DNA of 64,000 nt from an uncultured Clostridia bacterium (GTDB taxonomy: Bacteria; Bacillota; Clostridia; TANB77; CAG-508). The stretch's first letter is position 1. Each line of letters starts with the position of its first letter. A program made the translations under genes and the position numbers. The notes under the pieces were generated by a model. The model was not told the origin of the DNA. It did not search any database and was given only the letters and a program-made list of their open reading frames with translations. This document shows, piece by piece, positions 1 to 64,000 of this stretch. The DNA is taken from NCBI GenBank assembly GCA_928721565.1, contig OV788638.1, positions 68,229-132,228 on the forward strand. Reading direction: 5' to 3'.

Positions 1-3000
1 TACATGCAAATAAATAACTTGAATCTACATTTCCAAATATTGCATCATCACTACCTATATATACTTTAACAGTTCCATTTGCATTTGTTTCATACCATGC
101 AATAATTGACTTATCTTGAGCTGCTGAAACATCCCATGCTGTATCATTTTTATATTCTTTTGCTGATTTGTCATAAATTGTTGTTGGTATGTTATCTACA
201 AATGTTATATTATCTATATTTTTTCTTTGTATATTGGTATTTCCTAAGAATGCCTTACTAGCATTCCTCGTATTATCAAAGCCATTACTATTAGCAACAC
301 GATCACTATCTACATTAGCAGACTTCAATGTTGTAAACAATGTTAAATCTGTAGCCTTATTAGTATTTCCCGACTTATCTGTAATTGCCCCTGGTTGAAT
401 TTGAATCTTAATTTGTCCTTTTGTAAAGTCTAAACCTGCTCCACTAAGACTTATTACATGTTGTACTCCTATTTGAGTCTTTCCATCTGAGCTATTTACA
501 ACTGTTGCTGCACCAACTTGGATATCTACTCCTGAAACTTCTGCTCCATCTACAAATACCTTTATCTTATCTGCTGTTAAATCACTACTTGCAAAATATT
601 TGTCTGTTCCTTTTACTGTTATTGATGCTGTTTTTGCATTTACATCTACTGTTGATTTTACTTTCTCCCATATTGGGTCTACTACGTCAACTACTTTTCC
701 ATCATTTACTCCTGTGTCTCCACTTGGTATGTCTATTCCTGATGTTATTGTTGTTGCATTGTTTGCATTTCCTTCTGTATCAAATACTTTTTCTTCTGGA
801 ATTGCTACTGTAATTACTCCACTGTAATCCATTGTTTCTTTTCCTGCAAGTTTTTCTAATTGCTCTAAATGTGATAATTTCAATGTATATCGTTTTCCTA
901 TTACTTTGCTTTCTCCATTTATTGTATTTGTTAAATCCTCTGTTGTTAATTCTTTTACAACTCCATGTACTCCAGTGTTATCCCAATTTGGTTCTTCTCC
1001 ATCTATTTTGATGTTTAAATCACTTAAGCTTAATGTACTATTTTTGAAGTGTTTATCTGTCATATCAAATACCATTGTAAATGTTTTTCCATCATAATCT
1101 ATATCTGATTCTGTATATTTATAAGTTGCATTTGGTTTGATAAAGTCTACCATATCTCCTTCTATTGTTGTTTCTTCATTTTTGTTTGGGTCTGGTGTAT
1201 TTGTATCTTGTACTGCTCCTTCTGCAATCTTAATTGAGTAATTTCCACTCCAATCTGAGTATTCTCTATTGTAATCTATTGTCTTTCTTGCTTGTTCTAA
1301 GTCTGATAATACTAATTTATATTGATGTCCTATTACTTTTGATGTTCCGTTTACTGTTCCTGTTATATCAGATTCTTTTGTCAATGTTCTTGTTATTTGG
1401 TCTGTTGGTACCAATTCTCCATCTACATATACTGAAATTTCGTCTGTTGTTACCAAATCTGTTGTGTCTAAATATTTGTCTATTACATTAAATACGAATG
1501 TTTCTGTTTGTGCTGTTTTATCTTTGCTTGATGAAACTTTTTCAATTTTTGGTTTTATAAAGTCTACATGTCCTAGTTCAAATTCTTGTTTATTGCTTGT
1601 ATTGTTTGATTCGTCTTTTAATGTATTTTCTGCTATTTCTATTTTTGTTGTTCCACTCCATTCGAAGAATTGTTTTCCTGTTTGTTTTTCTGCTTCTTCC
1701 CAATTCTCTAATGTTAGTGTATATTTTACTCCATATTGTACTTGTTGTCCGTCTCTTATTTCTGTTAATGGTGTAGGTGTTTCACTTAAAGTTTTTGTAA
1801 TACTTGTAGCATTTTGTCCATCAACATTTACTATAATTTTGTCTGTTGTTAAACTATTACTTGCATAGTATTTATCAGTACCAATTAAGTCTACTGTTAC
1901 TTGTTTGTTTGTATTATCTATATTTACATTTTCTGCTTTCCATATTGGGTCTACAACGTCTACTGTTACTTGACTTCCTGTATTGTCTGGTTCATTTACA
2001 CCAATTGTTATTGTTTTAGCAGTGTTGGAGTTGCCAGATTTATCTGTTGCAACTCCTTCTGGAAATGTAATACTCATTGGTCCGCTATAGTCTTTATAGG
2101 TTCCATTTACAGTTGACTGTTCTAAACCACCTATTACCAATTTGTATTTTTCTCCAATTTTTACTTCTTGACCATTTCGCGTTTCAGTTATATCTTCCAC
2201 TTTTGTTAGTGTTTTGGTTATTTTTGCATTTGGAATTTGTGTATCTGTATCTATTAGTTTTACTGCTAATTTGCTTGCTGCATTTTCTTCACTCAATTTT
2301 GTGCTTGCAAAATATTTGTCTGTTACTGAGAATTCTACTGTTAGTGTTTTGTTGGTATAATCTATGTTGTCATCTGCATATACATATGTTATTTCTGGTG
2401 CAATGTAGTCTGTGAACATTACTCCATTTGTATTTTTGTCTACCTTATTTGCCTCTGCTATTTCTATGTCTGTCATTTCTCCTGTTGTATCTATTGCTTT
2501 CAAATTTTGGTTATTATATTTGTCTGCCAATGTCTTCTTATCAATCTTTAATGAAATGTTTCCACTCCATTCTTTGTAGCTTTTTCCTTTAATTCTTCCT
2601 ACATCTATGTTTGATAATGTTAATACTTGTAATACATCATTTGCTCCTGTTACTGCATTCTTTACTGTTGTTGCACTTCCAAGTTCTTTTGTTATTGTTT
2701 CTTGGTTCTCTATTGTTGTTTCTTCTCCATCAAAGTATACATGTATATCGTCTGCTGTTAGTGTACTTGTTACATCACTTGTGTGGTCTTTTCCTGCTTC
2801 TGCATTTGTTCTTCCTCTTAATGTTATTGTTATTTTGCTTTTGCTTATGTCTGTGTCGTCTATTGTTAGTGTTGATGATTCTTTTACCCATTCTGTTCTG
2901 TATTTTGGATTTATGGTTCCTTGTACACTTCCTTCTATTGGTTCTATCGTACCAAGATCATATTGTTCGAATTTTATTGTTGTGTCTGAGTCAGTATTTA

Positions 3001-3283
3001 GTTTGAATGTGTTTTTGTCTTGATATATTTGCTCTGGTGCATAGATTGTTATTTCTCCTGTTTTTCCTGTTCCTGCAAATATATCTTCATATGCTTTATG
3101 TGTTGTGTCACTTCCTTCTGTAGTGATATCTCCATCTGGTATTTTTGTAAATGCTGGCCCTAAATCTAAGCTTGTCATTGCTGTATATCCTGTCATTGCA
3201 AACATCTGAGCCATATCAGTTACATTACTTGTGTCAAATTTGTCTCCTAAGTCTAAGCTTGTCATTGCTGTGCATCCTGTACC
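1..3283 (-). pseudogene. Downstream (C-terminal) reading frame of giant DUF285/BspA-like surface protein gene. It is open from 3283 to the left window edge and shifted by one nt relative to ORF 3234..10883.
   Basis: Hand translation of the minus strand from 3283 gives GTGCTAMTSLDLGDKFDTSNVTDMAQMFAMTGYTAMTSLDLGPAFTKIPDGD..., which continues the DUF285 repeat. No minus-strand stop-bounded ORF is listed for 1..3233, although the DNA is homologous to coding parts of the giant genes (7..328 is identical to 3821..4142). This is consistent with one frame staying open past the window edge. Confidence 0.7.
7..328. repeat. ~322-bp exact direct repeat of 3821..4142 (DUF285-block cap region) within the first giant gene
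   Basis: Read by eye, 7..328 and 3821..4142 are identical (offset 3814). They diverge after gacttcaa. Confidence 0.85.
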
Positions 3284-6200
3284 GTTCAAACATCTCCCTC
3301 ATATCTGTTACATTACTTGTATCAAATTTGTCTCCTAAGTTCAAACTTGTCATTGCTGTGAATCCTGCATTAGCAAACATTCTTACCATATCTGTTACAT
3401 TGCTTGTGTCAAAATTACTTCCTAAATCTAGTACTGTCATGGCAAAAAATCCTGTACATTCAAACATACACCCCATATCAGTTACTTTACTTGTATCAAA
3501 TCTCTCTCCTAAATCTAAGCTTGTCATTGCTACATATCCTGTACCGCTAAACATTTTACTCATATTAGTTACATTACTTGTATCAAAATTTTCGCCTAAA
3601 TTTAGACTTGTCATTGCTGTATATCCTGTGTCTTCAAACATATAACTCATATTTGTTACATTACTTGTATCAAAATTGTTTCCTAAATCTAGTGCTGTCA
3701 TGGCTTCGCTTCCTGTATCTGCAAACATACAACTCATATTTGTTACATTAGTTGTATTTAATAATCCTATATTGGTAATTGTTTCTGTTGTCGCACAATT
3801 ATCTGAACTTCCTACTCCAGCAAATAAATAACTTGAATCTACATTTCCAAATATTGCATCATCACTACCTATATATACTTTAACAGTTCCATTTGCATTT
3901 GTTTCATACCATGCAATAATTGACTTATCTTGAGCTGCTGAAACATCCCATGCTGTATCATTTTTATATTCTTTTGCTGATTTGTCATAAATTGTTGTTG
4001 GTATGTTATCTACAAATGTTATATTATCTATATTTTTTCTTTGTATATTGGTATTTCCTAAGAATGCCTTACTAGCATTCCTCGTATTATCAAAGCCATT
4101 ACTATTAGCAACACGATCACTATCTACATTAGCAGACTTCAAAGTATTATAAATTCTAAAAATAGTATCTTTATTAGAATTACCAAACTTATCAGTAAGA
4201 ATACCAGAAGGAATGCCAAACGCAACCTGATTTTTATCTGTTGGATAATTAGAAACTGTAACAGTATATTGAACACCATATTGAACACTAGTTGTATTGC
4301 CTCCAGAAGTACGTTGTTCAGTTAGAGTTGTAGCTGAACTTAGTTCAATAGTTGCTCCTGTATACGGTACTCCATCAACAAATAATTTTATATCATCTTT
4401 TTTCAATGTACTATTTGCAAAATACTTATCAGTACCTTTTATAGTAACTGTTGCAGTTTTATTTTTAATATCTGTAGTACCACTTACTTTTTCCCATAAT
4501 GGATCAACTACGTCCACAATCTCTCCGCTTCCACTAGCATCTCCACCAGGAATATCAATACCTGAAGTAATTGTTTTTGCAATATTTTTATTTCCAGATG
4601 TATCAACCATCTTATCTGCTGGGATAGCTACTGTAATTACACCACTGTAATCCAAGTAATTATCTCCTTCTTTTATTTGAAGTTGTTCTAAATTAGATAA
4701 TGTTAAAGCATAGTGTTTACCAATAACTTTACTTTCTCCATTAACTATACTAGTTTTATTTTCAACTTGTAATGATACTGTTACTTTAGTTGTATCAATA
4801 TCTTTATCATCAACTTTAATTTTCAAGTCATTTGTAGTCAAGTCTGTTGATTTTGTTGAATCATAATATTTATCTATCATGTCAAATTCCATTGTAAATG
4901 TTTTGTCATCTTTGTTTATATCTGCAGTTGAGTACTTATATTTTACTTCTGGATTAATCATATCTAACATTTCAGAAATTGTTGTTGTTTCTTCATTTAT
5001 TGTATTTCCTTTAATGTCTCTTGCAGCTGTTTTGTCAATCTTAACTTCCAATGTTCCACTCAATTCCCTATAGTCTCTAGTAGATGTTATAAACTGTTCA
5101 TCTGTTTCTACTATTGGTGTTAATTCCAATGTATATTGATGTCCAACAACTTTTTCTTTACCATCAATTATTGTTTTTATTTCAACTGATTTTGTTATTG
5201 TTTTTGTTACTTTATTATCTATCTTTGTTCCATCCATCCATATTGTCATTTCATCTGTTGTTATAAGTTTTGATGAATCATAGTTTTTATCTGTAACATT
5301 AAAGATTATAGTTGCTTTATTATTTTCAACATCTTCTATTTTTTGTACTTTATAGATTTCTGGTCCTATTGAATCTATATTTCCTACATATAATTTTTGC
5401 TGTTTAGTTGAGTTTCCATATTGATCTGTTACAACTCCTGCTTTAATTATTAAAGATATATCTCCTCCATTTTCGTTTCTGTATTTAGCTGTATTTCCAA
5501 CTATTGGATCGATTGGAGTGAATTCTGTATATCCTCCATCTGCTGGAGTTATGTTTGTTAATGTTAGTGTATATTCATATTCTTGATTTGCCACTATTTC
5601 TTCTGGTCCTGTTAATGTTTTTATTATTGCTGTTGAATTTGTGTCATTTACAAGTATTTGAATATCTTCTTTTTTTAAGTTAAATATACTTGAATCTTTT
5701 GTCAAGAATTTATCTTTAACTCTTATTTTTACAATTCCATTGTCAGTATCAACACTTGGAACTGACCATACAGGATCAACTACATCCACTATTGTTCCGT
5801 TTCCGGTTCCATCTGGTTCATTTTTTCCTATAGTTATTGTTTGTGGTGCACTTTTGTTTTGTGATTTGTCTTTAACGGTTCCGGCTTCAAATGCTAGTGA
5901 CATATAACCACTATATTTGTAACCGTCACCAATTCCATCTTCTCCTTCTTGGTCTAGTCCTGTAATTGTTAATTTGTATCTTTCTCCGATTTTTGTATTT
6001 TCTACTCCGTCTACAGTGTCTGTTATGTCTTGGACTTTTTCAAGTGTTTTATTTATTGCTTTGTTTAATTCTGTTTTGTCATAATCATCAATTCCTACTG
6101 TTATTTGACTTGCATCTAAGTTTGATAATGTTGTGCTTTCAAAATATTTATCTACTACATCAAATGTTATTTCTACTTTTTCTCCTTCACCATGTACTAT

Positions 6201-9200
6201 TGTTGTGTCTGATGCTTTATAAGTGAATTCTGGTTTTATGAAGTCTGCAAATAATGAGTTTGCTGTGTTTTTGCTTACTGTTTCTGTTTTTAATGTGTCA
6301 TCTATTCTTGTTCCATCATCATTTATTTGAACATTGTGGTTTCCATATTTGTCTCCTGCTGTTCCTTGTGCTACTTCTATTGTTATGTTTCCACTCCATT
6401 CTTTGTAGCTTTTTCCTAGTCTTCCTTTTTCAAAGTTTGATAGTGTTATTTCTTGTAATACGTCTTTTGCTCCTGTTTTTTCATTTGTTGTTTGTGTTGC
6501 TGTTCCAATTTTTTTTGTTACATCTTGTGTTATGTCTTCTCCGTCTATTAGTATTTTTATTTGATCTGTTGTTAGTGTACTTGTTACATCACTTGTGTAT
6601 TCATTTGCACTAACTGCTGTGTTTGTTGTTCCTCTTAGTTTGATTTTTATTTTTGGTGTGTTTGCGTCTGTTGTGTCTATTGTTGTTCCTTCTTTTATCC
6701 ATTCTGTTCTGTATTTTGGATTGATTGTTCCTGTTGTTAGTTGTATTGTTGTTTCTGAGTCTGTACCTGTTTTGAAGTGTGTGCTATCTTGGTATATTGC
6801 TTCTGGTGCTTGAATTATTAGTGAGCCTGATTTGCCTGTGCCTGTGAATATGTCTGCATTAGAATCAGCTATTTTTGTAAATGCTGGTCCTAAATCTAAG
6901 CTTGTCATTGCTTCAAATCCTGTCCACTCAAACATACTCGACATTCTTGTTACATTACTTGTATCAAAATTATCTCCTAAGTTCAGACTTGTCATTGCTG
7001 TAGCTCCTGTTCTCCAAAACATCTGAGTCATACTAGTTACATTACTTGTATCAAAATTATCTCCTAAGTTCAGACTTGTCATTGCTGTAGCTCCTGTATC
7101 ATAAAACATTCGTGTCATATTTGTTACTTTGCTTGTGCTAAATTTGTCTCCTAAGTCTAAACTTGTCATTGCTGTATATCCTGTATCTGTGAACATTTCA
7201 CTCATATCTGTTACATTACTTGTATCAAATTTGTCTCCTAAATCTAGACTTGTCATCGCTGTATATCCTGTTTTACAAAACATGAACCACATACTTGTTA
7301 CATTACTTGTATCAAATTTGTCTCCTAAGTCTAAGCTTGTCATTGCTGTGTATCCTGTGTCGACAAACATTTTCTTCATACTTGTTACATTACTTGTATC
7401 AAATTTATCTCCTAAGTCTAAGCTTGTCATTGCTGTGTATCCTGTTCTGGCAAACATTTGATTCATACTTGTTACATTACTTGTATCAAAATTATCTCCT
7501 AGGTTTAAACTTGTCATTGCTGTATATCCTGTATTATCAAACATAAAGCTCATATTAGTTACATTAGTTGTATTTAATAATTCAATATTAGTAATTGTTT
7601 CTGTTGATGTACATTTATTACTTGTTCCAATACTAGTAAACAAATAACTTGAATCAATATTACCAAATATTTCATCATCACTTCCAATATACACTTTAAA
7701 AGTTCCATTGTCATTTGTTTCATACCATGCAATAATTGATTTATCTTGAACTGCTGAAACATCCCATGCAGTATCATTTTTATATACTTTAGTTGTTTTA
7801 TCATATACAGATATCGGAATATTATCCACAAATGTTATATTATCAATATCAGGTCTCTTAATAGTTGTATTTCCTAAAAAAGATTTATCTCTTCCTGCAT
7901 TAAATATATAATCTTTTCCCCTGTCACTATCTACATTAGCACTCTTCAAAGTATTATAAACCAAAAACTCTTTTTCCAAGCTCTTATTACCATACTTGTC
8001 TGTAATTGTATCTGCAAGAATGCGTATTTTAACTTGTTTTTTATCTATAGGATATCCCTTTACTGATATTGTATATTGATTTCCATACTGTACTTGCGAA
8101 ATTGTTCCATTTACCATTCTATCTTCTTTTAGTGCTGTTGCTCCACTAACACTTAATGTCACTTGACTAGTTATTTCTGCACCATCTGCAAAAACCTTTA
8201 TATTACTATTTGTCAATGTACTATTTGCAAAATATGTATCTGTAGCATTTACTGTCAATGTTGCAATTGTAGGTGTTGCTTTTAAATCTACTGTTCCATT
8301 TACTTTACTCCATATTGGTTTTACAACATCCACTACCTTTGTATCTCCAGTATCTCCTCCAGGAATATCCACACCAGAAGTTATAGTTTTTGCAAGATTA
8401 GAATTTTTTGATGTATCTTTTATTTTGTCTTTAGCAATACCTACTGTAACAATACCACTGTAATCTAGTGTTGTGCTTCCTTCCGCTAAGTCTAAATTCT
8501 CTAATCCTGAAATTGTTAATACATATTTTGTTCCTATAACAGTTTCTGCAACTGTTTCAACTTTTCCCGTTGCTGTATTTGTCTTTTTGATATTTTTTGC
8601 TTTGACTTGTTCATCTGAATTTAATGTTATAGTTACAGGTGAATTTTTTAAGTCATATATTTTCTCTTGATTATTTGCATCAAGTTTTCCATTTGTCATT
8701 TGAATTGTTAAGTCATCTAATGTCAATTTTCCGCTCTCATAATATTTATCAGTTACATCAAATGCCATTTTGAATGATTTTGTATTTTTATCAATGTCTT
8801 CTGTTAAATATTTATATGTGATGTCAGGTTTTATAAAATCTACAAAGTCACCTTTTAGTGTTGTTTCTTTATTCTTATTTCCAGATGTATCTGTAGCTGT
8901 TCCAGCATCAATTTTTATTGAAACTGTACCACTCCAATCTGTAAATTCTCTATCTCTATTTATTGTAGTTCTTGCTTCTTCAAAATCAGTCAATTCTAAT
9001 GTATAACGTTTTCCAACCACTTTTGTTGTTCCATCTATTGTTGCTTTTAGGTCTTCAATTGATTTAATTGTTTTTGTTATACTTGTAGCTTCTTCATCAT
9101 CTACCATTACATGTATTTTTGATGTATCTGTTGTTGTTATTGCTGATGTATCTAAATATTTATCTACCACATCAAATACAATTGTTTCTTTGTTGTTTGC

Positions 9201-10883
9201 AGAATCTTTTGTTGATGATACTTTTATTATTTCTGGTGCTATTGTATCAATATGGTCTAATGGTATTTCAAGTTTTTGGTTCTTGTTGTTAGAACTATCA
9301 ATAATTGTATTTTCTGGTATTATTATTGTTGTATTACCACTATACTCTCTATACACTCTTCCAGTAGATGCATCTGTTGCATATTTATCTCTTTCAGCTT
9401 TGAATAGTTCATCACTTTCTTCTAAGTCTGTCAATGTAAATTTGTAATGTACTCCATAAGCTAAGTCTTCAACTTTTGTTAATGTTCTTGTTATTTGTGT
9501 TTTATTTTCTTCTGATGTAATATCTACACCATCCACAATTACTTGAATTTTATCTGCTGTTAAGCTATTACTTGCATAATATTTATCTGTTCCGTATAAG
9601 TCCATTGTTGCTGTAATTTTACCTGTTGTTGAATCTGTTACTTTTTGAACATTTTCAACTGTCCATACTGGATCAACTATATCAACTATTTCTTGATTTC
9701 CAGTATTGTCTGGTTCATTTACACCAATTGTTATTGTTTTTGCAATATTTGTATTTCCTGATTTATCTTCTGCAATATTTTCTGGAAATGTTATACTCAT
9801 TGGTCCACTATAATTTCTGTATTCATCTCCATTTGCAATTGTTTTTTGCTCTAATCCTCCAATAACTAATTTGTACTTTTCACCGATTTTTACAGTTTCA
9901 TTGTCACGTGTTTCTGTTATATCTGATGTTTTTGTTAATGTTTTTGTTATGTTTGCATCTGGAATTAATTTATCTGTATCTAGTAATTTTATTTTTATGT
10001 TGTCTGTTGCATTCTCTTCACTTAATTTTGAACTTGAAAAATATTTATCTACTACTGAAAATTCTACTGTTAGTGTTTTGTTTGTATAATCGATATTTCC
10101 ATTTGAATAAATGTATGTAATCTCTGGTGAAACATAATCAGCAAACATTTCATTTACTGTATTGTGATCTGTTTTTGTATCTTGGATTTCAATATTAATC
10201 CATGTTCCATCTTTTTGTATTTCCATCATGCTTTGATTTCCAGCCTCATCTGTTAATACATTTTCATTGTAAGTACTTTCATCTTGTCCTCTACCTGCTA
10301 TTTTTATAGAAACATTACCAGACCATTCTTTGTAGTTCTTCCCTGCCTGTCTTACTTTTTCCTCTAAATTTGATATTGTTATTTTGTATGTAATCTCATT
10401 CTTTTTTGATGTTTCATTTGTCTCATTTGTTACCTCTTCAACCTCTACAGTTGGATGCTTTACACTATCTTCTCCTTGGTTACCTCCACTAGTAGTTTCG
10501 TCTGTTACTTCTACCCCATCTATAAATACTGTTATGTCATCTGCCTTTAATGTACTTGTTACATTACTTGCATAATTTATATCTGTATTTGCATTTATAT
10601 TTTTAGATTCATATGCAGCACCTTTTACTATAACTGATAAAGTCTTATCTGATGCACTAAATGAACTTGAAACTTTTTCCCACTTTGGTCTGTATATCGG
10701 ATTTATAGTTCCATGATCTAAACCTACTGTATCATCTGTCTGTGTATCACTAGCTACTGTATCATCTGTCTGTGTATCACTAGCTTCTGTATATCCAGAA
10801 AAATTTATATAAAAACCTAATGTCATAATTATGGTTATAAAAACTAATACTATTTTTTTTACTTTTTTTCTCTTTTTAAACAT
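3234..10883 (-). CDS. Giant secreted/surface protein, N-terminal 2549-aa ORF (DUF285/BspA-type repeat blocks plus ~130-aa beta-sandwich-like modules). Probably truncated by the frame disruption at 3284.
   Basis: ORF track. N-terminus MFKKRKKVKKIVLVFITIIMTLGFYINFSGY is a signal or signal-anchor. RBS GGAGG at 10890..10894. Two blocks of ~26-aa repeats (AMTSLDLGDKFDTSNVTxMxxMFxxTGYT; DNA ~3290-3760 and ~6880-7560), each preceded by a cap FLGNTxIxRxxIDNITFVDN...TAWDVSAxQDKSIIAWYE...KVYIGS. Intervening modules carry recurring DKY(F/Y), (E/D)(W/Y)SG and D(K/T)SGN motifs. Confidence 0.85.
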   Translation of the reverse strand: MFKKRKKVKKIVLVFITIIMTLGFYINFSGYTEASDTQTDDTVASDTQTDDTVGLDHGTINPIYRPKWEKVSSSFSASDKTLSVIVKGAAYESKNINANTDINYASNVTSTLKADDITVFIDGVEVTDETTSGGNQGEDSVKHPTVEVEEVTNETNETSKKNEITYKITISNLEEKVRQAGKNYKEWSGNVSIKIAGRGQDESTYNENVLTDEAGNQSMMEIQKDGTWINIEIQDTKTDHNTVNEMFADYVSPEITYIYSNGNIDYTNKTLTVEFSVVDKYFSSSKLSEENATDNIKIKLLDTDKLIPDANITKTLTKTSDITETRDNETVKIGEKYKLVIGGLEQKTIANGDEYRNYSGPMSITFPENIAEDKSGNTNIAKTITIGVNEPDNTGNQEIVDIVDPVWTVENVQKVTDSTTGKITATMDLYGTDKYYASNSLTADKIQVIVDGVDITSEENKTQITRTLTKVEDLAYGVHYKFTLTDLEESDELFKAERDKYATDASTGRVYREYSGNTTIIIPENTIIDSSNNKNQKLEIPLDHIDTIAPEIIKVSSTKDSANNKETIVFDVVDKYLDTSAITTTDTSKIHVMVDDEEATSITKTIKSIEDLKATIDGTTKVVGKRYTLELTDFEEARTTINRDREFTDWSGTVSIKIDAGTATDTSGNKNKETTLKGDFVDFIKPDITYKYLTEDIDKNTKSFKMAFDVTDKYYESGKLTLDDLTIQMTNGKLDANNQEKIYDLKNSPVTITLNSDEQVKAKNIKKTNTATGKVETVAETVIGTKYVLTISGLENLDLAEGSTTLDYSGIVTVGIAKDKIKDTSKNSNLAKTITSGVDIPGGDTGDTKVVDVVKPIWSKVNGTVDLKATPTIATLTVNATDTYFANSTLTNSNIKVFADGAEITSQVTLSVSGATALKEDRMVNGTISQVQYGNQYTISVKGYPIDKKQVKIRILADTITDKYGNKSLEKEFLVYNTLKSANVDSDRGKDYIFNAGRDKSFLGNTTIKRPDIDNITFVDNIPISVYDKTTKVYKNDTAWDVSAVQDKSIIAWYETNDNGTFKVYIGSDDEIFGNIDSSYLFTSIGTSNKCTSTETITNIELLNTTNVTNMSFMFDNTGYTAMTSLNLGDNFDTSNVTSMNQMFARTGYTAMTSLDLGDKFDTSNVTSMKKMFVDTGYTAMTSLDLGDKFDTSNVTSMWFMFCKTGYTAMTSLDLGDKFDTSNVTDMSEMFTDTGYTAMTSLDLGDKFSTSKVTNMTRMFYDTGATAMTSLNLGDNFDTSNVTSMTQMFWRTGATAMTSLNLGDNFDTSNVTRMSSMFEWTGFEAMTSLDLGPAFTKIADSNADIFTGTGKSGSLIIQAPEAIYQDSTHFKTGTDSETTIQLTTGTINPKYRTEWIKEGTTIDTTDANTPKIKIKLRGTTNTAVSANEYTSDVTSTLTTDQIKILIDGEDITQDVTKKIGTATQTTNEKTGAKDVLQEITLSNFEKGRLGKSYKEWSGNITIEVAQGTAGDKYGNHNVQINDDGTRIDDTLKTETVSKNTANSLFADFIKPEFTYKASDTTIVHGEGEKVEITFDVVDKYFESTTLSNLDASQITVGIDDYDKTELNKAINKTLEKVQDITDTVDGVENTKIGERYKLTITGLDQEGEDGIGDGYKYSGYMSLAFEAGTVKDKSQNKSAPQTITIGKNEPDGTGNGTIVDVVDPVWSVPSVDTDNGIVKIRVKDKFLTKDSSIFNLKKEDIQILVNDTNSTAIIKTLTGPEEIVANQEYEYTLTLTNITPADGGYTEFTPIDPIVGNTAKYRNENGGDISLIIKAGVVTDQYGNSTKQQKLYVGNIDSIGPEIYKVQKIEDVENNKATIIFNVTDKNYDSSKLITTDEMTIWMDGTKIDNKVTKTITKSVEIKTIIDGKEKVVGHQYTLELTPIVETDEQFITSTRDYRELSGTLEVKIDKTAARDIKGNTINEETTTISEMLDMINPEVKYKYSTADINKDDKTFTMEFDMIDKYYDSTKSTDLTTNDLKIKVDDKDIDTTKVTVSLQVENKTSIVNGESKVIGKHYALTLSNLEQLQIKEGDNYLDYSGVITVAIPADKMVDTSGNKNIAKTITSGIDIPGGDASGSGEIVDVVDPLWEKVSGTTDIKNKTATVTIKGTDKYFANSTLKKDDIKLFVDGVPYTGATIELSSATTLTEQRTSGGNTTSVQYGVQYTVTVSNYPTDKNQVAFGIPSGILTDKFGNSNKDTIFRIYNTLKSANVDSDRVANSNGFDNTRNASKAFLGNTNIQRKNIDNITFVDNIPTTIYDKSAKEYKNDTAWDVSAAQDKSIIAWYETNANGTVKVYIGSDDAIFGNVDSSYLFAGVGSSDNCATTETITNIGLLNTTNVTNMSCMFADTGSEAMTALDLGNNFDTSNVTNMSYMFEDTGYTAMTSLNLGENFDTSNVTNMSKMFSGTGYVAMTSLDLGERFDTSKVTDMGCMFECTGFFAMTVLDLGSNFDTSNVTDMVRMFANAGFTAMTSLNLGDKFDTSNVTDMREMFERYRMHSNDKLRLRRQI
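10725..10784 (-). repeat. Perfect 30-bp tandem duplication just after the signal peptide (encodes ASDTQTDDTV twice)
   Basis: tactgtatcatctgtctgtgtatcactagc occurs twice in tandem (10725..10754 and 10755..10784). Confidence 0.9.
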
Positions 10884-10934
10884 GTTTTTCCTCCGTTTTT
10901 TGACTCAAAAATTCCGTCTTATTTCTCTATATAT

Positions 10935-10963
10935 TTTATATCATAACACACTATTTTTTTCAA
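10935..10963 (-). promoter_or_regulatory. Putative sigma-A-type promoter of the first giant gene (-35 TTGAAA, 17 nt spacer, -10 TATAAA)
   Basis: Minus strand reads TTGAAA (10958..10963), a 17-nt spacer, then TATAAA (10935..10940). The same arrangement and flanking sequence is conserved upstream of the second giant gene. Confidence 0.5.
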
Positions 10964-11020
10964 CGTTTTTCGGCATTTTTTTCAAAAAAAAAATACACCA
11001 AAATTGGTAAAATTTCCGGT

Positions 11021-11356
11021 CATTTAGGACCGGTTCTTTGTTGTCGTTTTGGTGGTCGTTTGGGGTCGTTTGGGACCGGTTCTCTGCTGTCGTTTATTGG
11101 TCATTGGTGGTCGTTTGGGACCGGTTCTCTTTTGAACATTTGCTCATTTGGGACCGGTTCTTGAATGAGCAAAAATTGCCAAAAAAATAAAGGCAACATA
11201 GCCAAATAGCTATATTGTCTTTATATTTCTGTTCATTTGGGACCGGTTCTCTTTTGAACACCTGCTCATTAGGGACCGGTTCTTAAAGGGACAATGCTCA
11301 TTAGGGACCGGTTCTTAAAGGAACAATGTTCATTGGGGACCGGTTCTTAAATGAAC
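11021..11356 (+). repeat. REP-like cluster 1: 8 copies, all with GGGACCGGTTCT on the + strand
   Basis: Cores start at 11027 (TAGGACC variant), 11072, 11117, 11150, 11239, 11272, 11304 and 11336. Flanks are (T/G)(G)(T/C)TCATT...(TAAATGAACA or CTTTTGAACA). Confidence 0.9.
11181..11219 (-). terminator. Putative rho-independent terminator of the 6634-aa gene, located in the middle of REP cluster 1
   Basis: Stem ggcaacatagc (11192..11202) pairs with gctatattgtc (11209..11219): 11 bp with one mismatch and one G-T. On the minus strand it is followed by TTTATTTTTTT (plus-strand A-run 11181..11191). Confidence 0.5.
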
Positions 11357-11367
11357 AATGCAAATAT

Positions 11368-14300
11368 CTAGCGTCCCATCTTAAATGCACTTTCATTTGA
11401 ATATATTAACTCTGGTGAATATACTACAAGATTTGCATTTCCACAGTTTGTAAACATATTATCGTGTTTTGTCGCTATTTTTGTAAATCCTGAGCCCAAG
11501 TCTAGTGTTGTCATTGCTGTTGTTCCTGTTCCATTAAACATATTGGTCATGTCTGTTGATGAGGTTGTATAGAATTTGTCTCCCAGATCCAGACTTGTCA
11601 TTGCAGTAACTCCACAATTTTGGAACATTCCGCTCATGTCTTTTCCATTGCTTGTGTTGAAGTTGTCTCCTAAGTCTAGCCTTGTCATAGATTGATATCC
11701 ACAGCCTCTGAACATTTCTTTGTATACTGTTACTTTAGTTGTATCAAACTTATCTCCTAAATCTAAAGCTTCCATCGCATTTCTACCACAAGACATAAAC
11801 ATATATCTCATGTCAGTTACATTTTTGGTATCAAAATTTTCTCCCAAGTCTAATTTTTTCATTTTCATATATCCTGTGTGATGGAACATTCCATTCATAT
11901 TAGTTACAGTTGTTGTATTGAAGTTGTCTCCCAAGTCTAAAGATGTCATTGCTGTGTATCCACAATATGCAAACATATTTTGCATATTAGTAGCTGATTT
12001 TGGATTGAATTTTTCTCCTAAATCTAGTGTTTCCATTGACTTATATCCACAATATGAGAACATTTCATACACATTTTGTATAGCCCCTACATCAAAGTTC
12101 TTTCCTAAGCTGAATGTTTTCATATTACTATATCCAAAATATGTAAACATGTGATCTATTGTTGTTACATTATCTACATGTAGCAATCCTATATTTTCTA
12201 TTATTGGGTTTGATTCTTCACTTGTTTCTGCACAAGCTGAATCATATCCAATGTAGGCGAATAAGTAACTTGAGATTGCATTACCATTCATTATAATGCT
12301 ACTTCCTATATGAACTATATAGGTGTTTCTTGGAGTTGTTTCATACCAAGCGATAATAGATCCATCTTCTTGAGCTGAAACATCCCATCTTGTGTCATCA
12401 GTATAATTTGCATAATCTTCTAAAATAATCTTTTCAACTTTTTGTCTTTGGATTTTATCATTTCCTAAGAACGGACTTGTTGCAGTTGTTTCCGTGTCAG
12501 TCTTTCTTAAACAGCTATACAAGATAAATTCTTGTTCTTTACTCTTGTTTCCAGAGCTGTCAACTAGTGAGTTCGCTGCTACTACAAGTTTTACTTGATA
12601 TGCGTTACTTATAAATCCTGAAATATTTATTTTGTATTGTCTACCATAAGTTAATGAAACTGAAGTATCTTCTGTAACTTCTAAAGTTATTCCAGAAGTT
12701 TGTTCTTGGCCATTTACAAGAACTTTAATTTGGCTTGCAGTCAATTTAGATTTTGCTTTATCTAAATATTTATCAGTTCCTTTTAGGATAATACTTGCTG
12801 TTTGTTTAATTGGTGTTGCAGTTGCTGTTCCAACTTGTTCCCAAAGTGGATCAACTACGTCTACAATTTTTCCATCTCCTGTACCTCCTGGGAAATCTAC
12901 TCCTGATGAAATTGTGGTTGGAACATTTCTATTGTCAGAAGTATCTTTAACAATTCCTGCTTTTAAAGCTACTGTAATTACACCACTATAATCCAAATAT
13001 TCTCCGGTTTTTATAGTCTGTTCTAAATTTGATATTCTTAGTGTGTAACGTTTTCCAACAGTCTGGTTTGTTAAACCAACTTGAATTTTTCCATCAATTG
13101 TCTTATTGATTGGTTTTTCTACAGTTCCTGCCAAAACATTTTCTGTTGCAATTATCTCTTTAGTTATTTTGTCATTATCTGTTATATCCTCTCCATCAAC
13201 TTTAATTGTCAAATAATTTTTCAAGTTTTCTGTTGTTAATGTGCTACTTTCAGCAAAGTATTTATCTATTACTTCAATTGCCATTGTGAATGTTTTTCCT
13301 GTATAGTCTATATCTGAATTTGAATATTTGTATGTTATCTCTGGCTCTATAAAGTCTACAAAATCGCCATCAATTGTTGTCTTTTCATTTGTGTTTTCAA
13401 AAGTATCTTGTACTGCTCCTTCTTGAATTTCTATTGAAACTGTACCACTCCAATCAGTATAATTTCTAGATGAATCAATAGATTGTCTTTCTTGTTTGAA
13501 GTCTGACAATACTAATTGATATTGTTGCCCTATCGTTTTTGTTGTTCCATTTACTGTTGCTGTTATGTCAGAAAGTTTTGTAAGTGCTTTTGTTACACTG
13601 CTTGCTGATTCTTTATCAACTAGTACTGAAATGTCGTCTGCATTTAATTCTTTGGTTGTGTCTAAATGTTTATCAATTACATTAAATATTATTGTTTCTG
13701 TTGAATCACCTTTTGTTGATGATACTTTTGTGATTTCTGGTTTTACAAAGTCTATGTCTCCTAATGTAAATGTTTGAGCTTGATTTGTGTTTTTATATTT
13801 GTCAGTTAATGTTCCTTTTGGAATTTCTATTTTTGTAGTACCACTATATTCTCTATAAGTTCTTCCACTAGCATTAAATGTTGTATCATTTTCTGGCCAA
13901 TTTGATAGTGTTAATGTATATCTTACTCCATATGGTACTTGTGTAGTTGTTCCATTTACTGTTCTTTCTTCTTTTAACTCTGTTCCTTCACTTAATTGTT
14001 TTGTAACATTTTCTGTGCTTGTTACTTCATTTTCGTCAATATAGACTTTAATTCCATCAGTTGTTAATTTAGTTTGTGTTCCATCAAAATATTTATCTGT
14101 TCCAACTAAATCAACTGTTACAATTTTGTTTGCTTTGTCTATATTTATGTTTTCTGTTTTCCACATTGGGTCTACAACATCAACAATTTGCTGAGTTCCT
14201 GTATTTGTAGGGTTATTTACACCTATTGTTATTGTTTTTGCAATATTTGTATTTTTTGATTTATCTGTTGCAATTCCTTCTGGGAATGTAATACTCATTG

Positions 14301-17300
14301 GTCCACTGTAGTTTCTATATTTTGCTCCTGTTGCAATGTCTGTTTCTTGCAAACCTCCTATTACCAATCTGTATTTTTCTCCTATTTTTACAGGTTCTGC
14401 TGAATCTTCACGTGTTTCTGTAACATCCTCTATTTTTGTTATTTCTTTTGTTATATTTGCATCTGGTATTTGTGTGTCTGCATCTAATAGTTTTACAATT
14501 ATACCATCTTTTTTATTTATAACTGTTGATGCATCAAAATATTTGTCTATTACAGAGAATTCTACTGTTAGTGTTTTGTTTGTTTGATCAATATTTCCAT
14601 CTGTATATACATATGTGAATTCTGGTTTGATAAAGTCTGTAAACATTGCATTTGCTGTGTTTTTGTCTACTTTTGTTGTGTCTGTTATTGTGTTGTCTGC
14701 TCTTGCTCCATCATCTGTTATTGTGATGTTTTTGTTTCCATATTTATCTGCCAAACTTTTTTGTGCTACTTCGACTGTTATATTTCCACTCCACTCGATA
14801 TAGTTCTTTCCTGTTCTTCTTGATATTTCTGCAAAGTTTGATAGTGTTACTTCTTGCAATATGTCTTTTGCTCCTGTTTTTGCATTTGTTGTTTGTGTTG
14901 CTGTTCCTACTTCTTTTGTTACTATATCTGTTATGTCTGTTCCTTCTATTAGTACTTTTATGTTTCCTGCTGATAATGCACTTGTTACATCACTTGTGTA
15001 TTCATTTGCACTAACTGCTGTGTTTGTTGTTCCTCTTAGTTTGATTTTTATTTTTGGCGTGTTTGCATCTGCTGTGTCTATTGTTGTTCCTTCTTTTATC
15101 CATTCTGTTCTGTATTTTGGATTTATTGTTCCTCTTGTGTAGCTTATTGCTGATGTTGTTGCATCTGTATTTAATTTAAAGTTATTTTTATCTTGAAATA
15201 TTGCTTCTGGTGCATATATTACTAATTTCCCATATTTTCCTGCATTCCAACAAAAATATGAATTATCTTCAGGTATTTGAGTAAATGCTGGACCTAAGTC
15301 TAATGTTAATAATGCTTGATTTCCTGTAAGTCTAAACATATTAGTCATGCTAGTAACTTTACTTGTATAAAATTTATCTCCTAAATCTAATGAACTTAAT
15401 TTCATAACTCCTGTCTCATTAAACATAGCTGACATTTTTTGAACATTACTTGTATCAAACTTATCTCCTAATTTCAAGCTTTCCATTAATGTATATCCAG
15501 TGTCTTGGAACATATACCCCATATTTTTTACTTTGCTTGTATCAAAATTGAATCCTAAATCTAATGTTTTTAATGCTGTATATCCAGTATGGTCAAACAT
15601 CATCTCCATAGTAATTACATTACTTGTATTAAATTTACTTTCCAAATTCAATTCAGTCATTGCTGTGTATCCTGTATCCATAAACATTGCTTCCATATTT
15701 GTTACATTACTTGTATTAAATTTGTCTCCTAAATCTAGACTTGTCATTGCTGTATATCCTGTTCCAAAAAACATATAACTCATATCAGTTACATTACTTG
15801 TATCAAATTTATCTCCTAAGTTCAGACTTGTCATTGCTCTATATCCTGTATTTGTAAACATCCTATTCATATTTGTTACATTAGTTGTATTTAATAATCC
15901 TATATTTGTAATTGTTTCTGTTGCAGTGCAGTTCTCCCCAGCTCCAATATATGCAAATAAATAACTTGAATCTACATTAGCAGAAATTTCGCCTTCACTT
16001 GCAATATATACCTTTTGAGTTCCATTAGAATTGCTTGTTTCATTCCATGCCAATATTGACCCATCTTGTTGAGCTGAAACATCCCATGCTGTATCATTTT
16101 TATACGTCTTAGTTGATATGTCAAAAACAGATGTTGGTATATTATTTAAAAATGTTACATTATCAATATTCTGTCTTTCAAGTGTAGTATTACCTAAAAA
16201 TCCACTATCAGCATTTTGTTCTGTATTTGTTGTCTTTAAAGCATTATAAATCATAATATCAGTATCTTCGTTAGTATTACCAGACTTATCTGTAAGAGTA
16301 CCTGCTGGTATTCTAACTTTAACCTGATTTTTATCTGTCGGATAATTAGAAACAGAAATTGTATATTGCACTCCATATTGTACATTAGAAGTATTTCCAT
16401 TTTCACTTCTCTCTTCTGTCAAGTTTGTTGCAGAACTTAAGTTTACTGTAGTTCCAGTAGTTTCAGCTCCATCTACAAATACTTTTATTTTGTCTTTAGT
16501 TAAACTATTACTTGCATAATATTTATCTGTACCATTAACAACTATTGTTGCTGTTTTGCTTTTCATATCAACTGTTCCAGTTGATTTTTCCCATATTGGT
16601 CTTACAAGGTCTATAATCTCTTCTGATCCTTCTCCACCTGGCAAGTCAATACCTGTAGTTATTGTTGTAGTTTTATTTGTATTATTTGAATCATCTTTAA
16701 TCTTATCTGCATCAATTGTAACTGTAATAACACCACTGTAGTCTAAATATTTATCTCCTTCTTTTATTTGCAATTGTTCTAGATTAGATAATGTTAATGT
16801 ATATCTCTTTCCAATCTTTTTTGAACTTCCATTAACAACTTCCTTTAAAGTTTCATCACTTAAACTTCTTGTTATTTCACTCCATTCAGGAGTTTTTCCA
16901 TCAATTTTTATTGTTAAATCTGATAAAGTTAATTTAGCATTTTCTGAATAATAGTATTTATCTGTTACATCAAATATTAATTTTACTGATTTTGCTGATT
17001 TGTCAATTACTGTATTTGCATTTTTGTATATTACAATTGGTTTTATAAAGTCTACAAAATCTCCTGTTATTTCTGTCTTATCATTTGTATTATTAGAATC
17101 ATCCTTTACTGCTGAATCTGCAATTTCTATTGAAACGGTACCACTGTAGTCTTTGTAATTCTTGTTTGTTGCAATACTTGCTTGTTCAAAATTAGATAAT
17201 ACTAATTGATATTGCTGTCCTATAACTTTTGATGTACCATTTATTGTTTCACTAATATCAGAAAGTTTTGTAAGTGTTTTTGTTATAGTTGATACAGCTT

Positions 17301-20300
17301 CTCCATCAATTTTTGTGGTTATTTTATCTGCAGTTAGTTCATTTGTTGTATCTAAATATTTATCTGTTACATTAAATATTATTGTTTCTGTTCCAGCCAC
17401 TGAATCTTTTGTTGATGAAACTTTTGTTATTTCTGGCTTGATAAAATCTACTTTTCCAATTTCTAGCTCTAATTCTTGGTTAATATTTCCTGACTTATCT
17501 AATAATGTGCCTTCTGGAATTTTGATTTTTGTAGTTCCACTGTATTCTCTATATGATCTTCCACTTGCTTTAAATACTTCATCTGTTTCTGGCCAGTTGT
17601 CTATTGTTAATGTGTATTTTACTCCACATAATTGAAGAGTTCCGTCTCTTGTTTCAGTTACTGGCGTTTTACCACTTAATGTTTTTGTAACATTTGCTTT
17701 ACTAGTTATTTCCACTCCATCTACAAATAGCTGAATTTTGTCTGCTGTTAATAATGAATTTGAATAATATTTGTCTGTTCCTAGTAGGTCTACTGTTACT
17801 TTTTTATTTGCCTTATCTATTTTTAGATTTTGTGTTCTCCATTCTGGTTTTACAACATCTACTATCTCTTGGTTTCCTGTATTATCAGGATTGTTTACAC
17901 CTATTGTTATTGTTTGAGCATTGCTTGTATTCTTAGATTTGTCTGATGCAACTCCTACTGGAAATGTAATGCTCATTGGTCCACTGTAATTATTATAGTT
18001 TCCTGCAGAATCTTTTTGTTCTAATCCACTTATTGTCAACTCATATTTTTCCCCAATTTTTACATCTTCTCCGTTTCTACTTTCTGTAATATCTTGAGTT
18101 TTTACTAATTTTTTTGTTAAGTTTGGAATGTTTGTATTTGTATCTAGTAATTTTACTGTTATTCCTGTTGGGTCATAACTTCCATCTGAAAGTGTTTTCC
18201 ATGATGTATGGTCAAAATATTTATCCGTTATAGAAAATTCTACTGTTAATGTCTGTTTTTCTTTATTTATGTTTTCATCTGAATAGATATATGTGAACTC
18301 TGGTTTGATAAAGTCTGCAAACATTGAATTTGCTGTGTTTTGGTCAACTTGAGTTGTGTCTGTTATTTTGTTGTCTGCTCTTGCTCCATCTTCTGTTGTT
18401 TCTACGTTTTTATTTCCGTATTTATCTGATAAACTTTTTTGTGCTACTTCTATTGTTATGTTTCCACTCCACTCTTTATAGCTTTTTCCTGTTCTTCTTG
18501 ATATTTCTGCAAAGTTTGATAGTGTTACTTCTTGCAATATGTCTTTTGCTCCTGTTTTTGCATTTGTTGTTTGTGTTGCTGTTCCTACTTCTTTTGTTAC
18601 TATATCTGTTATGTCTGTTCCTTCTATTAGTACTTTTATGTTTCCTGCTGATAATGCACTTGTTACATCACTTGTGTATTCATTTGCACTAACTGCTGTG
18701 TTTGTTGTTCCTCTTAGTTTGATTTTTATTTTTGGCGTGTTTGCATCTGCTGTGTCTATTGTTGTTCCTTCTTTTATCCATTCTGTTCTGTATTTTGGAT
18801 TTATTGTTCCTCTTGTGTAGCTTATTGCTGATGTTGTTGCATCTGTATTTAATTTAAAGTTATTTTTATCTTGAAATATTGCTTCTGGTGCATATATTAC
18901 TAATTTCCCATATTTTCCTGCATTCCAACAAAAATATGAATTATCTTCAGGTATTTGAGTAAATGCTGGACCTAAGTCTAATGTTAATAATGCTTGATTT
19001 CCTGTAAGTCTAAACATATTAGTCATGCTAGTAACTTTACTTGTATAAAATTTATCTCCTAAATCTAATGAACTTAATTTCATAACTCCTGTCTCATTAA
19101 ACATAGCTGACATTTTTTGAACATTACTTGTATCAAACTTATCTCCTAATTTCAAGCTTTCCATTAATGTATATCCAGTGTCTTGGAACATATACCCCAT
19201 ATTTTTTACTTTGCTTGTATCAAAATTGAATCCTAAATCTAATGTTTTTAATGCTGTATATCCAGTATGGTCAAACATCATCTCCATAGTAATTACATTA
19301 CTTGTATTAAATTTACTTTCCAAATTCAATTCAGTCATTGCTGTGTATCCTGTATCCATAAACATTGCTTCCATATTTGTTACATTACTTGTATTAAATT
19401 TGTCTCCTAAATCTAGACTTGTCATTGCTGTATATCCTGTTCCAAAAAACATATAACTCATATCAGTTACATTACTTGTATCAAATTTATCTCCTAAGTT
19501 CAGACTTGTCATTGCTCTATATCCTGTATTTGTAAACATCCTATTCATATTTGTTACATTAGTTGTATTTAATAATCCTATATTTGTAATTGTTTCTGTT
19601 GCAGTGCAGTTCTCCCCAGCTCCAATATATGCAAATAAATAACTTGAATCTACATTAGCAGAAATTTCGCCTTCACTTGCAATATATACCTTTTGAGTTC
19701 CATTAGAATTGCTTGTTTCATTCCATGCCAATATTGACCCATCTTGTTGAGCTGAAACATCCCATGCTGTATCATTTTTATACGTCTTAGTTGATATGTC
19801 AAAAACAGATGTTGGTATATTATTTAAAAATGTTACATTATCAATATTCTGTCTTTCAAGTGTAGTATTACCTAAAAATCCACTATCAGCATTTTGTTCT
19901 GTATTTGTTGTCTTTAAAGCATTATAAATCATAATATCAGTATCTTCGTTAGTATTACCAGACTTATCTGTAAGAGTACCTGCTGGTATTCTAACTTTAA
20001 CCTGATTTTTATCTGTCGGATAATTAGAAACAGAAATTGTATATTGCACTCCATATTGTACATTAGAAGTATTTCCATTTTCGCTTCTCTCTTCTGTCAA
20101 GTTTGTTGCAGAACTTAAGTTTACTGTAGTTCCAGTAGTTTCAGTTCCATCTACCAATACTTTGATTTTATCTTTAGTTAAACTATTACTTGCATAATAT
20201 TTATCTGTACCATTAACAACTATTGTTGCTGTTTTGTTTTTCAAATCTACTGTTGCAGTTGATTTTTTCCATATTGGTCTTACAACATCTATAATTTCTT

Positions 20301-23300
20301 TTGAACCTTCTCCACCTGGTAAATCAATACCTGTAGTTATTGTTGTAGCTTTATTTGTATTATTTGAATCATCTTTAACCTTATTTGCATCAATTGCAAC
20401 TGTAATAACACCACTGTAGTCTAAATATTTATCTCCTTCTTTTATTTGCAATTGTTCTAGATTAGATAATGTTAATGTATATCTCTTTCCAATCTTTTTT
20501 GAACTTCCATTAACAACTTCCTTTAAAGTTTCATCACTTAAACTTCTTGTTATTTCACTCCATTCAGGAGTTTTTCCATCAATTTTTATTGTTAAATCTG
20601 ATAAAGTTAATTTAGCATTTTCTGAATAATAGTATTTATCTGTTACATCAAATATTAATTTTACTGATTTTGCTGATTTGTCAATTACTGTATTTGCATT
20701 TTTGTATATTACAATTGGTTTTATAAAGTCTACAAAATCTCCTGTTATTTCTGTCTTATCATTTGTATTATTAGAATCATCCTTTACTGCTGAATCTGCA
20801 ATTTCTATTGAAACGGTACCACTGTAGTCTTTGTAATTCTTGTTTGTTGCAATACTTGCTTGTTCAAAATTAGATAATACTAATTGATATTGCTGTCCTA
20901 TAACTTTTGATGTACCATTTATTGTTTCACTAATATCAGAAAGTTTTGTAAGTGTTTTTGTTATAGTTGATACAGCTTCTCCATCAATTTTTGTGGTTAT
21001 TTTATCTGCAGTTAGTTCATTTGTTGTATCTAAATATTTATCTGTTACATTAAATATTATTGTTTCTGTTCCAGCCACTGAATCTTTTGTTGATGAAACT
21101 TTTGTTATTTCTGGCTTGATAAAATCTACTTTTCCAATTTCTAGCTCTAATTCTTGGTTAATATTTCCTGACTTATCTAATAATGTGCCTTCTGGAATTT
21201 TGATTTTTGTAGTTCCACTGTATTCTCTATATGATCTTCCACTTGCTTTAAATACTTCATCTGTTTCTGGCCAGTTGTCTATTGTTAATGTGTATTTTAC
21301 TCCACATAATTGAAGAGTTCCGTCTCTTGTTTCAGTTACTGGCGTTTTACCACTTAATGTTTTTGTAACATTTGCTTTACTAGTTATTTCCACTCCATCT
21401 ACAAATAGCTGAATTTTGTCTGCTGTTAATAATGAATTTGAATAATATTTGTCTGTTCCTAGTAGGTCTACTGTTACTTTTTTATTTGCCTTATCTATTT
21501 TTAGATTTTGTGTTCTCCATTCTGGTTTTACAACATCTACTATCTCTTGGTTTCCTGTATTATCAGGATTGTTTACACCTATTGTTATTGTTTGAGCATT
21601 GCTTGTATTCTTAGATTTGTCTGATGCAACTCCTACTGGAAATGTAATGCTCATTGGTCCACTGTAATTATTATAGTTTCCTGCAGAATCTTTTTGTTCT
21701 AATCCACTTATTGTCAACTCATATTTTTCCCCAATTTTTACATCTTCTCCGTTTCTACTTTCTGTAATATCTTGAGTTTTTACTAATTTTTTTGTTAAGT
21801 TTGGAATGTTTGTATTTGTATCTAGTAATTTTACTGTTATTCCTGTTGGGTCATAACTTCCATCTGAAAGTGTTTTCCATGATGTATGGTCAAAATATTT
21901 ATCCGTTATAGAAAATTCTACTGTTAATGTCTGTTTTTCTTTATTTATGTTTTCATCTGAATAGATATATGTGAACTCTGGTTTGATAAAGTCTGCAAAC
22001 ATTGAATTTGCTGTGTTTTGGTCAACTTGAGTTGTGTCTGTTATTTTGTTGTCTGCTCTTGCTCCATCTTCTGTTGTTTCTACGTTTTTATTTCCGTATT
22101 TATCTGATAAACTTTTTTGTGCTACTTCTATTGTTATGTTTCCACTCCACTCTTTATAGCTTTTTCCTGTTCTTCTTGATATTTCTGCAAAGTTTGATAG
22201 TGTTACTTCTTGCAATATGTCTTTTGCTCCTGTTTTTGCATTTGTTGTTTGTGTTGCTGTTCCTACTTCTTTTGTTACTATATCTGTTATGTCTGTTCCT
22301 TCTATTAGTACTTTTATGTTTCCTGCTGATAATGCACTTGTTACATCACTTGTGTATTCATTTGCACTAACTGCTGTGTTTGTTGTTCCTCTTAGTTTGA
22401 TTTTTATTTTTGGTGTGTTTGCATCTGCTGTGTCTATTGTTGTTCCTTCTTTTATCCATTCTGTTCTGTATTTTGGATTTATGGTTCCTGTTGTTAGTTC
22501 TATTGTTGTTTCTGAGTCTGTGCCTGTTTTGAAGTGTGTGCTGTCTTGGAATATTGCTTCTGGTGCTTGAACTTCTAATGCATCTGCTTTTCCTGTGTCA
22601 GTGAACATATCTGTGTTTTTGTCTGCTATTTGGGTAAATGCTGGTCCTAGGTCTAATGATGTCATTGATGTTTGTCCTGTTTGATAGAACATGTCAGCCA
22701 TATATATTACATTGTTTGTATCAAATTTGTCCCCTAAGTCTAAGCTTGTCATTGCCGTTTGTCCTGTTTTATTAAACATATTACTCATATTAGTTACATT
22801 ACTTGTATCAAATTTGTCTCCTAAATATAAACTTGTCATTGCTGTATTTCCAGTTCTATAGAACATTTGAGTCATATCAGTCACCTTGCTTGTGTCAAAT
22901 TTATCTCCTAAGTCTAATCTTGTCATTGCTTTCTGTCCTGTTCCCAAAAACATACCTGTCATATACATCACATTACTTGTATCAAATTTGTCACCCAATT
23001 CCAGACTTGTCATCGCTGTATTTCCCGTTTGTCCAAACATACCTTCCATATTTGTTACACTACTTGTATCAAATTTATTTCCTAAGTTCAGACTTGTCAT
23101 TGCCTTATATCCTGTATCTGCAAACATGTACTCCATATTAGTTACACTACTTGTATTTAATAATCCTATATTTGTAATTGTTTCTGTTGCAGTGCAGTTC
23201 TCCCCAGCTCCAATATATTTAAATAAATGACTTGAATCTACATTAGCAGAAATTTCGCCTTCACTTGCAATATACACTTTTTGTGCACCATTACTATTGC

Positions 23301-26300
23301 TTGTTTCACTCCAAGCTAGTATTGAACCATCTTGTTGTGCTGATACGTCCCATATATTGTTATAAATCTTTACATCATAGACATTCATATTAACAAATGC
23401 CCCTACAGGATCTGGAACATCACCTTTTGGATTACATCCAATTGACATTACTGTATCATAAAGTGGATCTTTTATACTTCCTGATGTTGCTGTTTTTGCA
23501 GCTAATACGCCATCAATATATAGCATTACATTTTTACCATCATATATTCCTGTAAGACGTACCTTTTTTCCTGCAGTTAATGGTTCCTCACACACAGCTC
23601 TAACATACTGATTCTCTTCAGTAATATATACTGCAAATCTAGGGGTTCCGTCATATAGATATAATTCAATACCTCCTACATCTAAGTTACCTAATATTGT
23701 TCTTTCTCCTTCTTGTATTGTATTTAAAGAAATTGTCGTATCAACCATTACTTTGCTATTAGGGAAACTCATTTGTCCAAGATTTACCCAATCATCAACA
23801 CCATCAAGTTGTAAATATCCGTCTTTCCAAACTGCTCCATTAATAGTTCCATCATTGCTTCCATTTAAATCCTTCCATGTTGTTGCAGTACTACTGTACC
23901 CATTTCCGGTATTATTTTCAGAACTGTATCTATTTGTTGCTCTTATTGATGATAGTCCACCTTTCATAAATGTTACATTTTCAATGTTCTTTCTTTCAAG
24001 TGTAGTATTACCTAAAAATCCACTTGTAAAAGCTGTTTCTGTCTTTGTTGTTACCAAAGCATTATAAATCATAATATCAGTATCTTCGTTAGTATTACCA
24101 GACTTATCTGTAAGAGTACCTGCTGGTATTCTAACTTTAACCTGATTTTTATCTGTCGGATAATTAGAAACAGAAATTGTATATTGCACTCCATATTGTA
24201 CATTAGAAGTATTTCCATTTTCACTTCTCTCTTCTGTCAAGTTTGTTGCAGAACTTAAGTTTACTGTAGTTCCAGTAGTTTCAGCTCCATCTACAAATAC
24301 TTTTATTTTGTCTTTAGTTAAACTATTACTTGCATAATATTTATCTGTACCATTAACAACTATTGTTGCTGTTTTGCTTTTCATATCAACTGTTCCAGTT
24401 GATTTTTCCCATATTGGTCTTACAAGGTCTATAATCTCTTCTGATCCTTCTCCACCTGGCAAGTCAATACCTGTAGTTATTGTTGTAGTTTTATTTGTAT
24501 TATTTGAATCATCTTTAATCTTATCTGCATCAATTGTAACTGTAATAACACCACTGTAGTCTAAATATTTATCTCCTTCTTTTATTTGCAATTGTTCTAG
24601 ATTAGATAATGTTAATGTATATCTCTTTCCAATCTTTTTTGAACTTCCATTAACAACTTCCTTTAAAGTTTCATCACTTAAACTTCTTGTTACTTTGGTC
24701 CAATCCGGAATTTTTCCATCAATTTTTATTGTTAAATCTGATAAAGTTAATTTAGCATTTTCTGAATAATAGTATTTATCTGTTACATCAAATATTAATT
24801 TTACAGATTTTGCTGATTTGTCAATTACTGTATTTGCATTTTTGTATATAATTGTTGGTACTATAGTGTCAATAAACATATTACCATCTGCATTTTGATT
24901 ATGATTTGTTGAATCTTTTATTGTTGTATTTTGTAATACTGTTCCATTTTCTAATGTTATGTTTTTATTTCCATATGAGTCTGTTAATGTTGAATTATCT
25001 ATTTCTAAAGAAACATTTCCACTCCATTCTTTAAAGCTCTTTCCACTTTGGAATCCTGCTTGTTCCAAATTTGATAATGTTATTGTTTGTATTACATCTT
25101 TTGCTCCTGTTGTTGTATTTGTTCCTTGTGTTGCTGTTCCCATATCTATACTTATATCGTTTGTTGCGTTTTCTCCATCAATTAATACTTTTACATTATT
25201 TTTTTCTAATGATGTTGTTACGTCACTTGTGTATTCTTTTGCTGATACTTCTGGGTTTGTTGTTCCTCTTAATGTTATTTTCATTGTTTTTTCTGTTGTG
25301 TTTACTTCTACATTTTCTTTTGTCCATTCTGTTCTGTATTTTGGATTTATTGTTCCTGTTGTTAGTTCTATTGTTGTTGTAGAATTTGTATTTGCTCTAA
25401 AATGTGTTGTGTCTTTGAATATTGCTTCTGGTGCTTGGATTACTAGTGAGCCTGATTTGCCTGTGTTACTAAACATCTTTTCAGTTGCTTCATGTTTAGG
25501 GACATTTGATCCATATGTTGTTATTGGATCTCTACTTCCTGTTGGAATATTAACAAAAGCTGGTCCTAAATCTATTGTTGTTACATTTGTATTTCCAAAG
25601 TTCATAAACATACAATACATGTCAGTTACATTATTAGTATTAAATTTATCTCCTAATTTTAATGTCTTAGTAGACGTTTGTCCTGCTCTTTCAAACATTC
25701 CCACCATAGTTGTTACTTTGCTTGTATCAAATTTGTCTCCTAAATCTATCACTTCTAATACATTTGCAAAACTTACAAACATTCCATACATATCTGTAAC
25801 ATTACTTGTATCAAACTTATCTCCAAAACTAAAGTCCGTCATTGAATACTGTCCTGTACCAGCAAACATCCACATCATAGTTGTTACTTTACTTGTATCA
25901 AATTTGTTTCCTAATTTTAAACTAGTCATTTTCTGTCTTCCAACTTCACCAAACATTGCCATCATATTTGTAACATTGCTTGTGTCAAAGTTTTCTCCAA
26001 GATCTAAACTTTTCAATTTCATTTCACCACAATGTGGAAACATAAAGCCCATATTTGTAACTTTACTAGTATTAAATTTAGATCCAAGATTAAGTTCTGT
26101 CATTGAATTGTATCCACAATACCAAAACATATTAAACATATTAGTTACATTGCTTGTATCAAAATTTGTTCCCAAATCTAATTTTGTCATTGATTTATAT
26201 CCTGTATAATAAAATACTCTGTACATACTTGTTACATTACTTGTGTTTAGCAATCCAATATTTGTAATTGTTTCTGTTGCTGTACAATTGTCTGAATATC

Positions 26301-29300
26301 CTATATAGTTGAACAAACAGTCTGAATTTTCATTAGCATATATTGTTTTTTCACTTCCAATATATACTTTTAGCGCTCCACTTGCTTGTTTTTCTACCCA
26401 GCCCATAATTGAGCTATTTTCTTCTGCAGATACATCCCACATACTTACTTCTGTTTCTGATAATGCTTTGTCATAAATGTTTACTTTATAAACATTCATC
26501 TTTGCAAATTGTCCATCTCCAGATGTGCTTCCAGATGGGTTACATCCTATTGCCATTACAGTGTTATTATCAGACTTTTTTATTGTTCCTGAAACAGCAG
26601 TTTTTGCTACTAATGTTCCATTTACGTATATCTTCAAGCTTGTTCCATCATATGTTGATGTAAGACGTGTTTTCACTCCTGTTTTTATAGCATTTGTTGC
26701 TCTTGCATAATAATATGTTCCTCCAATATTTACTGATGTACATGGAACTCCATCTTTTAGAAAAAGTTCCGTTCCTCCTGCTTGTACATTCGCAAGTATC
26801 TCTACATTTCCTGATTGTATTTGATTTATCTCAATTGTAGCATCTAATGTTACTTGATTAGTGAAATTCATTTGCCCTAAGTTTACCCAGTCATCTACAC
26901 CATCTAAAATTAAGTATCCTGTTCCCCAAGCTCCTCCATTGATAGTTCCATCTTGATTTCCTGCAATAGCTTTCCATGTTGTTACATTACTATCAAATCC
27001 AGACCCTGTGTTATACATAGAGTCATATGCATATAATGGTGCTGTTTCACTTGGAACAGTATTTGTAAATGTTACATTTTCAATATTTTGTCTTTGTATT
27101 CCTGTATTTCCTAAAAATCCACTTGTTGCTTCTGTTTCTGTATCTGTTGTTTTTAGTGTTCCTGGTTGAAGTGTTGTATTAAATGTTCCTCTTACATATT
27201 GAACTGTTGTTGATGAATTTGAATTCAATTTTGCATTATGTCTGTCTTTATACAATTCTGATGATATATATATTATTGCTCCTGATTTTCCACAGTCTTT
27301 GAATATTCCATCATATGCTTTTCCTTGCCAATTAGTAAGATTTATATCTCCATCTGGTATATTTTTAAATGCTATTCCTAAATCTAATGTTTCCATTGCT
27401 TCATAGCCACACTTATAAAACATATTATGCATATCTGTTACTTTACTTGTATTAAATTTGTCACCTAAATTTAGTTTTTTCAATGCTTTATATCCTGTCT
27501 CATAAAACATTGTATTCATATCTGTTACATTACTTGTGTCAAAATTTGATCCTAGGTTTAATGTTGTCATTGATGTATATCCACATCTCGCAAACATCCA
27601 ATCCATTGTTGTTACTTTGCTTGTATTAAATTTGCTACCAAAACTCAATGCTGTCATATTATAATATCCACATTCAGCAAACATCCCTTGCATATTTGTA
27701 ACACTGCTTGTATCAAAATTTGATCCTAAGTCAAGTGTTGTTAAATTAGAATATCCAAAAGCATGAAACATTCCCTTCATATTAGTTACTTTGCTTGTAT
27801 TAAATTTGTCTCCTAAACTAAACGTTGTTACTAAATGTGCTGCACTTTCAAACATTCCTTCCATATTTGTTACATTGCTAGTGTCAAATTTACTTCCTAA
27901 ATTTATCTCAGATAAACTATCCATTCCGCAGTGCCAAAACATGTAATCCATGTCAGTTACTTTACTTGTGTCAAAGTTTGCTCCAAGATTAAGTTTTTTT
28001 AACGTATATGGTCCTATATCAGAAAACATTTCTCTCATATTTGTAACATTACTTGTGTCAAAAGTATCTCCTAAATCTAAGCTTGTCATTGCATGATAGC
28101 CAGTAGAAGAAAACATATTATGCATATCTGTTACTTTACTTGTATTTAAATATCTAAGATTCGTAATTGTCTCTGTTGCTGTACAATTGTCTGAAAGTCC
28201 TATACAAGAAAATAAATAACTTGAATCTTCATTTGCATAAATAGTTCCTGAACTTCCAATATATACTTTATATGTTCCATTAGCTTGTGTTTCATACCAT
28301 GCTAATATTGAACCATTTCCTTCTTCTGATACATCCCATTTTGTTGAGTTTGCTCCTGATGTACTGTCTAATAGTGTTACATTGTCTATATTTTGTCTTT
28401 GTATGCTTGTGTTTCCCAAAAAACCACTTGTTTTTTCTGTTTCTGTATTTGTTGTTTTTAGTGTTCCATCTTTTGCTATTTTCTTAAATGTTCCATTTGT
28501 ATATGTTATTTTTGTTGTTGATGTCGAATTTAATTTTATATTTGTGCTATCTACATATATGTCTTTGGATACATAAATTATACAACCAGATTGTCCACAG
28601 CCATCGAATATCTCATTAATAGTCCCCCCAAAGTCCGATTTACAATCTGAAATATTGGTAAATGCTGTTCCCAAGTTCAAGCTTGTCATTTTTTCATATC
28701 CACAACTATTAAACATATATTCCATACATTCAGATTTACTTGTATTAAATTTATCTCCCAACTCCAAACTTGTCATTTTTTTATATCCTGTATTCATAAA
28801 CATTCCAGCCATAAATGTTACTTTGCTTGTATCAAATTTTTTTCCTAAGTTTAATTGGGTCATTTCATTGTATCCACAATCTCCAAACATTTCATCCATA
28901 AAAGTAACATTACTTGTATCAAAATTGTCCCCTAAGTCTAAAGTTGTCATTGCATGATATCCAGTATATTCAAACATAGATGACATTTGTGTTACTTTGC
29001 TTGTGTTTAGATATTTTAAATTTGTAATAGTTTCTGTTGATGTGCATTTATCTCCACTTCCGATATTAGCAAATAAATAACTTGAATCTGTATTTGCATA
29101 TATTGTTCCACTTTCACTTCCAATATAAACTTTATATGTTCCATTGGCTTGTGTTTCATACCATGCTAGTATTGATCCATCTCCTGTTTCTGATACATCC
29201 CATTTTGTTGAATTTGCTCCTGATGTGCTATTTACAAATGTTACATTATCAATGTTCTGTCTTTGTATACTTGTGTTTCCTAAAAATCCACTTGTTGCTG

Positions 29301-31272
29301 TTGTTTCTGTTTTTGTTGTTTTTAATGTTGCTTCTTTTTGTTGAATTCCCCATACATTGTATGTCTGGTTTCCTCCATATGTTGATGTATTTCCACCTGT
29401 TACAGTTTTTGTTCCTGTTCTCGTTGAACTAAATTTTGCATCAGATGATAGTGTTACTAATACTCTTACTCCAAATGCATAGTTGCTGTAATAATTGATG
29501 TTTCTATATTGTGAGTTTGAGTAATATAAACTTCTTGCATTATATGATGTTGGTAAGTAATACCAAGCATAATTGTCTAGAATATTTTGATATCTTGTAT
29601 ATGGGCTTGCATATATTTTTTGATAAGTTGCTGCTGTTGCTGTGTTTGCACCTGATGATATGTATTTACTAAACCATGTGTCTAATCTACTTTTACTCAA
29701 TACTGTTGCACTTGTTGCATTTAGTATTGAATTTACGTAGTTACTCCAATCTCTTTTTGTATATTTTGCTGCTTCTGTTGAACTCCAACTGCTATTTATA
29801 TTTCCTGTTAAAATGTATTCACTTGCATATGCATATGTTGAATCTGGATGAAAATAATCTTCTGGATTTCCTGCTGAGATTAATGTTACTGTATCTCCAT
29901 CAACGTCAAACACTCTCCATCCTGTTAATGCGCTTCCTGTTGATGCATCTTTTATATATCCTCCATATGTTACATTTGATGCAGTAAATGTCCATGGTGT
30001 TGCATTTCCGTTTCTACTATTTCCTGCTGCAAACCCTCCAAATTGAAAGTTTGAACTAGGTCTGTTTACACTTCCGTTTGCTGTTACTTTTCCTGTTGTT
30101 AATCCTGTTTTTATATTATTTATCTCTGCTTGTGTCCATGTTCCTGCATCATAGTTTACAAAATCTCCTATGTGTAATTTACCTGAGCCTGATGAAGTAC
30201 CTGATTCAAATATTGATGATGCTTTTACCCAGTTGCTAGATTCTGTTATCGCCGTTGTCATTATGTTGCTTTCATCATTGCTTGTTTCATCTGCTGCTGT
30301 TTCATTACTATTTGTTCCCTCTGTAGTTTTTGCCTCTGTTGCAATTATGTATTTTATAGTATTTGATGTTTTGCTTGCCGCAAAATCTAAGTATTCTTGG
30401 TCTTGTATGTTTTCAGTTGCAATTGTTTGTTTCATTGCTTCTGTAGTTGTATTTGCTATTACTTCTGACACCATATCTGCTGTTATTACATTTCCTGTTT
30501 CTGCTCCTGTACTAGCTTGAGTTGGTGTTTCATCTGGTAATCTATATATTGTTCCTGCTGTTCCCACTTGTAAATTTTTTGTTTTTATTTCAAGTGTCTC
30601 TCCATATATACTTGAATTGTATTCTGTTTTTTCAGCATCCTCTGTTTCTTTTTGATATATTGAGATTTCGTATGCCTTTTGCATTGTTTGATTTTTATCT
30701 GACATTTTAACACTTGTTAATGTTGCCAAATCTATATTAGCAACCTCAAGTTTTGCATCTAGAGGCATATATCCTGTTACAATTACATCTCCTTTTCCAG
30801 CTCCATTCTCATCTCCTGCACTCATTAATTCTTTATTGTATAATGTTGCTGTAATTTTGTTTTCACTATTCATTGTTTCTACAGTTGTTGTATCTTTTTT
30901 GTCGTAATCTGTTGATATTTGTATTTTTTTATTCGTAATTTCATCATTTGTTAATTTTATTGTTTTATCAGTATTTTCATTAGCCATATCAATTTCTGAT
31001 CCACTGTTTGTATAATATTTGCTAACAATTAATCCATTTACAGATGTTGGCAATTCCAATACATAGTTTCCTGTCTTTTTCTCTATAGCCTCTACTGTTA
31101 TCGTTTGTACTTCTAGGTTATTGCTTTGGTCTGCAACTTCCATATCAACTTCTATGACATTTTCTGCTCTTGAATTTTTTATATTTTTGTATGCTCCAAA
31201 CATAATTATTATTGCCATAAATAGTATAAATATATTTCTGATTTTTTTAACAATTATTTTATTTTTTAACAT
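11368..31272 (-). CDS. Giant secreted/surface protein, 6634 aa. Seven DUF285/BspA-type repeat blocks, many ~130-aa beta-sandwich-like modules, two LamG-like domains and an N-terminal globular domain.
   Basis: Single uninterrupted 19.9-kb ORF in AT-rich DNA. N-terminal signal/anchor MLKNKIIVKKIRNIFILFMAIIIMFGAY. RBS GGAGG at 31279..31283. DUF285-type blocks lie at approx 11400-12230, 15240-15900, 18920-19580, 22600-23160, 25540-26260, 27330-28150 and 28630-29000. No LPXTG or other C-terminal anchor (ends ...SNESAFKMGR). Confidence 0.9.
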   Translation of the reverse strand: MLKNKIIVKKIRNIFILFMAIIIMFGAYKNIKNSRAENVIEVDMEVADQSNNLEVQTITVEAIEKKTGNYVLELPTSVNGLIVSKYYTNSGSEIDMANENTDKTIKLTNDEITNKKIQISTDYDKKDTTTVETMNSENKITATLYNKELMSAGDENGAGKGDVIVTGYMPLDAKLEVANIDLATLTSVKMSDKNQTMQKAYEISIYQKETEDAEKTEYNSSIYGETLEIKTKNLQVGTAGTIYRLPDETPTQASTGAETGNVITADMVSEVIANTTTEAMKQTIATENIQDQEYLDFAASKTSNTIKYIIATEAKTTEGTNSNETAADETSNDESNIMTTAITESSNWVKASSIFESGTSSGSGKLHIGDFVNYDAGTWTQAEINNIKTGLTTGKVTANGSVNRPSSNFQFGGFAAGNSRNGNATPWTFTASNVTYGGYIKDASTGSALTGWRVFDVDGDTVTLISAGNPEDYFHPDSTYAYASEYILTGNINSSWSSTEAAKYTKRDWSNYVNSILNATSATVLSKSRLDTWFSKYISSGANTATAATYQKIYASPYTRYQNILDNYAWYYLPTSYNARSLYYSNSQYRNINYYSNYAFGVRVLVTLSSDAKFSSTRTGTKTVTGGNTSTYGGNQTYNVWGIQQKEATLKTTKTETTATSGFLGNTSIQRQNIDNVTFVNSTSGANSTKWDVSETGDGSILAWYETQANGTYKVYIGSESGTIYANTDSSYLFANIGSGDKCTSTETITNLKYLNTSKVTQMSSMFEYTGYHAMTTLDLGDNFDTSNVTFMDEMFGDCGYNEMTQLNLGKKFDTSKVTFMAGMFMNTGYKKMTSLELGDKFNTSKSECMEYMFNSCGYEKMTSLNLGTAFTNISDCKSDFGGTINEIFDGCGQSGCIIYVSKDIYVDSTNIKLNSTSTTKITYTNGTFKKIAKDGTLKTTNTETEKTSGFLGNTSIQRQNIDNVTLLDSTSGANSTKWDVSEEGNGSILAWYETQANGTYKVYIGSSGTIYANEDSSYLFSCIGLSDNCTATETITNLRYLNTSKVTDMHNMFSSTGYHAMTSLDLGDTFDTSNVTNMREMFSDIGPYTLKKLNLGANFDTSKVTDMDYMFWHCGMDSLSEINLGSKFDTSNVTNMEGMFESAAHLVTTFSLGDKFNTSKVTNMKGMFHAFGYSNLTTLDLGSNFDTSSVTNMQGMFAECGYYNMTALSFGSKFNTSKVTTMDWMFARCGYTSMTTLNLGSNFDTSNVTDMNTMFYETGYKALKKLNLGDKFNTSKVTDMHNMFYKCGYEAMETLDLGIAFKNIPDGDINLTNWQGKAYDGIFKDCGKSGAIIYISSELYKDRHNAKLNSNSSTTVQYVRGTFNTTLQPGTLKTTDTETEATSGFLGNTGIQRQNIENVTFTNTVPSETAPLYAYDSMYNTGSGFDSNVTTWKAIAGNQDGTINGGAWGTGYLILDGVDDWVNLGQMNFTNQVTLDATIEINQIQSGNVEILANVQAGGTELFLKDGVPCTSVNIGGTYYYARATNAIKTGVKTRLTSTYDGTSLKIYVNGTLVAKTAVSGTIKKSDNNTVMAIGCNPSGSTSGDGQFAKMNVYKVNIYDKALSETEVSMWDVSAEENSSIMGWVEKQASGALKVYIGSEKTIYANENSDCLFNYIGYSDNCTATETITNIGLLNTSNVTSMYRVFYYTGYKSMTKLDLGTNFDTSNVTNMFNMFWYCGYNSMTELNLGSKFNTSKVTNMGFMFPHCGEMKLKSLDLGENFDTSNVTNMMAMFGEVGRQKMTSLKLGNKFDTSKVTTMMWMFAGTGQYSMTDFSFGDKFDTSNVTDMYGMFVSFANVLEVIDLGDKFDTSKVTTMVGMFERAGQTSTKTLKLGDKFNTNNVTDMYCMFMNFGNTNVTTIDLGPAFVNIPTGSRDPITTYGSNVPKHEATEKMFSNTGKSGSLVIQAPEAIFKDTTHFRANTNSTTTIELTTGTINPKYRTEWTKENVEVNTTEKTMKITLRGTTNPEVSAKEYTSDVTTSLEKNNVKVLIDGENATNDISIDMGTATQGTNTTTGAKDVIQTITLSNLEQAGFQSGKSFKEWSGNVSLEIDNSTLTDSYGNKNITLENGTVLQNTTIKDSTNHNQNADGNMFIDTIVPTIIYKNANTVIDKSAKSVKLIFDVTDKYYYSENAKLTLSDLTIKIDGKIPDWTKVTRSLSDETLKEVVNGSSKKIGKRYTLTLSNLEQLQIKEGDKYLDYSGVITVTIDADKIKDDSNNTNKTTTITTGIDLPGGEGSEEIIDLVRPIWEKSTGTVDMKSKTATIVVNGTDKYYASNSLTKDKIKVFVDGAETTGTTVNLSSATNLTEERSENGNTSNVQYGVQYTISVSNYPTDKNQVKVRIPAGTLTDKSGNTNEDTDIMIYNALVTTKTETAFTSGFLGNTTLERKNIENVTFMKGGLSSIRATNRYSSENNTGNGYSSTATTWKDLNGSNDGTINGAVWKDGYLQLDGVDDWVNLGQMSFPNSKVMVDTTISLNTIQEGERTILGNLDVGGIELYLYDGTPRFAVYITEENQYVRAVCEEPLTAGKKVRLTGIYDGKNVMLYIDGVLAAKTATSGSIKDPLYDTVMSIGCNPKGDVPDPVGAFVNMNVYDVKIYNNIWDVSAQQDGSILAWSETSNSNGAQKVYIASEGEISANVDSSHLFKYIGAGENCTATETITNIGLLNTSSVTNMEYMFADTGYKAMTSLNLGNKFDTSSVTNMEGMFGQTGNTAMTSLELGDKFDTSNVMYMTGMFLGTGQKAMTRLDLGDKFDTSKVTDMTQMFYRTGNTAMTSLYLGDKFDTSNVTNMSNMFNKTGQTAMTSLDLGDKFDTNNVIYMADMFYQTGQTSMTSLDLGPAFTQIADKNTDMFTDTGKADALEVQAPEAIFQDSTHFKTGTDSETTIELTTGTINPKYRTEWIKEGTTIDTADANTPKIKIKLRGTTNTAVSANEYTSDVTSALSAGNIKVLIEGTDITDIVTKEVGTATQTTNAKTGAKDILQEVTLSNFAEISRRTGKSYKEWSGNITIEVAQKSLSDKYGNKNVETTEDGARADNKITDTTQVDQNTANSMFADFIKPEFTYIYSDENINKEKQTLTVEFSITDKYFDHTSWKTLSDGSYDPTGITVKLLDTNTNIPNLTKKLVKTQDITESRNGEDVKIGEKYELTISGLEQKDSAGNYNNYSGPMSITFPVGVASDKSKNTSNAQTITIGVNNPDNTGNQEIVDVVKPEWRTQNLKIDKANKKVTVDLLGTDKYYSNSLLTADKIQLFVDGVEITSKANVTKTLSGKTPVTETRDGTLQLCGVKYTLTIDNWPETDEVFKASGRSYREYSGTTKIKIPEGTLLDKSGNINQELELEIGKVDFIKPEITKVSSTKDSVAGTETIIFNVTDKYLDTTNELTADKITTKIDGEAVSTITKTLTKLSDISETINGTSKVIGQQYQLVLSNFEQASIATNKNYKDYSGTVSIEIADSAVKDDSNNTNDKTEITGDFVDFIKPIVIYKNANTVIDKSAKSVKLIFDVTDKYYYSENAKLTLSDLTIKIDGKTPEWSEITRSLSDETLKEVVNGSSKKIGKRYTLTLSNLEQLQIKEGDKYLDYSGVITVAIDANKVKDDSNNTNKATTITTGIDLPGGEGSKEIIDVVRPIWKKSTATVDLKNKTATIVVNGTDKYYASNSLTKDKIKVLVDGTETTGTTVNLSSATNLTEERSENGNTSNVQYGVQYTISVSNYPTDKNQVKVRIPAGTLTDKSGNTNEDTDIMIYNALKTTNTEQNADSGFLGNTTLERQNIDNVTFLNNIPTSVFDISTKTYKNDTAWDVSAQQDGSILAWNETSNSNGTQKVYIASEGEISANVDSSYLFAYIGAGENCTATETITNIGLLNTTNVTNMNRMFTNTGYRAMTSLNLGDKFDTSNVTDMSYMFFGTGYTAMTSLDLGDKFNTSNVTNMEAMFMDTGYTAMTELNLESKFNTSNVITMEMMFDHTGYTALKTLDLGFNFDTSKVKNMGYMFQDTGYTLMESLKLGDKFDTSNVQKMSAMFNETGVMKLSSLDLGDKFYTSKVTSMTNMFRLTGNQALLTLDLGPAFTQIPEDNSYFCWNAGKYGKLVIYAPEAIFQDKNNFKLNTDATTSAISYTRGTINPKYRTEWIKEGTTIDTADANTPKIKIKLRGTTNTAVSANEYTSDVTSALSAGNIKVLIEGTDITDIVTKEVGTATQTTNAKTGAKDILQEVTLSNFAEISRRTGKSYKEWSGNITIEVAQKSLSDKYGNKNVETTEDGARADNKITDTTQVDQNTANSMFADFIKPEFTYIYSDENINKEKQTLTVEFSITDKYFDHTSWKTLSDGSYDPTGITVKLLDTNTNIPNLTKKLVKTQDITESRNGEDVKIGEKYELTISGLEQKDSAGNYNNYSGPMSITFPVGVASDKSKNTSNAQTITIGVNNPDNTGNQEIVDVVKPEWRTQNLKIDKANKKVTVDLLGTDKYYSNSLLTADKIQLFVDGVEITSKANVTKTLSGKTPVTETRDGTLQLCGVKYTLTIDNWPETDEVFKASGRSYREYSGTTKIKIPEGTLLDKSGNINQELELEIGKVDFIKPEITKVSSTKDSVAGTETIIFNVTDKYLDTTNELTADKITTKIDGEAVSTITKTLTKLSDISETINGTSKVIGQQYQLVLSNFEQASIATNKNYKDYSGTVSIEIADSAVKDDSNNTNDKTEITGDFVDFIKPIVIYKNANTVIDKSAKSVKLIFDVTDKYYYSENAKLTLSDLTIKIDGKTPEWSEITRSLSDETLKEVVNGSSKKIGKRYTLTLSNLEQLQIKEGDKYLDYSGVITVTIDADKIKDDSNNTNKTTTITTGIDLPGGEGSEEIIDLVRPIWEKSTGTVDMKSKTATIVVNGTDKYYASNSLTKDKIKVFVDGAETTGTTVNLSSATNLTEERSENGNTSNVQYGVQYTISVSNYPTDKNQVKVRIPAGTLTDKSGNTNEDTDIMIYNALKTTNTEQNADSGFLGNTTLERQNIDNVTFLNNIPTSVFDISTKTYKNDTAWDVSAQQDGSILAWNETSNSNGTQKVYIASEGEISANVDSSYLFAYIGAGENCTATETITNIGLLNTTNVTNMNRMFTNTGYRAMTSLNLGDKFDTSNVTDMSYMFFGTGYTAMTSLDLGDKFNTSNVTNMEAMFMDTGYTAMTELNLESKFNTSNVITMEMMFDHTGYTALKTLDLGFNFDTSKVKNMGYMFQDTGYTLMESLKLGDKFDTSNVQKMSAMFNETGVMKLSSLDLGDKFYTSKVTSMTNMFRLTGNQALLTLDLGPAFTQIPEDNSYFCWNAGKYGKLVIYAPEAIFQDKNNFKLNTDATTSAISYTRGTINPKYRTEWIKEGTTIDTADANTPKIKIKLRGTTNTAVSANEYTSDVTSALSAGNIKVLIEGTDITDIVTKEVGTATQTTNAKTGAKDILQEVTLSNFAEISRRTGKNYIEWSGNITVEVAQKSLADKYGNKNITITDDGARADNTITDTTKVDKNTANAMFTDFIKPEFTYVYTDGNIDQTNKTLTVEFSVIDKYFDASTVINKKDGIIVKLLDADTQIPDANITKEITKIEDVTETREDSAEPVKIGEKYRLVIGGLQETDIATGAKYRNYSGPMSITFPEGIATDKSKNTNIAKTITIGVNNPTNTGTQQIVDVVDPMWKTENINIDKANKIVTVDLVGTDKYFDGTQTKLTTDGIKVYIDENEVTSTENVTKQLSEGTELKEERTVNGTTTQVPYGVRYTLTLSNWPENDTTFNASGRTYREYSGTTKIEIPKGTLTDKYKNTNQAQTFTLGDIDFVKPEITKVSSTKGDSTETIIFNVIDKHLDTTKELNADDISVLVDKESASSVTKALTKLSDITATVNGTTKTIGQQYQLVLSDFKQERQSIDSSRNYTDWSGTVSIEIQEGAVQDTFENTNEKTTIDGDFVDFIEPEITYKYSNSDIDYTGKTFTMAIEVIDKYFAESSTLTTENLKNYLTIKVDGEDITDNDKITKEIIATENVLAGTVEKPINKTIDGKIQVGLTNQTVGKRYTLRISNLEQTIKTGEYLDYSGVITVALKAGIVKDTSDNRNVPTTISSGVDFPGGTGDGKIVDVVDPLWEQVGTATATPIKQTASIILKGTDKYLDKAKSKLTASQIKVLVNGQEQTSGITLEVTEDTSVSLTYGRQYKINISGFISNAYQVKLVVAANSLVDSSGNKSKEQEFILYSCLRKTDTETTATSPFLGNDKIQRQKVEKIILEDYANYTDDTRWDVSAQEDGSIIAWYETTPRNTYIVHIGSSIIMNGNAISSYLFAYIGYDSACAETSEESNPIIENIGLLHVDNVTTIDHMFTYFGYSNMKTFSLGKNFDVGAIQNVYEMFSYCGYKSMETLDLGEKFNPKSATNMQNMFAYCGYTAMTSLDLGDNFNTTTVTNMNGMFHHTGYMKMKKLDLGENFDTKNVTDMRYMFMSCGRNAMEALDLGDKFDTTKVTVYKEMFRGCGYQSMTRLDLGDNFNTSNGKDMSGMFQNCGVTAMTSLDLGDKFYTTSSTDMTNMFNGTGTTAMTTLDLGSGFTKIATKHDNMFTNCGNANLVVYSPELIYSNESAFKMGR
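14807..22482. repeat. Intragenic tandem duplication with a 3678-bp (1226-codon) unit: copy A 14807..18484, copy B 18485..22162, partial copy C 22163..22482
   Basis: Antisense ORFs recur with identical translations at an offset of exactly 3678 bp: 14861/18539/22217, 15500/19178, 17315/20993, 17754/21432 and 18324/22002. By eye the copies are identical except for a ~330-bp patch (16405..16735 versus 20083..20413). Confidence 0.9.
23355..23900 (-). other. LamG/concanavalin-A-like domain inserted in the cap of a DUF285 block (copy 2)
   Basis: Protein segment TWKDLNGSNDGTINGAVWKDGYLQLDGVDDWVNLGQMSFP...LTGIYDGKNVMLYIDGVLAAKTATSG...MSIGCNP...VNMNVYDVKIYNN. The xGxxLxFDGxDDxVxL ... Y(D/N)Gxxx(K/L)(I/L)Y(V/I)(N/D)G pattern is typical of Laminin_G_3-type domains. 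Confidence 0.7.
26440..26990 (-). other. LamG/concanavalin-A-like domain inserted in the cap of a DUF285 block (copy 1)
   Basis: Protein segment TWKAIAGNQDGTINGGAWGTGYLILDGVDDWVNLGQMNFT...LTSTYDGTSLKIYVNGTLVAKTAVSG...MAIGCNP...AKMNVYKVNIYDKALSETEV. Confidence 0.7.
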
Positions 31273-31323
31273 GATTTTCCTCCGTTTTTTGTTGCAATTT
31301 TTCTCTTGCTTTTTCTCAATATA

Positions 31324-31352
31324 TTTATATCATAACACTCATTTTTTTTCAA
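31324..31352 (-). promoter_or_regulatory. Putative sigma-A-type promoter of the 6634-aa gene (-35 TTGAAA, 17 nt spacer, -10 TATAAA)
   Basis: Minus strand reads TTGAAA (31347..31352), a 17-nt spacer, then TATAAA (31324..31329). The surrounding sequence gttgaaaaaaa..gtgttatgatataaa is shared with 10935..10970. Confidence 0.5.
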
Positions 31353-31450
31353 CATTTTTCAACGTTTTTTTGCTGTTTTTTCCTAAAAAATTTATACCAT
31401 TTTTGGCACTTTTTGGTTCGTTTTTTTTGCTGTTTTTGTGTGCCATTGTT

Positions 31451-31546
31451 GTGCCATTGGGACCGGTTCTTTGCTGGCCATTTGTTCATTAGGGACCGGT
31501 TCTCTTTTGATCAGTTGTTCATTTAAGAACCGGTCCCTAATGAACA
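31451..31546. repeat. REP-like cluster 2: 3 copies (+,+,-). The last two form an inverted REPIN-like doublet.
   Basis: Cores at 31459(+), 31492(+) and 31526(-). Confidence 0.9.
31483..31546. repeat. REPIN-like inverted doublet
   Basis: GTTCATTAGGGACCGGTTCT (31484..31503) and AGAACCGGTCCCTAATGAAC (31526..31545) are exact reverse complements separated by 22 nt. Confidence 0.85.
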
Positions 31547-31673
31547 CCTAGTGAACACCTAATGAACGATTATTTGATTAGAAAGTTGCTTTTATTGTCA
31601 TAATATGTTAAAATAAAATATGATTTTGGTAACTGTCAACCTTTTGTTCATATTTTAGGAGGTAAAATACATT

Positions 31674-32075
31674 ATGATTGAACAAATTATACTTGACAAG
31701 GCGCCTGCCGAAGATTTTCTAATGAATTTTTCAAATATGGCGAGTCAATATGGTGAAAAAAATATTATTTTATTAGATTTAAAGCTTTTAGATTATATTA
31801 AGAGTTTTTCAGAAGCTCCTGATATTAAATTGGATTTAAATCCAGACGCTTCGCTATTCAATCCTACGGTATCTGGAAATAATTATGTTGATGATAGCAC
31901 GATTTATTTTAGGATTTCTAATTCTAAAAAAGAGTCTTGGCTTTTTGAAGCTAGATCTGTTTCTGATAATATTGTGATTCTAACTTTTTTTAGATATAGT
32001 CAGGATTATAATTTGTGCTATCTTCCGCCCAAAGTTATTGATAACATAGATAATGTTTTCATTTGGACTATTTAA
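31674..32075 (+). CDS. Hypothetical protein (133 aa)
   Basis: ORF track. RBS-like aggagg shortly upstream (ttttaggaggtaaaatacattATG). No recognisable motif. Confidence 0.6.
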   Translation: MIEQIILDKAPAEDFLMNFSNMASQYGEKNIILLDLKLLDYIKSFSEAPDIKLDLNPDASLFNPTVSGNNYVDDSTIYFRISNSKKESWLFEARSVSDNIVILTFFRYSQDYNLCYLPPKVIDNIDNVFIWTI

Positions 32076-32092
32076 TTTTTTCATCATATCAT

Positions 32093-32124
32093 AAAAAGAA
32101 GCTCCAAATTAGGGCTTCTTTTTG
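32093..32124. terminator. Putative bidirectional rho-independent terminator between convergent genes
   Basis: aaagaagc (32095..32102) pairs with gcttcttt (32114..32121). An A-run lies on the left and a T-run on the right. Confidence 0.55.
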
Positions 32125-32141
32125 TTTTAAGTTTTTTGGTT

Positions 32142-33404
32142 TTAAAATTCTTGAAATTTAGCTTTTTTTCTAAGTGTTGGTAAACTTTTGTATATTATTT
32201 TAAAGCATGAAAATTTTTCTAGTTCGTTGTCTTCTAAACAATCTAAATAAATATCTAATTCTTCTAGATTTTTGCAAGCAGATATTATTGCCGGATGTAA
32301 ATTTGTTTCAAACATCAATTCAATTCCCAATAATATTGCACTTCTTTTAGATTTTCCTTCTTTTTTGTACATCAAATTATATCCTTCTCTAAACCTTGCT
32401 CTTATTGAATTTTTGTATTTATCTAGTGGAAATATATAATTATTTTCAATTACTTCTGAAATTTTTGTTCCTTTATTTTGAATTACTTCATTTTTTATGT
32501 CATCCTTTGTATATGGTAAATAAACTTTACCATCTTCTTCAGATATGATTAGTGTATGATTGTCTTCTAAGTTATTTTCAATAACCTTTTCTTCGTCTAT
32601 TTCAAATGTTAATCCTTCGTCATCTGCTATAATTTCTGTCAAATTGGTAAGTTTGAAATTTACAACATTGTCTTTTCTTTGTAAATTGTCAATTACATAA
32701 TTAATTTTAAAGTCTTGATTTGTTGTTATTTCATAGTCTTCACCTTGTTTTTCTAGAATTAAGTAAACTTCGTCTGATATTATCCTTAATTTAGGATCTC
32801 TAACTATTATGTATGACGTATCACTTGTTTCAGTATATATGTTATATTCTGATTTTTGCAATTCTATTCTGTAATGATTATGCTTTAACAACACTTCTGT
32901 TGTGTCATTTTCAGCATAGATTTTTATTTCACCTTGTGTTTCTTCTTTTTCTTTTGCTTTTTTGGTAGTAGTTCTTGCTGTCTTTGTTTTTGTCTTTTTA
33001 GTTGCTTTTTTATTTTCTACTTCTTCGTCTTCAGAGATTTGTATAGCTTGGATTTCTTCACTTTTAGGTTCTTCTTCGGTTTCTTTCTCTAGTTTACTTT
33101 TTCTTGTTGTTTTAGCTTTTTTGCTACTTTTTATGCCTTCTTCAATCTTGGTAAGTCTCTTTTTTCTTGTCTTTTTTTCATTTTCTTTTAGTGTTTTTAA
33201 GTTCTTTTCCAAGTTATCTTCTGTAAGCCATCTATTTACATTACCAAAAATTTCATCTGCATCATCATCGTCATCATCAACAACTTTTATTATATTGTCA
33301 TTATCTAAATCTATTTTATAAATATTATCTTCTTCAGCATCTTTTTTTTGTCTTTTTCTTTTTACTTGTTTATCTTTGGTCTCTTTTAATAGTTTTCCAG
33401 CCAT
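32142..33404 (-). CDS. Hypothetical protein, 420 aa, with a K/E/D-rich low-complexity N-terminal half and a structured C-terminal half
   Basis: ORF track. RBS GGAGG (tggaggttaaaATG). Includes a DDDDDDAD run and KKxKT-rich stretches. No family recognised. Confidence 0.65.
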   Translation of the reverse strand: MAGKLLKETKDKQVKRKRQKKDAEEDNIYKIDLDNDNIIKVVDDDDDDADEIFGNVNRWLTEDNLEKNLKTLKENEKKTRKKRLTKIEEGIKSSKKAKTTRKSKLEKETEEEPKSEEIQAIQISEDEEVENKKATKKTKTKTARTTTKKAKEKEETQGEIKIYAENDTTEVLLKHNHYRIELQKSEYNIYTETSDTSYIIVRDPKLRIISDEVYLILEKQGEDYEITTNQDFKINYVIDNLQRKDNVVNFKLTNLTEIIADDEGLTFEIDEEKVIENNLEDNHTLIISEEDGKVYLPYTKDDIKNEVIQNKGTKISEVIENNYIFPLDKYKNSIRARFREGYNLMYKKEGKSKRSAILLGIELMFETNLHPAIISACKNLEELDIYLDCLEDNELEKFSCFKIIYKSLPTLRKKAKFQEF

Positions 33405-33470
33405 TTTAACCTCCAGTCTTTAGTATTTTTGTTTTCCTTCTTTAGATTTTATAGTCAATCTATTTATTTA

Positions 33471-33499
33471 ATTATACATCATTTTCCATCTTATCACAA
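33471..33499 (-). promoter_or_regulatory. Putative promoter of 32142..33404 (-35 TTGTGA, 17 nt spacer, -10 TATAAT)
   Basis: Minus strand reads TTGTGA (33494..33499), a 17-nt spacer, then TATAAT (33471..33476). Confidence 0.4.
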
Positions 33500-33507
33500 G
33501 CCCTTTT

Positions 33508-33540
33508 ATGTTACATTTATGTTACATTTCTATTACATTT
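33508..33540. repeat. Three tandem 11-nt iterons RTRTTACATTT abutting a REP
   Basis: atgttacattt, atgttacattt, ctattacattt, followed directly by gttcattaGGGACCGGTTCT at 33541. Confidence 0.8.
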
Positions 33541-33616
33541 GTTCATTAGGGACCGGTTCTCTTTTGACCACTTTTTGTGGTCAGTTGTTCGTTTGGGACC
33601 GGTTCTTAAATGAACA
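33541..33616 (+). repeat. REP-like cluster 3: 2 copies (+)
   Basis: Cores at 33549 and 33595. Confidence 0.9.
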
Positions 33617-33624
33617 TTACCATC

Positions 33625-33657
33625 AAAAAAGGCAAAGTTTAATTCTTTGCCTTTTTT
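33625..33657 (-). terminator. Rho-independent terminator downstream of 33674..34855 (bidirectional shape)
   Basis: Stem ggcaaag (33631..33637) pairs with ctttgcc (33645..33651), loop tttaatt. Flanked by aaaaaa on the left and tttttt on the right. Confidence 0.7.
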
Positions 33658-33673
33658 GATATATTAAATTATC

Positions 33674-34855
33674 TTATTCTGTTTCTGGGCCTGTTGCTCC
33701 TACTTTTGATCCTTTTACTAATCCTATATTAACTTTTACTCCTCCTCCATGTGAAGCATAGTTAATACAGTCAACATCTTGACCTTCTAGCCATAAATAA
33801 ATTCTAATTCTACAAATTTTATTTGCTGGTATTGTAAATTTTGAAGTTCCATCTGTTGTACTAATTAAATTTTGAACCCCTTCTTTAATTGTATAATCAC
33901 TTTCAGATTTTTTTGTAGTTTGCAAAGTACTTTGCTTTTGTATATTTGATTCACTACCATCCCATTTATATATGTCTGAAATCGAAGATCCAATAGAGCT
34001 ATCTTTTAAGGCATATGTAGGCATTTGTGTATTTACATCAAAACCTTTTGAACCATTGTCAAGTTGTTTTGTAGCATATTTTGCAGCATCAGCTGATGAC
34101 CATGTTATTTTATTGTTATTTTGCACAATATATGACACGTGATCATTAGAGTTTGGTTCCCAAATAGCAACATTTTTTATACTTACTGGTGATGATCCTA
34201 CACCTATTCCTGCTGTTTGTTTAAGAACTTCTGCCTGTTCAGCCATTACGTCAGCTGTTCCATTATATAAAGCAAATGCTACTCTCGCTGTATTTTGTAA
34301 TCCTGTTGCACTTTTATCAGCTTCTAATATTTCTAATAATGAATCATAATTTAATTGCAATTCATCATCATTGTCTGTCTTAGAATTATTTTTCAAAAAT
34401 ATATCAAATGCGAAATATCCTGGATATGTTGAACTTGATGGTGTAGTGTCTGTTTCTACCATTGATTTTATTTCACTTAATTCCTTAGAATTTTCAATTT
34501 TTCCTCTTAACATTTTCAAATCTGTTTGGCTTCCACTAACTAATCCTAGTGTAGATACTGGCAACATCTCTGAAGGAGATAAATTATGGTTACCTGAATA
34601 TGCATCATCTATAATACTTAATTGTCCATCTTCTGTCCCTAACACAAGACCATTTGACCATTTATCTGCATCTAATGAAATTTCCAAACCTTCTGCAACT
34701 TCTACTGTACCAGTTAAGTTTGTAATTGATACGTTTTTCTGTGTTGAGAACCATGCATATGTTGATATAATAAACATTACTAATGCTAATAATATTATAA
34801 AAAACATTGCATTCATTTCAGACTTTCTTTTGTTTTTCCTACTTTTTTCCTTCAT
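33674..34855 (-). CDS. Secreted protein with SipW-type (TasA/camelysin-like) signal peptide, 393 aa
   Basis: N-terminus ...MFFIILLALVMFIISTYAWFSTQKNV resembles the (T/S)xA(W/Y)F(S/T) motif of SipW-cognate signal peptides. C-terminal ...IRIYLWLEGQDVDCINY. The family assignment is tentative. Confidence 0.55.
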   Translation of the reverse strand: MKEKSRKNKRKSEMNAMFFIILLALVMFIISTYAWFSTQKNVSITNLTGTVEVAEGLEISLDADKWSNGLVLGTEDGQLSIIDDAYSGNHNLSPSEMLPVSTLGLVSGSQTDLKMLRGKIENSKELSEIKSMVETDTTPSSSTYPGYFAFDIFLKNNSKTDNDDELQLNYDSLLEILEADKSATGLQNTARVAFALYNGTADVMAEQAEVLKQTAGIGVGSSPVSIKNVAIWEPNSNDHVSYIVQNNNKITWSSADAAKYATKQLDNGSKGFDVNTQMPTYALKDSSIGSSISDIYKWDGSESNIQKQSTLQTTKKSESDYTIKEGVQNLISTTDGTSKFTIPANKICRIRIYLWLEGQDVDCINYASHGGGVKVNIGLVKGSKVGATGPETE

Positions 34856-34949
34856 TTTCTTCTCCCTTTCACATCTTTTACTCTTATTTTCAATTCACTT
34901 TCATTTTACTATCTATTTTTTTGTTTGTCAACAATTTTCTTTCATAATT

Positions 34950-34982
34950 ATATTACATTTATATTACATTTTTGTTACATCT
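34950..34982. repeat. Three tandem 11-nt iterons RTRTTACATTT next to REP cluster 4
   Basis: atattacattt, atattacattt, ttgttacatct. Confidence 0.75.
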
Positions 34983-34992
34983 TTTCCGTGTT

Positions 34993-35126
34993 GGAGTGGT
35001 TCTTTTTTGGTGTTTCTGAGTTGCATTTGTGTCATTTGGGACCGGTTCTTCACCGGTTATTTTTATGTAACCTGTTCGTTGAGGACCGGTTCTTAAATGT
35101 GCAGTTGTTCTTTTTGGACCGGTTCT
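34993..35126 (+). repeat. REP-like cluster 4: 3 copies (+) plus one degenerate copy
   Basis: Cores at 35038, 35083 (AGGACC variant) and 35116 (TGGACC variant). Degenerate GGAGTGGTTCT at 34993. Confidence 0.85.
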
Positions 35127-35155
35127 CTTTGGTTCCTCTTTGGTTCATTTTGGAT

Positions 35156-35188
35156 AAAAAAATATATCACTACTAGGTGATATATTTT
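35156..35188 (-). terminator. Rho-independent terminator downstream of 35202..35558
   Basis: Perfect 11-bp stem: aaatatatcac (35160..35170) pairs with gtgatatattt (35177..35187), loop tactag. An A-run lies on the plus strand to the left, which is a T-run on the minus strand. Confidence 0.7.
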
Positions 35189-35201
35189 CAATTTTACTTT
35201 T

Positions 35202-35558
35202 CTATCCAATTTCTTCTGTTTCAGTATTTTCTTCTTTTTGTAATGTTTCTTCATCATAATAAGCATTATTATCTTGACTAGCATAATTTTCTTGTTCAGT
35301 TTTTTTAACTGATGTTCCAAATGAAAAAACTTTTTTTTCTGCTCTAGTTTTCTCTTCAAATTTTTTATAGAATTCAGCTTTCACATCATTTAACGTTTCT
35401 TGCATTGCATTAAACATTTCTTCTACATCATCTTTTGTAAAGTCATATGCATTGCTTCTAGCCATTGGTTCTAATATTTGCATATCATGCATTACATTAT
35501 TCACTCTTTTTCCAGCATATTCCATAAATTTGTTTCTTTTTTCTTCGTTTACTTCCAT
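35202..35558 (-). CDS. Hypothetical small acidic protein (118 aa)
   Basis: ORF track. RBS aaggaagga upstream of the ATG. No family recognised. Confidence 0.6.
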   Translation of the reverse strand: MEVNEEKRNKFMEYAGKRVNNVMHDMQILEPMARSNAYDFTKDDVEEMFNAMQETLNDVKAEFYKKFEEKTRAEKKVFSFGTSVKKTEQENYASQDNNAYYDEETLQKEENTETEEIG

Positions 35559-35679
35559 TTTACAATCCTTCCTTTACATCTTTTTTTCAAACTACTAATT
35601 ATATATAACACATTTTTGGGATTTTTTCAATTTTTATTATTTTATTTTTATAGCATATTATTTCTTCAACTATTTATGT

Positions 35680-35785
35680 GTTCATTTAAGAACCGGTCCC
35701 AAATGAACACCAAGTGAACATTGTTCAAGAGAGAACCGGTCCCTAATGAACAGTTGCACAAAGCAGAACCGGTCCCTAATGACAC
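35680..35785 (-). repeat. REP-like cluster 5: 3 copies, inverted orientation (AGAACCGGTCCC on + strand)
   Basis: Cores at 35689, 35732 and 35765. The last flank (taatgacac) runs into the hydA stop codon at 35786. Confidence 0.9.
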
Positions 35786-37543
35786 CTAATGACACAACTG
35801 ATATTTTTCTCTTTCAACATAATGAGTATGTAATAGCTTATGTGCCCTGTAGCTACCTGGTTCTTCAAGATATTCTGCGTAAATCTTTTTTACAACGGGA
35901 TTTTCATGTGATTTTCTAATCTTACTTTTTTCATCAATTGAATATAATGCATCTGATCTAAGTTTTCTCACATTAGTCTCTCGCCTAATCTTTGAAGTTT
36001 TAATTGGTTGGCCACCTCCCATTATGCAGCCTCCTGGACATGCCATTATTTCTACAAATTGATAATCTGCTTTACCTGATTTTATTTCCTCCATAATTTT
36101 CTGGGCATTAGCTAAGCCGCTTGCCGCAACAACTTTTAGGTCTTTTTTTCCGATTTTGACTGTTGCTCTTTTTATTCCTTCTCCACCTCTTACCTGTTCA
36201 AAGTCAATCTTTGGCAAATCTTTTCCAGTCAATGTATCTTGTGCTGTCCTTAATGCTGCTTCCATCACACCACCAGTGGTTCCGAAAATTGCCGCTGCTC
36301 CTGTTGCTTCTCCCATAGGCTCATCAAATTCACTATCTTCTAGTTTTTCAAATTCAATGTTGGCTTGTTTAATCATCCTTGATAGTTCTCTTGTTGTTAT
36401 AACATTATCAACATCATATAGTCCATTATTTTTTAGTTCATCTCTTTGTCTTTCAAATTTTTTTGCAATACATGGCATAACTGATACCACATAGATTTTT
36501 TCTGGATTTATTCCTTCTTTTTGTGCAAAGTAGGTTTTTGTCAAAGCGCCAAACATTTGATGTGGTGATTTACATGTTGACAAATGTGGTAATAATTCAG
36601 GATAATTCATTTCTATATATTTTACCCATCCTGGTGAACATGATGTTATCATTGGCAAATTATCATTTTCGTTTAATCTTTCTATAAATTCATGAGCTTC
36701 TTCTATTATTGTAAAATCTGCTCCAGTGTTTGTATCAAAGACTTTATCGAAACCAAGTCTTTTTAATGCTGTAACCATTTTCCCTTTAACATTAGTTCCT
36801 ATTGGCATTCCAAATTCTTCTCCAAGTGCAACTCTTACTGCAGGCGCAGTTTGAACAACTACATATGTATCTGGATCTTTTAATTTTACCCATACGTCAT
36901 TGATTGTTTCTTTTTCGTGTAATGCTCCTGTAGGACACGCTTGAATACATTGCCCACAATTAGTACAATTCACATCATTTAGACTATGATCTCCGACCGT
37001 AGATATGCATGATTCAAATCCACGATTTATGCAGTCTATTGCTCCAATTTTTTGTATATTTTTGCACGCCGCTACACATCTTCTGCATAATATGCATTTA
37101 TTAAAATCTCTTACAATAGATGGTGATAAATCGTCCACTTTGTGTTTTGTCATTTCACCTGGAAATTCAACATTTAATACATTAAACTTAACTGCTAATG
37201 TTTGTAATTCACAATTTCCTGAACGTGTACATGTTAAACAATCTTTCGCATGGTTAGAAATTATCAAATCTAATATGACATGTCTAGCTTCTAACACATT
37301 TGGAGTATGTGTATGTATCACCATTCCTTCTTCTACTGTCTGAATGCAAGATGTTGCAAACCCTCGTCTCCCTTCAATTTCAACTATACACATTCTGCAA
37401 TCTCCCACTTCATTGATATCTTTCAAAAAACATAATGTAGGAATATCTATTCCAGCTTGTTTTGCTGCTTCTAATATTGTTGTACTTTTTGGTACTTTTA
37501 CTTCTATTCCATCTATTTTTAAAGATATTAATTCTTTACTCAT
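35786..37543 (-). CDS. hydA: [FeFe]-hydrogenase catalytic subunit (HydA/HndD-like, multimeric NAD(P)-linked type)
   Basis: N-terminal 2Fe-2S ferredoxin-like fold (ISLKIDGIEVKVP...CRMCIVEIEG) and 4Fe-4S motifs (CILCRRCVAACK, CTNCGQCIQACP). H-cluster motifs ITSCSPGW, VMPCIAKKFE and EIMACPGGCIMGGGQP. Start moved to MSKELISL (RBS aggagg); the ORF-track N-terminal extension is REP-adjacent read-through. Confidence 0.9.
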   Translation of the reverse strand: MSKELISLKIDGIEVKVPKSTTILEAAKQAGIDIPTLCFLKDINEVGDCRMCIVEIEGRRGFATSCIQTVEEGMVIHTHTPNVLEARHVILDLIISNHAKDCLTCTRSGNCELQTLAVKFNVLNVEFPGEMTKHKVDDLSPSIVRDFNKCILCRRCVAACKNIQKIGAIDCINRGFESCISTVGDHSLNDVNCTNCGQCIQACPTGALHEKETINDVWVKLKDPDTYVVVQTAPAVRVALGEEFGMPIGTNVKGKMVTALKRLGFDKVFDTNTGADFTIIEEAHEFIERLNENDNLPMITSCSPGWVKYIEMNYPELLPHLSTCKSPHQMFGALTKTYFAQKEGINPEKIYVVSVMPCIAKKFERQRDELKNNGLYDVDNVITTRELSRMIKQANIEFEKLEDSEFDEPMGEATGAAAIFGTTGGVMEAALRTAQDTLTGKDLPKIDFEQVRGGEGIKRATVKIGKKDLKVVAASGLANAQKIMEEIKSGKADYQFVEIMACPGGCIMGGGQPIKTSKIRRETNVRKLRSDALYSIDEKSKIRKSHENPVVKKIYAEYLEEPGSYRAHKLLHTHYVEREKYQLCH

Positions 37544-37567
37544 ATCTTTCCTCCTTTGGTTCATTTG

Positions 37568-37715
37568 TGTCATTTAGGACCGGTTCTCTTTTGAGCACTG
37601 TGTCATTAGGGACCGGTTCTCAAATGTGCAATTGTTCACTTGGGACCGGTTCTTAAATGTGCAGTTGTACTTTAGGGACCGGTTCTTACTTGAACATATC
37701 ATGGATTGGTTCTCG
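37568..37715 (+). repeat. REP-like cluster 6: 4 copies (+) plus one degenerate copy, 33-nt period
   Basis: Cores at 37577 (TAGGACC variant), 37609, 37642 and 37675. Degenerate GGATTGGTTCT at 37703. The first core lies 34 nt upstream of the hydA ATG. Confidence 0.9.
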
Positions 37716-37724
37716 TTAGTCTTG

Positions 37725-38252
37725 TTAGATTGTTGATTCTGTTTCTTTTTGAGTGTTCATTTCCTTAAATGACTTATGGCTATTTAGCAAATTAACAAAA
37801 AGTTCTATTTCTATACTTAAAAACGCTAAATATGGCACATGTTCTTCCAAAATATATTCCCTAACAACACTATCAGAAATAGTATCAACTCTTGTTCTTT
37901 CTTTATAAGACACATCATTTGTCATTATAATATAATATACGAATATTATTGCAATCATAATTAATACTTTATTACTTTTTTTATTTTTTATTTGTAACAC
38001 AAATGTTATTATTGATGCAATAAGCAGTATACTAGCAATTAATGATAATATTCTAACGTCACATTTTACCCAAAATCCTGTATTTTTTATGTTCCAAGAG
38101 TATGATAAATAAACCCATATAACCATGTTTATTATCATACATATATTTAAAATTTTATATTTTCTTCTTACTAAATTTTCTATTAACATTACTACTGGTA
38201 GTATAAATATTGATATATTTACTAATATTATCAATATTTCCGAGATTTTCAT
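37725..38252 (-). CDS. Hypothetical multi-pass membrane protein (~175 aa) inserted between hydB and hydA
   Basis: Start re-set to MKISEILIILVN (ATG 38250..38252, RBS GGAGGA at 38261..38266). The ORF-track N-terminus MNNCPKKNRSQMNNCPKKNRSQ is a translation of tandem REP copies. Several hydrophobic segments. Confidence 0.6.
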   Translation of the reverse strand: MKISEILIILVNISIFILPVVMLIENLVRRKYKILNICMIINMVIWVYLSYSWNIKNTGFWVKCDVRILSLIASILLIASIITFVLQIKNKKSNKVLIMIAIIFVYYIIMTNDVSYKERTRVDTISDSVVREYILEEHVPYLAFLSIEIELFVNLLNSHKSFKEMNTQKETESTI

Positions 38253-38272
38253 AAGATTTTTCCTCCTTCTTT

Positions 38273-38400
38273 TGTTCATTTGGGACCGGTTCTTTTTTGG
38301 ACAGTTGTTCATTTGGGACCGGTTCTTTTTTGGACAGTTGTTCATTTGGGACCGGTTCTTAAATGTTCAATTGTTCACTTGGGACCGGTTCTTAAATGAT
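38273..38400 (+). repeat. REP-like cluster 7: 4 copies (+) in a strict 33-nt tandem array
   Basis: Cores at 38282, 38315, 38348 and 38381. The unit gttcatttGGGACCGGTTCTtttttggacagtt is repeated. Confidence 0.9.
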
Positions 38401-38427
38401 CTTAAATGATCAGATGATCTTAAATAA

Positions 38428-40287
38428 TTAATTTCCAATTGCATGAAATGGACAATTAGTTAAACATGTTCCACATTTTATACACTTTTCTTGGTTAATA
38501 ACACGTTTTTCTCTTGCTTCTCCTTCGATTGCTCTAACTGGGCAATGTTTTTGGCATAATCCACATCCCTTGCATTTTTCGGAATCTATTACAATTTTCG
38601 ATAGTGCCTTACATTCTAGAGTTCTACATTCCTTTTCAATAGCATGTTGCCTAAATTCTTCCCTAAAATATTTCAAAGTACTAATAACTGGATTCGGTGC
38701 ACTCTGTCCAAGTCCACATATACTAGCCTTTTGAATATTTACAGCTAACTTTTCTAGTTTATAGATGTCATATTCTGACCCTTCACCTGAGCACAGTCTT
38801 TCTAACAATTCAAGCATTCTCTTTGTACCTATTCTGCAAGGTGTACATTTTCCACAGCTTTCGCTGACTGTAAATTCCAAATAGAATTTTGCCAAACATA
38901 CCATACATTTAGTATCATCCATTACAATTAATCCACCAGACCCCATCATTGATCCAATCGCTTTTAATGATTCATAATCAATAGGTGTATCTAAATGCTC
39001 TGCCGGAATACATCCTCCTGATGGTCCTCCTGTTTGTGCGGCTTTAAACTGTCTTCCATTAGGAATACCTCCTCCAATGTCAAATACTATTTCTCTTAAA
39101 GTTGTTCCCATAGGCACTTCTACCAGTCCGATATTATTGACATTTCCACCAAGCGCAAAAACTTTCGTGCCTTTTGATGTCTCTGTTCCTATTGACGAAT
39201 ACCATTCTGCGCCATTCAGTATAATTCTAGTAATATTTGCAAAAGTTTCTACATTATTAATAAGTGTTGGCTTTCCCCATAGACCTTTTTCTGCAGGATA
39301 AGGTGGCTTAACTCTAGGTTGCCCACGTTTTCCTTCAATCGATTCTAGTAATGCAGTTTCTTCACCACATACAAATGCTCCTGCTCCCAAACGGATTTCT
39401 ACGTCAAAGTCAAAATTTGTTTCAAATATATTTTTTCCTAAAATACCATATTCTTTGGCTTGGTCTATTGCTTTTTGAAATCTCTTAACAGCAATTGGAT
39501 ATTCAGCTCTAACGTAAATATATCCTTTATTTGCACCTATTGCAAAACCTGCAATCATCATTGCTTCTAATACTGAATGTGGATCACCTTCAAGTATACT
39601 TCTGTCCATAAATGCTCCTGGATCACCTTCATCAGCATTACAAACAATATATTTTTGATTAGATTCATATGATTTTGTAAGTTCCCATTTCTTTCCCGTA
39701 GGGAATCCTGCACCTCCACGTCCACGTAAGCCTGAAGCTTTTATAATTTCTATAACTTCTTCTGGTGTCATTTCTCTAAGTACTCTTTCCAAGGCTCTAT
39801 ATCCATCAAAGGCGATATATTCATCAATACTTTCTGGATTGATTATTCCACAGTTTTTTAGTGCAATTCTTTTTTGCTTTTTATAAAAATTTAAATCGTC
39901 TAATTTGTTAACAATACCTCCATCTATATCTCTGCAAAGTAGCCTTTCTACTATCTTTCCTTCAATTATATGAGTTTGTATTATTTCTTCACAATCTTCT
40001 GGTCTTACATTAGAATAAAATGTATCTTCCGGTCTAATAATCACAATTGGTCCTTTTGCACATAGTCCAAAACAACCAGTCATGATAACTCTTACATTAT
40101 TAATATTCTTTTCTTTTAGTATTTCTCTTAATTTTTCTAATATCTCTGGAGATTTTGATGATGTACATCCTGTTCCATGGCATACCAGTATATGTTTTTC
40201 TCTTGTATCTGCTTTTGTGTTTATTCTTAAATCTAATTCTTTTCTTTTTTCTTCTCTTATTTTATGTATCTTTTCTAAGTTTTTCAT
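38428..40287 (-). CDS. hydB: [FeFe]-hydrogenase flavoprotein subunit (HydB/HndC, NuoF-like, NAD(P)H- and FMN-binding)
   Basis: GLRGRGGAGFPTGKKW and CNADEGDPGAF (NuoF FMN/NADH motifs). ESCGKCTPCR (N3-type 4Fe-4S). C-terminal 2x CxxCxxCxxxCP (CKGCGLCQKHCP, CIKCGTCLTNCP). N-terminal thioredoxin-like 2Fe-2S (CHGTGC...GCFGLC). Confidence 0.9.
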   Translation of the reverse strand: MKNLEKIHKIREEKRKELDLRINTKADTREKHILVCHGTGCTSSKSPEILEKLREILKEKNINNVRVIMTGCFGLCAKGPIVIIRPEDTFYSNVRPEDCEEIIQTHIIEGKIVERLLCRDIDGGIVNKLDDLNFYKKQKRIALKNCGIINPESIDEYIAFDGYRALERVLREMTPEEVIEIIKASGLRGRGGAGFPTGKKWELTKSYESNQKYIVCNADEGDPGAFMDRSILEGDPHSVLEAMMIAGFAIGANKGYIYVRAEYPIAVKRFQKAIDQAKEYGILGKNIFETNFDFDVEIRLGAGAFVCGEETALLESIEGKRGQPRVKPPYPAEKGLWGKPTLINNVETFANITRIILNGAEWYSSIGTETSKGTKVFALGGNVNNIGLVEVPMGTTLREIVFDIGGGIPNGRQFKAAQTGGPSGGCIPAEHLDTPIDYESLKAIGSMMGSGGLIVMDDTKCMVCLAKFYLEFTVSESCGKCTPCRIGTKRMLELLERLCSGEGSEYDIYKLEKLAVNIQKASICGLGQSAPNPVISTLKYFREEFRQHAIEKECRTLECKALSKIVIDSEKCKGCGLCQKHCPVRAIEGEAREKRVINQEKCIKCGTCLTNCPFHAIGN

Positions 40288-40360
40288 TCATTTCCTCCTT
40301 TTGACCATTCGGCACATTCTGGAACATTTGAAGCATTTGTGTAATTCTGTACCATCGGTG

Positions 40361-40510
40361 CCATTTGGTGCCATTTGGACCATTTGGGACCATTTGGACC
40401 ATTTGGACCATTTGGGACCGGTTCTCTATTGACCTGTTCATTAGGGACCGGTTCTTTGCTGGTCATCTTTATGTAACCTGTTCTTTTGGGACCGGTTCTT
40501 AAATGAACAT
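40361..40510 (+). repeat. REP-like cluster 8: about 6 tandem 9-10-nt half-REP units (CATTTGG(G)AC) leading into 3 full copies (+)
   Basis: ccatttggtg ccatttggac catttgggac catttggac catttggac catttGGGACCGGTTCT. Cores at 40414, 40444 and 40488. Confidence 0.9.
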
Positions 40511-40516
40511 CAAAAA

Positions 40517-41041
40517 TTATGTTGTACTTAATTCGTCTAGAACCTGATCTAATTTTTGTACAGTGGCTTTTCCATAAACTTCACCATTAACTGTAAAAAC
40601 AGGAGCTAATCCACATGCACCAACACATCTTGTTTCTTCTATAGAAAATTTTCCATCTTCTGTTGTTTCTCCAACTTCTATATTGAGTCTTTCTTTTAAT
40701 CGATCCATTATTTTTTGGGATCCTTTTACAAAACATGCCGTTCCCAAACAAACTGAAATATTATATTTTCCTTTTGGTTTTAGTGTAAATCTTGAATAAA
40801 AAGTTACTACTCCATAAATTTCAGCCATTGGAATATCTAGAAATTTTGATAATACTCCTTGCGCATTCATTGGGATATAGCCGTAATGTTCTTGCACTTC
40901 ATTTAAAATTTGAATCAAATTATCTTTTATAGGCTGATATTTATTACATAATTCTTCCAGAAATTTATCTTTTTTATTTTCCTCACATTGACACCCACAT
41001 TTAGTTTCTTTTACTGTGTTTTGCTTTGTATTTTCTTTCAT
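40517..41041 (-). CDS. hydC: [FeFe]-hydrogenase small subunit (HydC/HndA, NuoE-like thioredoxin-like 2Fe-2S)
   Basis: SVCLGTACFVKG ... RCVGACGLAP are the NuoE-type Cys motifs. Position upstream of hydB fits. Confidence 0.85.
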   Translation of the reverse strand: MKENTKQNTVKETKCGCQCEENKKDKFLEELCNKYQPIKDNLIQILNEVQEHYGYIPMNAQGVLSKFLDIPMAEIYGVVTFYSRFTLKPKGKYNISVCLGTACFVKGSQKIMDRLKERLNIEVGETTEDGKFSIEETRCVGACGLAPVFTVNGEVYGKATVQKLDQVLDELSTT

Positions 41042-41133
41042 ATAAATTCCTCCTATAATATTATATTTGCATTATATCAAAGTATTATTTTTTTAACAAG
41101 ATTTTTTCGACTTTTTTTACCTTTAGTCATTAG

Positions 41134-41230
41134 TGTTCATTAGGGACCGGTTCTCTTTTAACCAATTGTTCATTAGGGACCGGTTCCTAAATGAACTAAT
41201 GTCCAATAAAGAACCGGTCCCTAATGAACC
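41134..41230. repeat. REP-like cluster 9 (3' flank of the RAYT gene): 3 copies (+,+,-). The last two form a REPIN-like doublet.
   Basis: Cores at 41143(+), 41176(+, GGGACCGGTTCC) and 41210(-). GTTCATTAGGGACCGGTTC (41168..) and GAACCGGTCCCTAATGAAC (..41229) are exact reverse complements. Confidence 0.9.
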
Positions 41231-41255
41231 AATAGCCTTAATGCCTAATCACAAA

Positions 41256-42044
41256 TTATTTTGCATCCCAAGCTTTACTGACAATTCTCTTATTTACCCT
41301 TATAACCCTTGCTACTTGGTTTTTACATGATCCCTTTATTTTTTTTATAATTTTGATATCATTTTCAAGGTTTTCTTTTTCTCTTGTCTTAAAAAAATTT
41401 GCAAACTCATTCATGTCACAAATCTTAAATTTTTTCATAATAATTTGAATCAATTCTTCATCTGACAATCTGTTTATAATTTCATATTCGGCATAATCGT
41501 ATAAATTTTCCATTTCTTCAAGTTCTAATCTAGTAGTATATTTTATGAATTCACTTATATCATTATTAAAATAGTGCATTAAAACCTTTTTATTAATTAT
41601 TTTTTCGTTTCCTATGTATTCATTATAACTACTCCACTTATATTTTTCTGTTTTAGCAATTCCTGCTTTTTCTGGATTTCTATGGACATATCTGCAGACT
41701 TCTAAAAAATATCTCTGACTTTCAACACATTTGCTCTTGAATCTATTCTGAACTAAAGGTCCGGACCTATCATATCTAGTATTAAAATAATACACATATC
41801 TAATCATTAAACTTTGAATCATTTTCGATAAAAATTTTATTTCATTTTTTATAACTATATGTACATGATTAGTCATTAAACAGTATGAATAAATTTCTGA
41901 ATTAAATTCTTTTTTGAGTTTTAAAATTTGTTTTAAGAAATAATTTCTATCTTGATCATCATAAAAAATATCTTGATTATCAATTCCTTTTATAATTACA
42001 TGATAAATTTTCGAGTTGCTTTCTCTTCTTTGTCTTCTTGGCAT
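41256..42044 (-). CDS. IS200/IS605-family Y1 (HUH) transposase-like protein, REP-associated tyrosine transposase (RAYT) type, with extra C-terminal domain
   Basis: YHVIIKG...YSYCLMTNHVHIVIK (HUH motif HVH followed by hydrophobics). NRFKSKCVESQRYFLEVCRYVHRNPEKAGI...YKWSSYNEY is the typical COG1943/RayT pattern with the catalytic Tyr in RYVHRNP. 262 aa; the C-terminal ~90 aa may be an HTH (GSCKNQVARVIRVNKRIVSKAW). RBS aaaggagga. Confidence 0.8.
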   Translation of the reverse strand: MPRRQRRESNSKIYHVIIKGIDNQDIFYDDQDRNYFLKQILKLKKEFNSEIYSYCLMTNHVHIVIKNEIKFLSKMIQSLMIRYVYYFNTRYDRSGPLVQNRFKSKCVESQRYFLEVCRYVHRNPEKAGIAKTEKYKWSSYNEYIGNEKIINKKVLMHYFNNDISEFIKYTTRLELEEMENLYDYAEYEIINRLSDEELIQIIMKKFKICDMNEFANFFKTREKENLENDIKIIKKIKGSCKNQVARVIRVNKRIVSKAWDAK

Positions 42045-42088
42045 TTTTCCTCCTTTCTATTTTTTTCAGTAATTATTTTACGTGTATC

Positions 42089-42117
42089 ATTATAACATGT
42101 TTTTTATATTATGTCTA
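42089..42117 (-). promoter_or_regulatory. Putative promoter of the RAYT gene (-35 TAGACA, 17 nt spacer, extended -10 TGTTATAAT)
   Basis: Minus strand reads TAGACA (42112..42117), a 17-nt spacer ending in TGT, then TATAAT (42089..42094). Confidence 0.5.
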
Positions 42118-42149
42118 CATATTCTACTGAAAAATAAATACAAAAGTTC

Positions 42150-42241
42150 TGGCAAGAACCGGTCCCAAGTGAACAACTGCACATTTAAGAACCGGTCCCT
42201 GATGAACAATTGTCCAAAAGAGAACCGGTCCCTAATGATCA
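42150..42241 (-). repeat. REP-like cluster 10 (5' flank of the RAYT gene): 3 copies, inverted orientation, 33-nt period
   Basis: Cores (AGAACCGGTCCC) at 42155, 42188 and 42221. Confidence 0.9.
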
Positions 42242-43078
42242 TTATTTTATAAGTTGTAGCATATCACTATTGCTATTTAATCCTTCAAGATTGTAATAGC
42301 TCTCTGGAATATTTCCAACAATGACATGTTCAGCAATAATAACTTGATTAGTTACTTTCTGAGTATAATTTTTCAATGGTGTTACTATTTTCATGTCACA
42401 GTCAAAATTCACATATACTCTGTGTAATGATTGATTAATTCCTTGTGCAATGAATTCACTTTTTATATCTGTTTCTACATTTCCTGTAATTGATATAGTG
42501 ATTGGTATTTCTGGTCCAAATCCTGAAATAAAGTATATTCCTGATAAATTTCCTAATGTTATTGCTATATCTGTTTTTCCTATATTGTCAAATTCGTGTT
42601 GAATGTTTTCTGTTAAGTCTGAAATTAGATTGTTTATTGGTACAACATTTGCTTTGACTATCATAACATTACCGTTTCCGTCTTTTTCTAGTGTATATAA
42701 TTGGTTATATTGATATTTGTTCATTATTAGTGTTGATTGCTGATTCGTTATAATAGTTGCAACCGATTTCACTTTTTCTTCGCATAGTGTTTTAAATACT
42801 GGTTCAAAGTAGTAGAAAATAAATCTGAAGATTATTATTATTCCAACTAATACTATAATAAGCTTTACTATTTTTCTTTTTTTATGCCTTCCTATAGCAG
42901 ACCTTCCTGAATCATCCCCTCCTGTATTATATCTTCCTGAATCATGCCCTCCTGTATTATGTCTTCCTGTATTATCCCCTCCTGAATAAGAACTGTTATT
43001 ATTTTTTTTTCTATTTTTATATGCCAATATCACAAATCTTCTTCTTGAATATATTTTGCTAATTTTTTCCTCAGCCAT
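42242..43078 (-). CDS. yunB: Sporulation protein YunB
   Basis: N-terminal TM segment, then ...ITLGNLSGIYFISGFGPEIPITISITGNVETDIKSEFIAQGINQSLHRVYVNFDCDMKIVTPL, which matches the conserved YunB core. The N-terminal region has a G/D/T-rich repeat (GGDNTGRHNTGGHDSGRYNTGGDDSGR). Confidence 0.75.
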   Translation of the reverse strand: MAEEKISKIYSRRRFVILAYKNRKKNNNSSYSGGDNTGRHNTGGHDSGRYNTGGDDSGRSAIGRHKKRKIVKLIIVLVGIIIIFRFIFYYFEPVFKTLCEEKVKSVATIITNQQSTLIMNKYQYNQLYTLEKDGNGNVMIVKANVVPINNLISDLTENIQHEFDNIGKTDIAITLGNLSGIYFISGFGPEIPITISITGNVETDIKSEFIAQGINQSLHRVYVNFDCDMKIVTPLKNYTQKVTNQVIIAEHVIVGNIPESYYNLEGLNSNSDMLQLIK

Positions 43079-43161
43079 TAATTGTCTCCTTGATTTCTAC
43101 AATTTGTTATATTCTTTTGCTAGTTTTAATACTTAATTGACTTTCATAATTTATCTTATGA

Positions 43162-44742
43162 TTATACAACTTGCGGAATGACAATTGGTTCTTTTGTTCT
43201 TTTTAATACATATTTAGGAATATATATTTTCTCACCTACGTTTAGTCTGTCAGGTCTTTCCATTCCATTTACTCTAGCAATATCATCAACTGTGCTACCA
43301 AATCTTTTTGCTATTTTCCATAGAGTATCACCGCTTTTGACCACATATATTATTACACTATAGTCTTCATTTTTTTCTTCTTCTTCCATTGATATATCAC
43401 TAATTACAGGTATTGCAGAATTTATATATATATTAGTTGTAAAACATAAGTCAACATTTGCGCTTACTATTCTAGATTGATTTAAAAATTCTTGTGAATT
43501 TACTTCAATATCTGTATCTATTTTGCATTCGTCAGATGTTTCAATATCGCCAATTGTTTGCTCAAATGGTATTGATAATTGTTTTGTATTAATTCCAATA
43601 ACTGAATTATCTGTAAATATCATATTTACTTCAATTTCACCTTCAATTATGATTTTTCCACTCATCTTGCTTTCATTATTTATAACTGGATTTAGCGTCA
43701 CTTCAATAATATTTCCGTTTTCGAGTTCAGGGATATCTATTTTTTCTCTAATCTTGCATATATTTTGACTACATTGTTTTTTTATCATTGTGTTGACCAT
43801 ACTTTTATTAAAATCCATTTTTTCGCCTGGGCAATACATGTCTTGTATCATTTGAATTTCTCTTTCTTCATATGACATACAGTAAATTTCAGTTTCCATC
43901 TCAATATATACTGAATGTTCTTCCATTGCATTTGGCTTTATTATTATGTTTTTTATCATATATGTTGTCTCACAAATATTTTCTTCTTTTATATTTGGCA
44001 TGTCAATAAAGCCTACTAGTGGTAATCTTCCTTGAAAGTTACATATACGTCCATCTTCTGTTAGATATACTAGTTTGACCTCAATTTCTGATTTTGCAAG
44101 AATTTTGTTATAACTTATTTTGATGTCTTTGTCTACTAAATTGATTTGTGCATTTAATATTTCTGCTAAATTATCTGTACTTGGAATTGAAATATTTTCT
44201 TTTACTGATGTTTTTGCCATACCACTTCCAAACAAAGAATTGATTTTCATATTTTTATTTAATACTTGAATATTACTGTCATTTAAATTAGTTATTATAT
44301 CAATTGTTTCTTGTGAATATATTTTTATATAAATTTCTAGTGTTACTTTTATTCCTATTTTTCTTCCATTAATTACATTACATTCCATCAATTTGATTTT
44401 TGGTATAATGTCAACTTCCATCCCATTGACAAGTTCTGGAATGTTTAAATTTTCTGAAAAATCCAAGTTTGTATTTAATCCTCTTATGTTGTCTGTTTTT
44501 GCCACTTCGCTGTCATTATCTGCTAAGTACATTATATATGTTAATATGTTTCCATCTAATTTAATCTTTCCGTCCATAACTTCTTTTTTGTAAATGCATA
44601 CATTTCCACTTGTATTAATAGTATTTAGTATATCAGGTTTTGAATCGGGTACAATCATATCACCCTGTATATTTATTATTTCCTTTTTTTCAGTTACAAC
44701 TTTGCTAATATTTAAAGTTTCTTTTGTTATATTTATTTCCAT
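43162..44742 (-). CDS. DUF3794 (SPOCS)-type repeat protein with C-terminal LysM domain, SipL/SpoVID-like spore-coat morphogenesis candidate
   Basis: C-terminal LysM (YVVKSGDTLWKIAKRFGSTVDDIARVNGMERPDRLNVGEKIYIP). Size 526 aa and the sporulation gene neighbourhood fit. The DUF3794 assignment is from recall of the architecture, not an alignment. Confidence 0.5.
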   Translation of the reverse strand: MEINITKETLNISKVVTEKKEIINIQGDMIVPDSKPDILNTINTSGNVCIYKKEVMDGKIKLDGNILTYIMYLADNDSEVAKTDNIRGLNTNLDFSENLNIPELVNGMEVDIIPKIKLMECNVINGRKIGIKVTLEIYIKIYSQETIDIITNLNDSNIQVLNKNMKINSLFGSGMAKTSVKENISIPSTDNLAEILNAQINLVDKDIKISYNKILAKSEIEVKLVYLTEDGRICNFQGRLPLVGFIDMPNIKEENICETTYMIKNIIIKPNAMEEHSVYIEMETEIYCMSYEEREIQMIQDMYCPGEKMDFNKSMVNTMIKKQCSQNICKIREKIDIPELENGNIIEVTLNPVINNESKMSGKIIIEGEIEVNMIFTDNSVIGINTKQLSIPFEQTIGDIETSDECKIDTDIEVNSQEFLNQSRIVSANVDLCFTTNIYINSAIPVISDISMEEEEKNEDYSVIIYVVKSGDTLWKIAKRFGSTVDDIARVNGMERPDRLNVGEKIYIPKYVLKRTKEPIVIPQVV

Positions 44743-44878
44743 GAAAAAAACCTCCTCTACATTTTTTGTTTATTAATGTATATGAGGTTTCTTCTATATT
44801 TATGCACATTTTATCCCGTTTTTTCTGCTCGCAGAACACTTCAGAACGCTTTTATGTACTATTTTCTGTGCCTACTTT

Positions 44879-45715
44879 TTATGTTTTTATATTGATATCT
44901 CCAACTCCGCCTTCGATATAAATTTTATTTTGGCCCTCACCAGTTGTTGAATTATCAGCAACAGACTCATCATTTATTTTTATGTTTCCAATCCCTTTTT
45001 GAACTTTTATTGAATAATTGTCTTTTTCGCCTTCAAGATTCATCTCTACATCTCCGACTCCGCATTCTATTCTTGATTCTCCGTTCAGATGTCCTGAATA
45101 TATTAATTTTCCAACTCCTGCACTTAATTTGGCTTCAGTTAATTCTGTGTTTTCCAATTTTACCTGACCTGCACCGCACTCAATTGTAGGGTTTTCAGAT
45201 TTTAAATTTTGAATATTAACATTGCCTGCGCCAAAACTGAAGTCTATGTTGGTTGCTTCTATATTGGATATTTCAACATTTCCTGCTCCTATCTCTAAAT
45301 TGATTCTACTTAGTTGGACATTTTCTGGTACATATATTGTAATACTGCTTTCTGATTTTAAATTTTTCTCATTTTTTATTTCTAAAACATCATTTTTACA
45401 CTCTATCTTGGCTGTTTTTGGAATGTTATTGGTTTCCAGTCTATATGAATCTCCTTCAGATTTTATTGTTAAATTTGATGATGATATATTTAAATTTAGA
45501 CCTGACAATTTATCAAAGTCTCGAGTTTCATCAACCAATTCCACATTTTTATTTCCTGTAAATTCTTTTAATATTTCCACCCCTGAAGTTACTCCAACTA
45601 TCACTCCCACAAGAGCTCCAATTATTGATATTGCCAAATATAATCCAAATGCAATTGCTGCATATTTTATTAATTTTTGAAATCCTTTCATTCTATTTAA
45701 CTTCAACTCCTCCAA
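44879..45715 (-). CDS. DUF4097/LiaG-like beta-strand-repeat membrane-anchored protein
   Basis: N-terminal TM. Repeated GAGNVxI / GVGDVxM strands (EIGAGNVEISNIEATNIDFSFGAGNVNIQNL...CGAGQVKL...GVGKLIY...CGVGDVEMNL). Confidence 0.7.
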   Translation of the reverse strand: MEELKLNRMKGFQKLIKYAAIAFGLYLAISIIGALVGVIVGVTSGVEILKEFTGNKNVELVDETRDFDKLSGLNLNISSSNLTIKSEGDSYRLETNNIPKTAKIECKNDVLEIKNEKNLKSESSITIYVPENVQLSRINLEIGAGNVEISNIEATNIDFSFGAGNVNIQNLKSENPTIECGAGQVKLENTELTEAKLSAGVGKLIYSGHLNGESRIECGVGDVEMNLEGEKDNYSIKVQKGIGNIKINDESVADNSTTGEGQNKIYIEGGVGDINIKT

Positions 45716-46337
45716 ATAAGCAAAAAGCTTTAATGTGTATTGTAGGTTGATTTGCTTTATTTTCTACTTTATTTGTCGCACCTCCAAACAATGATGTTGA
45801 TTTTATTTCAACATTGACATTATTTGGGACAAAAATATTTATTCCTCCAAATACTGATGTTGCATCTATATTTGTTTCATCTATTATATCTGCTTTTTTC
45901 AAATTTAAATCAATTCCTCCAAATGTTGCATTCAAACTAGCTCCTTTAAATGTATCGCCTTCAAAGTTTAACTTTTGGCCTGAAAATGTTGCATAATATT
46001 CTTCATTTTCTTTTGCTTTTTCTAATTTGCTATCTTTAAAAATCATTCCAACCCCTATGGCAACCAATACAGCTGGCAATGTCAATTTTCCAACTATTTC
46101 CATATCAAGTATTCCTTGTGCTGATAATAGTAGTGCTACTCCTATTGCTAACCATATATATGCTCCAATGTCTCTTATATTTTTCACTATACTTATTGCA
46201 CTTGGTATTATAATAAATAAACTCCACCATCCATCAAAAAATATGTCTATCTTTATTATTCCTAAAACTTTTAAACCTATTATTAATCCTATTATTATGA
46301 AGACTATTCCCCATATTAAATTTTCTTTTCTTTTCAT
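45693..46337 (-). CDS. LiaF-like cell-wall-stress membrane protein (DUF2154-type C-terminus)
   Basis: Four hydrophobic segments, then ATFGGIDLNLKKA...TSVFGGINIFVPNNVNVEIKSTSLFGGATNK...FCLFGGVEV. Start re-set to MKRKENLIWG (ATG 46335..46337). Overlaps the downstream LiaG-like gene by 23 nt. Confidence 0.7.
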   Translation of the reverse strand: MKRKENLIWGIVFIIIGLIIGLKVLGIIKIDIFFDGWWSLFIIIPSAISIVKNIRDIGAYIWLAIGVALLLSAQGILDMEIVGKLTLPAVLVAIGVGMIFKDSKLEKAKENEEYYATFSGQKLNFEGDTFKGASLNATFGGIDLNLKKADIIDETNIDATSVFGGINIFVPNNVNVEIKSTSLFGGATNKVENKANQPTIHIKAFCLFGGVEVK

Positions 46338-46531
46338 AATTCTTTCCTTTCCTCTTAAGTGTGCATTTGAGAACACTTTTGGGTGCACGGCACAATTAAG
46401 AACACTTTTTTATTGCATTTATTATATTATAATTTTATATATAGTGCAAGCTTACAAAACCAAAATTATCTAAAAGTCAGAACAATCAAGTATGAAGTAA
46501 ATAATTATTTTATTAATTGTCCTCTCATATC

Positions 46532-46569
46532 AAAAAAAGTTCCCTCTTTTCTTTTATAGAAGGAACTTT
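46532..46569 (-). terminator. Possible rho-independent terminator after spoVG
   Basis: aaagttcc (46536..46543) pairs with ggaacttt (46562..46569) with a long, partly paired loop. A T-run follows on the minus strand. Confidence 0.4.
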
Positions 46570-46578
46570 TAAAATTTA

Positions 46579-46851
46579 TTATTCTGCTGATTCTTCTGTT
46601 TCAGGAGCTTCATAAGCTTCTAATATAGCTTTTTGTACCTTTTCTCTTGTTTCAGCATTGATTGGATGAGCTATATCCTTGAATTCTCCGTTTGGAGTTT
46701 TTCTGCTTGGCATAGCGATGAATAATCCATTTTGACTTTCGATAACTTTGATATCATGAATAACAAATTCATTATCGAATGTTACAGAAGCAACAGCTTT
46801 CATTCTGTTCTCTGAATTTACTTTTCTTAAACGTACGTCTGTTATTTGCAT
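46579..46851 (-). CDS. spoVG: Septation/sporulation regulator SpoVG
   Basis: [81 protein letters not shown] is a near-canonical SpoVG sequence. Start set at MQITDV with GGAGG upstream. Confidence 0.9.
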
Positions 46852-47095
46852 TGTGTGCACCTCCACTGTTTTAAATTTGTACATATATGTATTGTATCTT
46901 ATGTACTACTATATTATTCGGCACCAATATTTTTTTTCCCTCTTTTTTTTACATTTTTTTATTTTTTTATTGAGTACCCCCTCTACACCCTGATACTATT
47001 ATATTTTTATCTCTAATTTTAATTCCATATTTATTAATAAAAATAAAATTATTTCAAATATTTGTACAATTATATAATATTTTGTAACAAAAAAC

Positions 47096-47124
47096 TTGAA
47101 ATTTACATTATATAAGTATATAAT
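47096..47124 (+). promoter_or_regulatory. Putative sigma-A promoter of murC (-35 TTGAAA, 17 nt spacer, -10 TATAAT)
   Basis: TTGAAA at 47096..47101 and TATAAT at 47119..47124. Confidence 0.5.
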
Positions 47125-47161
47125 AGAAAAACAAAATTGAATTTTCATGGGAGTGTTTATA

Positions 47162-48544
47162 ATGCCAAATATTAAAAATATAAAAAAATATAAAAAAATA
47201 TACATGATTGGAATCGGCGGTGTAAGTATGAGTGGAATTGCTGAAATTCTTATTAATTGGGGATTTACAGTAGCTGGTAGTGATCGTACTGATTCTAATA
47301 TTTTACATACTTTAAAAAATGCAGGAATTCAAATTAATATCGGTCATGAAGCAAAAAATGTTGAAGGTTATGATTGCGTTGTATATACTGCTGCAATTCA
47401 TCCAGATAATCCAGAATTCATTCATGCTAAAGAACTTGGAATTCCTCTTATAGAAAGATCTGATTTCTTAGGTGAACTTACAAGATGTTATCAAAATACA
47501 ATTGCTATTTCTGGTACTCATGGAAAAACTACAACTACTTCTCTTGTTTCTTTATGTTTTATAGAAGCTCAAAAAGATCCAAGTGTTCAGGTCGGAGCTA
47601 TTATCAAAGAACTTGGTGGAAATTATAGAGTTGGAAATAGTGAAAATTTTATTATTGAAGCTTGTGAATATGTTGAAAGTTTCTTAAAATTCAGTCCTAG
47701 GTCTGAAATTATATTAAATATTGATAATGATCATTTAGATTATTACAAAAATATAGAAAATGTAAAAAAAGCTTTTATAAAATATGTAAAGTTATTACCT
47801 GAAAATGGGCATTTGATTATTAATGCTGATGATCCTCATTGCATAGATTTACCAGTATATTCTAAAGCTCCAACTATTAAATATGGTATTGAAAATGAAG
47901 ATGTAGATTTTTCAGCTAAGGATATTATTTTTAATGAAGATGGTTTTCCAGAATTTGATGTTTATAAATTTGGTGATTTCTTTGCTCACTTTAAGCTTTC
48001 AATTCCTGGAAGACACAATGTATTAAATGCTTTAGCTTGTATTGCTTTGTGTGATTCTTATGGAATTGAAAAAGAACATATGCAAATAGCTTTGAAAAAA
48101 TTTACTGGTGCTGATAGACGTTTTGAATTTAAAGGAACCGTAAATGGTGCTAAAGTTTATGATGATTATGGCCATCATCCTACTGAAGTTTCAGCTACTG
48201 CTAAAGCTTTAAGAAATAAAAAATATAATAAGTCTTGGGTTGTATTTCAACCTCATACATATAGTAGAACTTTTAACCTTTTAGATGATTTTGCTCATGC
48301 ACTACTTTCTTTTGATAATATTATTATTACTGATATTTATGCTGCAAGAGAAACTAATACTTATAATATTTCTTCTAAAGATTTAGCTGATGCAGTCATT
48401 AAATTAGGTAAAGATGCAAAATACATTTCTTCTCTTGATGATTGTGCAACTTATTTAAAAGAACATGTAAAAAAAGATGATATCGTTCTTACTTTAGGTG
48501 CTGGCACTGTTACAAATGTTGGACCTATGATTGTTGGTAAATAA
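47162..48544 (+). CDS. murC: UDP-N-acetylmuramate--L-alanine ligase
   Basis: IYMIGIGGVSMSGIAEIL, GTHGKTTTTSL (P-loop) and DDYGHHPTE. Start at MPNIK (GGGAG 8 nt upstream); an alternative ATG lies at 47147. Confidence 0.9.
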   Translation: MPNIKNIKKYKKIYMIGIGGVSMSGIAEILINWGFTVAGSDRTDSNILHTLKNAGIQINIGHEAKNVEGYDCVVYTAAIHPDNPEFIHAKELGIPLIERSDFLGELTRCYQNTIAISGTHGKTTTTSLVSLCFIEAQKDPSVQVGAIIKELGGNYRVGNSENFIIEACEYVESFLKFSPRSEIILNIDNDHLDYYKNIENVKKAFIKYVKLLPENGHLIINADDPHCIDLPVYSKAPTIKYGIENEDVDFSAKDIIFNEDGFPEFDVYKFGDFFAHFKLSIPGRHNVLNALACIALCDSYGIEKEHMQIALKKFTGADRRFEFKGTVNGAKVYDDYGHHPTEVSATAKALRNKKYNKSWVVFQPHTYSRTFNLLDDFAHALLSFDNIIITDIYAARETNTYNISSKDLADAVIKLGKDAKYISSLDDCATYLKEHVKKDDIVLTLGAGTVTNVGPMIVGK

Positions 48545-48563
48545 TTTTTTAAAATAGACTAAA

Positions 48564-48606
48564 AATAGACTACTAGAAATATTTTTTCAAGTAGCCTATT
48601 TTTTGT
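48564..48606 (+). terminator. Possible rho-independent terminator after murC
   Basis: aatagactact (48564..48574) pairs with agtagcctatt (48590..48600) with one mismatch. The loop is long and is followed by TTTTTG. Confidence 0.45.
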
Positions 48607-48654
48607 TGTTTTTTTTTCTATTATGTGGTATATTATATTTGTTTTATATTTTGT

Positions 48655-48730
48655 GCCACTATAGCTCAGTTGGTAGAGCGACGGATTCGTAACCCGTAGG
48701 TCAGCAGTTCGATTCTGCTTAGTGGCTCCA
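48655..48730 (+). tRNA. tRNA-Thr, anticodon CGT
   Basis: Hand-folded cloverleaf: acceptor GCCACTA/TAGTGGC, D-arm GCTCAGTTGGTAGAGC, anticodon loop TTCGTAA, T-arm AGCAGTTCGATTCTGCT, encoded 3' TCCA. 76 nt. Confidence 0.85.
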
Positions 48731-48766
48731 TAAGATAAAATCGTCGCACTAATGTGACGTTAATGA

Positions 48767-49633
<867 letters not shown>

Positions 49634-49656
49634 ATACCGGATTGTCTTTTTCAATA

Positions 49657-50259
49657 TCATTTGCTTTTTTTTGATAACTTTTTTATATAAAGCTTAATTG
49701 AAATAAATATTATCGTAACTATAGTAACCATTATTATTCCTATAATTAATAAGCTATTCCATCCTGAATTCATAACATATTCATTAGGATTATTAGGATT
49801 ATATTTTACAGTTGCAGTTTGTTTAAATCCTGAACGATTACTCAACAAGTTGGGTGAACCTTTATAGGTAACACCATTTACAGTATATTCATATATACCG
49901 TTACACAATTCATCGCCATCATCGTCGTATTGGCAATTTTCATAACTCACGAGTTTTCCTTCTGTTTCTAAATAGTTTTTAGATTTACTGTTATCAGTTA
50001 TATTTGAATATGAACTAACACCAATAAAAGTTAGACCTACAAGAAACCATGGAGCAAGTATAAATATCAAAATTGCACTAGTTATGTGTTTTGCCTTCCT
50101 ACTTCCTAAATCGATGGTTTTGACATTTGTTTGAGAATAATCATTATTTAAAAAATTGTTACTCTGTTCAATGTGATTTAATTCTGTACTACAAGATTCA
50201 CATCTAATATTTGTATTTTTATTTTCATGTCCACAATTAGGGCATTTAATTGTATTCAT
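49657..50259 (-). CDS. Zinc-ribbon plus DUF3592-like membrane protein
   Basis: N-terminal CPNCGHEN...CESCSTEL zinc ribbon, a TM segment, TEGKLVSYENCQYDDDGDELCNGIYEYTVNGVTYKG...TVKYNPNNPNEYV (DUF3592-like beta domain) and a C-terminal TM segment. Confidence 0.6.
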   Translation of the reverse strand: MNTIKCPNCGHENKNTNIRCESCSTELNHIEQSNNFLNNDYSQTNVKTIDLGSRKAKHITSAILIFILAPWFLVGLTFIGVSSYSNITDNSKSKNYLETEGKLVSYENCQYDDDGDELCNGIYEYTVNGVTYKGSPNLLSNRSGFKQTATVKYNPNNPNEYVMNSGWNSLLIIGIIMVTIVTIIFISIKLYIKKLSKKSK

Positions 50260-50297
50260 TAATTACCTCCTTCAATCTAATATTAAGTGAAGGATGA

Positions 50298-52661
50298 CTA
50301 CCAAGAGCCACCTCCACCACCTCCAGATCCTCCACCAGATGATCCTCCACCTGACGAACCACCAGAATCACTAGATGGACTAGATGACATAACACTTTGT
50401 GCAGAAGTCATTGTAGAATTCATAAATGATCCAAACGTCATCATGTCGAATGCATTAGGGCTATCGTACCAAGATGGTGCTTGTAAAGATATTGATTCAA
50501 ACTTTTTAATCCACTTATCAGAAACACCTAATACATAAGTGTAAGGTAGAATATTATAAAAGTACGTTGGATCTTGTATAACCATAGTTTCTAATTTGTC
50601 TTTTTCAGCAGTTTCTAAAAAGTTTCTGAATCCTTTTAATTTTCCTAATATTTCATTTCCATAAGGGGTTCTCTTTGGTAAATATTTTAAGCATATAACC
50701 ATACCAAGGACACATACTAATCCCAATCCATATCCTACTAAATAAACCGGGTCTTGTTTTAATGCTGGTAGCACCATAAATGCCCATGGAATACCGCCAA
50801 ATCCTAATCCCCAGACAAGACCAAATATCTTTGTGCCTATTGAAGAATAAGTTGCTCTACCATTTGCATAAATAGTTTGTGTTTCCCCAAATACTAATTT
50901 AAATAAAACAGTAAATCCAATACCTGGAAATAGTAAAGCAAATAATAGATTTGAAGATTCGCCATATGCAAAGATTGGTGGTATAGTAATTAAACAATAT
51001 GTTGCAATAATCATTAATATAATAAATATGGTCTTACTTGATGCTGATTTTTCAAAAATTTTATTTTTATTTTCTTTATTATTAATATTAGATAATATTC
51101 TATTCATGGTTATATAAAAATTATTATATAAGTCTGTTGATGTTACTTCATTGGTATTATCTGTAGGTTCTTGTTCAACATTTTTACTAAATAATGAGCC
51201 AATTGATATTGATGGTCTTTTTGTAAATAATCCATTTAAAAATATTTGTTCATTAACATTATTTCCATCGTATTCTTTTAATTTAGTTATTTTAAAACCT
51301 TTGGATTTAAAAAATAAGGATTTTTCTTCAGTTTCAGCAATTTTTATGTATCCTTGATTAGCTAAATATATAAGTAAAGATGTTACATCTTGATTTTCTG
51401 CTTTTCCTTTATATAAAAATCCAACTTCTAAACTATTAAATCCTTGTGGTGGATAAAATTCAACAGTTTCTACAACTTGATCATCTCGTCCATATTTATA
51501 CCACAATAATAAAGCAATAACTAAAAATAATATAGGAAACAAATAAAAAATATAATTCATTAAATTAAAAGTAAGTCCAGTTCCAACAAAATATCCTTCT
51601 GGCAGTTCACATCTTACAGTTAGAGCTTCACCAGCACCTAAAATACCATTATAACTACCTGTAATTTTGTTTCCACTAACATTATATTTTACTTTACTAT
51701 TATCAGTGGAGCCTGTTGTTCCTGATGAAAACCCCAATTTACTTGAATCAAATTCTTTAGGCATAGTAATTGAAAAAGTTACATTTCCTATTACCGTATC
51801 CCATTCATTTCCAATTATATTGTAATATAATTCATCGTAATCTTTACCAGGATCTTTTCCTAAATTGTATGTATATTTAATTACATACTTTTGCTCTCCT
51901 GTTAAAGTTCTACTAGCTGATCCAATCTTCAATTTATAATTTCCATTTTCTCTTGATTTTGTATATTCATTATCAACACTAACATTTGTTACTTGAGTAC
52001 GATTAGTTGATGTTGTACCATCTAATCTAGTGATTGTATTCTTTAATGGAATAGTTCTAAATATTCCATGTTTCGAAACATTAAAATATGCAGTAATTGT
52101 CTCAGTTATATCAAAAGTATTGTTTTCATTAACAATTATATTAATATCATATTTATCAATAACATAATCATAAAAACTATATTGATAGTTCTTACTAGGT
52201 GTTAGACTTGTCGTATTATTTAGTGACGAATTTGTATTATCATTAGTTTCAATTGATAAACGATAATAATATATCTCATTAACACTATGTCCATTCAAAA
52301 TACTTAAATTAGACATTTGGCTAAAACTATTAGATCCTGATATTGCTGTTGCCGAATTATATCCTTGAGCAATCAAATTATAATTAGAATCATAATAATA
52401 AGCAGTAGAAGTATAGTTAATTTCATTATTTGAGCTATTTCTTACTATACCTGCTAAGCCAAATGCTTGGGTAGAAATGGAAGAAAAATCTTTAAATGAA
52501 ATATTAGTAAAAGATAAACTTCCGACTTCTAAACTTTGAGTATTGTTAATATTTACAAAAGAAGTTTGTTCTGTTAAAGCATAAGTATTTGATGGATAAG
52601 CAAATACTAGAGATAGTACAATTACAGCAAATAAGGAAATCCCCTTAATAATTCTTTTCAT
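50298..52661 (-). CDS. DUF2207 domain membrane protein
   Basis: Signal peptide, large extracellular domain, multiple TM segments and a C-terminal Ser/Gly tail SSSPSSDSGGSSGGGSSGGGSGGGGGGSW typical of DUF2207. Lies immediately downstream of a LemA gene, the usual pairing. Confidence 0.75.
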   Translation of the reverse strand: MKRIIKGISLFAVIVLSLVFAYPSNTYALTEQTSFVNINNTQSLEVGSLSFTNISFKDFSSISTQAFGLAGIVRNSSNNEINYTSTAYYYDSNYNLIAQGYNSATAISGSNSFSQMSNLSILNGHSVNEIYYYRLSIETNDNTNSSLNNTTSLTPSKNYQYSFYDYVIDKYDINIIVNENNTFDITETITAYFNVSKHGIFRTIPLKNTITRLDGTTSTNRTQVTNVSVDNEYTKSRENGNYKLKIGSASRTLTGEQKYVIKYTYNLGKDPGKDYDELYYNIIGNEWDTVIGNVTFSITMPKEFDSSKLGFSSGTTGSTDNSKVKYNVSGNKITGSYNGILGAGEALTVRCELPEGYFVGTGLTFNLMNYIFYLFPILFLVIALLLWYKYGRDDQVVETVEFYPPQGFNSLEVGFLYKGKAENQDVTSLLIYLANQGYIKIAETEEKSLFFKSKGFKITKLKEYDGNNVNEQIFLNGLFTKRPSISIGSLFSKNVEQEPTDNTNEVTSTDLYNNFYITMNRILSNINNKENKNKIFEKSASSKTIFIILMIIATYCLITIPPIFAYGESSNLLFALLFPGIGFTVLFKLVFGETQTIYANGRATYSSIGTKIFGLVWGLGFGGIPWAFMVLPALKQDPVYLVGYGLGLVCVLGMVICLKYLPKRTPYGNEILGKLKGFRNFLETAEKDKLETMVIQDPTYFYNILPYTYVLGVSDKWIKKFESISLQAPSWYDSPNAFDMMTFGSFMNSTMTSAQSVMSSSPSSDSGGSSGGGSSGGGSGGGGGGSW

Positions 52662-52676
52662 TGTCCCCCTCCATAA

Positions 52677-53225
52677 TTATAATTCAACTTTTACATTTTC
52701 TCTTTCGTTTGCACTTGCCTCAAACATTGCTTTTGATTTGTAACCGAACAATCCAGCAAAAATATTACTTGGGAACATTTCAACTTTGTTATTATAAATT
52801 CTAACAATACCATTGTAATATTTTCTTGAATTAGCAATATCATCTTCAACTTTTGATAACTCTTTACTTAAATCTTTGAAGTTTTCATTAGCTTTCAAAT
52901 CAGGATATGCTTCTGCTAAAGCCATAATTTTACTAATACCACTAGATAGTTGCTCATTTGTCTTAATCTTTTCATCATCAGACATTTTGTCATAAGCACT
53001 ATTTCTTAGTTCTACAACTTCTTTTAAAGTATCTTTTTCATGTTTAGCATATCCTTTTACAGTTTCTACAATGTTAGGAATTAAATCCCATCTTTTCTTA
53101 AGATAAACATCCATAGTAGAGAATGCTTCTTTTACCTTATTATTTAGTTTTACAAAACTATTATATACAGCAAAAGCATAAATAATAATTAAAACGATAA
53201 TTGCAATGATAATATAAATCCACAT
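52677..53225 (-). CDS. lemA: LemA family protein
   Basis: N-terminal TM, then YNSFVKLNNKVKEAFSTMDVYLKKRWDLIPNIVETVKGYAKHEKDTL...RKYYNGIVRIYNNKVEMFPSNIFAGLFGY, the canonical LemA pattern. Confidence 0.85.
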   Translation of the reverse strand: MWIYIIIAIIVLIIIYAFAVYNSFVKLNNKVKEAFSTMDVYLKKRWDLIPNIVETVKGYAKHEKDTLKEVVELRNSAYDKMSDDEKIKTNEQLSSGISKIMALAEAYPDLKANENFKDLSKELSKVEDDIANSRKYYNGIVRIYNNKVEMFPSNIFAGLFGYKSKAMFEASANERENVKVEL

Positions 53226-53562
53226 AATTTCACCTCCTATTGTAATTTAATTTTATCATATTTTTAATTTTTTTAATATATTATTAAGAAATATTCTTTC
53301 AAAACTATTATAATAAATTTTATATCTGCTATAATTTATTTAGTTGATTTAATTGTTCGTAAGTTTTTATTTTTATATAAAACTTTAAAAGTTCTCTTTC
53401 AAAGAGGAAAAACTATAAGAGGTATTGCTACTATTATGAAAGATAATAATGCGTATCTAAAACAGGAAAAATGGAAGTTTGATAGGTTTTATAAAATACT
53501 TACTAATCAACACTGAATTTGTACTCCCTCACAAATTCTTGTATGAGAATTTCCCATCTCTT

Positions 53563-53982
53563 TTATTTTTTATTATCTACGAAAAAACACATATTAATAA
53601 AATAATAAACTACAGCAACAATAAAATAAATTAAAATAAGTTGTTTGGAAAAAGAAATGGGATCTATACTCATTACTCCTGTATTGTTATTGCCTTTTAA
53701 TATAGTTAATAAATTAGGTATAGAAAATAGAATAAATAAAATAAAACTATTAAGACAGCAAATGATCTTTCCTTTTTTATATTCAATTCTTTTTTTACTT
53801 ACTAATTTAAAAATTAATGGAACTATCATTAATATAAAACTTACAATAATTAGAACTAATATTTCTGGTATTAATTCTTCCCAAAAATTGTTTAAATATT
53901 TTCCACCTAAAAATAGTTTTATAATAATTAAATTAATTAGTAATAAAATAAATCCAATAATTTTTTTTGTTTTGTTATTCAT
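53563..53982 (-). CDS. Hypothetical membrane protein (139 aa, 4 predicted TM segments)
   Basis: ORF track. Hydrophobic segments. RBS ggagga upstream. Confidence 0.55.
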   Translation of the reverse strand: MNNKTKKIIGFILLLINLIIIKLFLGGKYLNNFWEELIPEILVLIIVSFILMIVPLIFKLVSKKRIEYKKGKIICCLNSFILFILFSIPNLLTILKGNNNTGVMSIDPISFSKQLILIYFIVAVVYYFINMCFFVDNKK

Positions 53983-54007
53983 TATTTATTCCTCCAATCT
54001 TTACATG

Positions 54008-54116
54008 GTACATTAGGGACCGGTTCTTCGCTGATCATTTTTATGTAACTTGTTCACTAGGGACCGGTTCTTTCTTGACACACTTGTTCATTTAAGAACC
54101 GGTCCCTAATGAACAA
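54008..54116. repeat. REP-like cluster 11: 3 copies (+,+,-). The last two form a REPIN-like doublet.
   Basis: Cores at 54016(+), 54060(+) and 54095(-). GTTCACTAGGGACCGGTTCT (54052..54071) pairs with AGAACCGGTCCCTAATGAAC (54095..54114) as an inverted repeat with one mismatch. Confidence 0.9.
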
Positions 54117-54124
54117 CTGAACAC

Positions 54125-54147
54125 AAAAACTGGTCCCCAAGGACCAG
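54125..54147 (-). terminator. Rho-independent terminator after 54152..55726
   Basis: ctggtcc (54130..54136) pairs with ggaccag (54141..54147), loop ccaa. On the minus strand it is followed by TTTTTGTGT. Confidence 0.65.
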
Positions 54148-54151
54148 CTTT

Positions 54152-55726
54152 TTAAAAATGTTTTCCTTTTCCTCTTCTCTTAGAAGAATTTTTAAAGTCT
54201 TCTTTATAATCCCAATCTGTATCTATATCATAATTTTTGCTTCTTGCAATGTCTTCCAAATAATTAGTAGTATCAAATTTATTTTCTGTTTCTTTAACTT
54301 GTCCGTCTAAGTCTTCGAAATTTTGGTCTTCTTGCCATTCTTTTCCGGCGTTTTCTGTATTCTCTCCAAAATTGTCCATTTTAAAATCAATTTCATCTGT
54401 TTCTTCATCTAATTCTGAAAGTTCTTGATGTTCTGCTATTGCTTTATCTAGCTCGTCTGCTCCTGGAAAATCAATATTATTTTGTGCTTTTTTTTCTTTT
54501 ACTAATTTAACTTTTAAAATTATAGCTATTATTATTAAAATTATTAAAACTGTCATTATTATTACTTTGATTTTCTCTTCTTTTCCCCATGTTGATGGTT
54601 GTAACCAATTCATTTCTTTTGCTGGTTCATTTTTTCCTTCTTCTGATGCGACATTTTTATTTACTGTTATTTGATATGTTGCTGTTTGATTTGTTTTTTT
54701 ATTTTTTACTAGTATTGTTATTGTGTTTTCACCTTCATGTAAATTTTCATTTCCAACTATTTCAACTGTTGTATCATCTGCTGTTGCTATGGTTTCTATT
54801 TCTAATGAGCTTAAATCTTTATTTAAATCTACTGTATATTGATATATTTCTGTGTCAAATTCTGGATTTAATTCAACATCTTCTATATCTAGACTTGATA
54901 ATCCAAATGCACCTGATACATTGTCTGTTGCTTGTTGTTCTGTTGGACCAGCAGCATCTTCTGCTGTTGTATTTCTTTTTATTTTTAAATTGTATGTTTC
55001 TGTATTTCCTGCTTCTGCAGTTACTGTTACTGCGACTGTATTGTCTCCTTCTTTTAAGCTTACTTTTCCTGTTCCTGCTACTTTTGCTTTTGCGTCTACT
55101 GGTGTCGCATATACTGTTAATTCACTTATTTTATTTGGAACTTCTATACTGTATTCTTTTCTGTCTCTTTTGAATCCTGTAAAGTCATATGCCTTTTCTT
55201 TTATTCCCATGTTTTTTAGTCTTGCTTCTGTTGATTTGTTTGCTGTTGCTGTGTTATTTGAAGCATTTGAGTTTGAACTTGCATTGCTTTGAGCTGATGC
55301 TGCATTTGATTGGTTATTGCTTGATGAGTTGTTATTTGAATTTGATGTTGAGTTTTGTTTATTTACCTTTATTGTTAATGATTGTGAACCACTTATTGGA
55401 TTCTCATCAATATCACCCAATCCACTACTTCCTGGTGATGCTACAACTTCTATATCTGAATCAGATGTTGAAGTGACTGTAACTGTTTTTGTATCATTTC
55501 CATTTTGTAAAAATACTGATGATGGACTTACTGTTCCATTTTTCGCTTTAATGTCAATTTGTCCATATGCATTATTTGCTTTTATGCTTATTGTAACGCT
55601 CTCACCTTTATTAATACTAGATTTCGAAGTACTAATATTAAAGCTCCCTGCAGCATATGTCTTAGTAATATATATTGTACTAATTATTATAAATATTGTT
55701 ATTATTCTATTTATTACTTTTTTCAT
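54152..55726 (-). CDS. Secreted, membrane-anchored protein with cadherin-like beta-sandwich domains and an acidic cytoplasmic tail
   Basis: Signal peptide MKKVINRIITIFIIISTIYITKTYAAG. Two segments fit the cadherin-like beta-sandwich pattern (L..L.....F....YSIEVPNKISELTVYATPVDAKAKVAGTGKVSLKEGDNTVAVTVTAEAGNTETYNLKIKR, and LSSLDIEDVELNPEFDTEIYQYTVDL...YQITVNK). S/N-rich linker and a TM segment (VIIMTVLILIIIAIIL). Confidence 0.6.
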   Translation of the reverse strand: MKKVINRIITIFIIISTIYITKTYAAGSFNISTSKSSINKGESVTISIKANNAYGQIDIKAKNGTVSPSSVFLQNGNDTKTVTVTSTSDSDIEVVASPGSSGLGDIDENPISGSQSLTIKVNKQNSTSNSNNNSSSNNQSNAASAQSNASSNSNASNNTATANKSTEARLKNMGIKEKAYDFTGFKRDRKEYSIEVPNKISELTVYATPVDAKAKVAGTGKVSLKEGDNTVAVTVTAEAGNTETYNLKIKRNTTAEDAAGPTEQQATDNVSGAFGLSSLDIEDVELNPEFDTEIYQYTVDLNKDLSSLEIETIATADDTTVEIVGNENLHEGENTITILVKNKKTNQTATYQITVNKNVASEEGKNEPAKEMNWLQPSTWGKEEKIKVIIMTVLIILIIIAIILKVKLVKEKKAQNNIDFPGADELDKAIAEHQELSELDEETDEIDFKMDNFGENTENAGKEWQEDQNFEDLDGQVKETENKFDTTNYLEDIARSKNYDIDTDWDYKEDFKNSSKRRGKGKHF

Positions 55727-55736
55727 TTTTCCCTCA

Positions 55737-57452
55737 CTATAATTCTATTTTTTTATTTCCCATTATATAATTCATTATTCTTATGTAGTCAAATGAATTA
55801 ACTTTTCCGTCTGAATTTGCATCTGCAGCTAGTTTTTCGTAATCTGACATTGTTTTATTTCCCATTATATAATTCATTATTCTTATATAATCAAATGTAT
55901 TAACTTTTCCATCTGCATTTGCATCACCTTTTTTTATTATTACATATTCATTATTCACTATACTGCCAGTAGCTATTTGGTTATTCTCTGTAACAACTTC
56001 CCCTTTTGAATTTTTAACTGCAATATTTTCTCCTAATGTGTTTTTAATTTCATCAAATGTAGCAGATGGTGTTATTAATATTTTTTTATTTGTGTCATCT
56101 ACTTTTGCATTTTGACTATTGCTAGGCTCAGTTGGTTTTGTATCATTACCTTGGTCTACTGGTACCAAATACAATTTGTATGTAGACTCATAATCATAAG
56201 TTTCTCTTGCAGCATAACCTTTAGTTCCATCAGCTTTCATGATGTAATCCCAATAAGTTCCGTCAACTTTGCTTGTTGCCTTATATAATCTTGTTACAAT
56301 TTCATCTTTATAAACACTTCCTATTTTTGAAGCAGACTTTTTAGCCTCACTTCTTATATATAGTGAATTTGAAACATTAACTTTAACCAATTCAGTAGTT
56401 GTTGGTGTATTATTCTCAGAAGGTCTTACAACTGCTGAACCTGGCATATTTTTGTAAACTGGAATTATAAAAGTATATCCTGCATCAATCGCATTTACAC
56501 TTTCAAAAGTTTTTCTTAGTGTTGACCCTTCATTTTGAGCCGCCAAAATATTTTGCATATATTGATGCCAGTACAAATTACCATCAGAATTTTCTACATC
56601 AAATTTTTGAAAATATAATGTATTCTGACCTTTTGAAATATAACTTTCGGCAATTATTTCAGTTCCTCCCATGATTGAACTTTCAATTGATGTCCATCCT
56701 TTAGATTTAGCCTTTTTCAATCCATTTAAAATAATATTTTCTTTTCCATTTCCATTAGCTCCAATGTTAAATACATTATAGTATCCAACATATTGGCCAT
56801 TATAACCATTTCCTGTTGCTAAAGTTGAACCAGTTCTACCTTGTTCTTGAATAATCCTTGATGCTAAATAATATGGATTCACATTATATTTTTTTCCTGC
56901 CTGAATAAGTGTATTTATGTATGAATCATTATTTAAAAAGGTGTTTGCAACCATCTTTTTTATTGTTTGTGAATTACAATCAGTATATGATAATTGCATA
57001 AATTGAAAGATATCAGAATAATTAGCAGAATTTCTTGGGTCCATCATATATTCTATTGCTGCTTCTGAAGCACAGTTCCAGTTTCCATTATCATATGTCT
57101 TATTTCCACATACTTTACATTTCCACACACTATCATATTTGCTATTATTAGCTGGAACTAAGTTCCTTGGAGAACTTTCATGTCCTACATATTCATTAGC
57201 AATAGCATCTGACCATTCTATATCAGTATATAATATTTTAAAATTCCAATTTGGATGTTGAGTTTTTAGGGATTGTAGCATTTCTTTTAATTGTGGATAT
57301 TTGTTTGAATCAATTGAATTAATATCTGTGGTTTCAGTCTGATTAATTGCTGCAAATGACTTATTTCCACAAACTAATAGATTTACAATACTATATGATA
57401 TTATTGTTGTTAATAACATTATCGACAATAACTTTATAAAATTTGTTTTCAT
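55737..57452 (-). CDS. Secreted peptidoglycan hydrolase: GH73-type N-acetylglucosaminidase domain + SH3-like domain + C-terminal type-I dockerin
   Basis: Signal peptide. YINTLIQAGKKYNVNPYYLASRIIQEQG...YYNVFNIGA (glucosaminidase). VNVSNSLYIRSEAKKSASKIGSVYKDEIV...GTKGYAARE (SH3b-like). Duplicated Ca-binding segments GDANADGKVNTFDYIRIMNYIMG and ADANSDGKVNSFDYIRIMNYIMG (dockerin). Confidence 0.75.
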   Translation of the reverse strand: MKTNFIKLLSIMLLTTIISYSIVNLLVCGNKSFAAINQTETTDINSIDSNKYPQLKEMLQSLKTQHPNWNFKILYTDIEWSDAIANEYVGHESSPRNLVPANNSKYDSVWKCKVCGNKTYDNGNWNCASEAAIEYMMDPRNSANYSDIFQFMQLSYTDCNSQTIKKMVANTFLNNDSYINTLIQAGKKYNVNPYYLASRIIQEQGRTGSTLATGNGYNGQYVGYYNVFNIGANGNGKENIILNGLKKAKSKGWTSIESSIMGGTEIIAESYISKGQNTLYFQKFDVENSDGNLYWHQYMQNILAAQNEGSTLRKTFESVNAIDAGYTFIIPVYKNMPGSAVVRPSENNTPTTTELVKVNVSNSLYIRSEAKKSASKIGSVYKDEIVTRLYKATSKVDGTYWDYIMKADGTKGYAARETYDYESTYKLYLVPVDQGNDTKPTEPSNSQNAKVDDTNKKILITPSATFDEIKNTLGENIAVKNSKGEVVTENNQIATGSIVNNEYVIIKKGDANADGKVNTFDYIRIMNYIMGNKTMSDYEKLAADANSDGKVNSFDYIRIMNYIMGNKKIEL

Positions 57453-57559
57453 ATTTTTCCACCTCTTTTGTTTCCCTTTTTTTGATATTTTTTCCTGTAG
57501 TTCTTCGACAATAGTATATCATTCTACCTCTTTTTAGTCAACATTAGACAGTGATTTTT

Positions 57560-57581
57560 ATATTACATTTGTGTTACAATT
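57560..57581. repeat. Two tandem 11-nt iterons RTRTTACATTT next to REP cluster 12
   Basis: atattacattt, gtgttacaatt. Confidence 0.65.
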
Positions 57582-57597
57582 TCATTTATGATATAAT
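57569..57597 (+). promoter_or_regulatory. Possible promoter of the U32 peptidase gene (weak -35 TTGTGT, 17 nt spacer, extended -10 TGATATAAT)
   Basis: TGaTATAAT at 57589..57597. If this promoter is used, the three REPs of cluster 12 lie in the 5' UTR. Confidence 0.35.
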
Positions 57598-57610
57598 ATT
57601 GGAAAAACTG

Positions 57611-57730
57611 TTCATTTAATGTTCATTTAAGAACCGGTCCCTAATGAACAAGTTACATAAAAATGATCGGCGAAGAACCGGTCCCTAATGAACATAGTCA
57701 AGAGAGAACCGGTCCCTAATGAACAAAAGG
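57611..57730 (-). repeat. REP-like cluster 12: 3 copies, inverted orientation
   Basis: Cores (AGAACCGGTCCC) at 57630, 57674 and 57705. The last flank taatgaaca abuts the RBS aaaggag of the U32 gene. Confidence 0.9.
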
Positions 57731-57740
57731 AGATTTTATT

Positions 57741-60158
57741 ATGATGGAATTATTGTCACCAGTTGGTGATTTTGATTGTTTAAAAGCTGCTGTACAAAAT
57801 GGTGCAGATGCTGTATATTTTGGTTCTAGCTCTTTTAGTGCAAGGGCTTTTGCTTCTAATTTTGATGATGATGCTTTAAAAAGGGCTATTACATATGCTA
57901 AGGTTCGTGGTGTTAAAACTAATCTTACCTTAAATACTTTATTGAAAGATGACGAGTTGGTTGATGCTATCTCTTTAGCTAAAAAGGCTTATGAATATGG
58001 TATTGATGCTATTATTGTTCAAGATTTGGGGTTTGCTAAATATTTAATCAAAAATTTTCCTGATCTTGCTATACATGCTAGTACTCAACTTTCTGTTCAT
58101 AATTTGGATGGTGTTTTAAAGTTGCAAGAGCTTGGCTTTTCTCGAGTAGTTCTTTCTCGTGAACTTTCTTTGCGTGAAATTGAGTATATTTGTAAAAATT
58201 CAAATGTTGAAATTGAAGTTTTTGTACATGGTGCTTTGTGCATTTCTTATTCTGGTCAGTGTTTGTTTTCTAGTATGGTAGGCGGACGTTCTGGTAATCG
58301 CGGAAAGTGTGCTCAACCTTGTAGACTTCCTTATGAATTACTTTCTGCTGATTCTGATGACTCTGGATTTAATTCTCTTGATAAAGGGTATCTCTTGAGT
58401 CCAAGGGATTTATGCGGATTGGATTATTTACCTGAACTCGTAAATTCTGGAGTTACTTGTTTAAAAATTGAAGGTAGAATGAAAACTCCTGAGTATGTTG
58501 CAACAGTTACTAGAATTTATAGAAAATATTTGGATTTGGCTATAAATAATTTAGCAAAGCCTGTTGATAAGCAAGATATACAAGATTTGTTACAAGTGTT
58601 TAACCGTGGTGGATTTTCTACTGGTCATTTTTATGAAAATCCTAATAGAAATTTAGTGTATCCTGATAAGTCTAATAATATGGGGATTTTTCTTGGAACT
58701 GTCTCAAAATTCAACAATAATAAAGGCCATATAACTTTTACTACAAATGCAAATTTGAATATTGGTGATAAAATTGCAGTTGAAAATAAAAGTCATGATG
58801 TTTCTTTATATACAGTTTCTGAATTAATGATAAAAGATAAAAATATTTCTCAAGCCTATCCAGGCGATATTATTAAAATTGGTAGAATGAAAGGAAGTAT
58901 TTTTGTCGGAAATAAGATTTATAAGATGTCTGACAAACATCTTACTAGTTCTGCACTTGACACTCTTGATAAAGAATTACGTAAGGTCAGCTTATCTTGT
59001 CAGTTAATAGTAAAGCAAAATCAACCAATTTCTCTTTCTATTTTTGATAATAATGGCATTTCTGTTTCTGAAGTCTCAGGTATTGTTCCTGATATAGCAA
59101 CAAATTCGCCTATTACTAAAGAACGCTTAGCTATTCAACTTTCTAAAACTAACAATACACCTTTTAAATTTGAAAATATTGATATTGTTTTAGATGATGG
59201 ATTATTTGTTGGAATTGGTAGCATTAATCAACTTAGAAGATCTGCTTTGACTAAATATGAAGAAAAATTGATTGACTCGTTTACTAGACATGTTGATGAA
59301 AATTTATTTAACTTTTCTGATGTTTCTAATTTTTCAAGTTCTGCTGCAAATATACAGTCACATAAAAAGATTAGTCTTTTATTAAATATAATTAATCCTT
59401 GTTTTGATTATACAAGTTTAATAAATGTTGATAATGTGTATATTCCTTTTAAATATTTTGTTTTAGATGGTTTTAGTAGTACATTATACAATATTTCAAA
59501 CAATTTTAATATTTATATTTATTTTCCAACAATTATAAGAGATAATTATAAAAAATTAATTGTCAAAAATTTAGATAAAATTTTAAAAAGCTATAATATA
59601 AAAGGATTTGTCGTTTCTAATATCGGAAATTTTGAATTACTTAAAAATTATACTAATTATGAATTTATTTGCAACTATACTTTCAATATTTTTAATAATT
59701 TGTCAATTTCAGAATTGCCTTGTAGTGTTGTTACTCCTTCACCTGAATTGAACAAGTTTGATTTGCAAAATCTTGTAAGTCACAACACTTCTAAGAAAAT
59801 TGAATTAATTGTTTATGGACGAACTCCTTTAATGAATTCAAATTACTGTTTACTTGGAAAATCAAATAAATGTTACACTTCTTGTAAACATTTGTGCAAT
59901 ACTTCTTCTAAATTTTATTTAAAAGATAGGCTTGGATTTTTGTTTAGAGTTATTCCTGATAATATTGACACTGTTACAACTGTCTACAATAGCAAAATCA
60001 CCTCAATTGAATGTAAGGATATTTGTATTGATTCTGTTAGAATTGATGTATTAGATGAGTCTATAGATGAGTTGAATTATATTATTAACACAGTAAAAAC
60101 TGGAAATAAGCTTGAAGGAAAAGATTATACTAATGGTAATTTTAATAGAGAAATTTAA
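57741..60158 (+). CDS. Peptidase U32 family protein (long form, 805 aa)
   Basis: MELLSPVGDFDCLKAAVQNGADAVYFG, ...EVFVHGALCISYSGQCLFSSMVGGRSGNRGKCAQPCRLPY..., CLKIEGRMKTPEYV are canonical U32 motifs. Confidence 0.85.
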   Translation: MMELLSPVGDFDCLKAAVQNGADAVYFGSSSFSARAFASNFDDDALKRAITYAKVRGVKTNLTLNTLLKDDELVDAISLAKKAYEYGIDAIIVQDLGFAKYLIKNFPDLAIHASTQLSVHNLDGVLKLQELGFSRVVLSRELSLREIEYICKNSNVEIEVFVHGALCISYSGQCLFSSMVGGRSGNRGKCAQPCRLPYELLSADSDDSGFNSLDKGYLLSPRDLCGLDYLPELVNSGVTCLKIEGRMKTPEYVATVTRIYRKYLDLAINNLAKPVDKQDIQDLLQVFNRGGFSTGHFYENPNRNLVYPDKSNNMGIFLGTVSKFNNNKGHITFTTNANLNIGDKIAVENKSHDVSLYTVSELMIKDKNISQAYPGDIIKIGRMKGSIFVGNKIYKMSDKHLTSSALDTLDKELRKVSLSCQLIVKQNQPISLSIFDNNGISVSEVSGIVPDIATNSPITKERLAIQLSKTNNTPFKFENIDIVLDDGLFVGIGSINQLRRSALTKYEEKLIDSFTRHVDENLFNFSDVSNFSSSAANIQSHKKISLLLNIINPCFDYTSLINVDNVYIPFKYFVLDGFSSTLYNISNNFNIYIYFPTIIRDNYKKLIVKNLDKILKSYNIKGFVVSNIGNFELLKNYTNYEFICNYTFNIFNNLSISELPCSVVTPSPELNKFDLQNLVSHNTSKKIELIVYGRTPLMNSNYCLLGKSNKCYTSCKHLCNTSSKFYLKDRLGFLFRVIPDNIDTVTTVYNSKITSIECKDICIDSVRIDVLDESIDELNYIINTVKTGNKLEGKDYTNGNFNREI

Positions 60159-60189
60159 AAGCTTGGGCATTTTTCTGCTCAAGCTTTTT
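60158..60189. terminator. Bidirectional rho-independent terminator between the convergent U32 gene and dxs
   Basis: aaagcttgggca (60158..60169) pairs with tgctcaagcttt (60176..60187): 12 bp with one G-T. A T-run follows. Confidence 0.65.
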
Positions 60190-62023
60190 ATTTATTAAAT
60201 CCATATATTTCTTCAAGTTCATCTACTGTTCCATGTTGAATAAATTTATCTGGATATGCATAGGCTTTAAATTTTACATTTTGTAAGTTGTTATCCACAA
60301 TTAATTCCTTTACAGCTGTTGCAAGTCCATTTATTATTGTCCCATCTTCTATTGTGATAACCTTTTTAGTTTTTTGAATGCTTTTTATAATTGTTGTGCT
60401 ATCAAGTGGCTTTAAAAATCTTGCATTTATAACTTCCGCTTCTATGCCTTGCTCTTTTTTTAGTTGATTAGCTTTTTTTATCGCTCTTGCAACCATTTTT
60501 CCAATTGCAATTATAGTAACTGCATTATTATCTTGTGATTCTTTCAAAACTTCAGCTTTTCCCAGTTCTATTTTTTCATGTTTTTCAAATTTAATATTAT
60601 TGTCTTCTCTTCCTCTTGGATATCTTATAATAACCGGCTTTTTTAATTCAACTGCAAATTTTAGCATATTTTCTAATTCTTTAAAATCTTTTGGAGCCAT
60701 AATTGTCAAATTAGGTACTAATCTAAAAAATGCCATATCAAGAGTTCCTTGATGAGTTTCTCCGTCAGATCCAACAATTCCAGCTCTATCAACACACATA
60801 ACAACTGGGAGATTTTGCATTGCAACATCATGAATAACTTGATCATATGCCCTTTGATAAAAAGATGCATATATTGGTACAATCGGTATCATTCCCTCTT
60901 TGGCCATTCCTGCTGCCATTGTGATTGCATGTTGTTCCGCTATTCCGACATCAAAAATTTTATATGGAAATTCTTTTGCAAATTGAGCTAATCCTGTTCC
61001 ATTTTTCATAGATGCTGTCACTGCAACTATTTTGTCATTTTCCTTTGCAAGTTCTATCAATTTATCTCCTAGTACTTTTGAATAGTCTTTATTCTTTTTA
61101 TGTTTTGGTTCTCCTGTTTCAATATTAAATGGTGAAGTTGCATGAAATTTGTCTGGGTTGTCTTCAGCAAACTTATATCCTTTTCCTTTTTTGGTCAACA
61201 CATGTATCAACACAGGTCCATTTACTTGTTTACTCATATCTAAAATGCTTTCTAACTTTTCAATATTATGTCCATCAACTGGTCCTAAATATGTAAATCC
61301 GATATCTTCAAAAAACATTTTGTGTATAATCAACTGCTTAATACTTCTTTTTATTCTTTGAATAGCAGTTACTGCTGGCTTTCCTATTATCGGTATTGAA
61401 CTTATTTGTTTTTTCAATAATTTATTAGTTCTTGTATATAATTTTTTGGTTCTTAATTTTCCAAGAAATTTATTAAGTCCACCTATATTAGGTGAAATAC
61501 TCATTTCATTGTCATTTAAAATAACTGTCATCTTGCATTTACTATATCCTGCATCATTTAATGCCTCTAATGCCATACCACCAGTAAGTGCACCATCTCC
61601 AATAATTGCAATTACATTATTATCTCTTCCCTGTAGATCTCTAGCCCTGGCCATTCCAAGCCCTGCAGAAATTGATGTACTACTATGACCTGTATTAAAA
61701 CAATCAGCATCACTTTCATTAGTCTTAGGAAAACCAGCAATTCCATTTAACTTTCTGATATTTTTTAATTCTTCTCTTCTCCCAGTAATAATTTTATGTA
61801 CATAACTTTGGTGCCCAACATCCCAAATAATCTTGTCTTTTGGTACATTAAATACAGAATGCAGGGCAATTGTCAGCTCCACAACTCCAAGATTTGAAGC
61901 TAAATGCCCTCCATTTTCTGCTACAATATCTATAATATATCTTCTTATTTCTTCCGCTAATTTTTCTTTTTCATTTAGTGTTAATTTTTTTACATCTTTT
62001 GGTGAATTTATTTGTTCTATCAT
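60188..62023 (-). CDS. dxs: 1-deoxy-D-xylulose-5-phosphate synthase
   Basis: GGHLASNLGVVELTIALH, WDVGHQSYVHKI, IGDGALTGGMALEALN (TPP motif), AEQHAITMAAGMA. Start set at MIEQINSP (RBS AAGGAG at 62032..62037). The ORF-track extension MVNGQQGEEK runs toward the REP cluster. Confidence 0.9.
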   Translation of the reverse strand: MIEQINSPKDVKKLTLNEKEKLAEEIRRYIIDIVAENGGHLASNLGVVELTIALHSVFNVPKDKIIWDVGHQSYVHKIITGRREELKNIRKLNGIAGFPKTNESDADCFNTGHSSTSISAGLGMARARDLQGRDNNVIAIIGDGALTGGMALEALNDAGYSKCKMTVILNDNEMSISPNIGGLNKFLGKLRTKKLYTRTNKLLKKQISSIPIIGKPAVTAIQRIKRSIKQLIIHKMFFEDIGFTYLGPVDGHNIEKLESILDMSKQVNGPVLIHVLTKKGKGYKFAEDNPDKFHATSPFNIETGEPKHKKNKDYSKVLGDKLIELAKENDKIVAVTASMKNGTGLAQFAKEFPYKIFDVGIAEQHAITMAAGMAKEGMIPIVPIYASFYQRAYDQVIHDVAMQNLPVVMCVDRAGIVGSDGETHQGTLDMAFFRLVPNLTIMAPKDFKELENMLKFAVELKKPVIIRYPRGREDNNIKFEKHEKIELGKAEVLKESQDNNAVTIIAIGKMVARAIKKANQLKKEQGIEAEVINARFLKPLDSTTIIKSIQKTKKVITIEDGTIINGLATAVKELIVDNNLQNVKFKAYAYPDKFIQHGTVDELEEIYGFNK

Positions 62024-62047
62024 TTTTTCTTCTCCTTGCTGACCATT

Positions 62048-62140
62048 GACCATTTAGGACCGGTTCTCTGCTGAACACTTGCTCATTTGGGACCGGTTCT
62101 CTGAGGAACACTTGCTCATTTGGGACTGGTTCTCTGAGGA
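62048..62140 (+). repeat. REP-like cluster 13: 2 copies (+) plus one degenerate copy, 33-nt period
   Basis: Cores at 62057 (TAGGACC variant) and 62089. Degenerate GGGACTGGTTCT at 62122. The first core lies 34 nt upstream of the dxs ATG. Confidence 0.85.
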
Positions 62141-62192
62141 ACATGTGTCATGGTAAAATTAGTTTACCACGAAAATCTAGCATTTTCAAGTT

Positions 62193-63023
62193 TTAATTTA
62201 TATATATTGATGGATCTACATATTCTCCGTCTTTTAACATTTCAAAATGAAGATGGCATTCCATTTCACTTTCAAAAGCTGCTGTATTTCCTGCAGTTCC
62301 TATAGTTTGTCCTTGTTTTACTTCTTCTCCTTCAACAACAAACTCGGCTGTTAATAAGTTTGAATAAATTGTTTCATATCCATCATCATGTTCTATTATA
62401 ACTGTAAGTCCATATCTCGGATCATTAACTATTGAACGTACAATTCCATCTGCCGCAGCTTTTATTACACTTGTTTTATCTGCCTTTATATCTACTGCTG
62501 TATGTGTTATCCATTCTTTTAATGTTTCTGAGTATATTAAATTATCTTTTGCAAATTCACAAATTATTTCTCCTTCTACTGGTTTTACAAATGTAATCTC
62601 TTTTTTAGTTTCTACACCTTCAGCTTTATTATTGGATTCAGTTTTGGTATCTGATTCGTCTATTTGTTTATTTTCTTGTTTATTTTCTTGTTTATTTTTT
62701 TGTAGTTTTTTACTAGATTTTGTATTTGTATTTGTTTCTTTTGGAGTTACATTTGTAGTTTCATTTGTAGTTATATTAGCATTTGAATTTGTGTCTTTTT
62801 CAGCTTCTTCCACTGTTTTCCCTATTTCTGTACTAACATTTTCAGTATTTTCTTCTATTTGTTGTTCCTGAGCAATTTGCTCTGCATTATTTTCCAGCTT
62901 GGTTGCTTTCCTACTAAACATATACATGATAATTCCTAATGCTATTGCAAAAATAAAAAATATTACCGTTCCCATATATATATATATATTATTATCTTCT
63001 ATAAACCTTTTTCCTCTTCTCAT
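62193..63023 (-). CDS. M23/LytM-family metallopeptidase with N-terminal TM anchor (SpoIIQ-like by position downstream of spoIID)
   Basis: TM segment IYIYMGTVIFFIFAIALGIIMYMF, T/N/K/E-rich linker, and C-terminal LytM domain ...HTAVDIKAD...GLTVIIEHDDGYETIYSNL...GQTIGTAGNT...HLHFEM. The SpoIIQ assignment is by synteny only. Confidence 0.65.
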   Translation of the reverse strand: MRRGKRFIEDNNIYIYMGTVIFFIFAIALGIIMYMFSRKATKLENNAEQIAQEQQIEENTENVSTEIGKTVEEAEKDTNSNANITTNETTNVTPKETNTNTKSSKKLQKNKQENKQENKQIDESDTKTESNNKAEGVETKKEITFVKPVEGEIICEFAKDNLIYSETLKEWITHTAVDIKADKTSVIKAAADGIVRSIVNDPRYGLTVIIEHDDGYETIYSNLLTAEFVVEGEEVKQGQTIGTAGNTAAFESEMECHLHFEMLKDGEYVDPSIYIN

Positions 63024-63084
63024 AAAATCCTCCTTGATCTAAATTCTTAATACAAGTATTTACATTTTTTCAAAGATTATTCAT

Positions 63085-64000
63085 TTAAAGAGATTTTATT
63101 TCTGTTATTTCTACGTTTGTATAAAAGTGTTTAATTATTTCTTCATAGTTTGCTCCTGACTTTGCCATGCTATCTGCTCCTGTTTGACTCATTCCAACAC
63201 CATGACCGTAACCAGTGACAGAAAATGTAACTATGTCTCCATTTATTGAAAAAGTAAAATTAGTTGATTTTAACCCTAATATACTTCTTGCTTCTGTTCC
63301 GGCTATTTCTTTATTTCCAAATTTGATTGTTTTAACTCTTCCACTTGATGTATATTCTAGTATTTGTATACAATTTTCTTGTGAATAGTCTATTTCACAA
63401 TCTTGATATTTTTCTTTGAGCCTGTTTACCAAATCTTGCTTAGATATTTCTACTTGAGAAGTATATTGTTTGTATCCATCTTCTCCTGCTGTTTCTACTG
63501 ATTTTAAATATGGATAATCAATTCCTCCCCAAATATTTACTGAACTTTCTGTTACTCCTCCACTATTTGAATGAAAAAACGCATTTATCGGTTCACCATT
63601 ATATGTAACAATTTTTCCAGTTGTTGAATTTACTGCTTCTTCAATTTTATTCCAGTTACTTTCTGCTTCTTCTCCATTCCATTTTGAAATTCTATCTTCT
63701 TTACTTATCCATGCCTGACAACATGCATAATTGTCGCAAATATCCGCATTTTCATGTTTGTTAGAATTATGTCTCATTTGATAAATTGTATATGTTCTAG
63801 CAACTACTGCTTGGGCTTTTAATGCTTCTGTTTCATAATTTGCTGGCATTTCTGCTGATACTACTCCATATAAATATTCATCTAAATTTACTTCTTCTAT
63901 TTCTCCTGTTGTAGCATGTAATAACCTAATAGTTCTATTCTCCTGCTTCTCTTGCGTATTTTCCTCGGTTGATTCCATTGTCTGTAATTGCTCTTGTGAT
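63085..64000 (-). CDS. spoIID: Stage II sporulation protein D (SpoIID/LytB domain). The 5' end probably lies beyond the right window edge.
   Basis: EEYLYGVVSAEMP...EALKAQAVVARTY...CDNYACCQAW...NAFFHSNSGGVTES...GYGHGVGMSQTGA are canonical SpoIID motifs. The frame stays open upstream of the listed ATG to position 64000, and the expected N-terminal TM segment is missing. Confidence 0.85.
   Translation of the reverse strand, partial: SQEQLQTMESTEENTQEKQENRTIRLLHATTGEIEEVNLDEYLYGVVSAEMPANYETEALKAQAVVARTYTIYQMRHNSNKHENADICDNYACCQAWISKEDRISKWNGEEAESNWNKIEEAVNSTTGKIVTYNGEPINAFFHSNSGGVTESSVNIWGGIDYPYLKSVETAGEDGYKQYTSQVEISKQDLVNRLKEKYQDCEIDYSQENCIQILEYTSSGRVKTIKFGNKEIAGTEARSILGLKSTNFTFSINGDIVTFSVTGYGHGVGMSQTGADSMAKSGANYEEIIKHFYTNVEITEIKSL

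Follow-up and report, generated by a model that had tools for sequence, protein, structure and literature searches.

Intergenic arrays of REP-like hairpin repeats and a candidate RAYT/TIRYT-type partner gene in an uncultured Clostridia bacterium

Repeat arrays at the locus

The window analysed here is a 64,000-nt stretch of an uncultured Clostridia bacterium (GCA_928721565.1, contig OV788638.1, positions 68,229 to 132,228). Arrays of a short repeat occupy many of its intergenic gaps, among them several in the hydABC hydrogenase operon and both flanks of a single-copy transposase-like gene between yunB and hydC. The features are listed below in window coordinates; A, B and C denote types of repeat unit.

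Array 1a, 11015–11173, plus strand: 4 units (cores 11026, 11072, 11117, 11150) between two giant genes, with 10-nt partial repeats GGTCGTTTGG in between the units
Array 1b, 11228–11359, plus strand: 4 tandem units at 32–33-nt spacing (cores 11239, 11272, 11304, 11336), ending 10 nt from the stop codon of a 6634-aa gene
Array 2, 31450–31548, both strands: plus units 31459 and 31492 facing one minus unit, 31526
Array 3, 33538–33618, plus strand: a B-type then an A-type unit (33549, 33595)
Array 4, 35027–35138, plus strand: 3 units, 35038 (44-nt C type), 35082 and 35115
Array 5, 35677–35785, minus strand: 3 units (35765, 35732, 35689), abutting the hydA stop codon
Array 6, 37565–37697, plus strand: 4 units between hydA and a 175-aa ORF, ~87% of the gap
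Array 7, 38271–38403, plus strand: 4 units between the 175-aa ORF and hydB
Array 8, 40355–40511, plus strand: 9–10-nt partial repeats GGACCATTT (40355–40402), then 3 units B, C, A (40414, 40444, 40488), ending 7 nt from the hydC stop codon
Array 9, 41134–41232, both strands: downstream flank of the transposase-like gene, 3 units, 1 sense (41210, minus) and 2 antisense (41176, 41143, plus) relative to that gene
RAYT/TIRYT-like HUH/Y1 transposase homologue, 41256–42044, minus strand: 262 aa
Promoter match, 42089–42117, minus strand: best sigma-70-like match of the scanned region (TAGACA-17-TATAAT with TG), a consensus match only
Array 10, 42143–42243, minus strand: upstream flank of the transposase-like gene, 3 sense units (42221, 42188, 42155), abutting the yunB stop codon; 91% identical to array 7 over 88 nt
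Array 11, 54005–54146, both strands: plus units 54016 and 54060 facing minus units 54095 and 54126 (degenerate)
Array 12, 57618–57722, minus strand: units B, C, A in order (57705, 57674, 57630); C-A block 90% identical to array 8 over 80 nt
Array 13, 62047–62144, plus strand: 3 units (62056, 62089, 62122) between dxs and an M23 peptidase gene

The core GGGACCGGTTCT occurs in 38 exact copies in the window (0 expected from 100 shuffles), and a search allowing up to two mismatches gave 46 copies against 0.37 expected. A preliminary description had counted 44 intact 12-nt cores; the dense family stands, with a corrected count of 38 for the exact 12-mer and 43 for the 11-mer GGACCGGTTCT. Every copy lies between 11026 and 62133, and 13 of the ~26 intergenic gaps are occupied with 2–8 units each, as had been reported. 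A covariance model built from the repeat units recovered 45 of them at E ≤ 0.011 and nothing credible within the genes of the window; together with the mismatch search it bears out the earlier statement that all copies are intergenic and absent from coding DNA. Apparent overlaps with the ORFs 37725–38345 and 35786–37573 are artefacts of longest-ORF start calls; on the near-identical contig L001 the starts called for these genes lie further downstream. Intergenic DNA amounts to ~5.15 kb, or ~8% of the window, and contains all 46 units, a density of 0.72 units per kb of window. In two gaps of the hydrogenase operon (37574–37724 and 38253–38427) units take up 75–87% of the sequence. Over the 11–42 kb region they fill ~38% of the non-coding DNA (36 × 33 nt of 3.16 kb), and the claim that they make up most of it was too strong.

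Neighbouring units are mostly direct (head to tail) at a spacing of 30–46 nt, and only three inverted junctions are found inside arrays (31492/31526, 41176/41210 and 54060/54095). The arrays usually abut stop codons, 6 of the 13 ending within 10 nt of one. Thirty-three units are on the plus and 13 on the minus strand. Replication and transcription share one direction throughout the window, so that this bias can be assigned to neither of them. At the gathering score, Rfam models reached only a tRNA-Thr in the whole window and no family for the repeat, so the check for an already catalogued RNA family came back empty; at E ≤ 1, the arrays in 35000–42400 gave only spurious miRNA-precursor matches far below the cut-offs. 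A literature search with the core sequence returned only unrelated primer or oligonucleotide matches. A phage origin was rejected, since the repeat pattern had no matches in the viral contigs searched.

Hairpin structure, spread and turnover

Each unit is a 31–33-nt hairpin with a 6–8-bp outer stem, an apical GGGA/TTCT stem and a CCGG loop, and the flanks follow the form TGTTCATT(A/T)...TAAATGAACA or ...CTTTTGAACA. The flanks are as originally described, the inner stem has 4 bp (G·T, G-C, G·T, A-T) rather than 5, with both G·T wobbles conserved, and the supposed 8-bp outer stem is variable: only 23 of the 46 units keep at least five of six pairs, so that half of the units are imperfect. In a set of 107 distinct units drawn from 8 genomes, pairing was seen in 76% of cells compared with 70.2% in shuffles (none of 500 reached the observed value), and the covariation score of 0.174 exceeded that of the shuffles (0.092; 0 of 500) as well as all slid controls. 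Outer-stem pairs show 19–27 double changes, for example TGTTCA/TGAACA, TGCACA/TGTGCA and TGCCCC/GGGGCA; metagenomes add the arm pair CGTGCA/TGCACG. This covariation shows that the hairpin is under selection. The core, including its invariant G·T positions, is far more conserved than the arms. As single-stranded DNA the hairpins are moderately stable (−4 to −9 kcal/mol), and the folding of the two strands differs by just 0.4–1.5 kcal/mol; this strand asymmetry is not decisive. In all 46 units GT[AG]G is missing from the 8 nt on the 5′ side of the hairpin foot, which is most often preceded by the tetranucleotides CAGT, CAAT and CATT. A scan for intrinsic terminators found no T-tract after the hairpins and placed the terminator-like matches mostly on the strand opposite the genes; the intrinsic-terminator reading was rejected on these grounds.

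The expectation that the family extends beyond the window was confirmed: four related MAGs carry the repeat at loci that have no relation to the window, and more than 120 metagenome stretches contain it as well. The same arrays recur with small differences in five independent assemblies from different samples, and the short-read contigs L003, L005, L025 and L070 end in repeats. Between near-identical strains we observed changes in array length and partial-unit indels only, with no new loci. In array 7, for example, L001 (98% identical) is short of exactly one 33-nt unit. Replication slippage could explain such differences without an enzyme. Between species at dS ~0.2, clusters have been gained, lost or flipped. 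Multi-unit blocks recur at distant loci with 90–91% identity.

The transposase-like gene and its flanks across lineages

The transposase-like protein carries an HUH motif (H60-V61-H62; NHVH), a catalytic-tyrosine motif (Y119-VHRNP; YVHRNP) and a WSSY motif. Among 22 homologues of 257–287 aa, NH[VI]H, Y[VI]H[RQ]NP and WSSY show no or almost no variation. The match to Pfam Y1_Tnp passes its cut-off (E = 9.6e-9; 35.8 bits against 23), and that to the NCBIfam model REP_Tyr_transpos (NF047646), at 54.7 bits, falls under the cut-off of 80. The predicted fold is that of a Y1 transposase, with 2vic, 2vju and 2xm3 (TnpA of IS608 and ISDra2) as the top Foldseek matches and a further match to 4er8; the first full-length model was poor near the catalytic tyrosine (pLDDT 64.5). 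A C-terminal domain of ~80 aa is predicted to be all-helical (pLDDT 87). By TM-score it is closest to DnaA domain IV (3pvp, 1j1v and 8btg; TM 0.47–0.49), a likeness that is not significant in Foldseek (E ≥ 2.5), and weak Pfam HTH_7 or HTH_28 matches appear at the C-terminus of only 3 of the 22 members (E 0.014–0.19). Sequence searches of the PDB gave no match for the protein or its family profile. The profile of the C-terminal domain hit designed armadillo repeats only, which we treated as spurious.

The gene is under purifying selection (dN/dS 0.16–0.25), and the promoter match sits between the upstream array and its start. The window, L021 and L026 share the order yunB, transposase-like gene, hydC, and the dS of the transposase-like gene resembles that of its neighbours; in L024 the hydC side is kept and a sigma-factor gene intervenes between yunB and the transposase-like gene. 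The synteny and the neighbour-like dS argue for domestication and vertical inheritance of the gene and against an insertion sequence. It is single-copy within the window, which contains no tnpB. Many homologues sit on contigs of ~1 kb, implying that the assemblies are interrupted to either side of the gene. In a plasmid collection, tblastn found only distant homologues annotated as 'transposase', with 28–39% identity confined to the catalytic domain; the homologue of Acetoanaerobium noterae was reached by this route.

Three sense units precede the gene in the window and one sense and two antisense units follow it. Because 13 of the ~26 gaps are occupied, this flanking could, in the window alone, be due to chance (~1 in 4), and for that reason the argument for an association of gene and repeat rests on the comparative data. 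Ten other lineages, with proteins 39–76% identical, have a repeat-flanked homologue, which upholds the suggested link to a RAYT gene. The polarity of sense units upstream and antisense units downstream is found wherever both flanks can be read (the window, L021, L024, L026, L053, L070, L028, L029 and A. noterae); L044 and L030 offer the downstream flank only. Most of the ten lineages keep the GGGAC(C)GG core, and the outer stem covaries. Distant lineages each have their own repeat variant, GGGAC alone being common to all. In A. noterae DSL2, the cultured member of the set, the protein is 39% identical and the motif lies around the homologue and at no fewer than 33 places in the genome. The apex motif is kept between an uncultured gut lineage and Acetoanaerobium.

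Relation to known systems and interpretation

RAYT group 1, or subclass 2.1, is the largest RAYT group; to our knowledge it has so far been taken to lack REPs, and no function is known for it. The family described here is real and REP-like, and the closest described class is TIRtron/TIRYT (RAYT group 1, TnpAY1 subclass 2.1), the assignment to subclass 2.1 being made only by comparing motifs with the published table. TIRtrons/TIRYT (Di Nocera et al. 2013, PMC3733652) largely correspond to TnpAY1 subclass 2.1 (Quentin et al. 2018, PMC6006769) and to RAYT group 1 (Bertels et al. 2017, PMC5581495). As in TIRtrons, a RAYT-like gene is flanked by inverted repeats other than GTAG REPs. The motif given for the flanking repeats of TIRtrons is GGGGWSAS, to which the G-rich motif of the present repeats comes close without a full match: GGGACCGG in the window, where (T)GGGACCG matches 6 of 8 positions, GGGGACGG in L029 and GGGGACAT in L030, each matching 7 of 8. 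The protein carries the signature given for TIRYTs (NHVH or NH[YF]H; Y[IV]HLNP or YIELNP; a proximal 'SS'; ~238 aa) and, at 262 aa with a helical C-terminal extension, is longer than classical RAYTs; the C-terminal domain of TIRYTs is a helix-turn-helix resembling Bac_DnaA_C, HTH_23 or HTH_28. Group 1 has been reported in Clostridia, and in the RAYT literature that we searched Firmicutes and Clostridia receive only passing taxonomic mentions of this kind. The differences lie in abundance and form. The repeats reach a REP-like or higher density here, compared with the ~12 copies across the genome that Bertels et al. (PMC5581495) give for the flanking 16-mer of group 1 and with 'no REP' for subclass 2.1 (Quentin et al., PMC6006769), and the units fold on themselves as hairpins in direct tandem arrays of up to 8. 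Some TIRs do form moderately abundant families in dimers or clusters (Di Nocera et al., PMC3733652).

The likeness to E. coli REP/BIME and TnpAREP (YafM; subclass 2.2; PMC3333891, PMC8266576, 4er8) extends to extragenic imperfect palindromes of 20–40 nt, positions within operons and after stop codons, subtypes (Y, Z1 and Z2, comparable to types A, B and C), tandemly repeated composite blocks of strain-variable copy number as in BIME-2, and a single-copy HUH/Y1 gene between inverted copies as in the REPtron. In contrast to E. coli REPs, there is no 5′ GT[AG]G foot, the conserved sequence lies at the apex of the hairpin instead of the foot, neighbouring units are direct rather than alternating, and the protein has an extra C-terminal domain and scores below the NCBIfam equivalog cut-off. 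Measured against canonical REPs and REPtrons (subclasses 2.2, 2.4, 2.5, 2.7 and 2.8), the family has the short extragenic multi-copy palindromes and the inverted flanking of an HUH/Y1 gene, and lacks the GT[AG]G foot and a match to the curated model of REP-associated tyrosine transposases. It is therefore not a canonical REP, since its units have no such foot and form direct tandems instead of inverted dimers; the preliminary designation as REP/BIME/REPIN-like holds in the broad sense, with TIRtron/TIRYT closer than E. coli REP/BIME. With the REPIN-RAYT systems of Pseudomonas and Enterobacteria (groups 2 and 3; Bertels and Rainey) it shares a single-copy, vertically inherited enzyme gene under purifying selection, a population of short repeats diversifying into lineage-specific 'master' sequences, and a slow turnover in which orthologous gaps are still occupied across species. 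The proposed replicating unit of REPINs is an inverted dimer, whereas the recurring blocks here are direct (B-A or B-C-A), and the inverted-pair organisation of REPINs and BIMEs is not seen in the window arrays. The IS200/IS605 family (TnpA of IS608 and ISDra2) has the same catalytic fold and the same logic of hairpin recognition in single-stranded DNA. In an insertion sequence of this kind, which is mobile and multi-copy, tnpA lies between subterminal hairpins of the same strand, often along with tnpB. Identity with such an insertion sequence was rejected: the gene is syntenic, single-copy and not mobile, it has no tnpB, it stands between inverted arrays and not between a left-end and a right-end hairpin on one strand, and the repeats far outnumber the gene.

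We consider it probable that the repeats are non-autonomous REP-like hairpin elements whose cognate enzyme is the HUH/Y1 homologue at 41256–42044 (RAYT/TIRYT type), and that enzyme most likely spreads them. REP/RAYT systems are known mainly from Proteobacteria, and the present system would be their Gram-positive counterpart. We infer its catalysis, active strand, cleavage sites and mode of copying from the analogous enzymes IS608 TnpA and E. coli TnpAREP. In single-stranded DNA, for instance at the replication fork, each unit would fold into a hairpin, of which the enzyme would recognize the conserved apex and 5′ flank, CATT(A/T)GGGAC(C)GGTTCT. Y119 would cleave, and the strands would then be rejoined. 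Units added or removed beside existing ones would yield head-to-tail arrays, and blocks of 2–3 units might occasionally be copied to new intergenic sites. Selection would keep copies only where they are harmless, immediately behind stop codons and clear of promoters and ribosome-binding sites. Binding of double-stranded DNA may be a further contribution of the helical C-terminal domain.

The conservation of the core beyond the arms, invariant G·T included, is also what sequence-specific recognition would produce, and the units could instead be host cis-acting sites for a nucleoid or regulatory protein, possibly for the HTH-like C-terminal domain of the transposase-like protein itself, in arrays that change by slippage and with an HUH domain that mobilises nothing. 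The confidently helical C-terminal domain, whose best match by TM-score, though not significant, is DnaA domain IV, and strain differences in unit number and microrepeats would suit this reading. We nevertheless judge it unlikely: the catalytic HUH and tyrosine motifs do not vary and purifying selection acts on them, and a protein that binds double-stranded DNA has no need of the covariation seen in the outer stems. Slippage, moreover, is unable to seed new loci, to copy composite blocks of 75–88 nt to distant gaps or to flip the orientation at an orthologous gap.

Another suggestion, that the units act in RNA as 3′-end stabilisers, processing sites or attenuators and that the link with the transposase-like gene is incidental, has in its favour the position of arrays next to stop codons and inside the hydABC operon, the wobbles, which become G·U pairs on one strand only, and E. 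coli REPs, for which RNA-level secondary effects are among the properties described in PMC3333891. We find it very improbable. With 33 of the 46 units lying antisense to their minus-strand neighbour genes, it is the strand with A·C mismatches that would be present in most mRNAs; the hairpins have no T-tract and their terminator-like matches lie mostly on the non-transcribed strand, no Rfam family covers them, and nothing in this view accounts for the inverted flanking that is conserved around the gene in ten further lineages. That short-read contigs break at the repeats might even raise the suspicion of an assembly artefact or of an ordinary minisatellite confined to the region, to which we give hardly any credence, given that the arrays recur in five independent assemblies of different samples and that the family is found at many unrelated loci in many samples.

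Our preferred reading, that the HUH/Y1 enzyme spreads the repeats, admits a wider and more tentative form, which we regard as quite possible. RAYT group 1/subclass 2.1 (TIRYTs) may be genuine repeat-generating enzymes. Among them, a Clostridia-wide clade would recognise the apex motif CATT(A/T)GGGAC(C)GGTTCT, which would be ancient, and in the gut lineage this clade would have driven a hyper-expansion into direct tandem hairpin arrays filling the free intergenic space. Cleavage and rejoining near TTTGG^GACC might then have left the 9–11-nt partial repeats at array edges as footprints.

What is known of REP/RAYT biology comes almost wholly from Proteobacteria and from GTAG-footed REPs, and the Gram-positive, gut-associated lineage described here carries a much denser repeat load. 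The tandem same-orientation hairpin arrays of hydABC are a natural case, within an essential operon, in which effects on expression could be measured. If the link between gene and repeat is true, a large enzyme class without an assigned role would gain a substrate, Acetoanaerobium noterae DSL2 would serve as a culturable test organism, and the fragmentation of short-read assemblies of these gut Clostridia at intergenic regions would be explained.

Counts, placement and hairpin structure of the repeat

The window's repeats form a genuine REP-like family, whose cognate gene is of the RAYT/TIRYT type. Exact copies of the 12-mer core, GGGACCGGTTCT, number 38 in the window; 100 dinucleotide-preserving shuffles gave none. 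Allowing up to two mismatches raises the count to 46 (0.37 expected), and a covariance model made from the units retrieved 45 at E ≤ 0.011. The 44 intact copies of the preliminary description were somewhat too many for the 12-mer. No credible match to the covariance model was found in the coding DNA of the window. The gene map, built from ORFs, Pfam matches and gene calls on near-identical metagenome contigs, places 100% of the units in intergenic gaps (13 of ∼ 26 occupied), and intergenic DNA as a whole takes up 8% of the window (∼ 5.15 kb). That the repeats make up most of the non-coding DNA holds for two gaps of the hydrogenase operon (hydABC) and fails elsewhere, while the rest of that description of the family was borne out.

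Mapped genes and ORFs of the window
1-31272, minus strand: three giant ORFs with DUF285 repeats of 87 nt (29 aa)
<1 to about 3220, minus strand: partial giant ORF
3234-10883, minus strand: 2549-aa giant ORF
11368-31272, minus strand: 6634-aa giant ORF
31674-32075, plus strand: candidate 133-aa ORF, in the 869-nt gap shared with array 2
37725-38252, minus strand: conserved ORF of ∼ 175 aa between hydB and hydA
41256-42044, minus strand: RAYT-like ORF, 262 aa, Pfam Y1_Tnp match
48655-49633: tRNA-Thr(CGT), then a 278-aa ORF with an N-terminal resolvase fragment and a MobA/VirD2 relaxase fragment

The giant ORFs also contain higher-order modules of ∼ 3.68 kb, some at 100% identity (15409-15708 equals 19087-19386; 16130-16429 equals 19808-20107). 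A strong terminator-like hairpin (32091-32125) lies 3' of the candidate 133-aa ORF. The ∼ 175-aa ORF has neither a Pfam nor an NCBIfam match and is shared by all the related loci examined (L001, L021, L024, L026, L030). The resolvase/relaxase ORF, called as 218 aa on contig L002, may be the remnant of an integrated mobile element.

Units are 31–33 nt long, with 6–8 bp formed between the outer arms. In the fullest form, type A, TGTTCATT(A/T)-GGGACCGGTTCT-TAAATGAACA, the core folds into an apical stem of four pairs (G·T, G-C, G·T, A-T) with a CCGG loop. Type B ends 3' in CTTTTGAACA and keeps only 6 bp of the outer pairing; type C (44 nt, …TTGCTGGTCATCTTTATGTAACC) allows an alternative hairpin. 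The hairpins have moderate stability in single-stranded DNA (−4 to −9 kcal/mol, z-scores −1.5 to −5). Across relatives the core remains GGGACCGG(TTCT) and the arms change in compensating pairs (TGTTCA/TGAACA, TGCACA/TGTGCA, TGCCCC/GGGGCA, CGTGCA/TGCACG). On 107 distinct units the structure scores above 500 of 500 shuffles and all slid controls, and no unit departs from the G·T wobble at columns 14/21. Because GGACCGG was the search key, its invariance arises by construction.

Array layout and turnover

Head-to-tail stacking predominates, usually in the order B(-C)-A, and distant gaps share composite blocks: one of 88 nt at 91% identity (38306-38393 and 42154-42241), others of 80 nt at 90% and 75 nt at 91%. 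Arrays usually start directly 3' of the upstream gene's stop codon. The stretch left free in front of the following gene is ∼ 100–170 nt (promoter and ribosome-binding site) or ∼ 21–25 nt (ribosome-binding site only). This layout is to be expected if insertions persist only where they do no harm. Arrays are often closed by a variant end unit lacking GGGAC in its core; such units may be decayed copies or a separate terminal type. On the 5' side, in element orientation, often stand 2–6 tandem partial copies of 9–11 nt, each comprising the end of the 5' arm and the first core Gs (e.g. repeated GGACCATTT, then GGGACCGGTTCT).

Variant end units and microrepeats
L021 and L024 arrays (e.g. L021 9890-9920) and L053 5520-5545: end units AAGACTGGTTCT or AAGACTGGTAC
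Window, about 37700 and about 35003: end units ATGGATTGGTTCT or GGAGTGGTTCT
Window, 40355-40413, 11043-11071, 31437-31458, 62036-62055, 54002-54015: microrepeats
L001/L002, upstream of the RAYT-like gene, and L047 3480-3620: microrepeats

Between strains of 98% identity the differences are one exact 33-nt unit, indels of parts of units and, in the microrepeats, indels of 19 nt and 39 nt. Much of the change in array length may be due to slippage; the microrepeats could have arisen that way, or they could be traces left by cleavage and rejoining near TTTGG^GACC. Between species at dS ∼ 0.2 the occupied gaps differ, as does the orientation at one orthologous gap. The repeat also occurs in four related MAGs at loci without similarity to the window and, among the matches listed, in more than 120 metagenome stretches (GC 24–33%); none was found in the viral contigs searched.

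The RAYT-like gene and its flanking repeats

The RAYT-like protein matches the NCBIfam REP-associated tyrosine transposase model, with a score under the model's cut-off. Its NHVH (H60, H62), Y119-VHRNP (tyrosine) and WSSY motifs are invariant or nearly so across 22 homologues. The whole-protein AlphaFold model, of modest quality, matches IS608 TnpA, ISDra2 TnpA and E. coli TnpAREP (entry 4er8). The C-terminal 80 residues are confidently modelled as a helical bundle that superposes best on DnaA domain IV, in matches without statistical significance. The enzymatic mechanism is inferred from homology.

The host lineage, uncultured low-GC gut Clostridia, occurs in Hadza and other human gut metagenomes. 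Orthologues (64–76% identity) lie between yunB and hydC in L021 and L026. At L024 (8786-9697) a sigma-70-family gene separates yunB from the RAYT-like gene, and an ABC transporter pair lies between spoVG and liaF, so the gene's surroundings vary to some extent, although its linkage with hydC is fixed. The orthologues' dS is comparable to that of neighbouring genes and their dN/dS is 0.16–0.25, pointing to a gene that has been domesticated and is inherited vertically. For many homologues the whole contig is ∼ 1 kb, so the assembly breaks off on both sides of the gene.

In the window, three sense units lie upstream of the gene, and one sense and two antisense units downstream. The arrangement of sense units before and antisense units after the gene recurs in L021, L024, L026 and two loci found by tblastn, L053 and L070 (the latter at 55% identity); in L044, where the gene is represented by its 3' part alone, antisense units lie downstream. 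Homologues at 57–60% identity have their own local repeats with only GGGAC in common: GGGACCWGGTCCC (L028) and GGGGACGGGATTG (L029) on both sides of the gene, GGGACATTTTGTACCCGGTAC (L030) seen downstream only. A 39%-identical homologue in the cultured Acetoanaerobium noterae has two sense ATCATTAGGGACGGTTCT units upstream and one antisense unit over its stop codon, with at least 33 matching places in the 2.63-Mb record. In some lineages the ORF runs into the first downstream antisense unit, which then encodes the C-terminal residues, the case labelled 3' overlap in a figure legend on TIRtrons (Di Nocera).

Unit-encoded C-termini
Homologues P0118 and P0108: K-E-P-V/A-P-N
A. noterae, L151 3790-3810: K-E-P-S-L-M-I-stop

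Relation to known systems

Unlike canonical REPs, the units have neither a GT[AG]G foot nor an inverted-dimer module. E. coli BIME-2 likewise shows composite mosaics and tandem copy numbers that vary between strains (PMC3333891). The protein's length and motif signatures fit TnpAY1 subclass 2.1 (RAYT group 1, largely TIRYTs). TIRYT genes are described as having, on their flanks, inverted repeats with GGGGWSAS, which sometimes form moderately abundant families (PMC3733652). Bertels et al. (PMC5581495) report RAYT group 1 from Clostridia and count only ∼ 12 copies per replicon for its flanking 16-mers, and another survey lists subclass 2.1 without REP association (PMC6006769). Repeat families this dense have not been described before for the host's phylum or for this enzyme class.

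Follow-up and report, generated by a model that had tools for sequence, protein, structure and literature searches.

A probable REPtron/TIRtron-type locus in an uncultured Clostridia bacterium: an HUH/Y1 protein with an HTH-type domain encoded between inverted hairpin repeats

Background

What kind of genetic system is formed by a transposase-like gene that is lodged between inverted copies of a short repeat, when the same repeat fills many of the surrounding intergenic regions of a Clostridial genome? The REP/RAYT systems, with which such a locus invites comparison, serve as the model of transposase domestication and of intragenomic replicators that persist over long times. To our knowledge, these systems have been described almost entirely from Proteobacteria, with GTAG-tagged hairpins. 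The locus analyzed here lies in a 64-kb stretch of DNA (contig OV788638.1, positions 68,229 to 132,228; hereafter, the window) from an uncultured gut Clostridia bacterium of a species that is represented in many human-gut samples. An initial annotation of this stretch interpreted it as an active or recently active RAYT-REP association. Two bodies of previous work are relevant: the RAYT (TnpA-REP) proteins with their REP, BIME and REPIN elements in Escherichia coli and Pseudomonas (Nunvar 2010; Bertels & Rainey 2011; Messing 2012), and the TIRYT/TIRtron (Di Nocera et al. 2013, PMC3733652), equated with TnpA(REP) subclass 2.1 (Quentin et al. 2018, PMC6006769), which consists of Y1+HTH proteins with terminal inverted repeats of the GGGGWSAS type.

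Results

The HUH/Y1 protein

The gene (Table 1) encodes a 262-aa protein with the motifs NHVHIVI (H60/H62), RYVHRNPEKAG (Y119) and YKWSSY, the same HUH and tyrosine motifs that were recognized in the initial annotation, and the HMM search suggested there identifies a match to the Pfam family Y1_Tnp (PF01797, residues 13-122, E=9.6e-9). The catalytic domain combines the HUH residues H60/H62 with the predicted catalytic Y119 in the Y---NP context and the WSS triplet 137-139. Across 57 relatives at 36-71% identity, H62, Y119, N123, P124 and W137-S139 are invariant, and H60 nearly so (at least 90%). The Y---NP pattern, here Y119-V-H-R-N123-P124, is the class-2 tyrosine signature (PMC6006769). The best NCBIfam model for the protein is REP_Tyr_transpos (NF047646), with 54.7 bits, below the cut-off of 80; the same model is the best for 57 of the 57 relatives (best E=4.3e-22), and the IS200 model matches only 31 of them, weakly (best E=5.8e-6).

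A Foldseek search started with the AF2 model (pLDDT 87) identifies as the top PDB match 4er8_A (E=1.8e-7, TM 0.72), the E. coli RAYT bound to a REP hairpin (Messing 2012), followed by the TnpA proteins of IS608 and ISDra2. At the sequence level, no match to PDB Y1 proteins is detected even with a 65-sequence profile, so that the link to 4ER8 comes from the fold search only. RAYTs possess the motif NP(L/V)(R/K)xG beside the tyrosine and a 100% conserved threonine near the N-terminus (Nunvar 2010). The present protein contains NPEKAG, which fits at 5 of the 6 positions, with E in place of L/V; the threonine is absent from residues 1-30 (MPRRQRRESNSKIYHVIIKGIDNQDIFYDD) as well as from the family consensus.

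The additional C-terminal segment, which had been considered a possible HTH, is a folded five-helix HTH-type domain in the AF2 model, preceded by a disordered linker (aa 175-191). A Pfam search with this domain of the window protein yields sub-threshold matches only; among the relatives, HTH_23 is detected in 8 of 57 (best E=1.2e-5), along with HTH_28 and others. Foldseek finds no match to the domain with E<1, and the PDB profile search returns nothing beyond HTH matches at E ~0.4-1; the full-domain superposition in PDB with the highest TM is that of the DnaA DNA-binding domain (TM 0.50), which is not significant (E~3). A profile search against 1.84 billion representatives retrieves this domain exclusively at the C-terminus of proteins of the same type (100 matches). 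Judging from sequence and model, the protein is RAYT-like, with an unusual tail predicted to be of a DNA-binding type.

The window contains one copy of the gene, and no tnpB was found nearby. The promoter-like site, which ties for the top score of the scanned region and is the best on the gene strand, and the GGAGG site agree with the good promoter and ribosome-binding site noted in the initial annotation. Contigs with an identical gene start exactly inside the upstream repeat cluster and homologs are mostly located on short contigs, as would be expected if the repeats interrupt these MAG assemblies; an identical gene is also present on a contig of >1 Mb.

Table 1. Features of the locus and repeat clusters in the window
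Feature	Position	Strand	Evidence or composition
HUH/Y1 nuclease gene (RAYT/TIRYT-like)	41256..42044	-	ORF, Pfam Y1_Tnp, NCBIfam REP_Tyr_transpos, AF2, Foldseek
Y1 catalytic domain and RAYT-type helical extension, aa 1-172	41529..42044	-	motifs, AF2, Foldseek, conservation
C-terminal five-helix HTH-type domain, aa 192-262	41259..41471	-	AF2 pLDDT 92.7
Promoter-like site TAGACA-17-TATAAT with upstream TG	42089..42117	-	11/12 matches
Ribosome-binding site GGAGG	42049..42053	-	4 nt before ATG; read from sequence
Upstream cluster, three hairpin units	42146..42241	-	cores 42166, 42199, 42232, all -
Downstream cluster, three units	41129..41236	+	cores 41143(+), 41176(+), 41211-41221(-)
Eight-unit cluster, between two giant ORFs	11005..11365	+	core search
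Cluster, 3 units (+,+,-)	31440..31560	.	core search
Cluster, 2 units	33530..33625	+	core search
Cluster, 3 units	35020..35145	+	core search
Cluster, 3 units	35670..35800	-	core search
Cluster, 4 units	37560..37705	+	core search
Cluster, 4 units, exact 33-nt period	38265..38410	+	core search
Cluster, 3 units	40395..40515	+	core search
Cluster, 3 units (+,+,-)	54000..54130	.	core search
Cluster, 3 units	57610..57735	-	core search
Cluster, 3 units	62040..62150	+	core search

The repeat

The repeat unit is ~33 nt long, with the consensus TGTTCATTwGGGACCGGTTCTywwwTGAACA. A search with the 11-nt core GGGACCGGTTC, allowing at most 1 mismatch, identifies 45 copies, none of which is expected by chance, in 13 clusters that are all intergenic and spread over 51 kb of the window; a 19-mer with up to 3 mismatches produces 42 matches compared to 0.00 in 100 shuffles. 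The abundance claimed in the initial annotation is thus borne out, and its count of 44 is replaced by 45. Neighboring units are arranged head-to-tail in ~90% of the cases, and between 31 and 42 kb, hardly any intergenic gap is free of a repeat cluster. The GTAG or GT[AG]G foot is absent from the consensus, and the fully conserved bases are located in the loop. An Rfam search at the gathering threshold reports only a tRNA in the window, and a literature search on the repeat sequence found no paper that describes it. A CRISPR array was considered and rejected because units that recur every 33 nt have no unique spacers between them, the clusters are dispersed among 13 intergenic sites, and cas genes were not observed.

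The gene is flanked by inverted repeats, with the cores within a base or two of the positions in the initial annotation. In the upstream cluster, which begins directly after the stop codon of a YunB-like gene, the GGGAC strand is the coding strand. The first two units of the downstream cluster (41143 and 41176) are inverted relative to the upstream units, and the third has the opposite orientation, resulting in a convergent pair; the two clusters share a 63-nt inverted match.

In the window unit, the species-specific arms TGTTCA...TGAACA enclose the loop GGGAC(C)GGTTC; the loops of relatives include GGGACGTTTC, GGGACAGGCA and others, such that the loop is conserved family-wide. The arms pair across species in 68% of the cells, compared to 53% after shuffling and 37-45% after sliding, and 60 double-sided arm changes are observed against 29, a value that was exceeded in 0 of 500 shuffles. 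Given that the core changes with the protein and the arms change in a compensatory manner, the unit forms a hairpin, the loop of which is conserved. The hairpins fold at z from -3.2 to -4.0, the best one in the eight-unit cluster (11138-11176) reaching -9.3 kcal/mol (z=-4.0); many units are degenerate, with weak stems and a median perfect stem of 4-5 bp, and one unit has a terminator-like score. The GGGAC strand is the better-folding one in 266 of the 326 units with RNA parameters and in 172 versus 115 with DNA parameters; this strand is G+T-rich, and its composition alone may explain the difference.

Flanking arrangement and inheritance among relatives

The gene has ~260 relatives, with 264 matches in GTDB. 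In related loci from uncultured Clostridia, the sharing of inverted flanks is detected in 66 of 80, and the GGAC strand is located upstream on the coding strand in 51 loci compared to 6 with the opposite orientation (p=6e-10). The repeat core differs between clades of the protein and co-varies with it. Two pairs of paralogs, each within one assembly (L009/L012 and L022/L029), have different cores, and in one locus (L013) the gene is inverted in place between its repeats. In many related loci, the ~6.8 kb of sequence retrieved with the gene contains only a few detected copies of the repeat. The RAYT-REP association proposed in the initial annotation accordingly stands with respect to the arrangement and co-variation, and has to be amended with respect to the type of the system, as discussed below.

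The gene order SipL-YunB-gene-NuoE-NuoF is preserved in four loci (L001-L004), and partial synteny is observed in four others (L005, L021, L024, L037). The gene has a dN/dS of 0.13-0.19 and evolves faster than its neighbors; its dS and that of the NuoF-like neighbor are equal. Assemblies with two divergent paralogs are rare (5 of 75), and paralogs that share an assembly are 54-61% identical. Searches of plasmids, phages and viral contigs detected no full-length relatives, only distant, partial matches. On these comparative data, the gene is under purifying selection and appears to be vertically inherited and chromosomal. Four metagenome contigs of the same species carry the same 3+3+3 units at the locus; because no presence/absence polymorphism of units is found among them, recent mobility is not seen. 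The description of the system as active or recently active is therefore not retained, the evidence for it being purifying selection and the near-identity of the flanking units.

Comparison with known systems

The similarities to the RAYTs of E. coli and Pseudomonas are extensive: a Y1 fold closest to 4ER8, with the HUH and Y---NP motifs; location of the gene between inverted copies of a palindromic intergenic repeat that is abundant (here, in the 64-kb window); co-evolution of the repeat and the protein; a gene that evolves faster than its neighbors and yet appears to be vertically inherited; and divergent paralogs in the same assembly associated with different repeats (here, in the two pairs examined). 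The differences pertain to both components. The repeat lacks the GTAG/GT[AG]G foot that is read by the E. coli RAYT and has its conserved bases in the loop instead, and its units are mostly head-to-tail, in contrast to the HH/TT dimers of the RAYT systems. The protein contains an extra HTH domain, with NPEKAG in place of the RAYT motif. Because its score lies below the NF047646 cut-off, the N-terminal threonine is absent and the repeat is devoid of GTAG, this protein with an HTH-type tail is not a classical RAYT of the canonical, GTAG-REP variety.

On sequence and structural model, the protein appears closest to TIRYT/TnpA(REP) subclass 2.1, and fits this group better than the canonical RAYTs. 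As in the members of this group, the Y1 domain is of class 2, the protein exceeds RAYTs in length, the tyrosine is followed by a serine motif (here W137-S138-S139; in PMC6006769, the motif is described only in general terms), and the C-terminus forms an HTH of the HTH_23/HTH_28/DnaA_C type. The gene is located between terminal inverted repeats with a motif that resembles GGGGWSAS to a varying degree. This motif is represented by GGGGACAG, GGGGACGG and GGGGACGT in relatives and by (A/T)GGGACCG in the window; the match to GGGGWSAS is 8 of 8 in L033 (GGGGACAG), 7 of 8 in L027 and L056, and 6 of 8 in the window (AGGGACCG/TGGGACCG). Self-complementarity, moderate abundance and clustering are likewise known for some of the TIR families (PMC3733652, PMC6006769). 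REP-like secondary structures have not been found adjoining subclass 2.1 genes (Quentin et al. 2018, PMC6006769), whereas the unit flanking the present gene folds as a hairpin, with arms that change in a compensatory manner. The unit also differs from those of TIRYT/subclass 2.1 in being highly abundant (45 copies in 64 kb) and ~90% head-to-tail, and the host clade is distinct, namely, uncultured gut Clostridia.

Discussion

A gene located between inverted hairpin repeats that fill many of the nearby intergenic gaps points to a variant of the known REP/RAYT systems in Clostridia, with an unusual structure. Specifically, this is probably a REPtron/TIRtron-type locus, i.e., a domesticated class-2 HUH-Y1 nuclease with a lineage-specific C-terminal HTH domain, encoded between inverted cognate repeats, and, by analogy, the protein is most likely a domesticated ssDNA nuclease that would maintain its own REP-like hairpins. 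If modeled on E. coli TnpA(REP) and IS608 TnpA, the protein would bind the folded single-stranded hairpin, read the unpaired bases of the loop, possibly with the help of the HTH domain, and cleave the DNA via Y119 and an HUH-bound metal, after which the DNA would be rejoined. The predicted outcome is a repeat family that is created, homogenized and maintained in intergenic DNA, mostly as head-to-tail arrays; the head-to-tail arrangement could equally result from replication slippage without any transposase.

The latter possibility belongs to a broader explanation under which the repeats are structural or regulatory elements of the host (terminators, mRNA stabilizers or protein-binding sites) that spread by slippage and gene conversion without involvement of the Y1 protein, which would be located among them by chance or would bind them via its HTH domain solely as a regulator. 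Within the window, being flanked by repeats is indeed unsurprising because almost all gaps between genes in the 31-42 kb interval contain clusters, and the exact 33-nt head-to-tail arrays seen in places, such as slippage would give, along with the terminator-like unit, also are in line with this explanation. We nevertheless regard it as unlikely given that the inverted arrangement and its orientation recur in 66 of the 80 loci from many species, including many with few repeat copies in the ~6.8 kb fetched; that the core tracks the clade of the protein, and even paralogs from the same assembly (both pairs) have different cores; and that 31 of the 45 copies have the GGGAC strand, which folds better, in antisense orientation relative to the genes around them. 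The paucity of repeat copies around many distant relatives can also be taken to suggest a cellular role of the Y1-HTH protein in ssDNA processing or in connection with replication, with the TIRs mainly serving their own locus, for instance, through regulation or in-place inversion. The inverted gene in L013 is compatible with such a role, and so is the DnaA DNA-binding domain as the highest-TM superposition of the C-terminal domain, considering the replication-fork targeting proposed for the DnaA-like domains of subclass 2.1 (PMC6006769). However, the DnaA similarity is not significant (E about 3), the conserved motif of the repeat does not resemble the DnaA box (PMC6006769), and, in this genome, copies of the unit also abound far away from the gene, with 13 clusters distributed along 51 kb, all of which makes this role, too, distinctly improbable.

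Least probable of all, and indeed very hard to sustain, is an ordinary autonomous insertion sequence of the IS200/IS605 type, with the flanking repeats as its ends and the other copies as decayed ISs or MITEs. The protein shares with the TnpA of such elements (IS608, ISDra2) the HUH-Y1 fold and, by our inference, the recognition of DNA hairpins, and the Pfam Y1_Tnp match, the weak NCBIfam IS200 matches in 31 of the 57 relatives and the rank of IS608 and ISDra2 TnpA as the next structural matches are what an IS origin would lead one to expect. The single copy in 64 kb, the synteny of the chromosomal position across species, the dS, which matches that of the neighbors, and the divergence of the paralogs, which are far from near-identical, all argue against it; moreover, the hairpins at the two ends are inverted, whereas those of IS200/IS605 are on one strand, the tyrosine motif is of class 2 rather than class 1, tnpB is missing nearby, and the searches of plasmids and phages yielded no full-length relatives.

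Within the preferred interpretation as a REPtron/TIRtron-type locus, a more specific proposition can be advanced tentatively, as one that could well hold and could somewhat more easily fail: that the Y1-HTH proteins of the TIRYT/subclass 2.1 type run a genuine REP system in a large clade of uncultured gut Clostridia and constitute a distinct, "loop-tagged" class. In this class, the conserved recognition bases (GGGAC...) would be located not in a GTAG foot but in a large loop of the hairpin, the arms would drift by compensatory change, head-to-tail 33-nt arrays would spread and fill many intergenic gaps, as they do in the window, and extra specificity would come from the HTH domain.

The locus and its ~260 relatives appear to follow the REP/RAYT logic in uncultured gut Clostridia, in which a nuclease gene, mostly present in a single copy, is inherited vertically and co-evolves with its cognate hairpin. 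What is new compared to the earlier reports is the combination of a Y1+HTH type of protein with REP-like hairpins, conserved bases in the loop and head-to-tail arrays. The locus offers a concrete candidate pair of substrate and enzyme for testing the contribution of the HTH domain to hairpin recognition. If the "loop-tagged" proposition is true, the symbiosis between domesticated RAYTs and REPs would reach into Bacillota and would rely there on another logic of recognition.

The Y1 gene, its flanks and its product

The initial annotation described a 262-aa ORF with HUH and tyrosine motifs, preceded by a promoter and an RBS and bracketed by inverted repeats, and all these elements are recovered. 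The translation contains NHVHIVI (HUH, H60/H62), CRYVHRNPEKAG (Y119) and YKWSSY; the promoter-like element is the joint-highest scoring in the scanned region and the top one on the gene strand, and GGAGG (RBS) lies 4 nt ahead of the ATG. Three units of a ~33-nt repeat are located on either side of the gene. The upstream units carry GGGACCGGTTC on the Y1 coding strand; downstream, two units carry the complement of GGGACCGGTTC, and the unit adjoining the stop codon again shows GGGAC on the coding strand. Given these 3 + 3 units and a 63-nt inverted repeat obtained by aligning the flanks with each other, the earlier description is accurate within a base or two.

Features of the window
Feature	Position	Strand	Evidence or content
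Giant ORF, 2549 aa	3234-10883	-	many DUF285 (BspA-type repeat) matches
Giant ORF, 6634 aa	11368-31272	-	many DUF285 matches and Laminin_G_3
NuoE/NuoF-like genes	38428-41041	-	2Fe-2S thioredoxin-like and Complex1_51K
Y1 gene ORF, 262 aa	41256-42044	-	ATG start
Promoter-like TAGACA-17-TATAAT, TG upstream	42117-42089	-	consensus scan, 11/12 matches
YunB-like and SipL/LysM-like sporulation genes	42242-44742	-	
tRNA gene	48655-48727	+	no other Rfam match in the window reaches gathering threshold

The neighboring YunB-like, SipL/LysM-like and NuoE/NuoF-like genes place the host (30% G+C) among spore-forming Clostridia. The two giant ORFs are probably huge surface proteins; the longer one holds internal DNA repeats, e.g., the 16-mer ACATTACTTGTATCAA, found 17 times.

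The Y1 protein matches Pfam Y1_Tnp (E=9.6e-9), and its top model is NF047646, the NCBIfam RAYT model, at 54.7 bits, under the 80-bit cut-off. All 57 relatives tested (36-71% identity) match NF047646 (best 4.3e-22), whereas just 31 of them hit the IS200 model, at best with 5.8e-6. A PDB sequence search, profile included, found zero chains for this protein. A Foldseek search started with its AlphaFold model (pLDDT 87) identifies as the top match 4er8_A, the E. coli RAYT in complex with a REP hairpin (E 1.8e-7, TM 0.72 on the target, 145 columns), followed by the IS608, ISDra2 and IS200 transposases. In the model, the Y1 core and its helical extension reach to about residue 172; residues 175-191 are a disordered linker, and residues 192-262 make up a five-helix domain.

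This C-terminal domain, noted previously as an extra segment and possibly an HTH, is predicted to fold with confidence (pLDDT 92.7 when modelled on its own). A structure search with its model returns zero significant neighbors; the highest-TM whole-domain superposition is with the DnaA DNA-binding domain (TM 0.50, E ~3, not significant), and the other matches, also not significant, are largely HTH proteins. Among the 57 relatives, 8 match HTH_23 (best 1.2e-5), and others match HTH_28, Xre-like and Sigma70_r4 models. When 1.84 billion proteins were searched with a profile of the domain, only 100 representatives emerged, none longer than 284 aa and each with the domain as its C-terminal part. 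Therefore, the domain is of a diverged HTH type and restricted to this clade of Y1 proteins.

The repeat family

The 19-mer GAACCGGTCCCTAATGAAC occurs in 42 copies in the window with up to 3 mismatches, compared to 0.00 in shuffles, and the 11-mer core in 45 copies (1 mismatch at most) that form 13 clusters, all located between ORFs. The top flanking 16-mer has 18 copies within the 64 kb. Read on the GGGAC strand, the units have the consensus TGTTCATTw-GGGACCGGTTC-Tywww-TGAACA; conservation is complete or nearly complete at the 11 core positions (1.8-2.0 bits) and lower in the arms. Adjacent units are ~90% head-to-tail (~29 in the same orientation versus 3 inverted), often with an exact 32-33-nt period (e.g., 33 nt at 38282-38381), whereas head-to-tail dimers are rare among REP/BIME (PMC3733652). 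Three clusters, at 31.4, 41.1 and 54.0 kb, share the pattern +,+,-.

Well-preserved copies form hairpins as single-stranded DNA: the unit at 11138-11176 folds at -9.3 kcal/mol (z=-4.0), and the unit at 41164-41200 yields -6.2 and -6.4 kcal/mol on its two strands (z ~ -3.3). The arms are degenerate in many copies, with a median perfect stem of just 4-5 bp. For a covariation test, three window units were aligned with one unit per related locus, namely the nearest upstream core match, picked irrespective of pairing, and a nine-pair stem was scored. Pairing was found in 68.3% of the stem cells, compared to 53.4% in shuffles (observed value reached in 0 of 500) and 37-45% when the partner was slid; double-sided changes occupy 60 cells versus 29 in shuffles. 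Thus, the unit is a hairpin whose arms are species-specific and whose 11-19-nt loop is conserved in the family. Even species with a common core can differ in their arms, which are GTTCA/TGAAC in the window, TGCAC/GTGCA in L003, TCCCCA/TGGGGA in L027 and, in further loci, ATGTCTCA/TGAGACAT (L056) and ATGGCAAGT/ACTTGCCAT (L079).

Relatives, synteny and evolution

A database search with the Y1 protein yields 740 matches at E≤0.001, of which the 120 best are nearly all full-length (~260 aa), many on contigs of only 1-3 kb. A relative is encoded by 264 stretches of GTDB species representatives, and the 80 best of these loci come nearly all from uncultured Clostridia MAGs of gut samples, with a single Bacillaceae genome (Fredinandcohnia); the window's own species is absent from these 80, where the top match has 72% identity. 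Inverted 10-mers are common to both gene flanks in 66 of the 80 loci, and upstream of the gene the GGAC strand is the coding strand in 51 loci versus 6 (p=6e-10). The core itself varies by protein clade.

Repeat cores of related loci
Core	Protein identity to the window
GGGACCGGTTC	69-78%
GGGACCGGGTA	65%
GGGACGGTTC	about 50-59%; also more distant L055, L061, L071, L080 and others
GGGACGTTTC	about 40-46%
GGGACAGGCA	about 37-42%
GGTGCCGGTTC, GGTACCGGAGA	additional variants in relatives

Two metagenome contigs with the identical gene (L082, L084; positions 1-80) start exactly inside the upstream repeat cluster, and most homologues lie on 1-3 kb contigs; evidently, the repeats break short-read assemblies of these genomes. 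In homologue P0118 and in members of protein alignment A3 that end with EPVQNG, EPALNA or EPVLNA, the ORF runs on into the downstream repeat; the read-through translation ...EPVPN... matches GAACCGGTCCCTAAT, a spurious C-terminal extension in gene calls.

The window contains one copy of the gene (tblastn). The order SipL-like, YunB-like, Y1, NuoE-like, NuoF-like is kept in L001-L004, and the upstream SipL-YunB pair in L005, L021 and L024. Repeat clusters occupy matching intergenic positions in L001-L003 and L037; in the orthologous gaps of L001-L003, the core is kept and the arms differ. L037 (CAKOYU010000002.1, 3001-3781) keeps the gene order with additional DNA between YunB and the Y1 gene. 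Ranked by best segment (78%), no other GTDB relative is closer, yet its E-value is much weaker; its ORF is shortened to 240 aa, and this copy may be frameshifted or decaying. In L013 (CAKPGU010000008.1, gene 3001-3786), the gene is flipped between conserved SipL-YunB and NuoE-NuoF neighbors, an outcome that would be expected from recombination between the flanking inverted repeats.

The dN/dS of the Y1 gene is 0.13-0.19, compared to 0.02-0.03 for the NuoF-like neighbor at equal dS (~0.9-1.4, near saturation), and the HTH domain evolves at roughly twice the pace of the Y1 domain (pN 0.23-0.26 versus 0.10-0.18). Five assemblies have two homologues each, 54-61% identical to each other; a core was detected for two of the pairs, L009/L012 and L022/L029, and is not the same in the two members of either. 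At least one two-homologue pair has both copies adjoining SipL-YunB and may therefore be a binning mixture. Plasmids, phage genomes and viral contigs yield only distant matches, mostly confined to the N-terminal domain, and no unit polymorphism at the Y1 locus was found across within-species contigs.

Comparison with known systems and predicted function

In contrast to canonical RAYTs, the window repeat has no GTAG foot, and the protein has NPEKAG instead of NP(L/V)(R/K)xG, lacks the conserved N-terminal Thr, falls under the NF047646 cut-off and possesses the additional C-terminal domain. Bertels 2017 goes no further than noting the occurrence of Group 1 RAYTs in Clostridia. Compared by published descriptions, the locus best fits both the TIRYT/TIRtron group, with longer Y1 proteins and flanking inverted repeats sharing GGGGWSAS, some self-complementary and clustered (Di Nocera 2013, PMC3733652), and subclass 2.1, whose proteins have a serine motif and, at the C-terminus, a Bac_DnaA_C/HTH_23/HTH_28-like domain (Quentin 2018, PMC6006769). 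The RAYT-REP reading of the initial annotation is supported, except that the locus fits these descriptions instead of the classical RAYT type. REP-like secondary structures are reported to be absent near subclass 2.1 genes (PMC6006769), whereas the hairpin of this family is backed by covariation. Further differences from TIRYT and subclass 2.1 as described are the very dense repeat (45 units in 64 kb), the chiefly head-to-tail arrangement and the hosts, uncultured gut Clostridia.

RAYT/TnpA(REP) proteins are told from IS200 transposases by presence in one or a few copies, vertical transmission, evolution faster than that of neighboring genes, inverted cognate repeats that surround the gene, repeat-protein co-evolution and the Y---NP signature (Nunvar 2010, Bertels 2017, Quentin 2018, PMC6006769). 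The window locus shows these hallmarks, with copy number counted within the 64 kb and inheritance apparently vertical, and they point to a domesticated HUH nuclease as the most likely function. A conserved motif borne by the loop is plausible, given that loop bases are essential recognition determinants in group-3 RAYTs (PMC8266576). By analogy with E. coli TnpA(REP) and IS608, the protein would bind its hairpin as single-stranded DNA, cleave it and then rejoin the DNA, an activity through which the repeat family would arise and be kept homogeneous.
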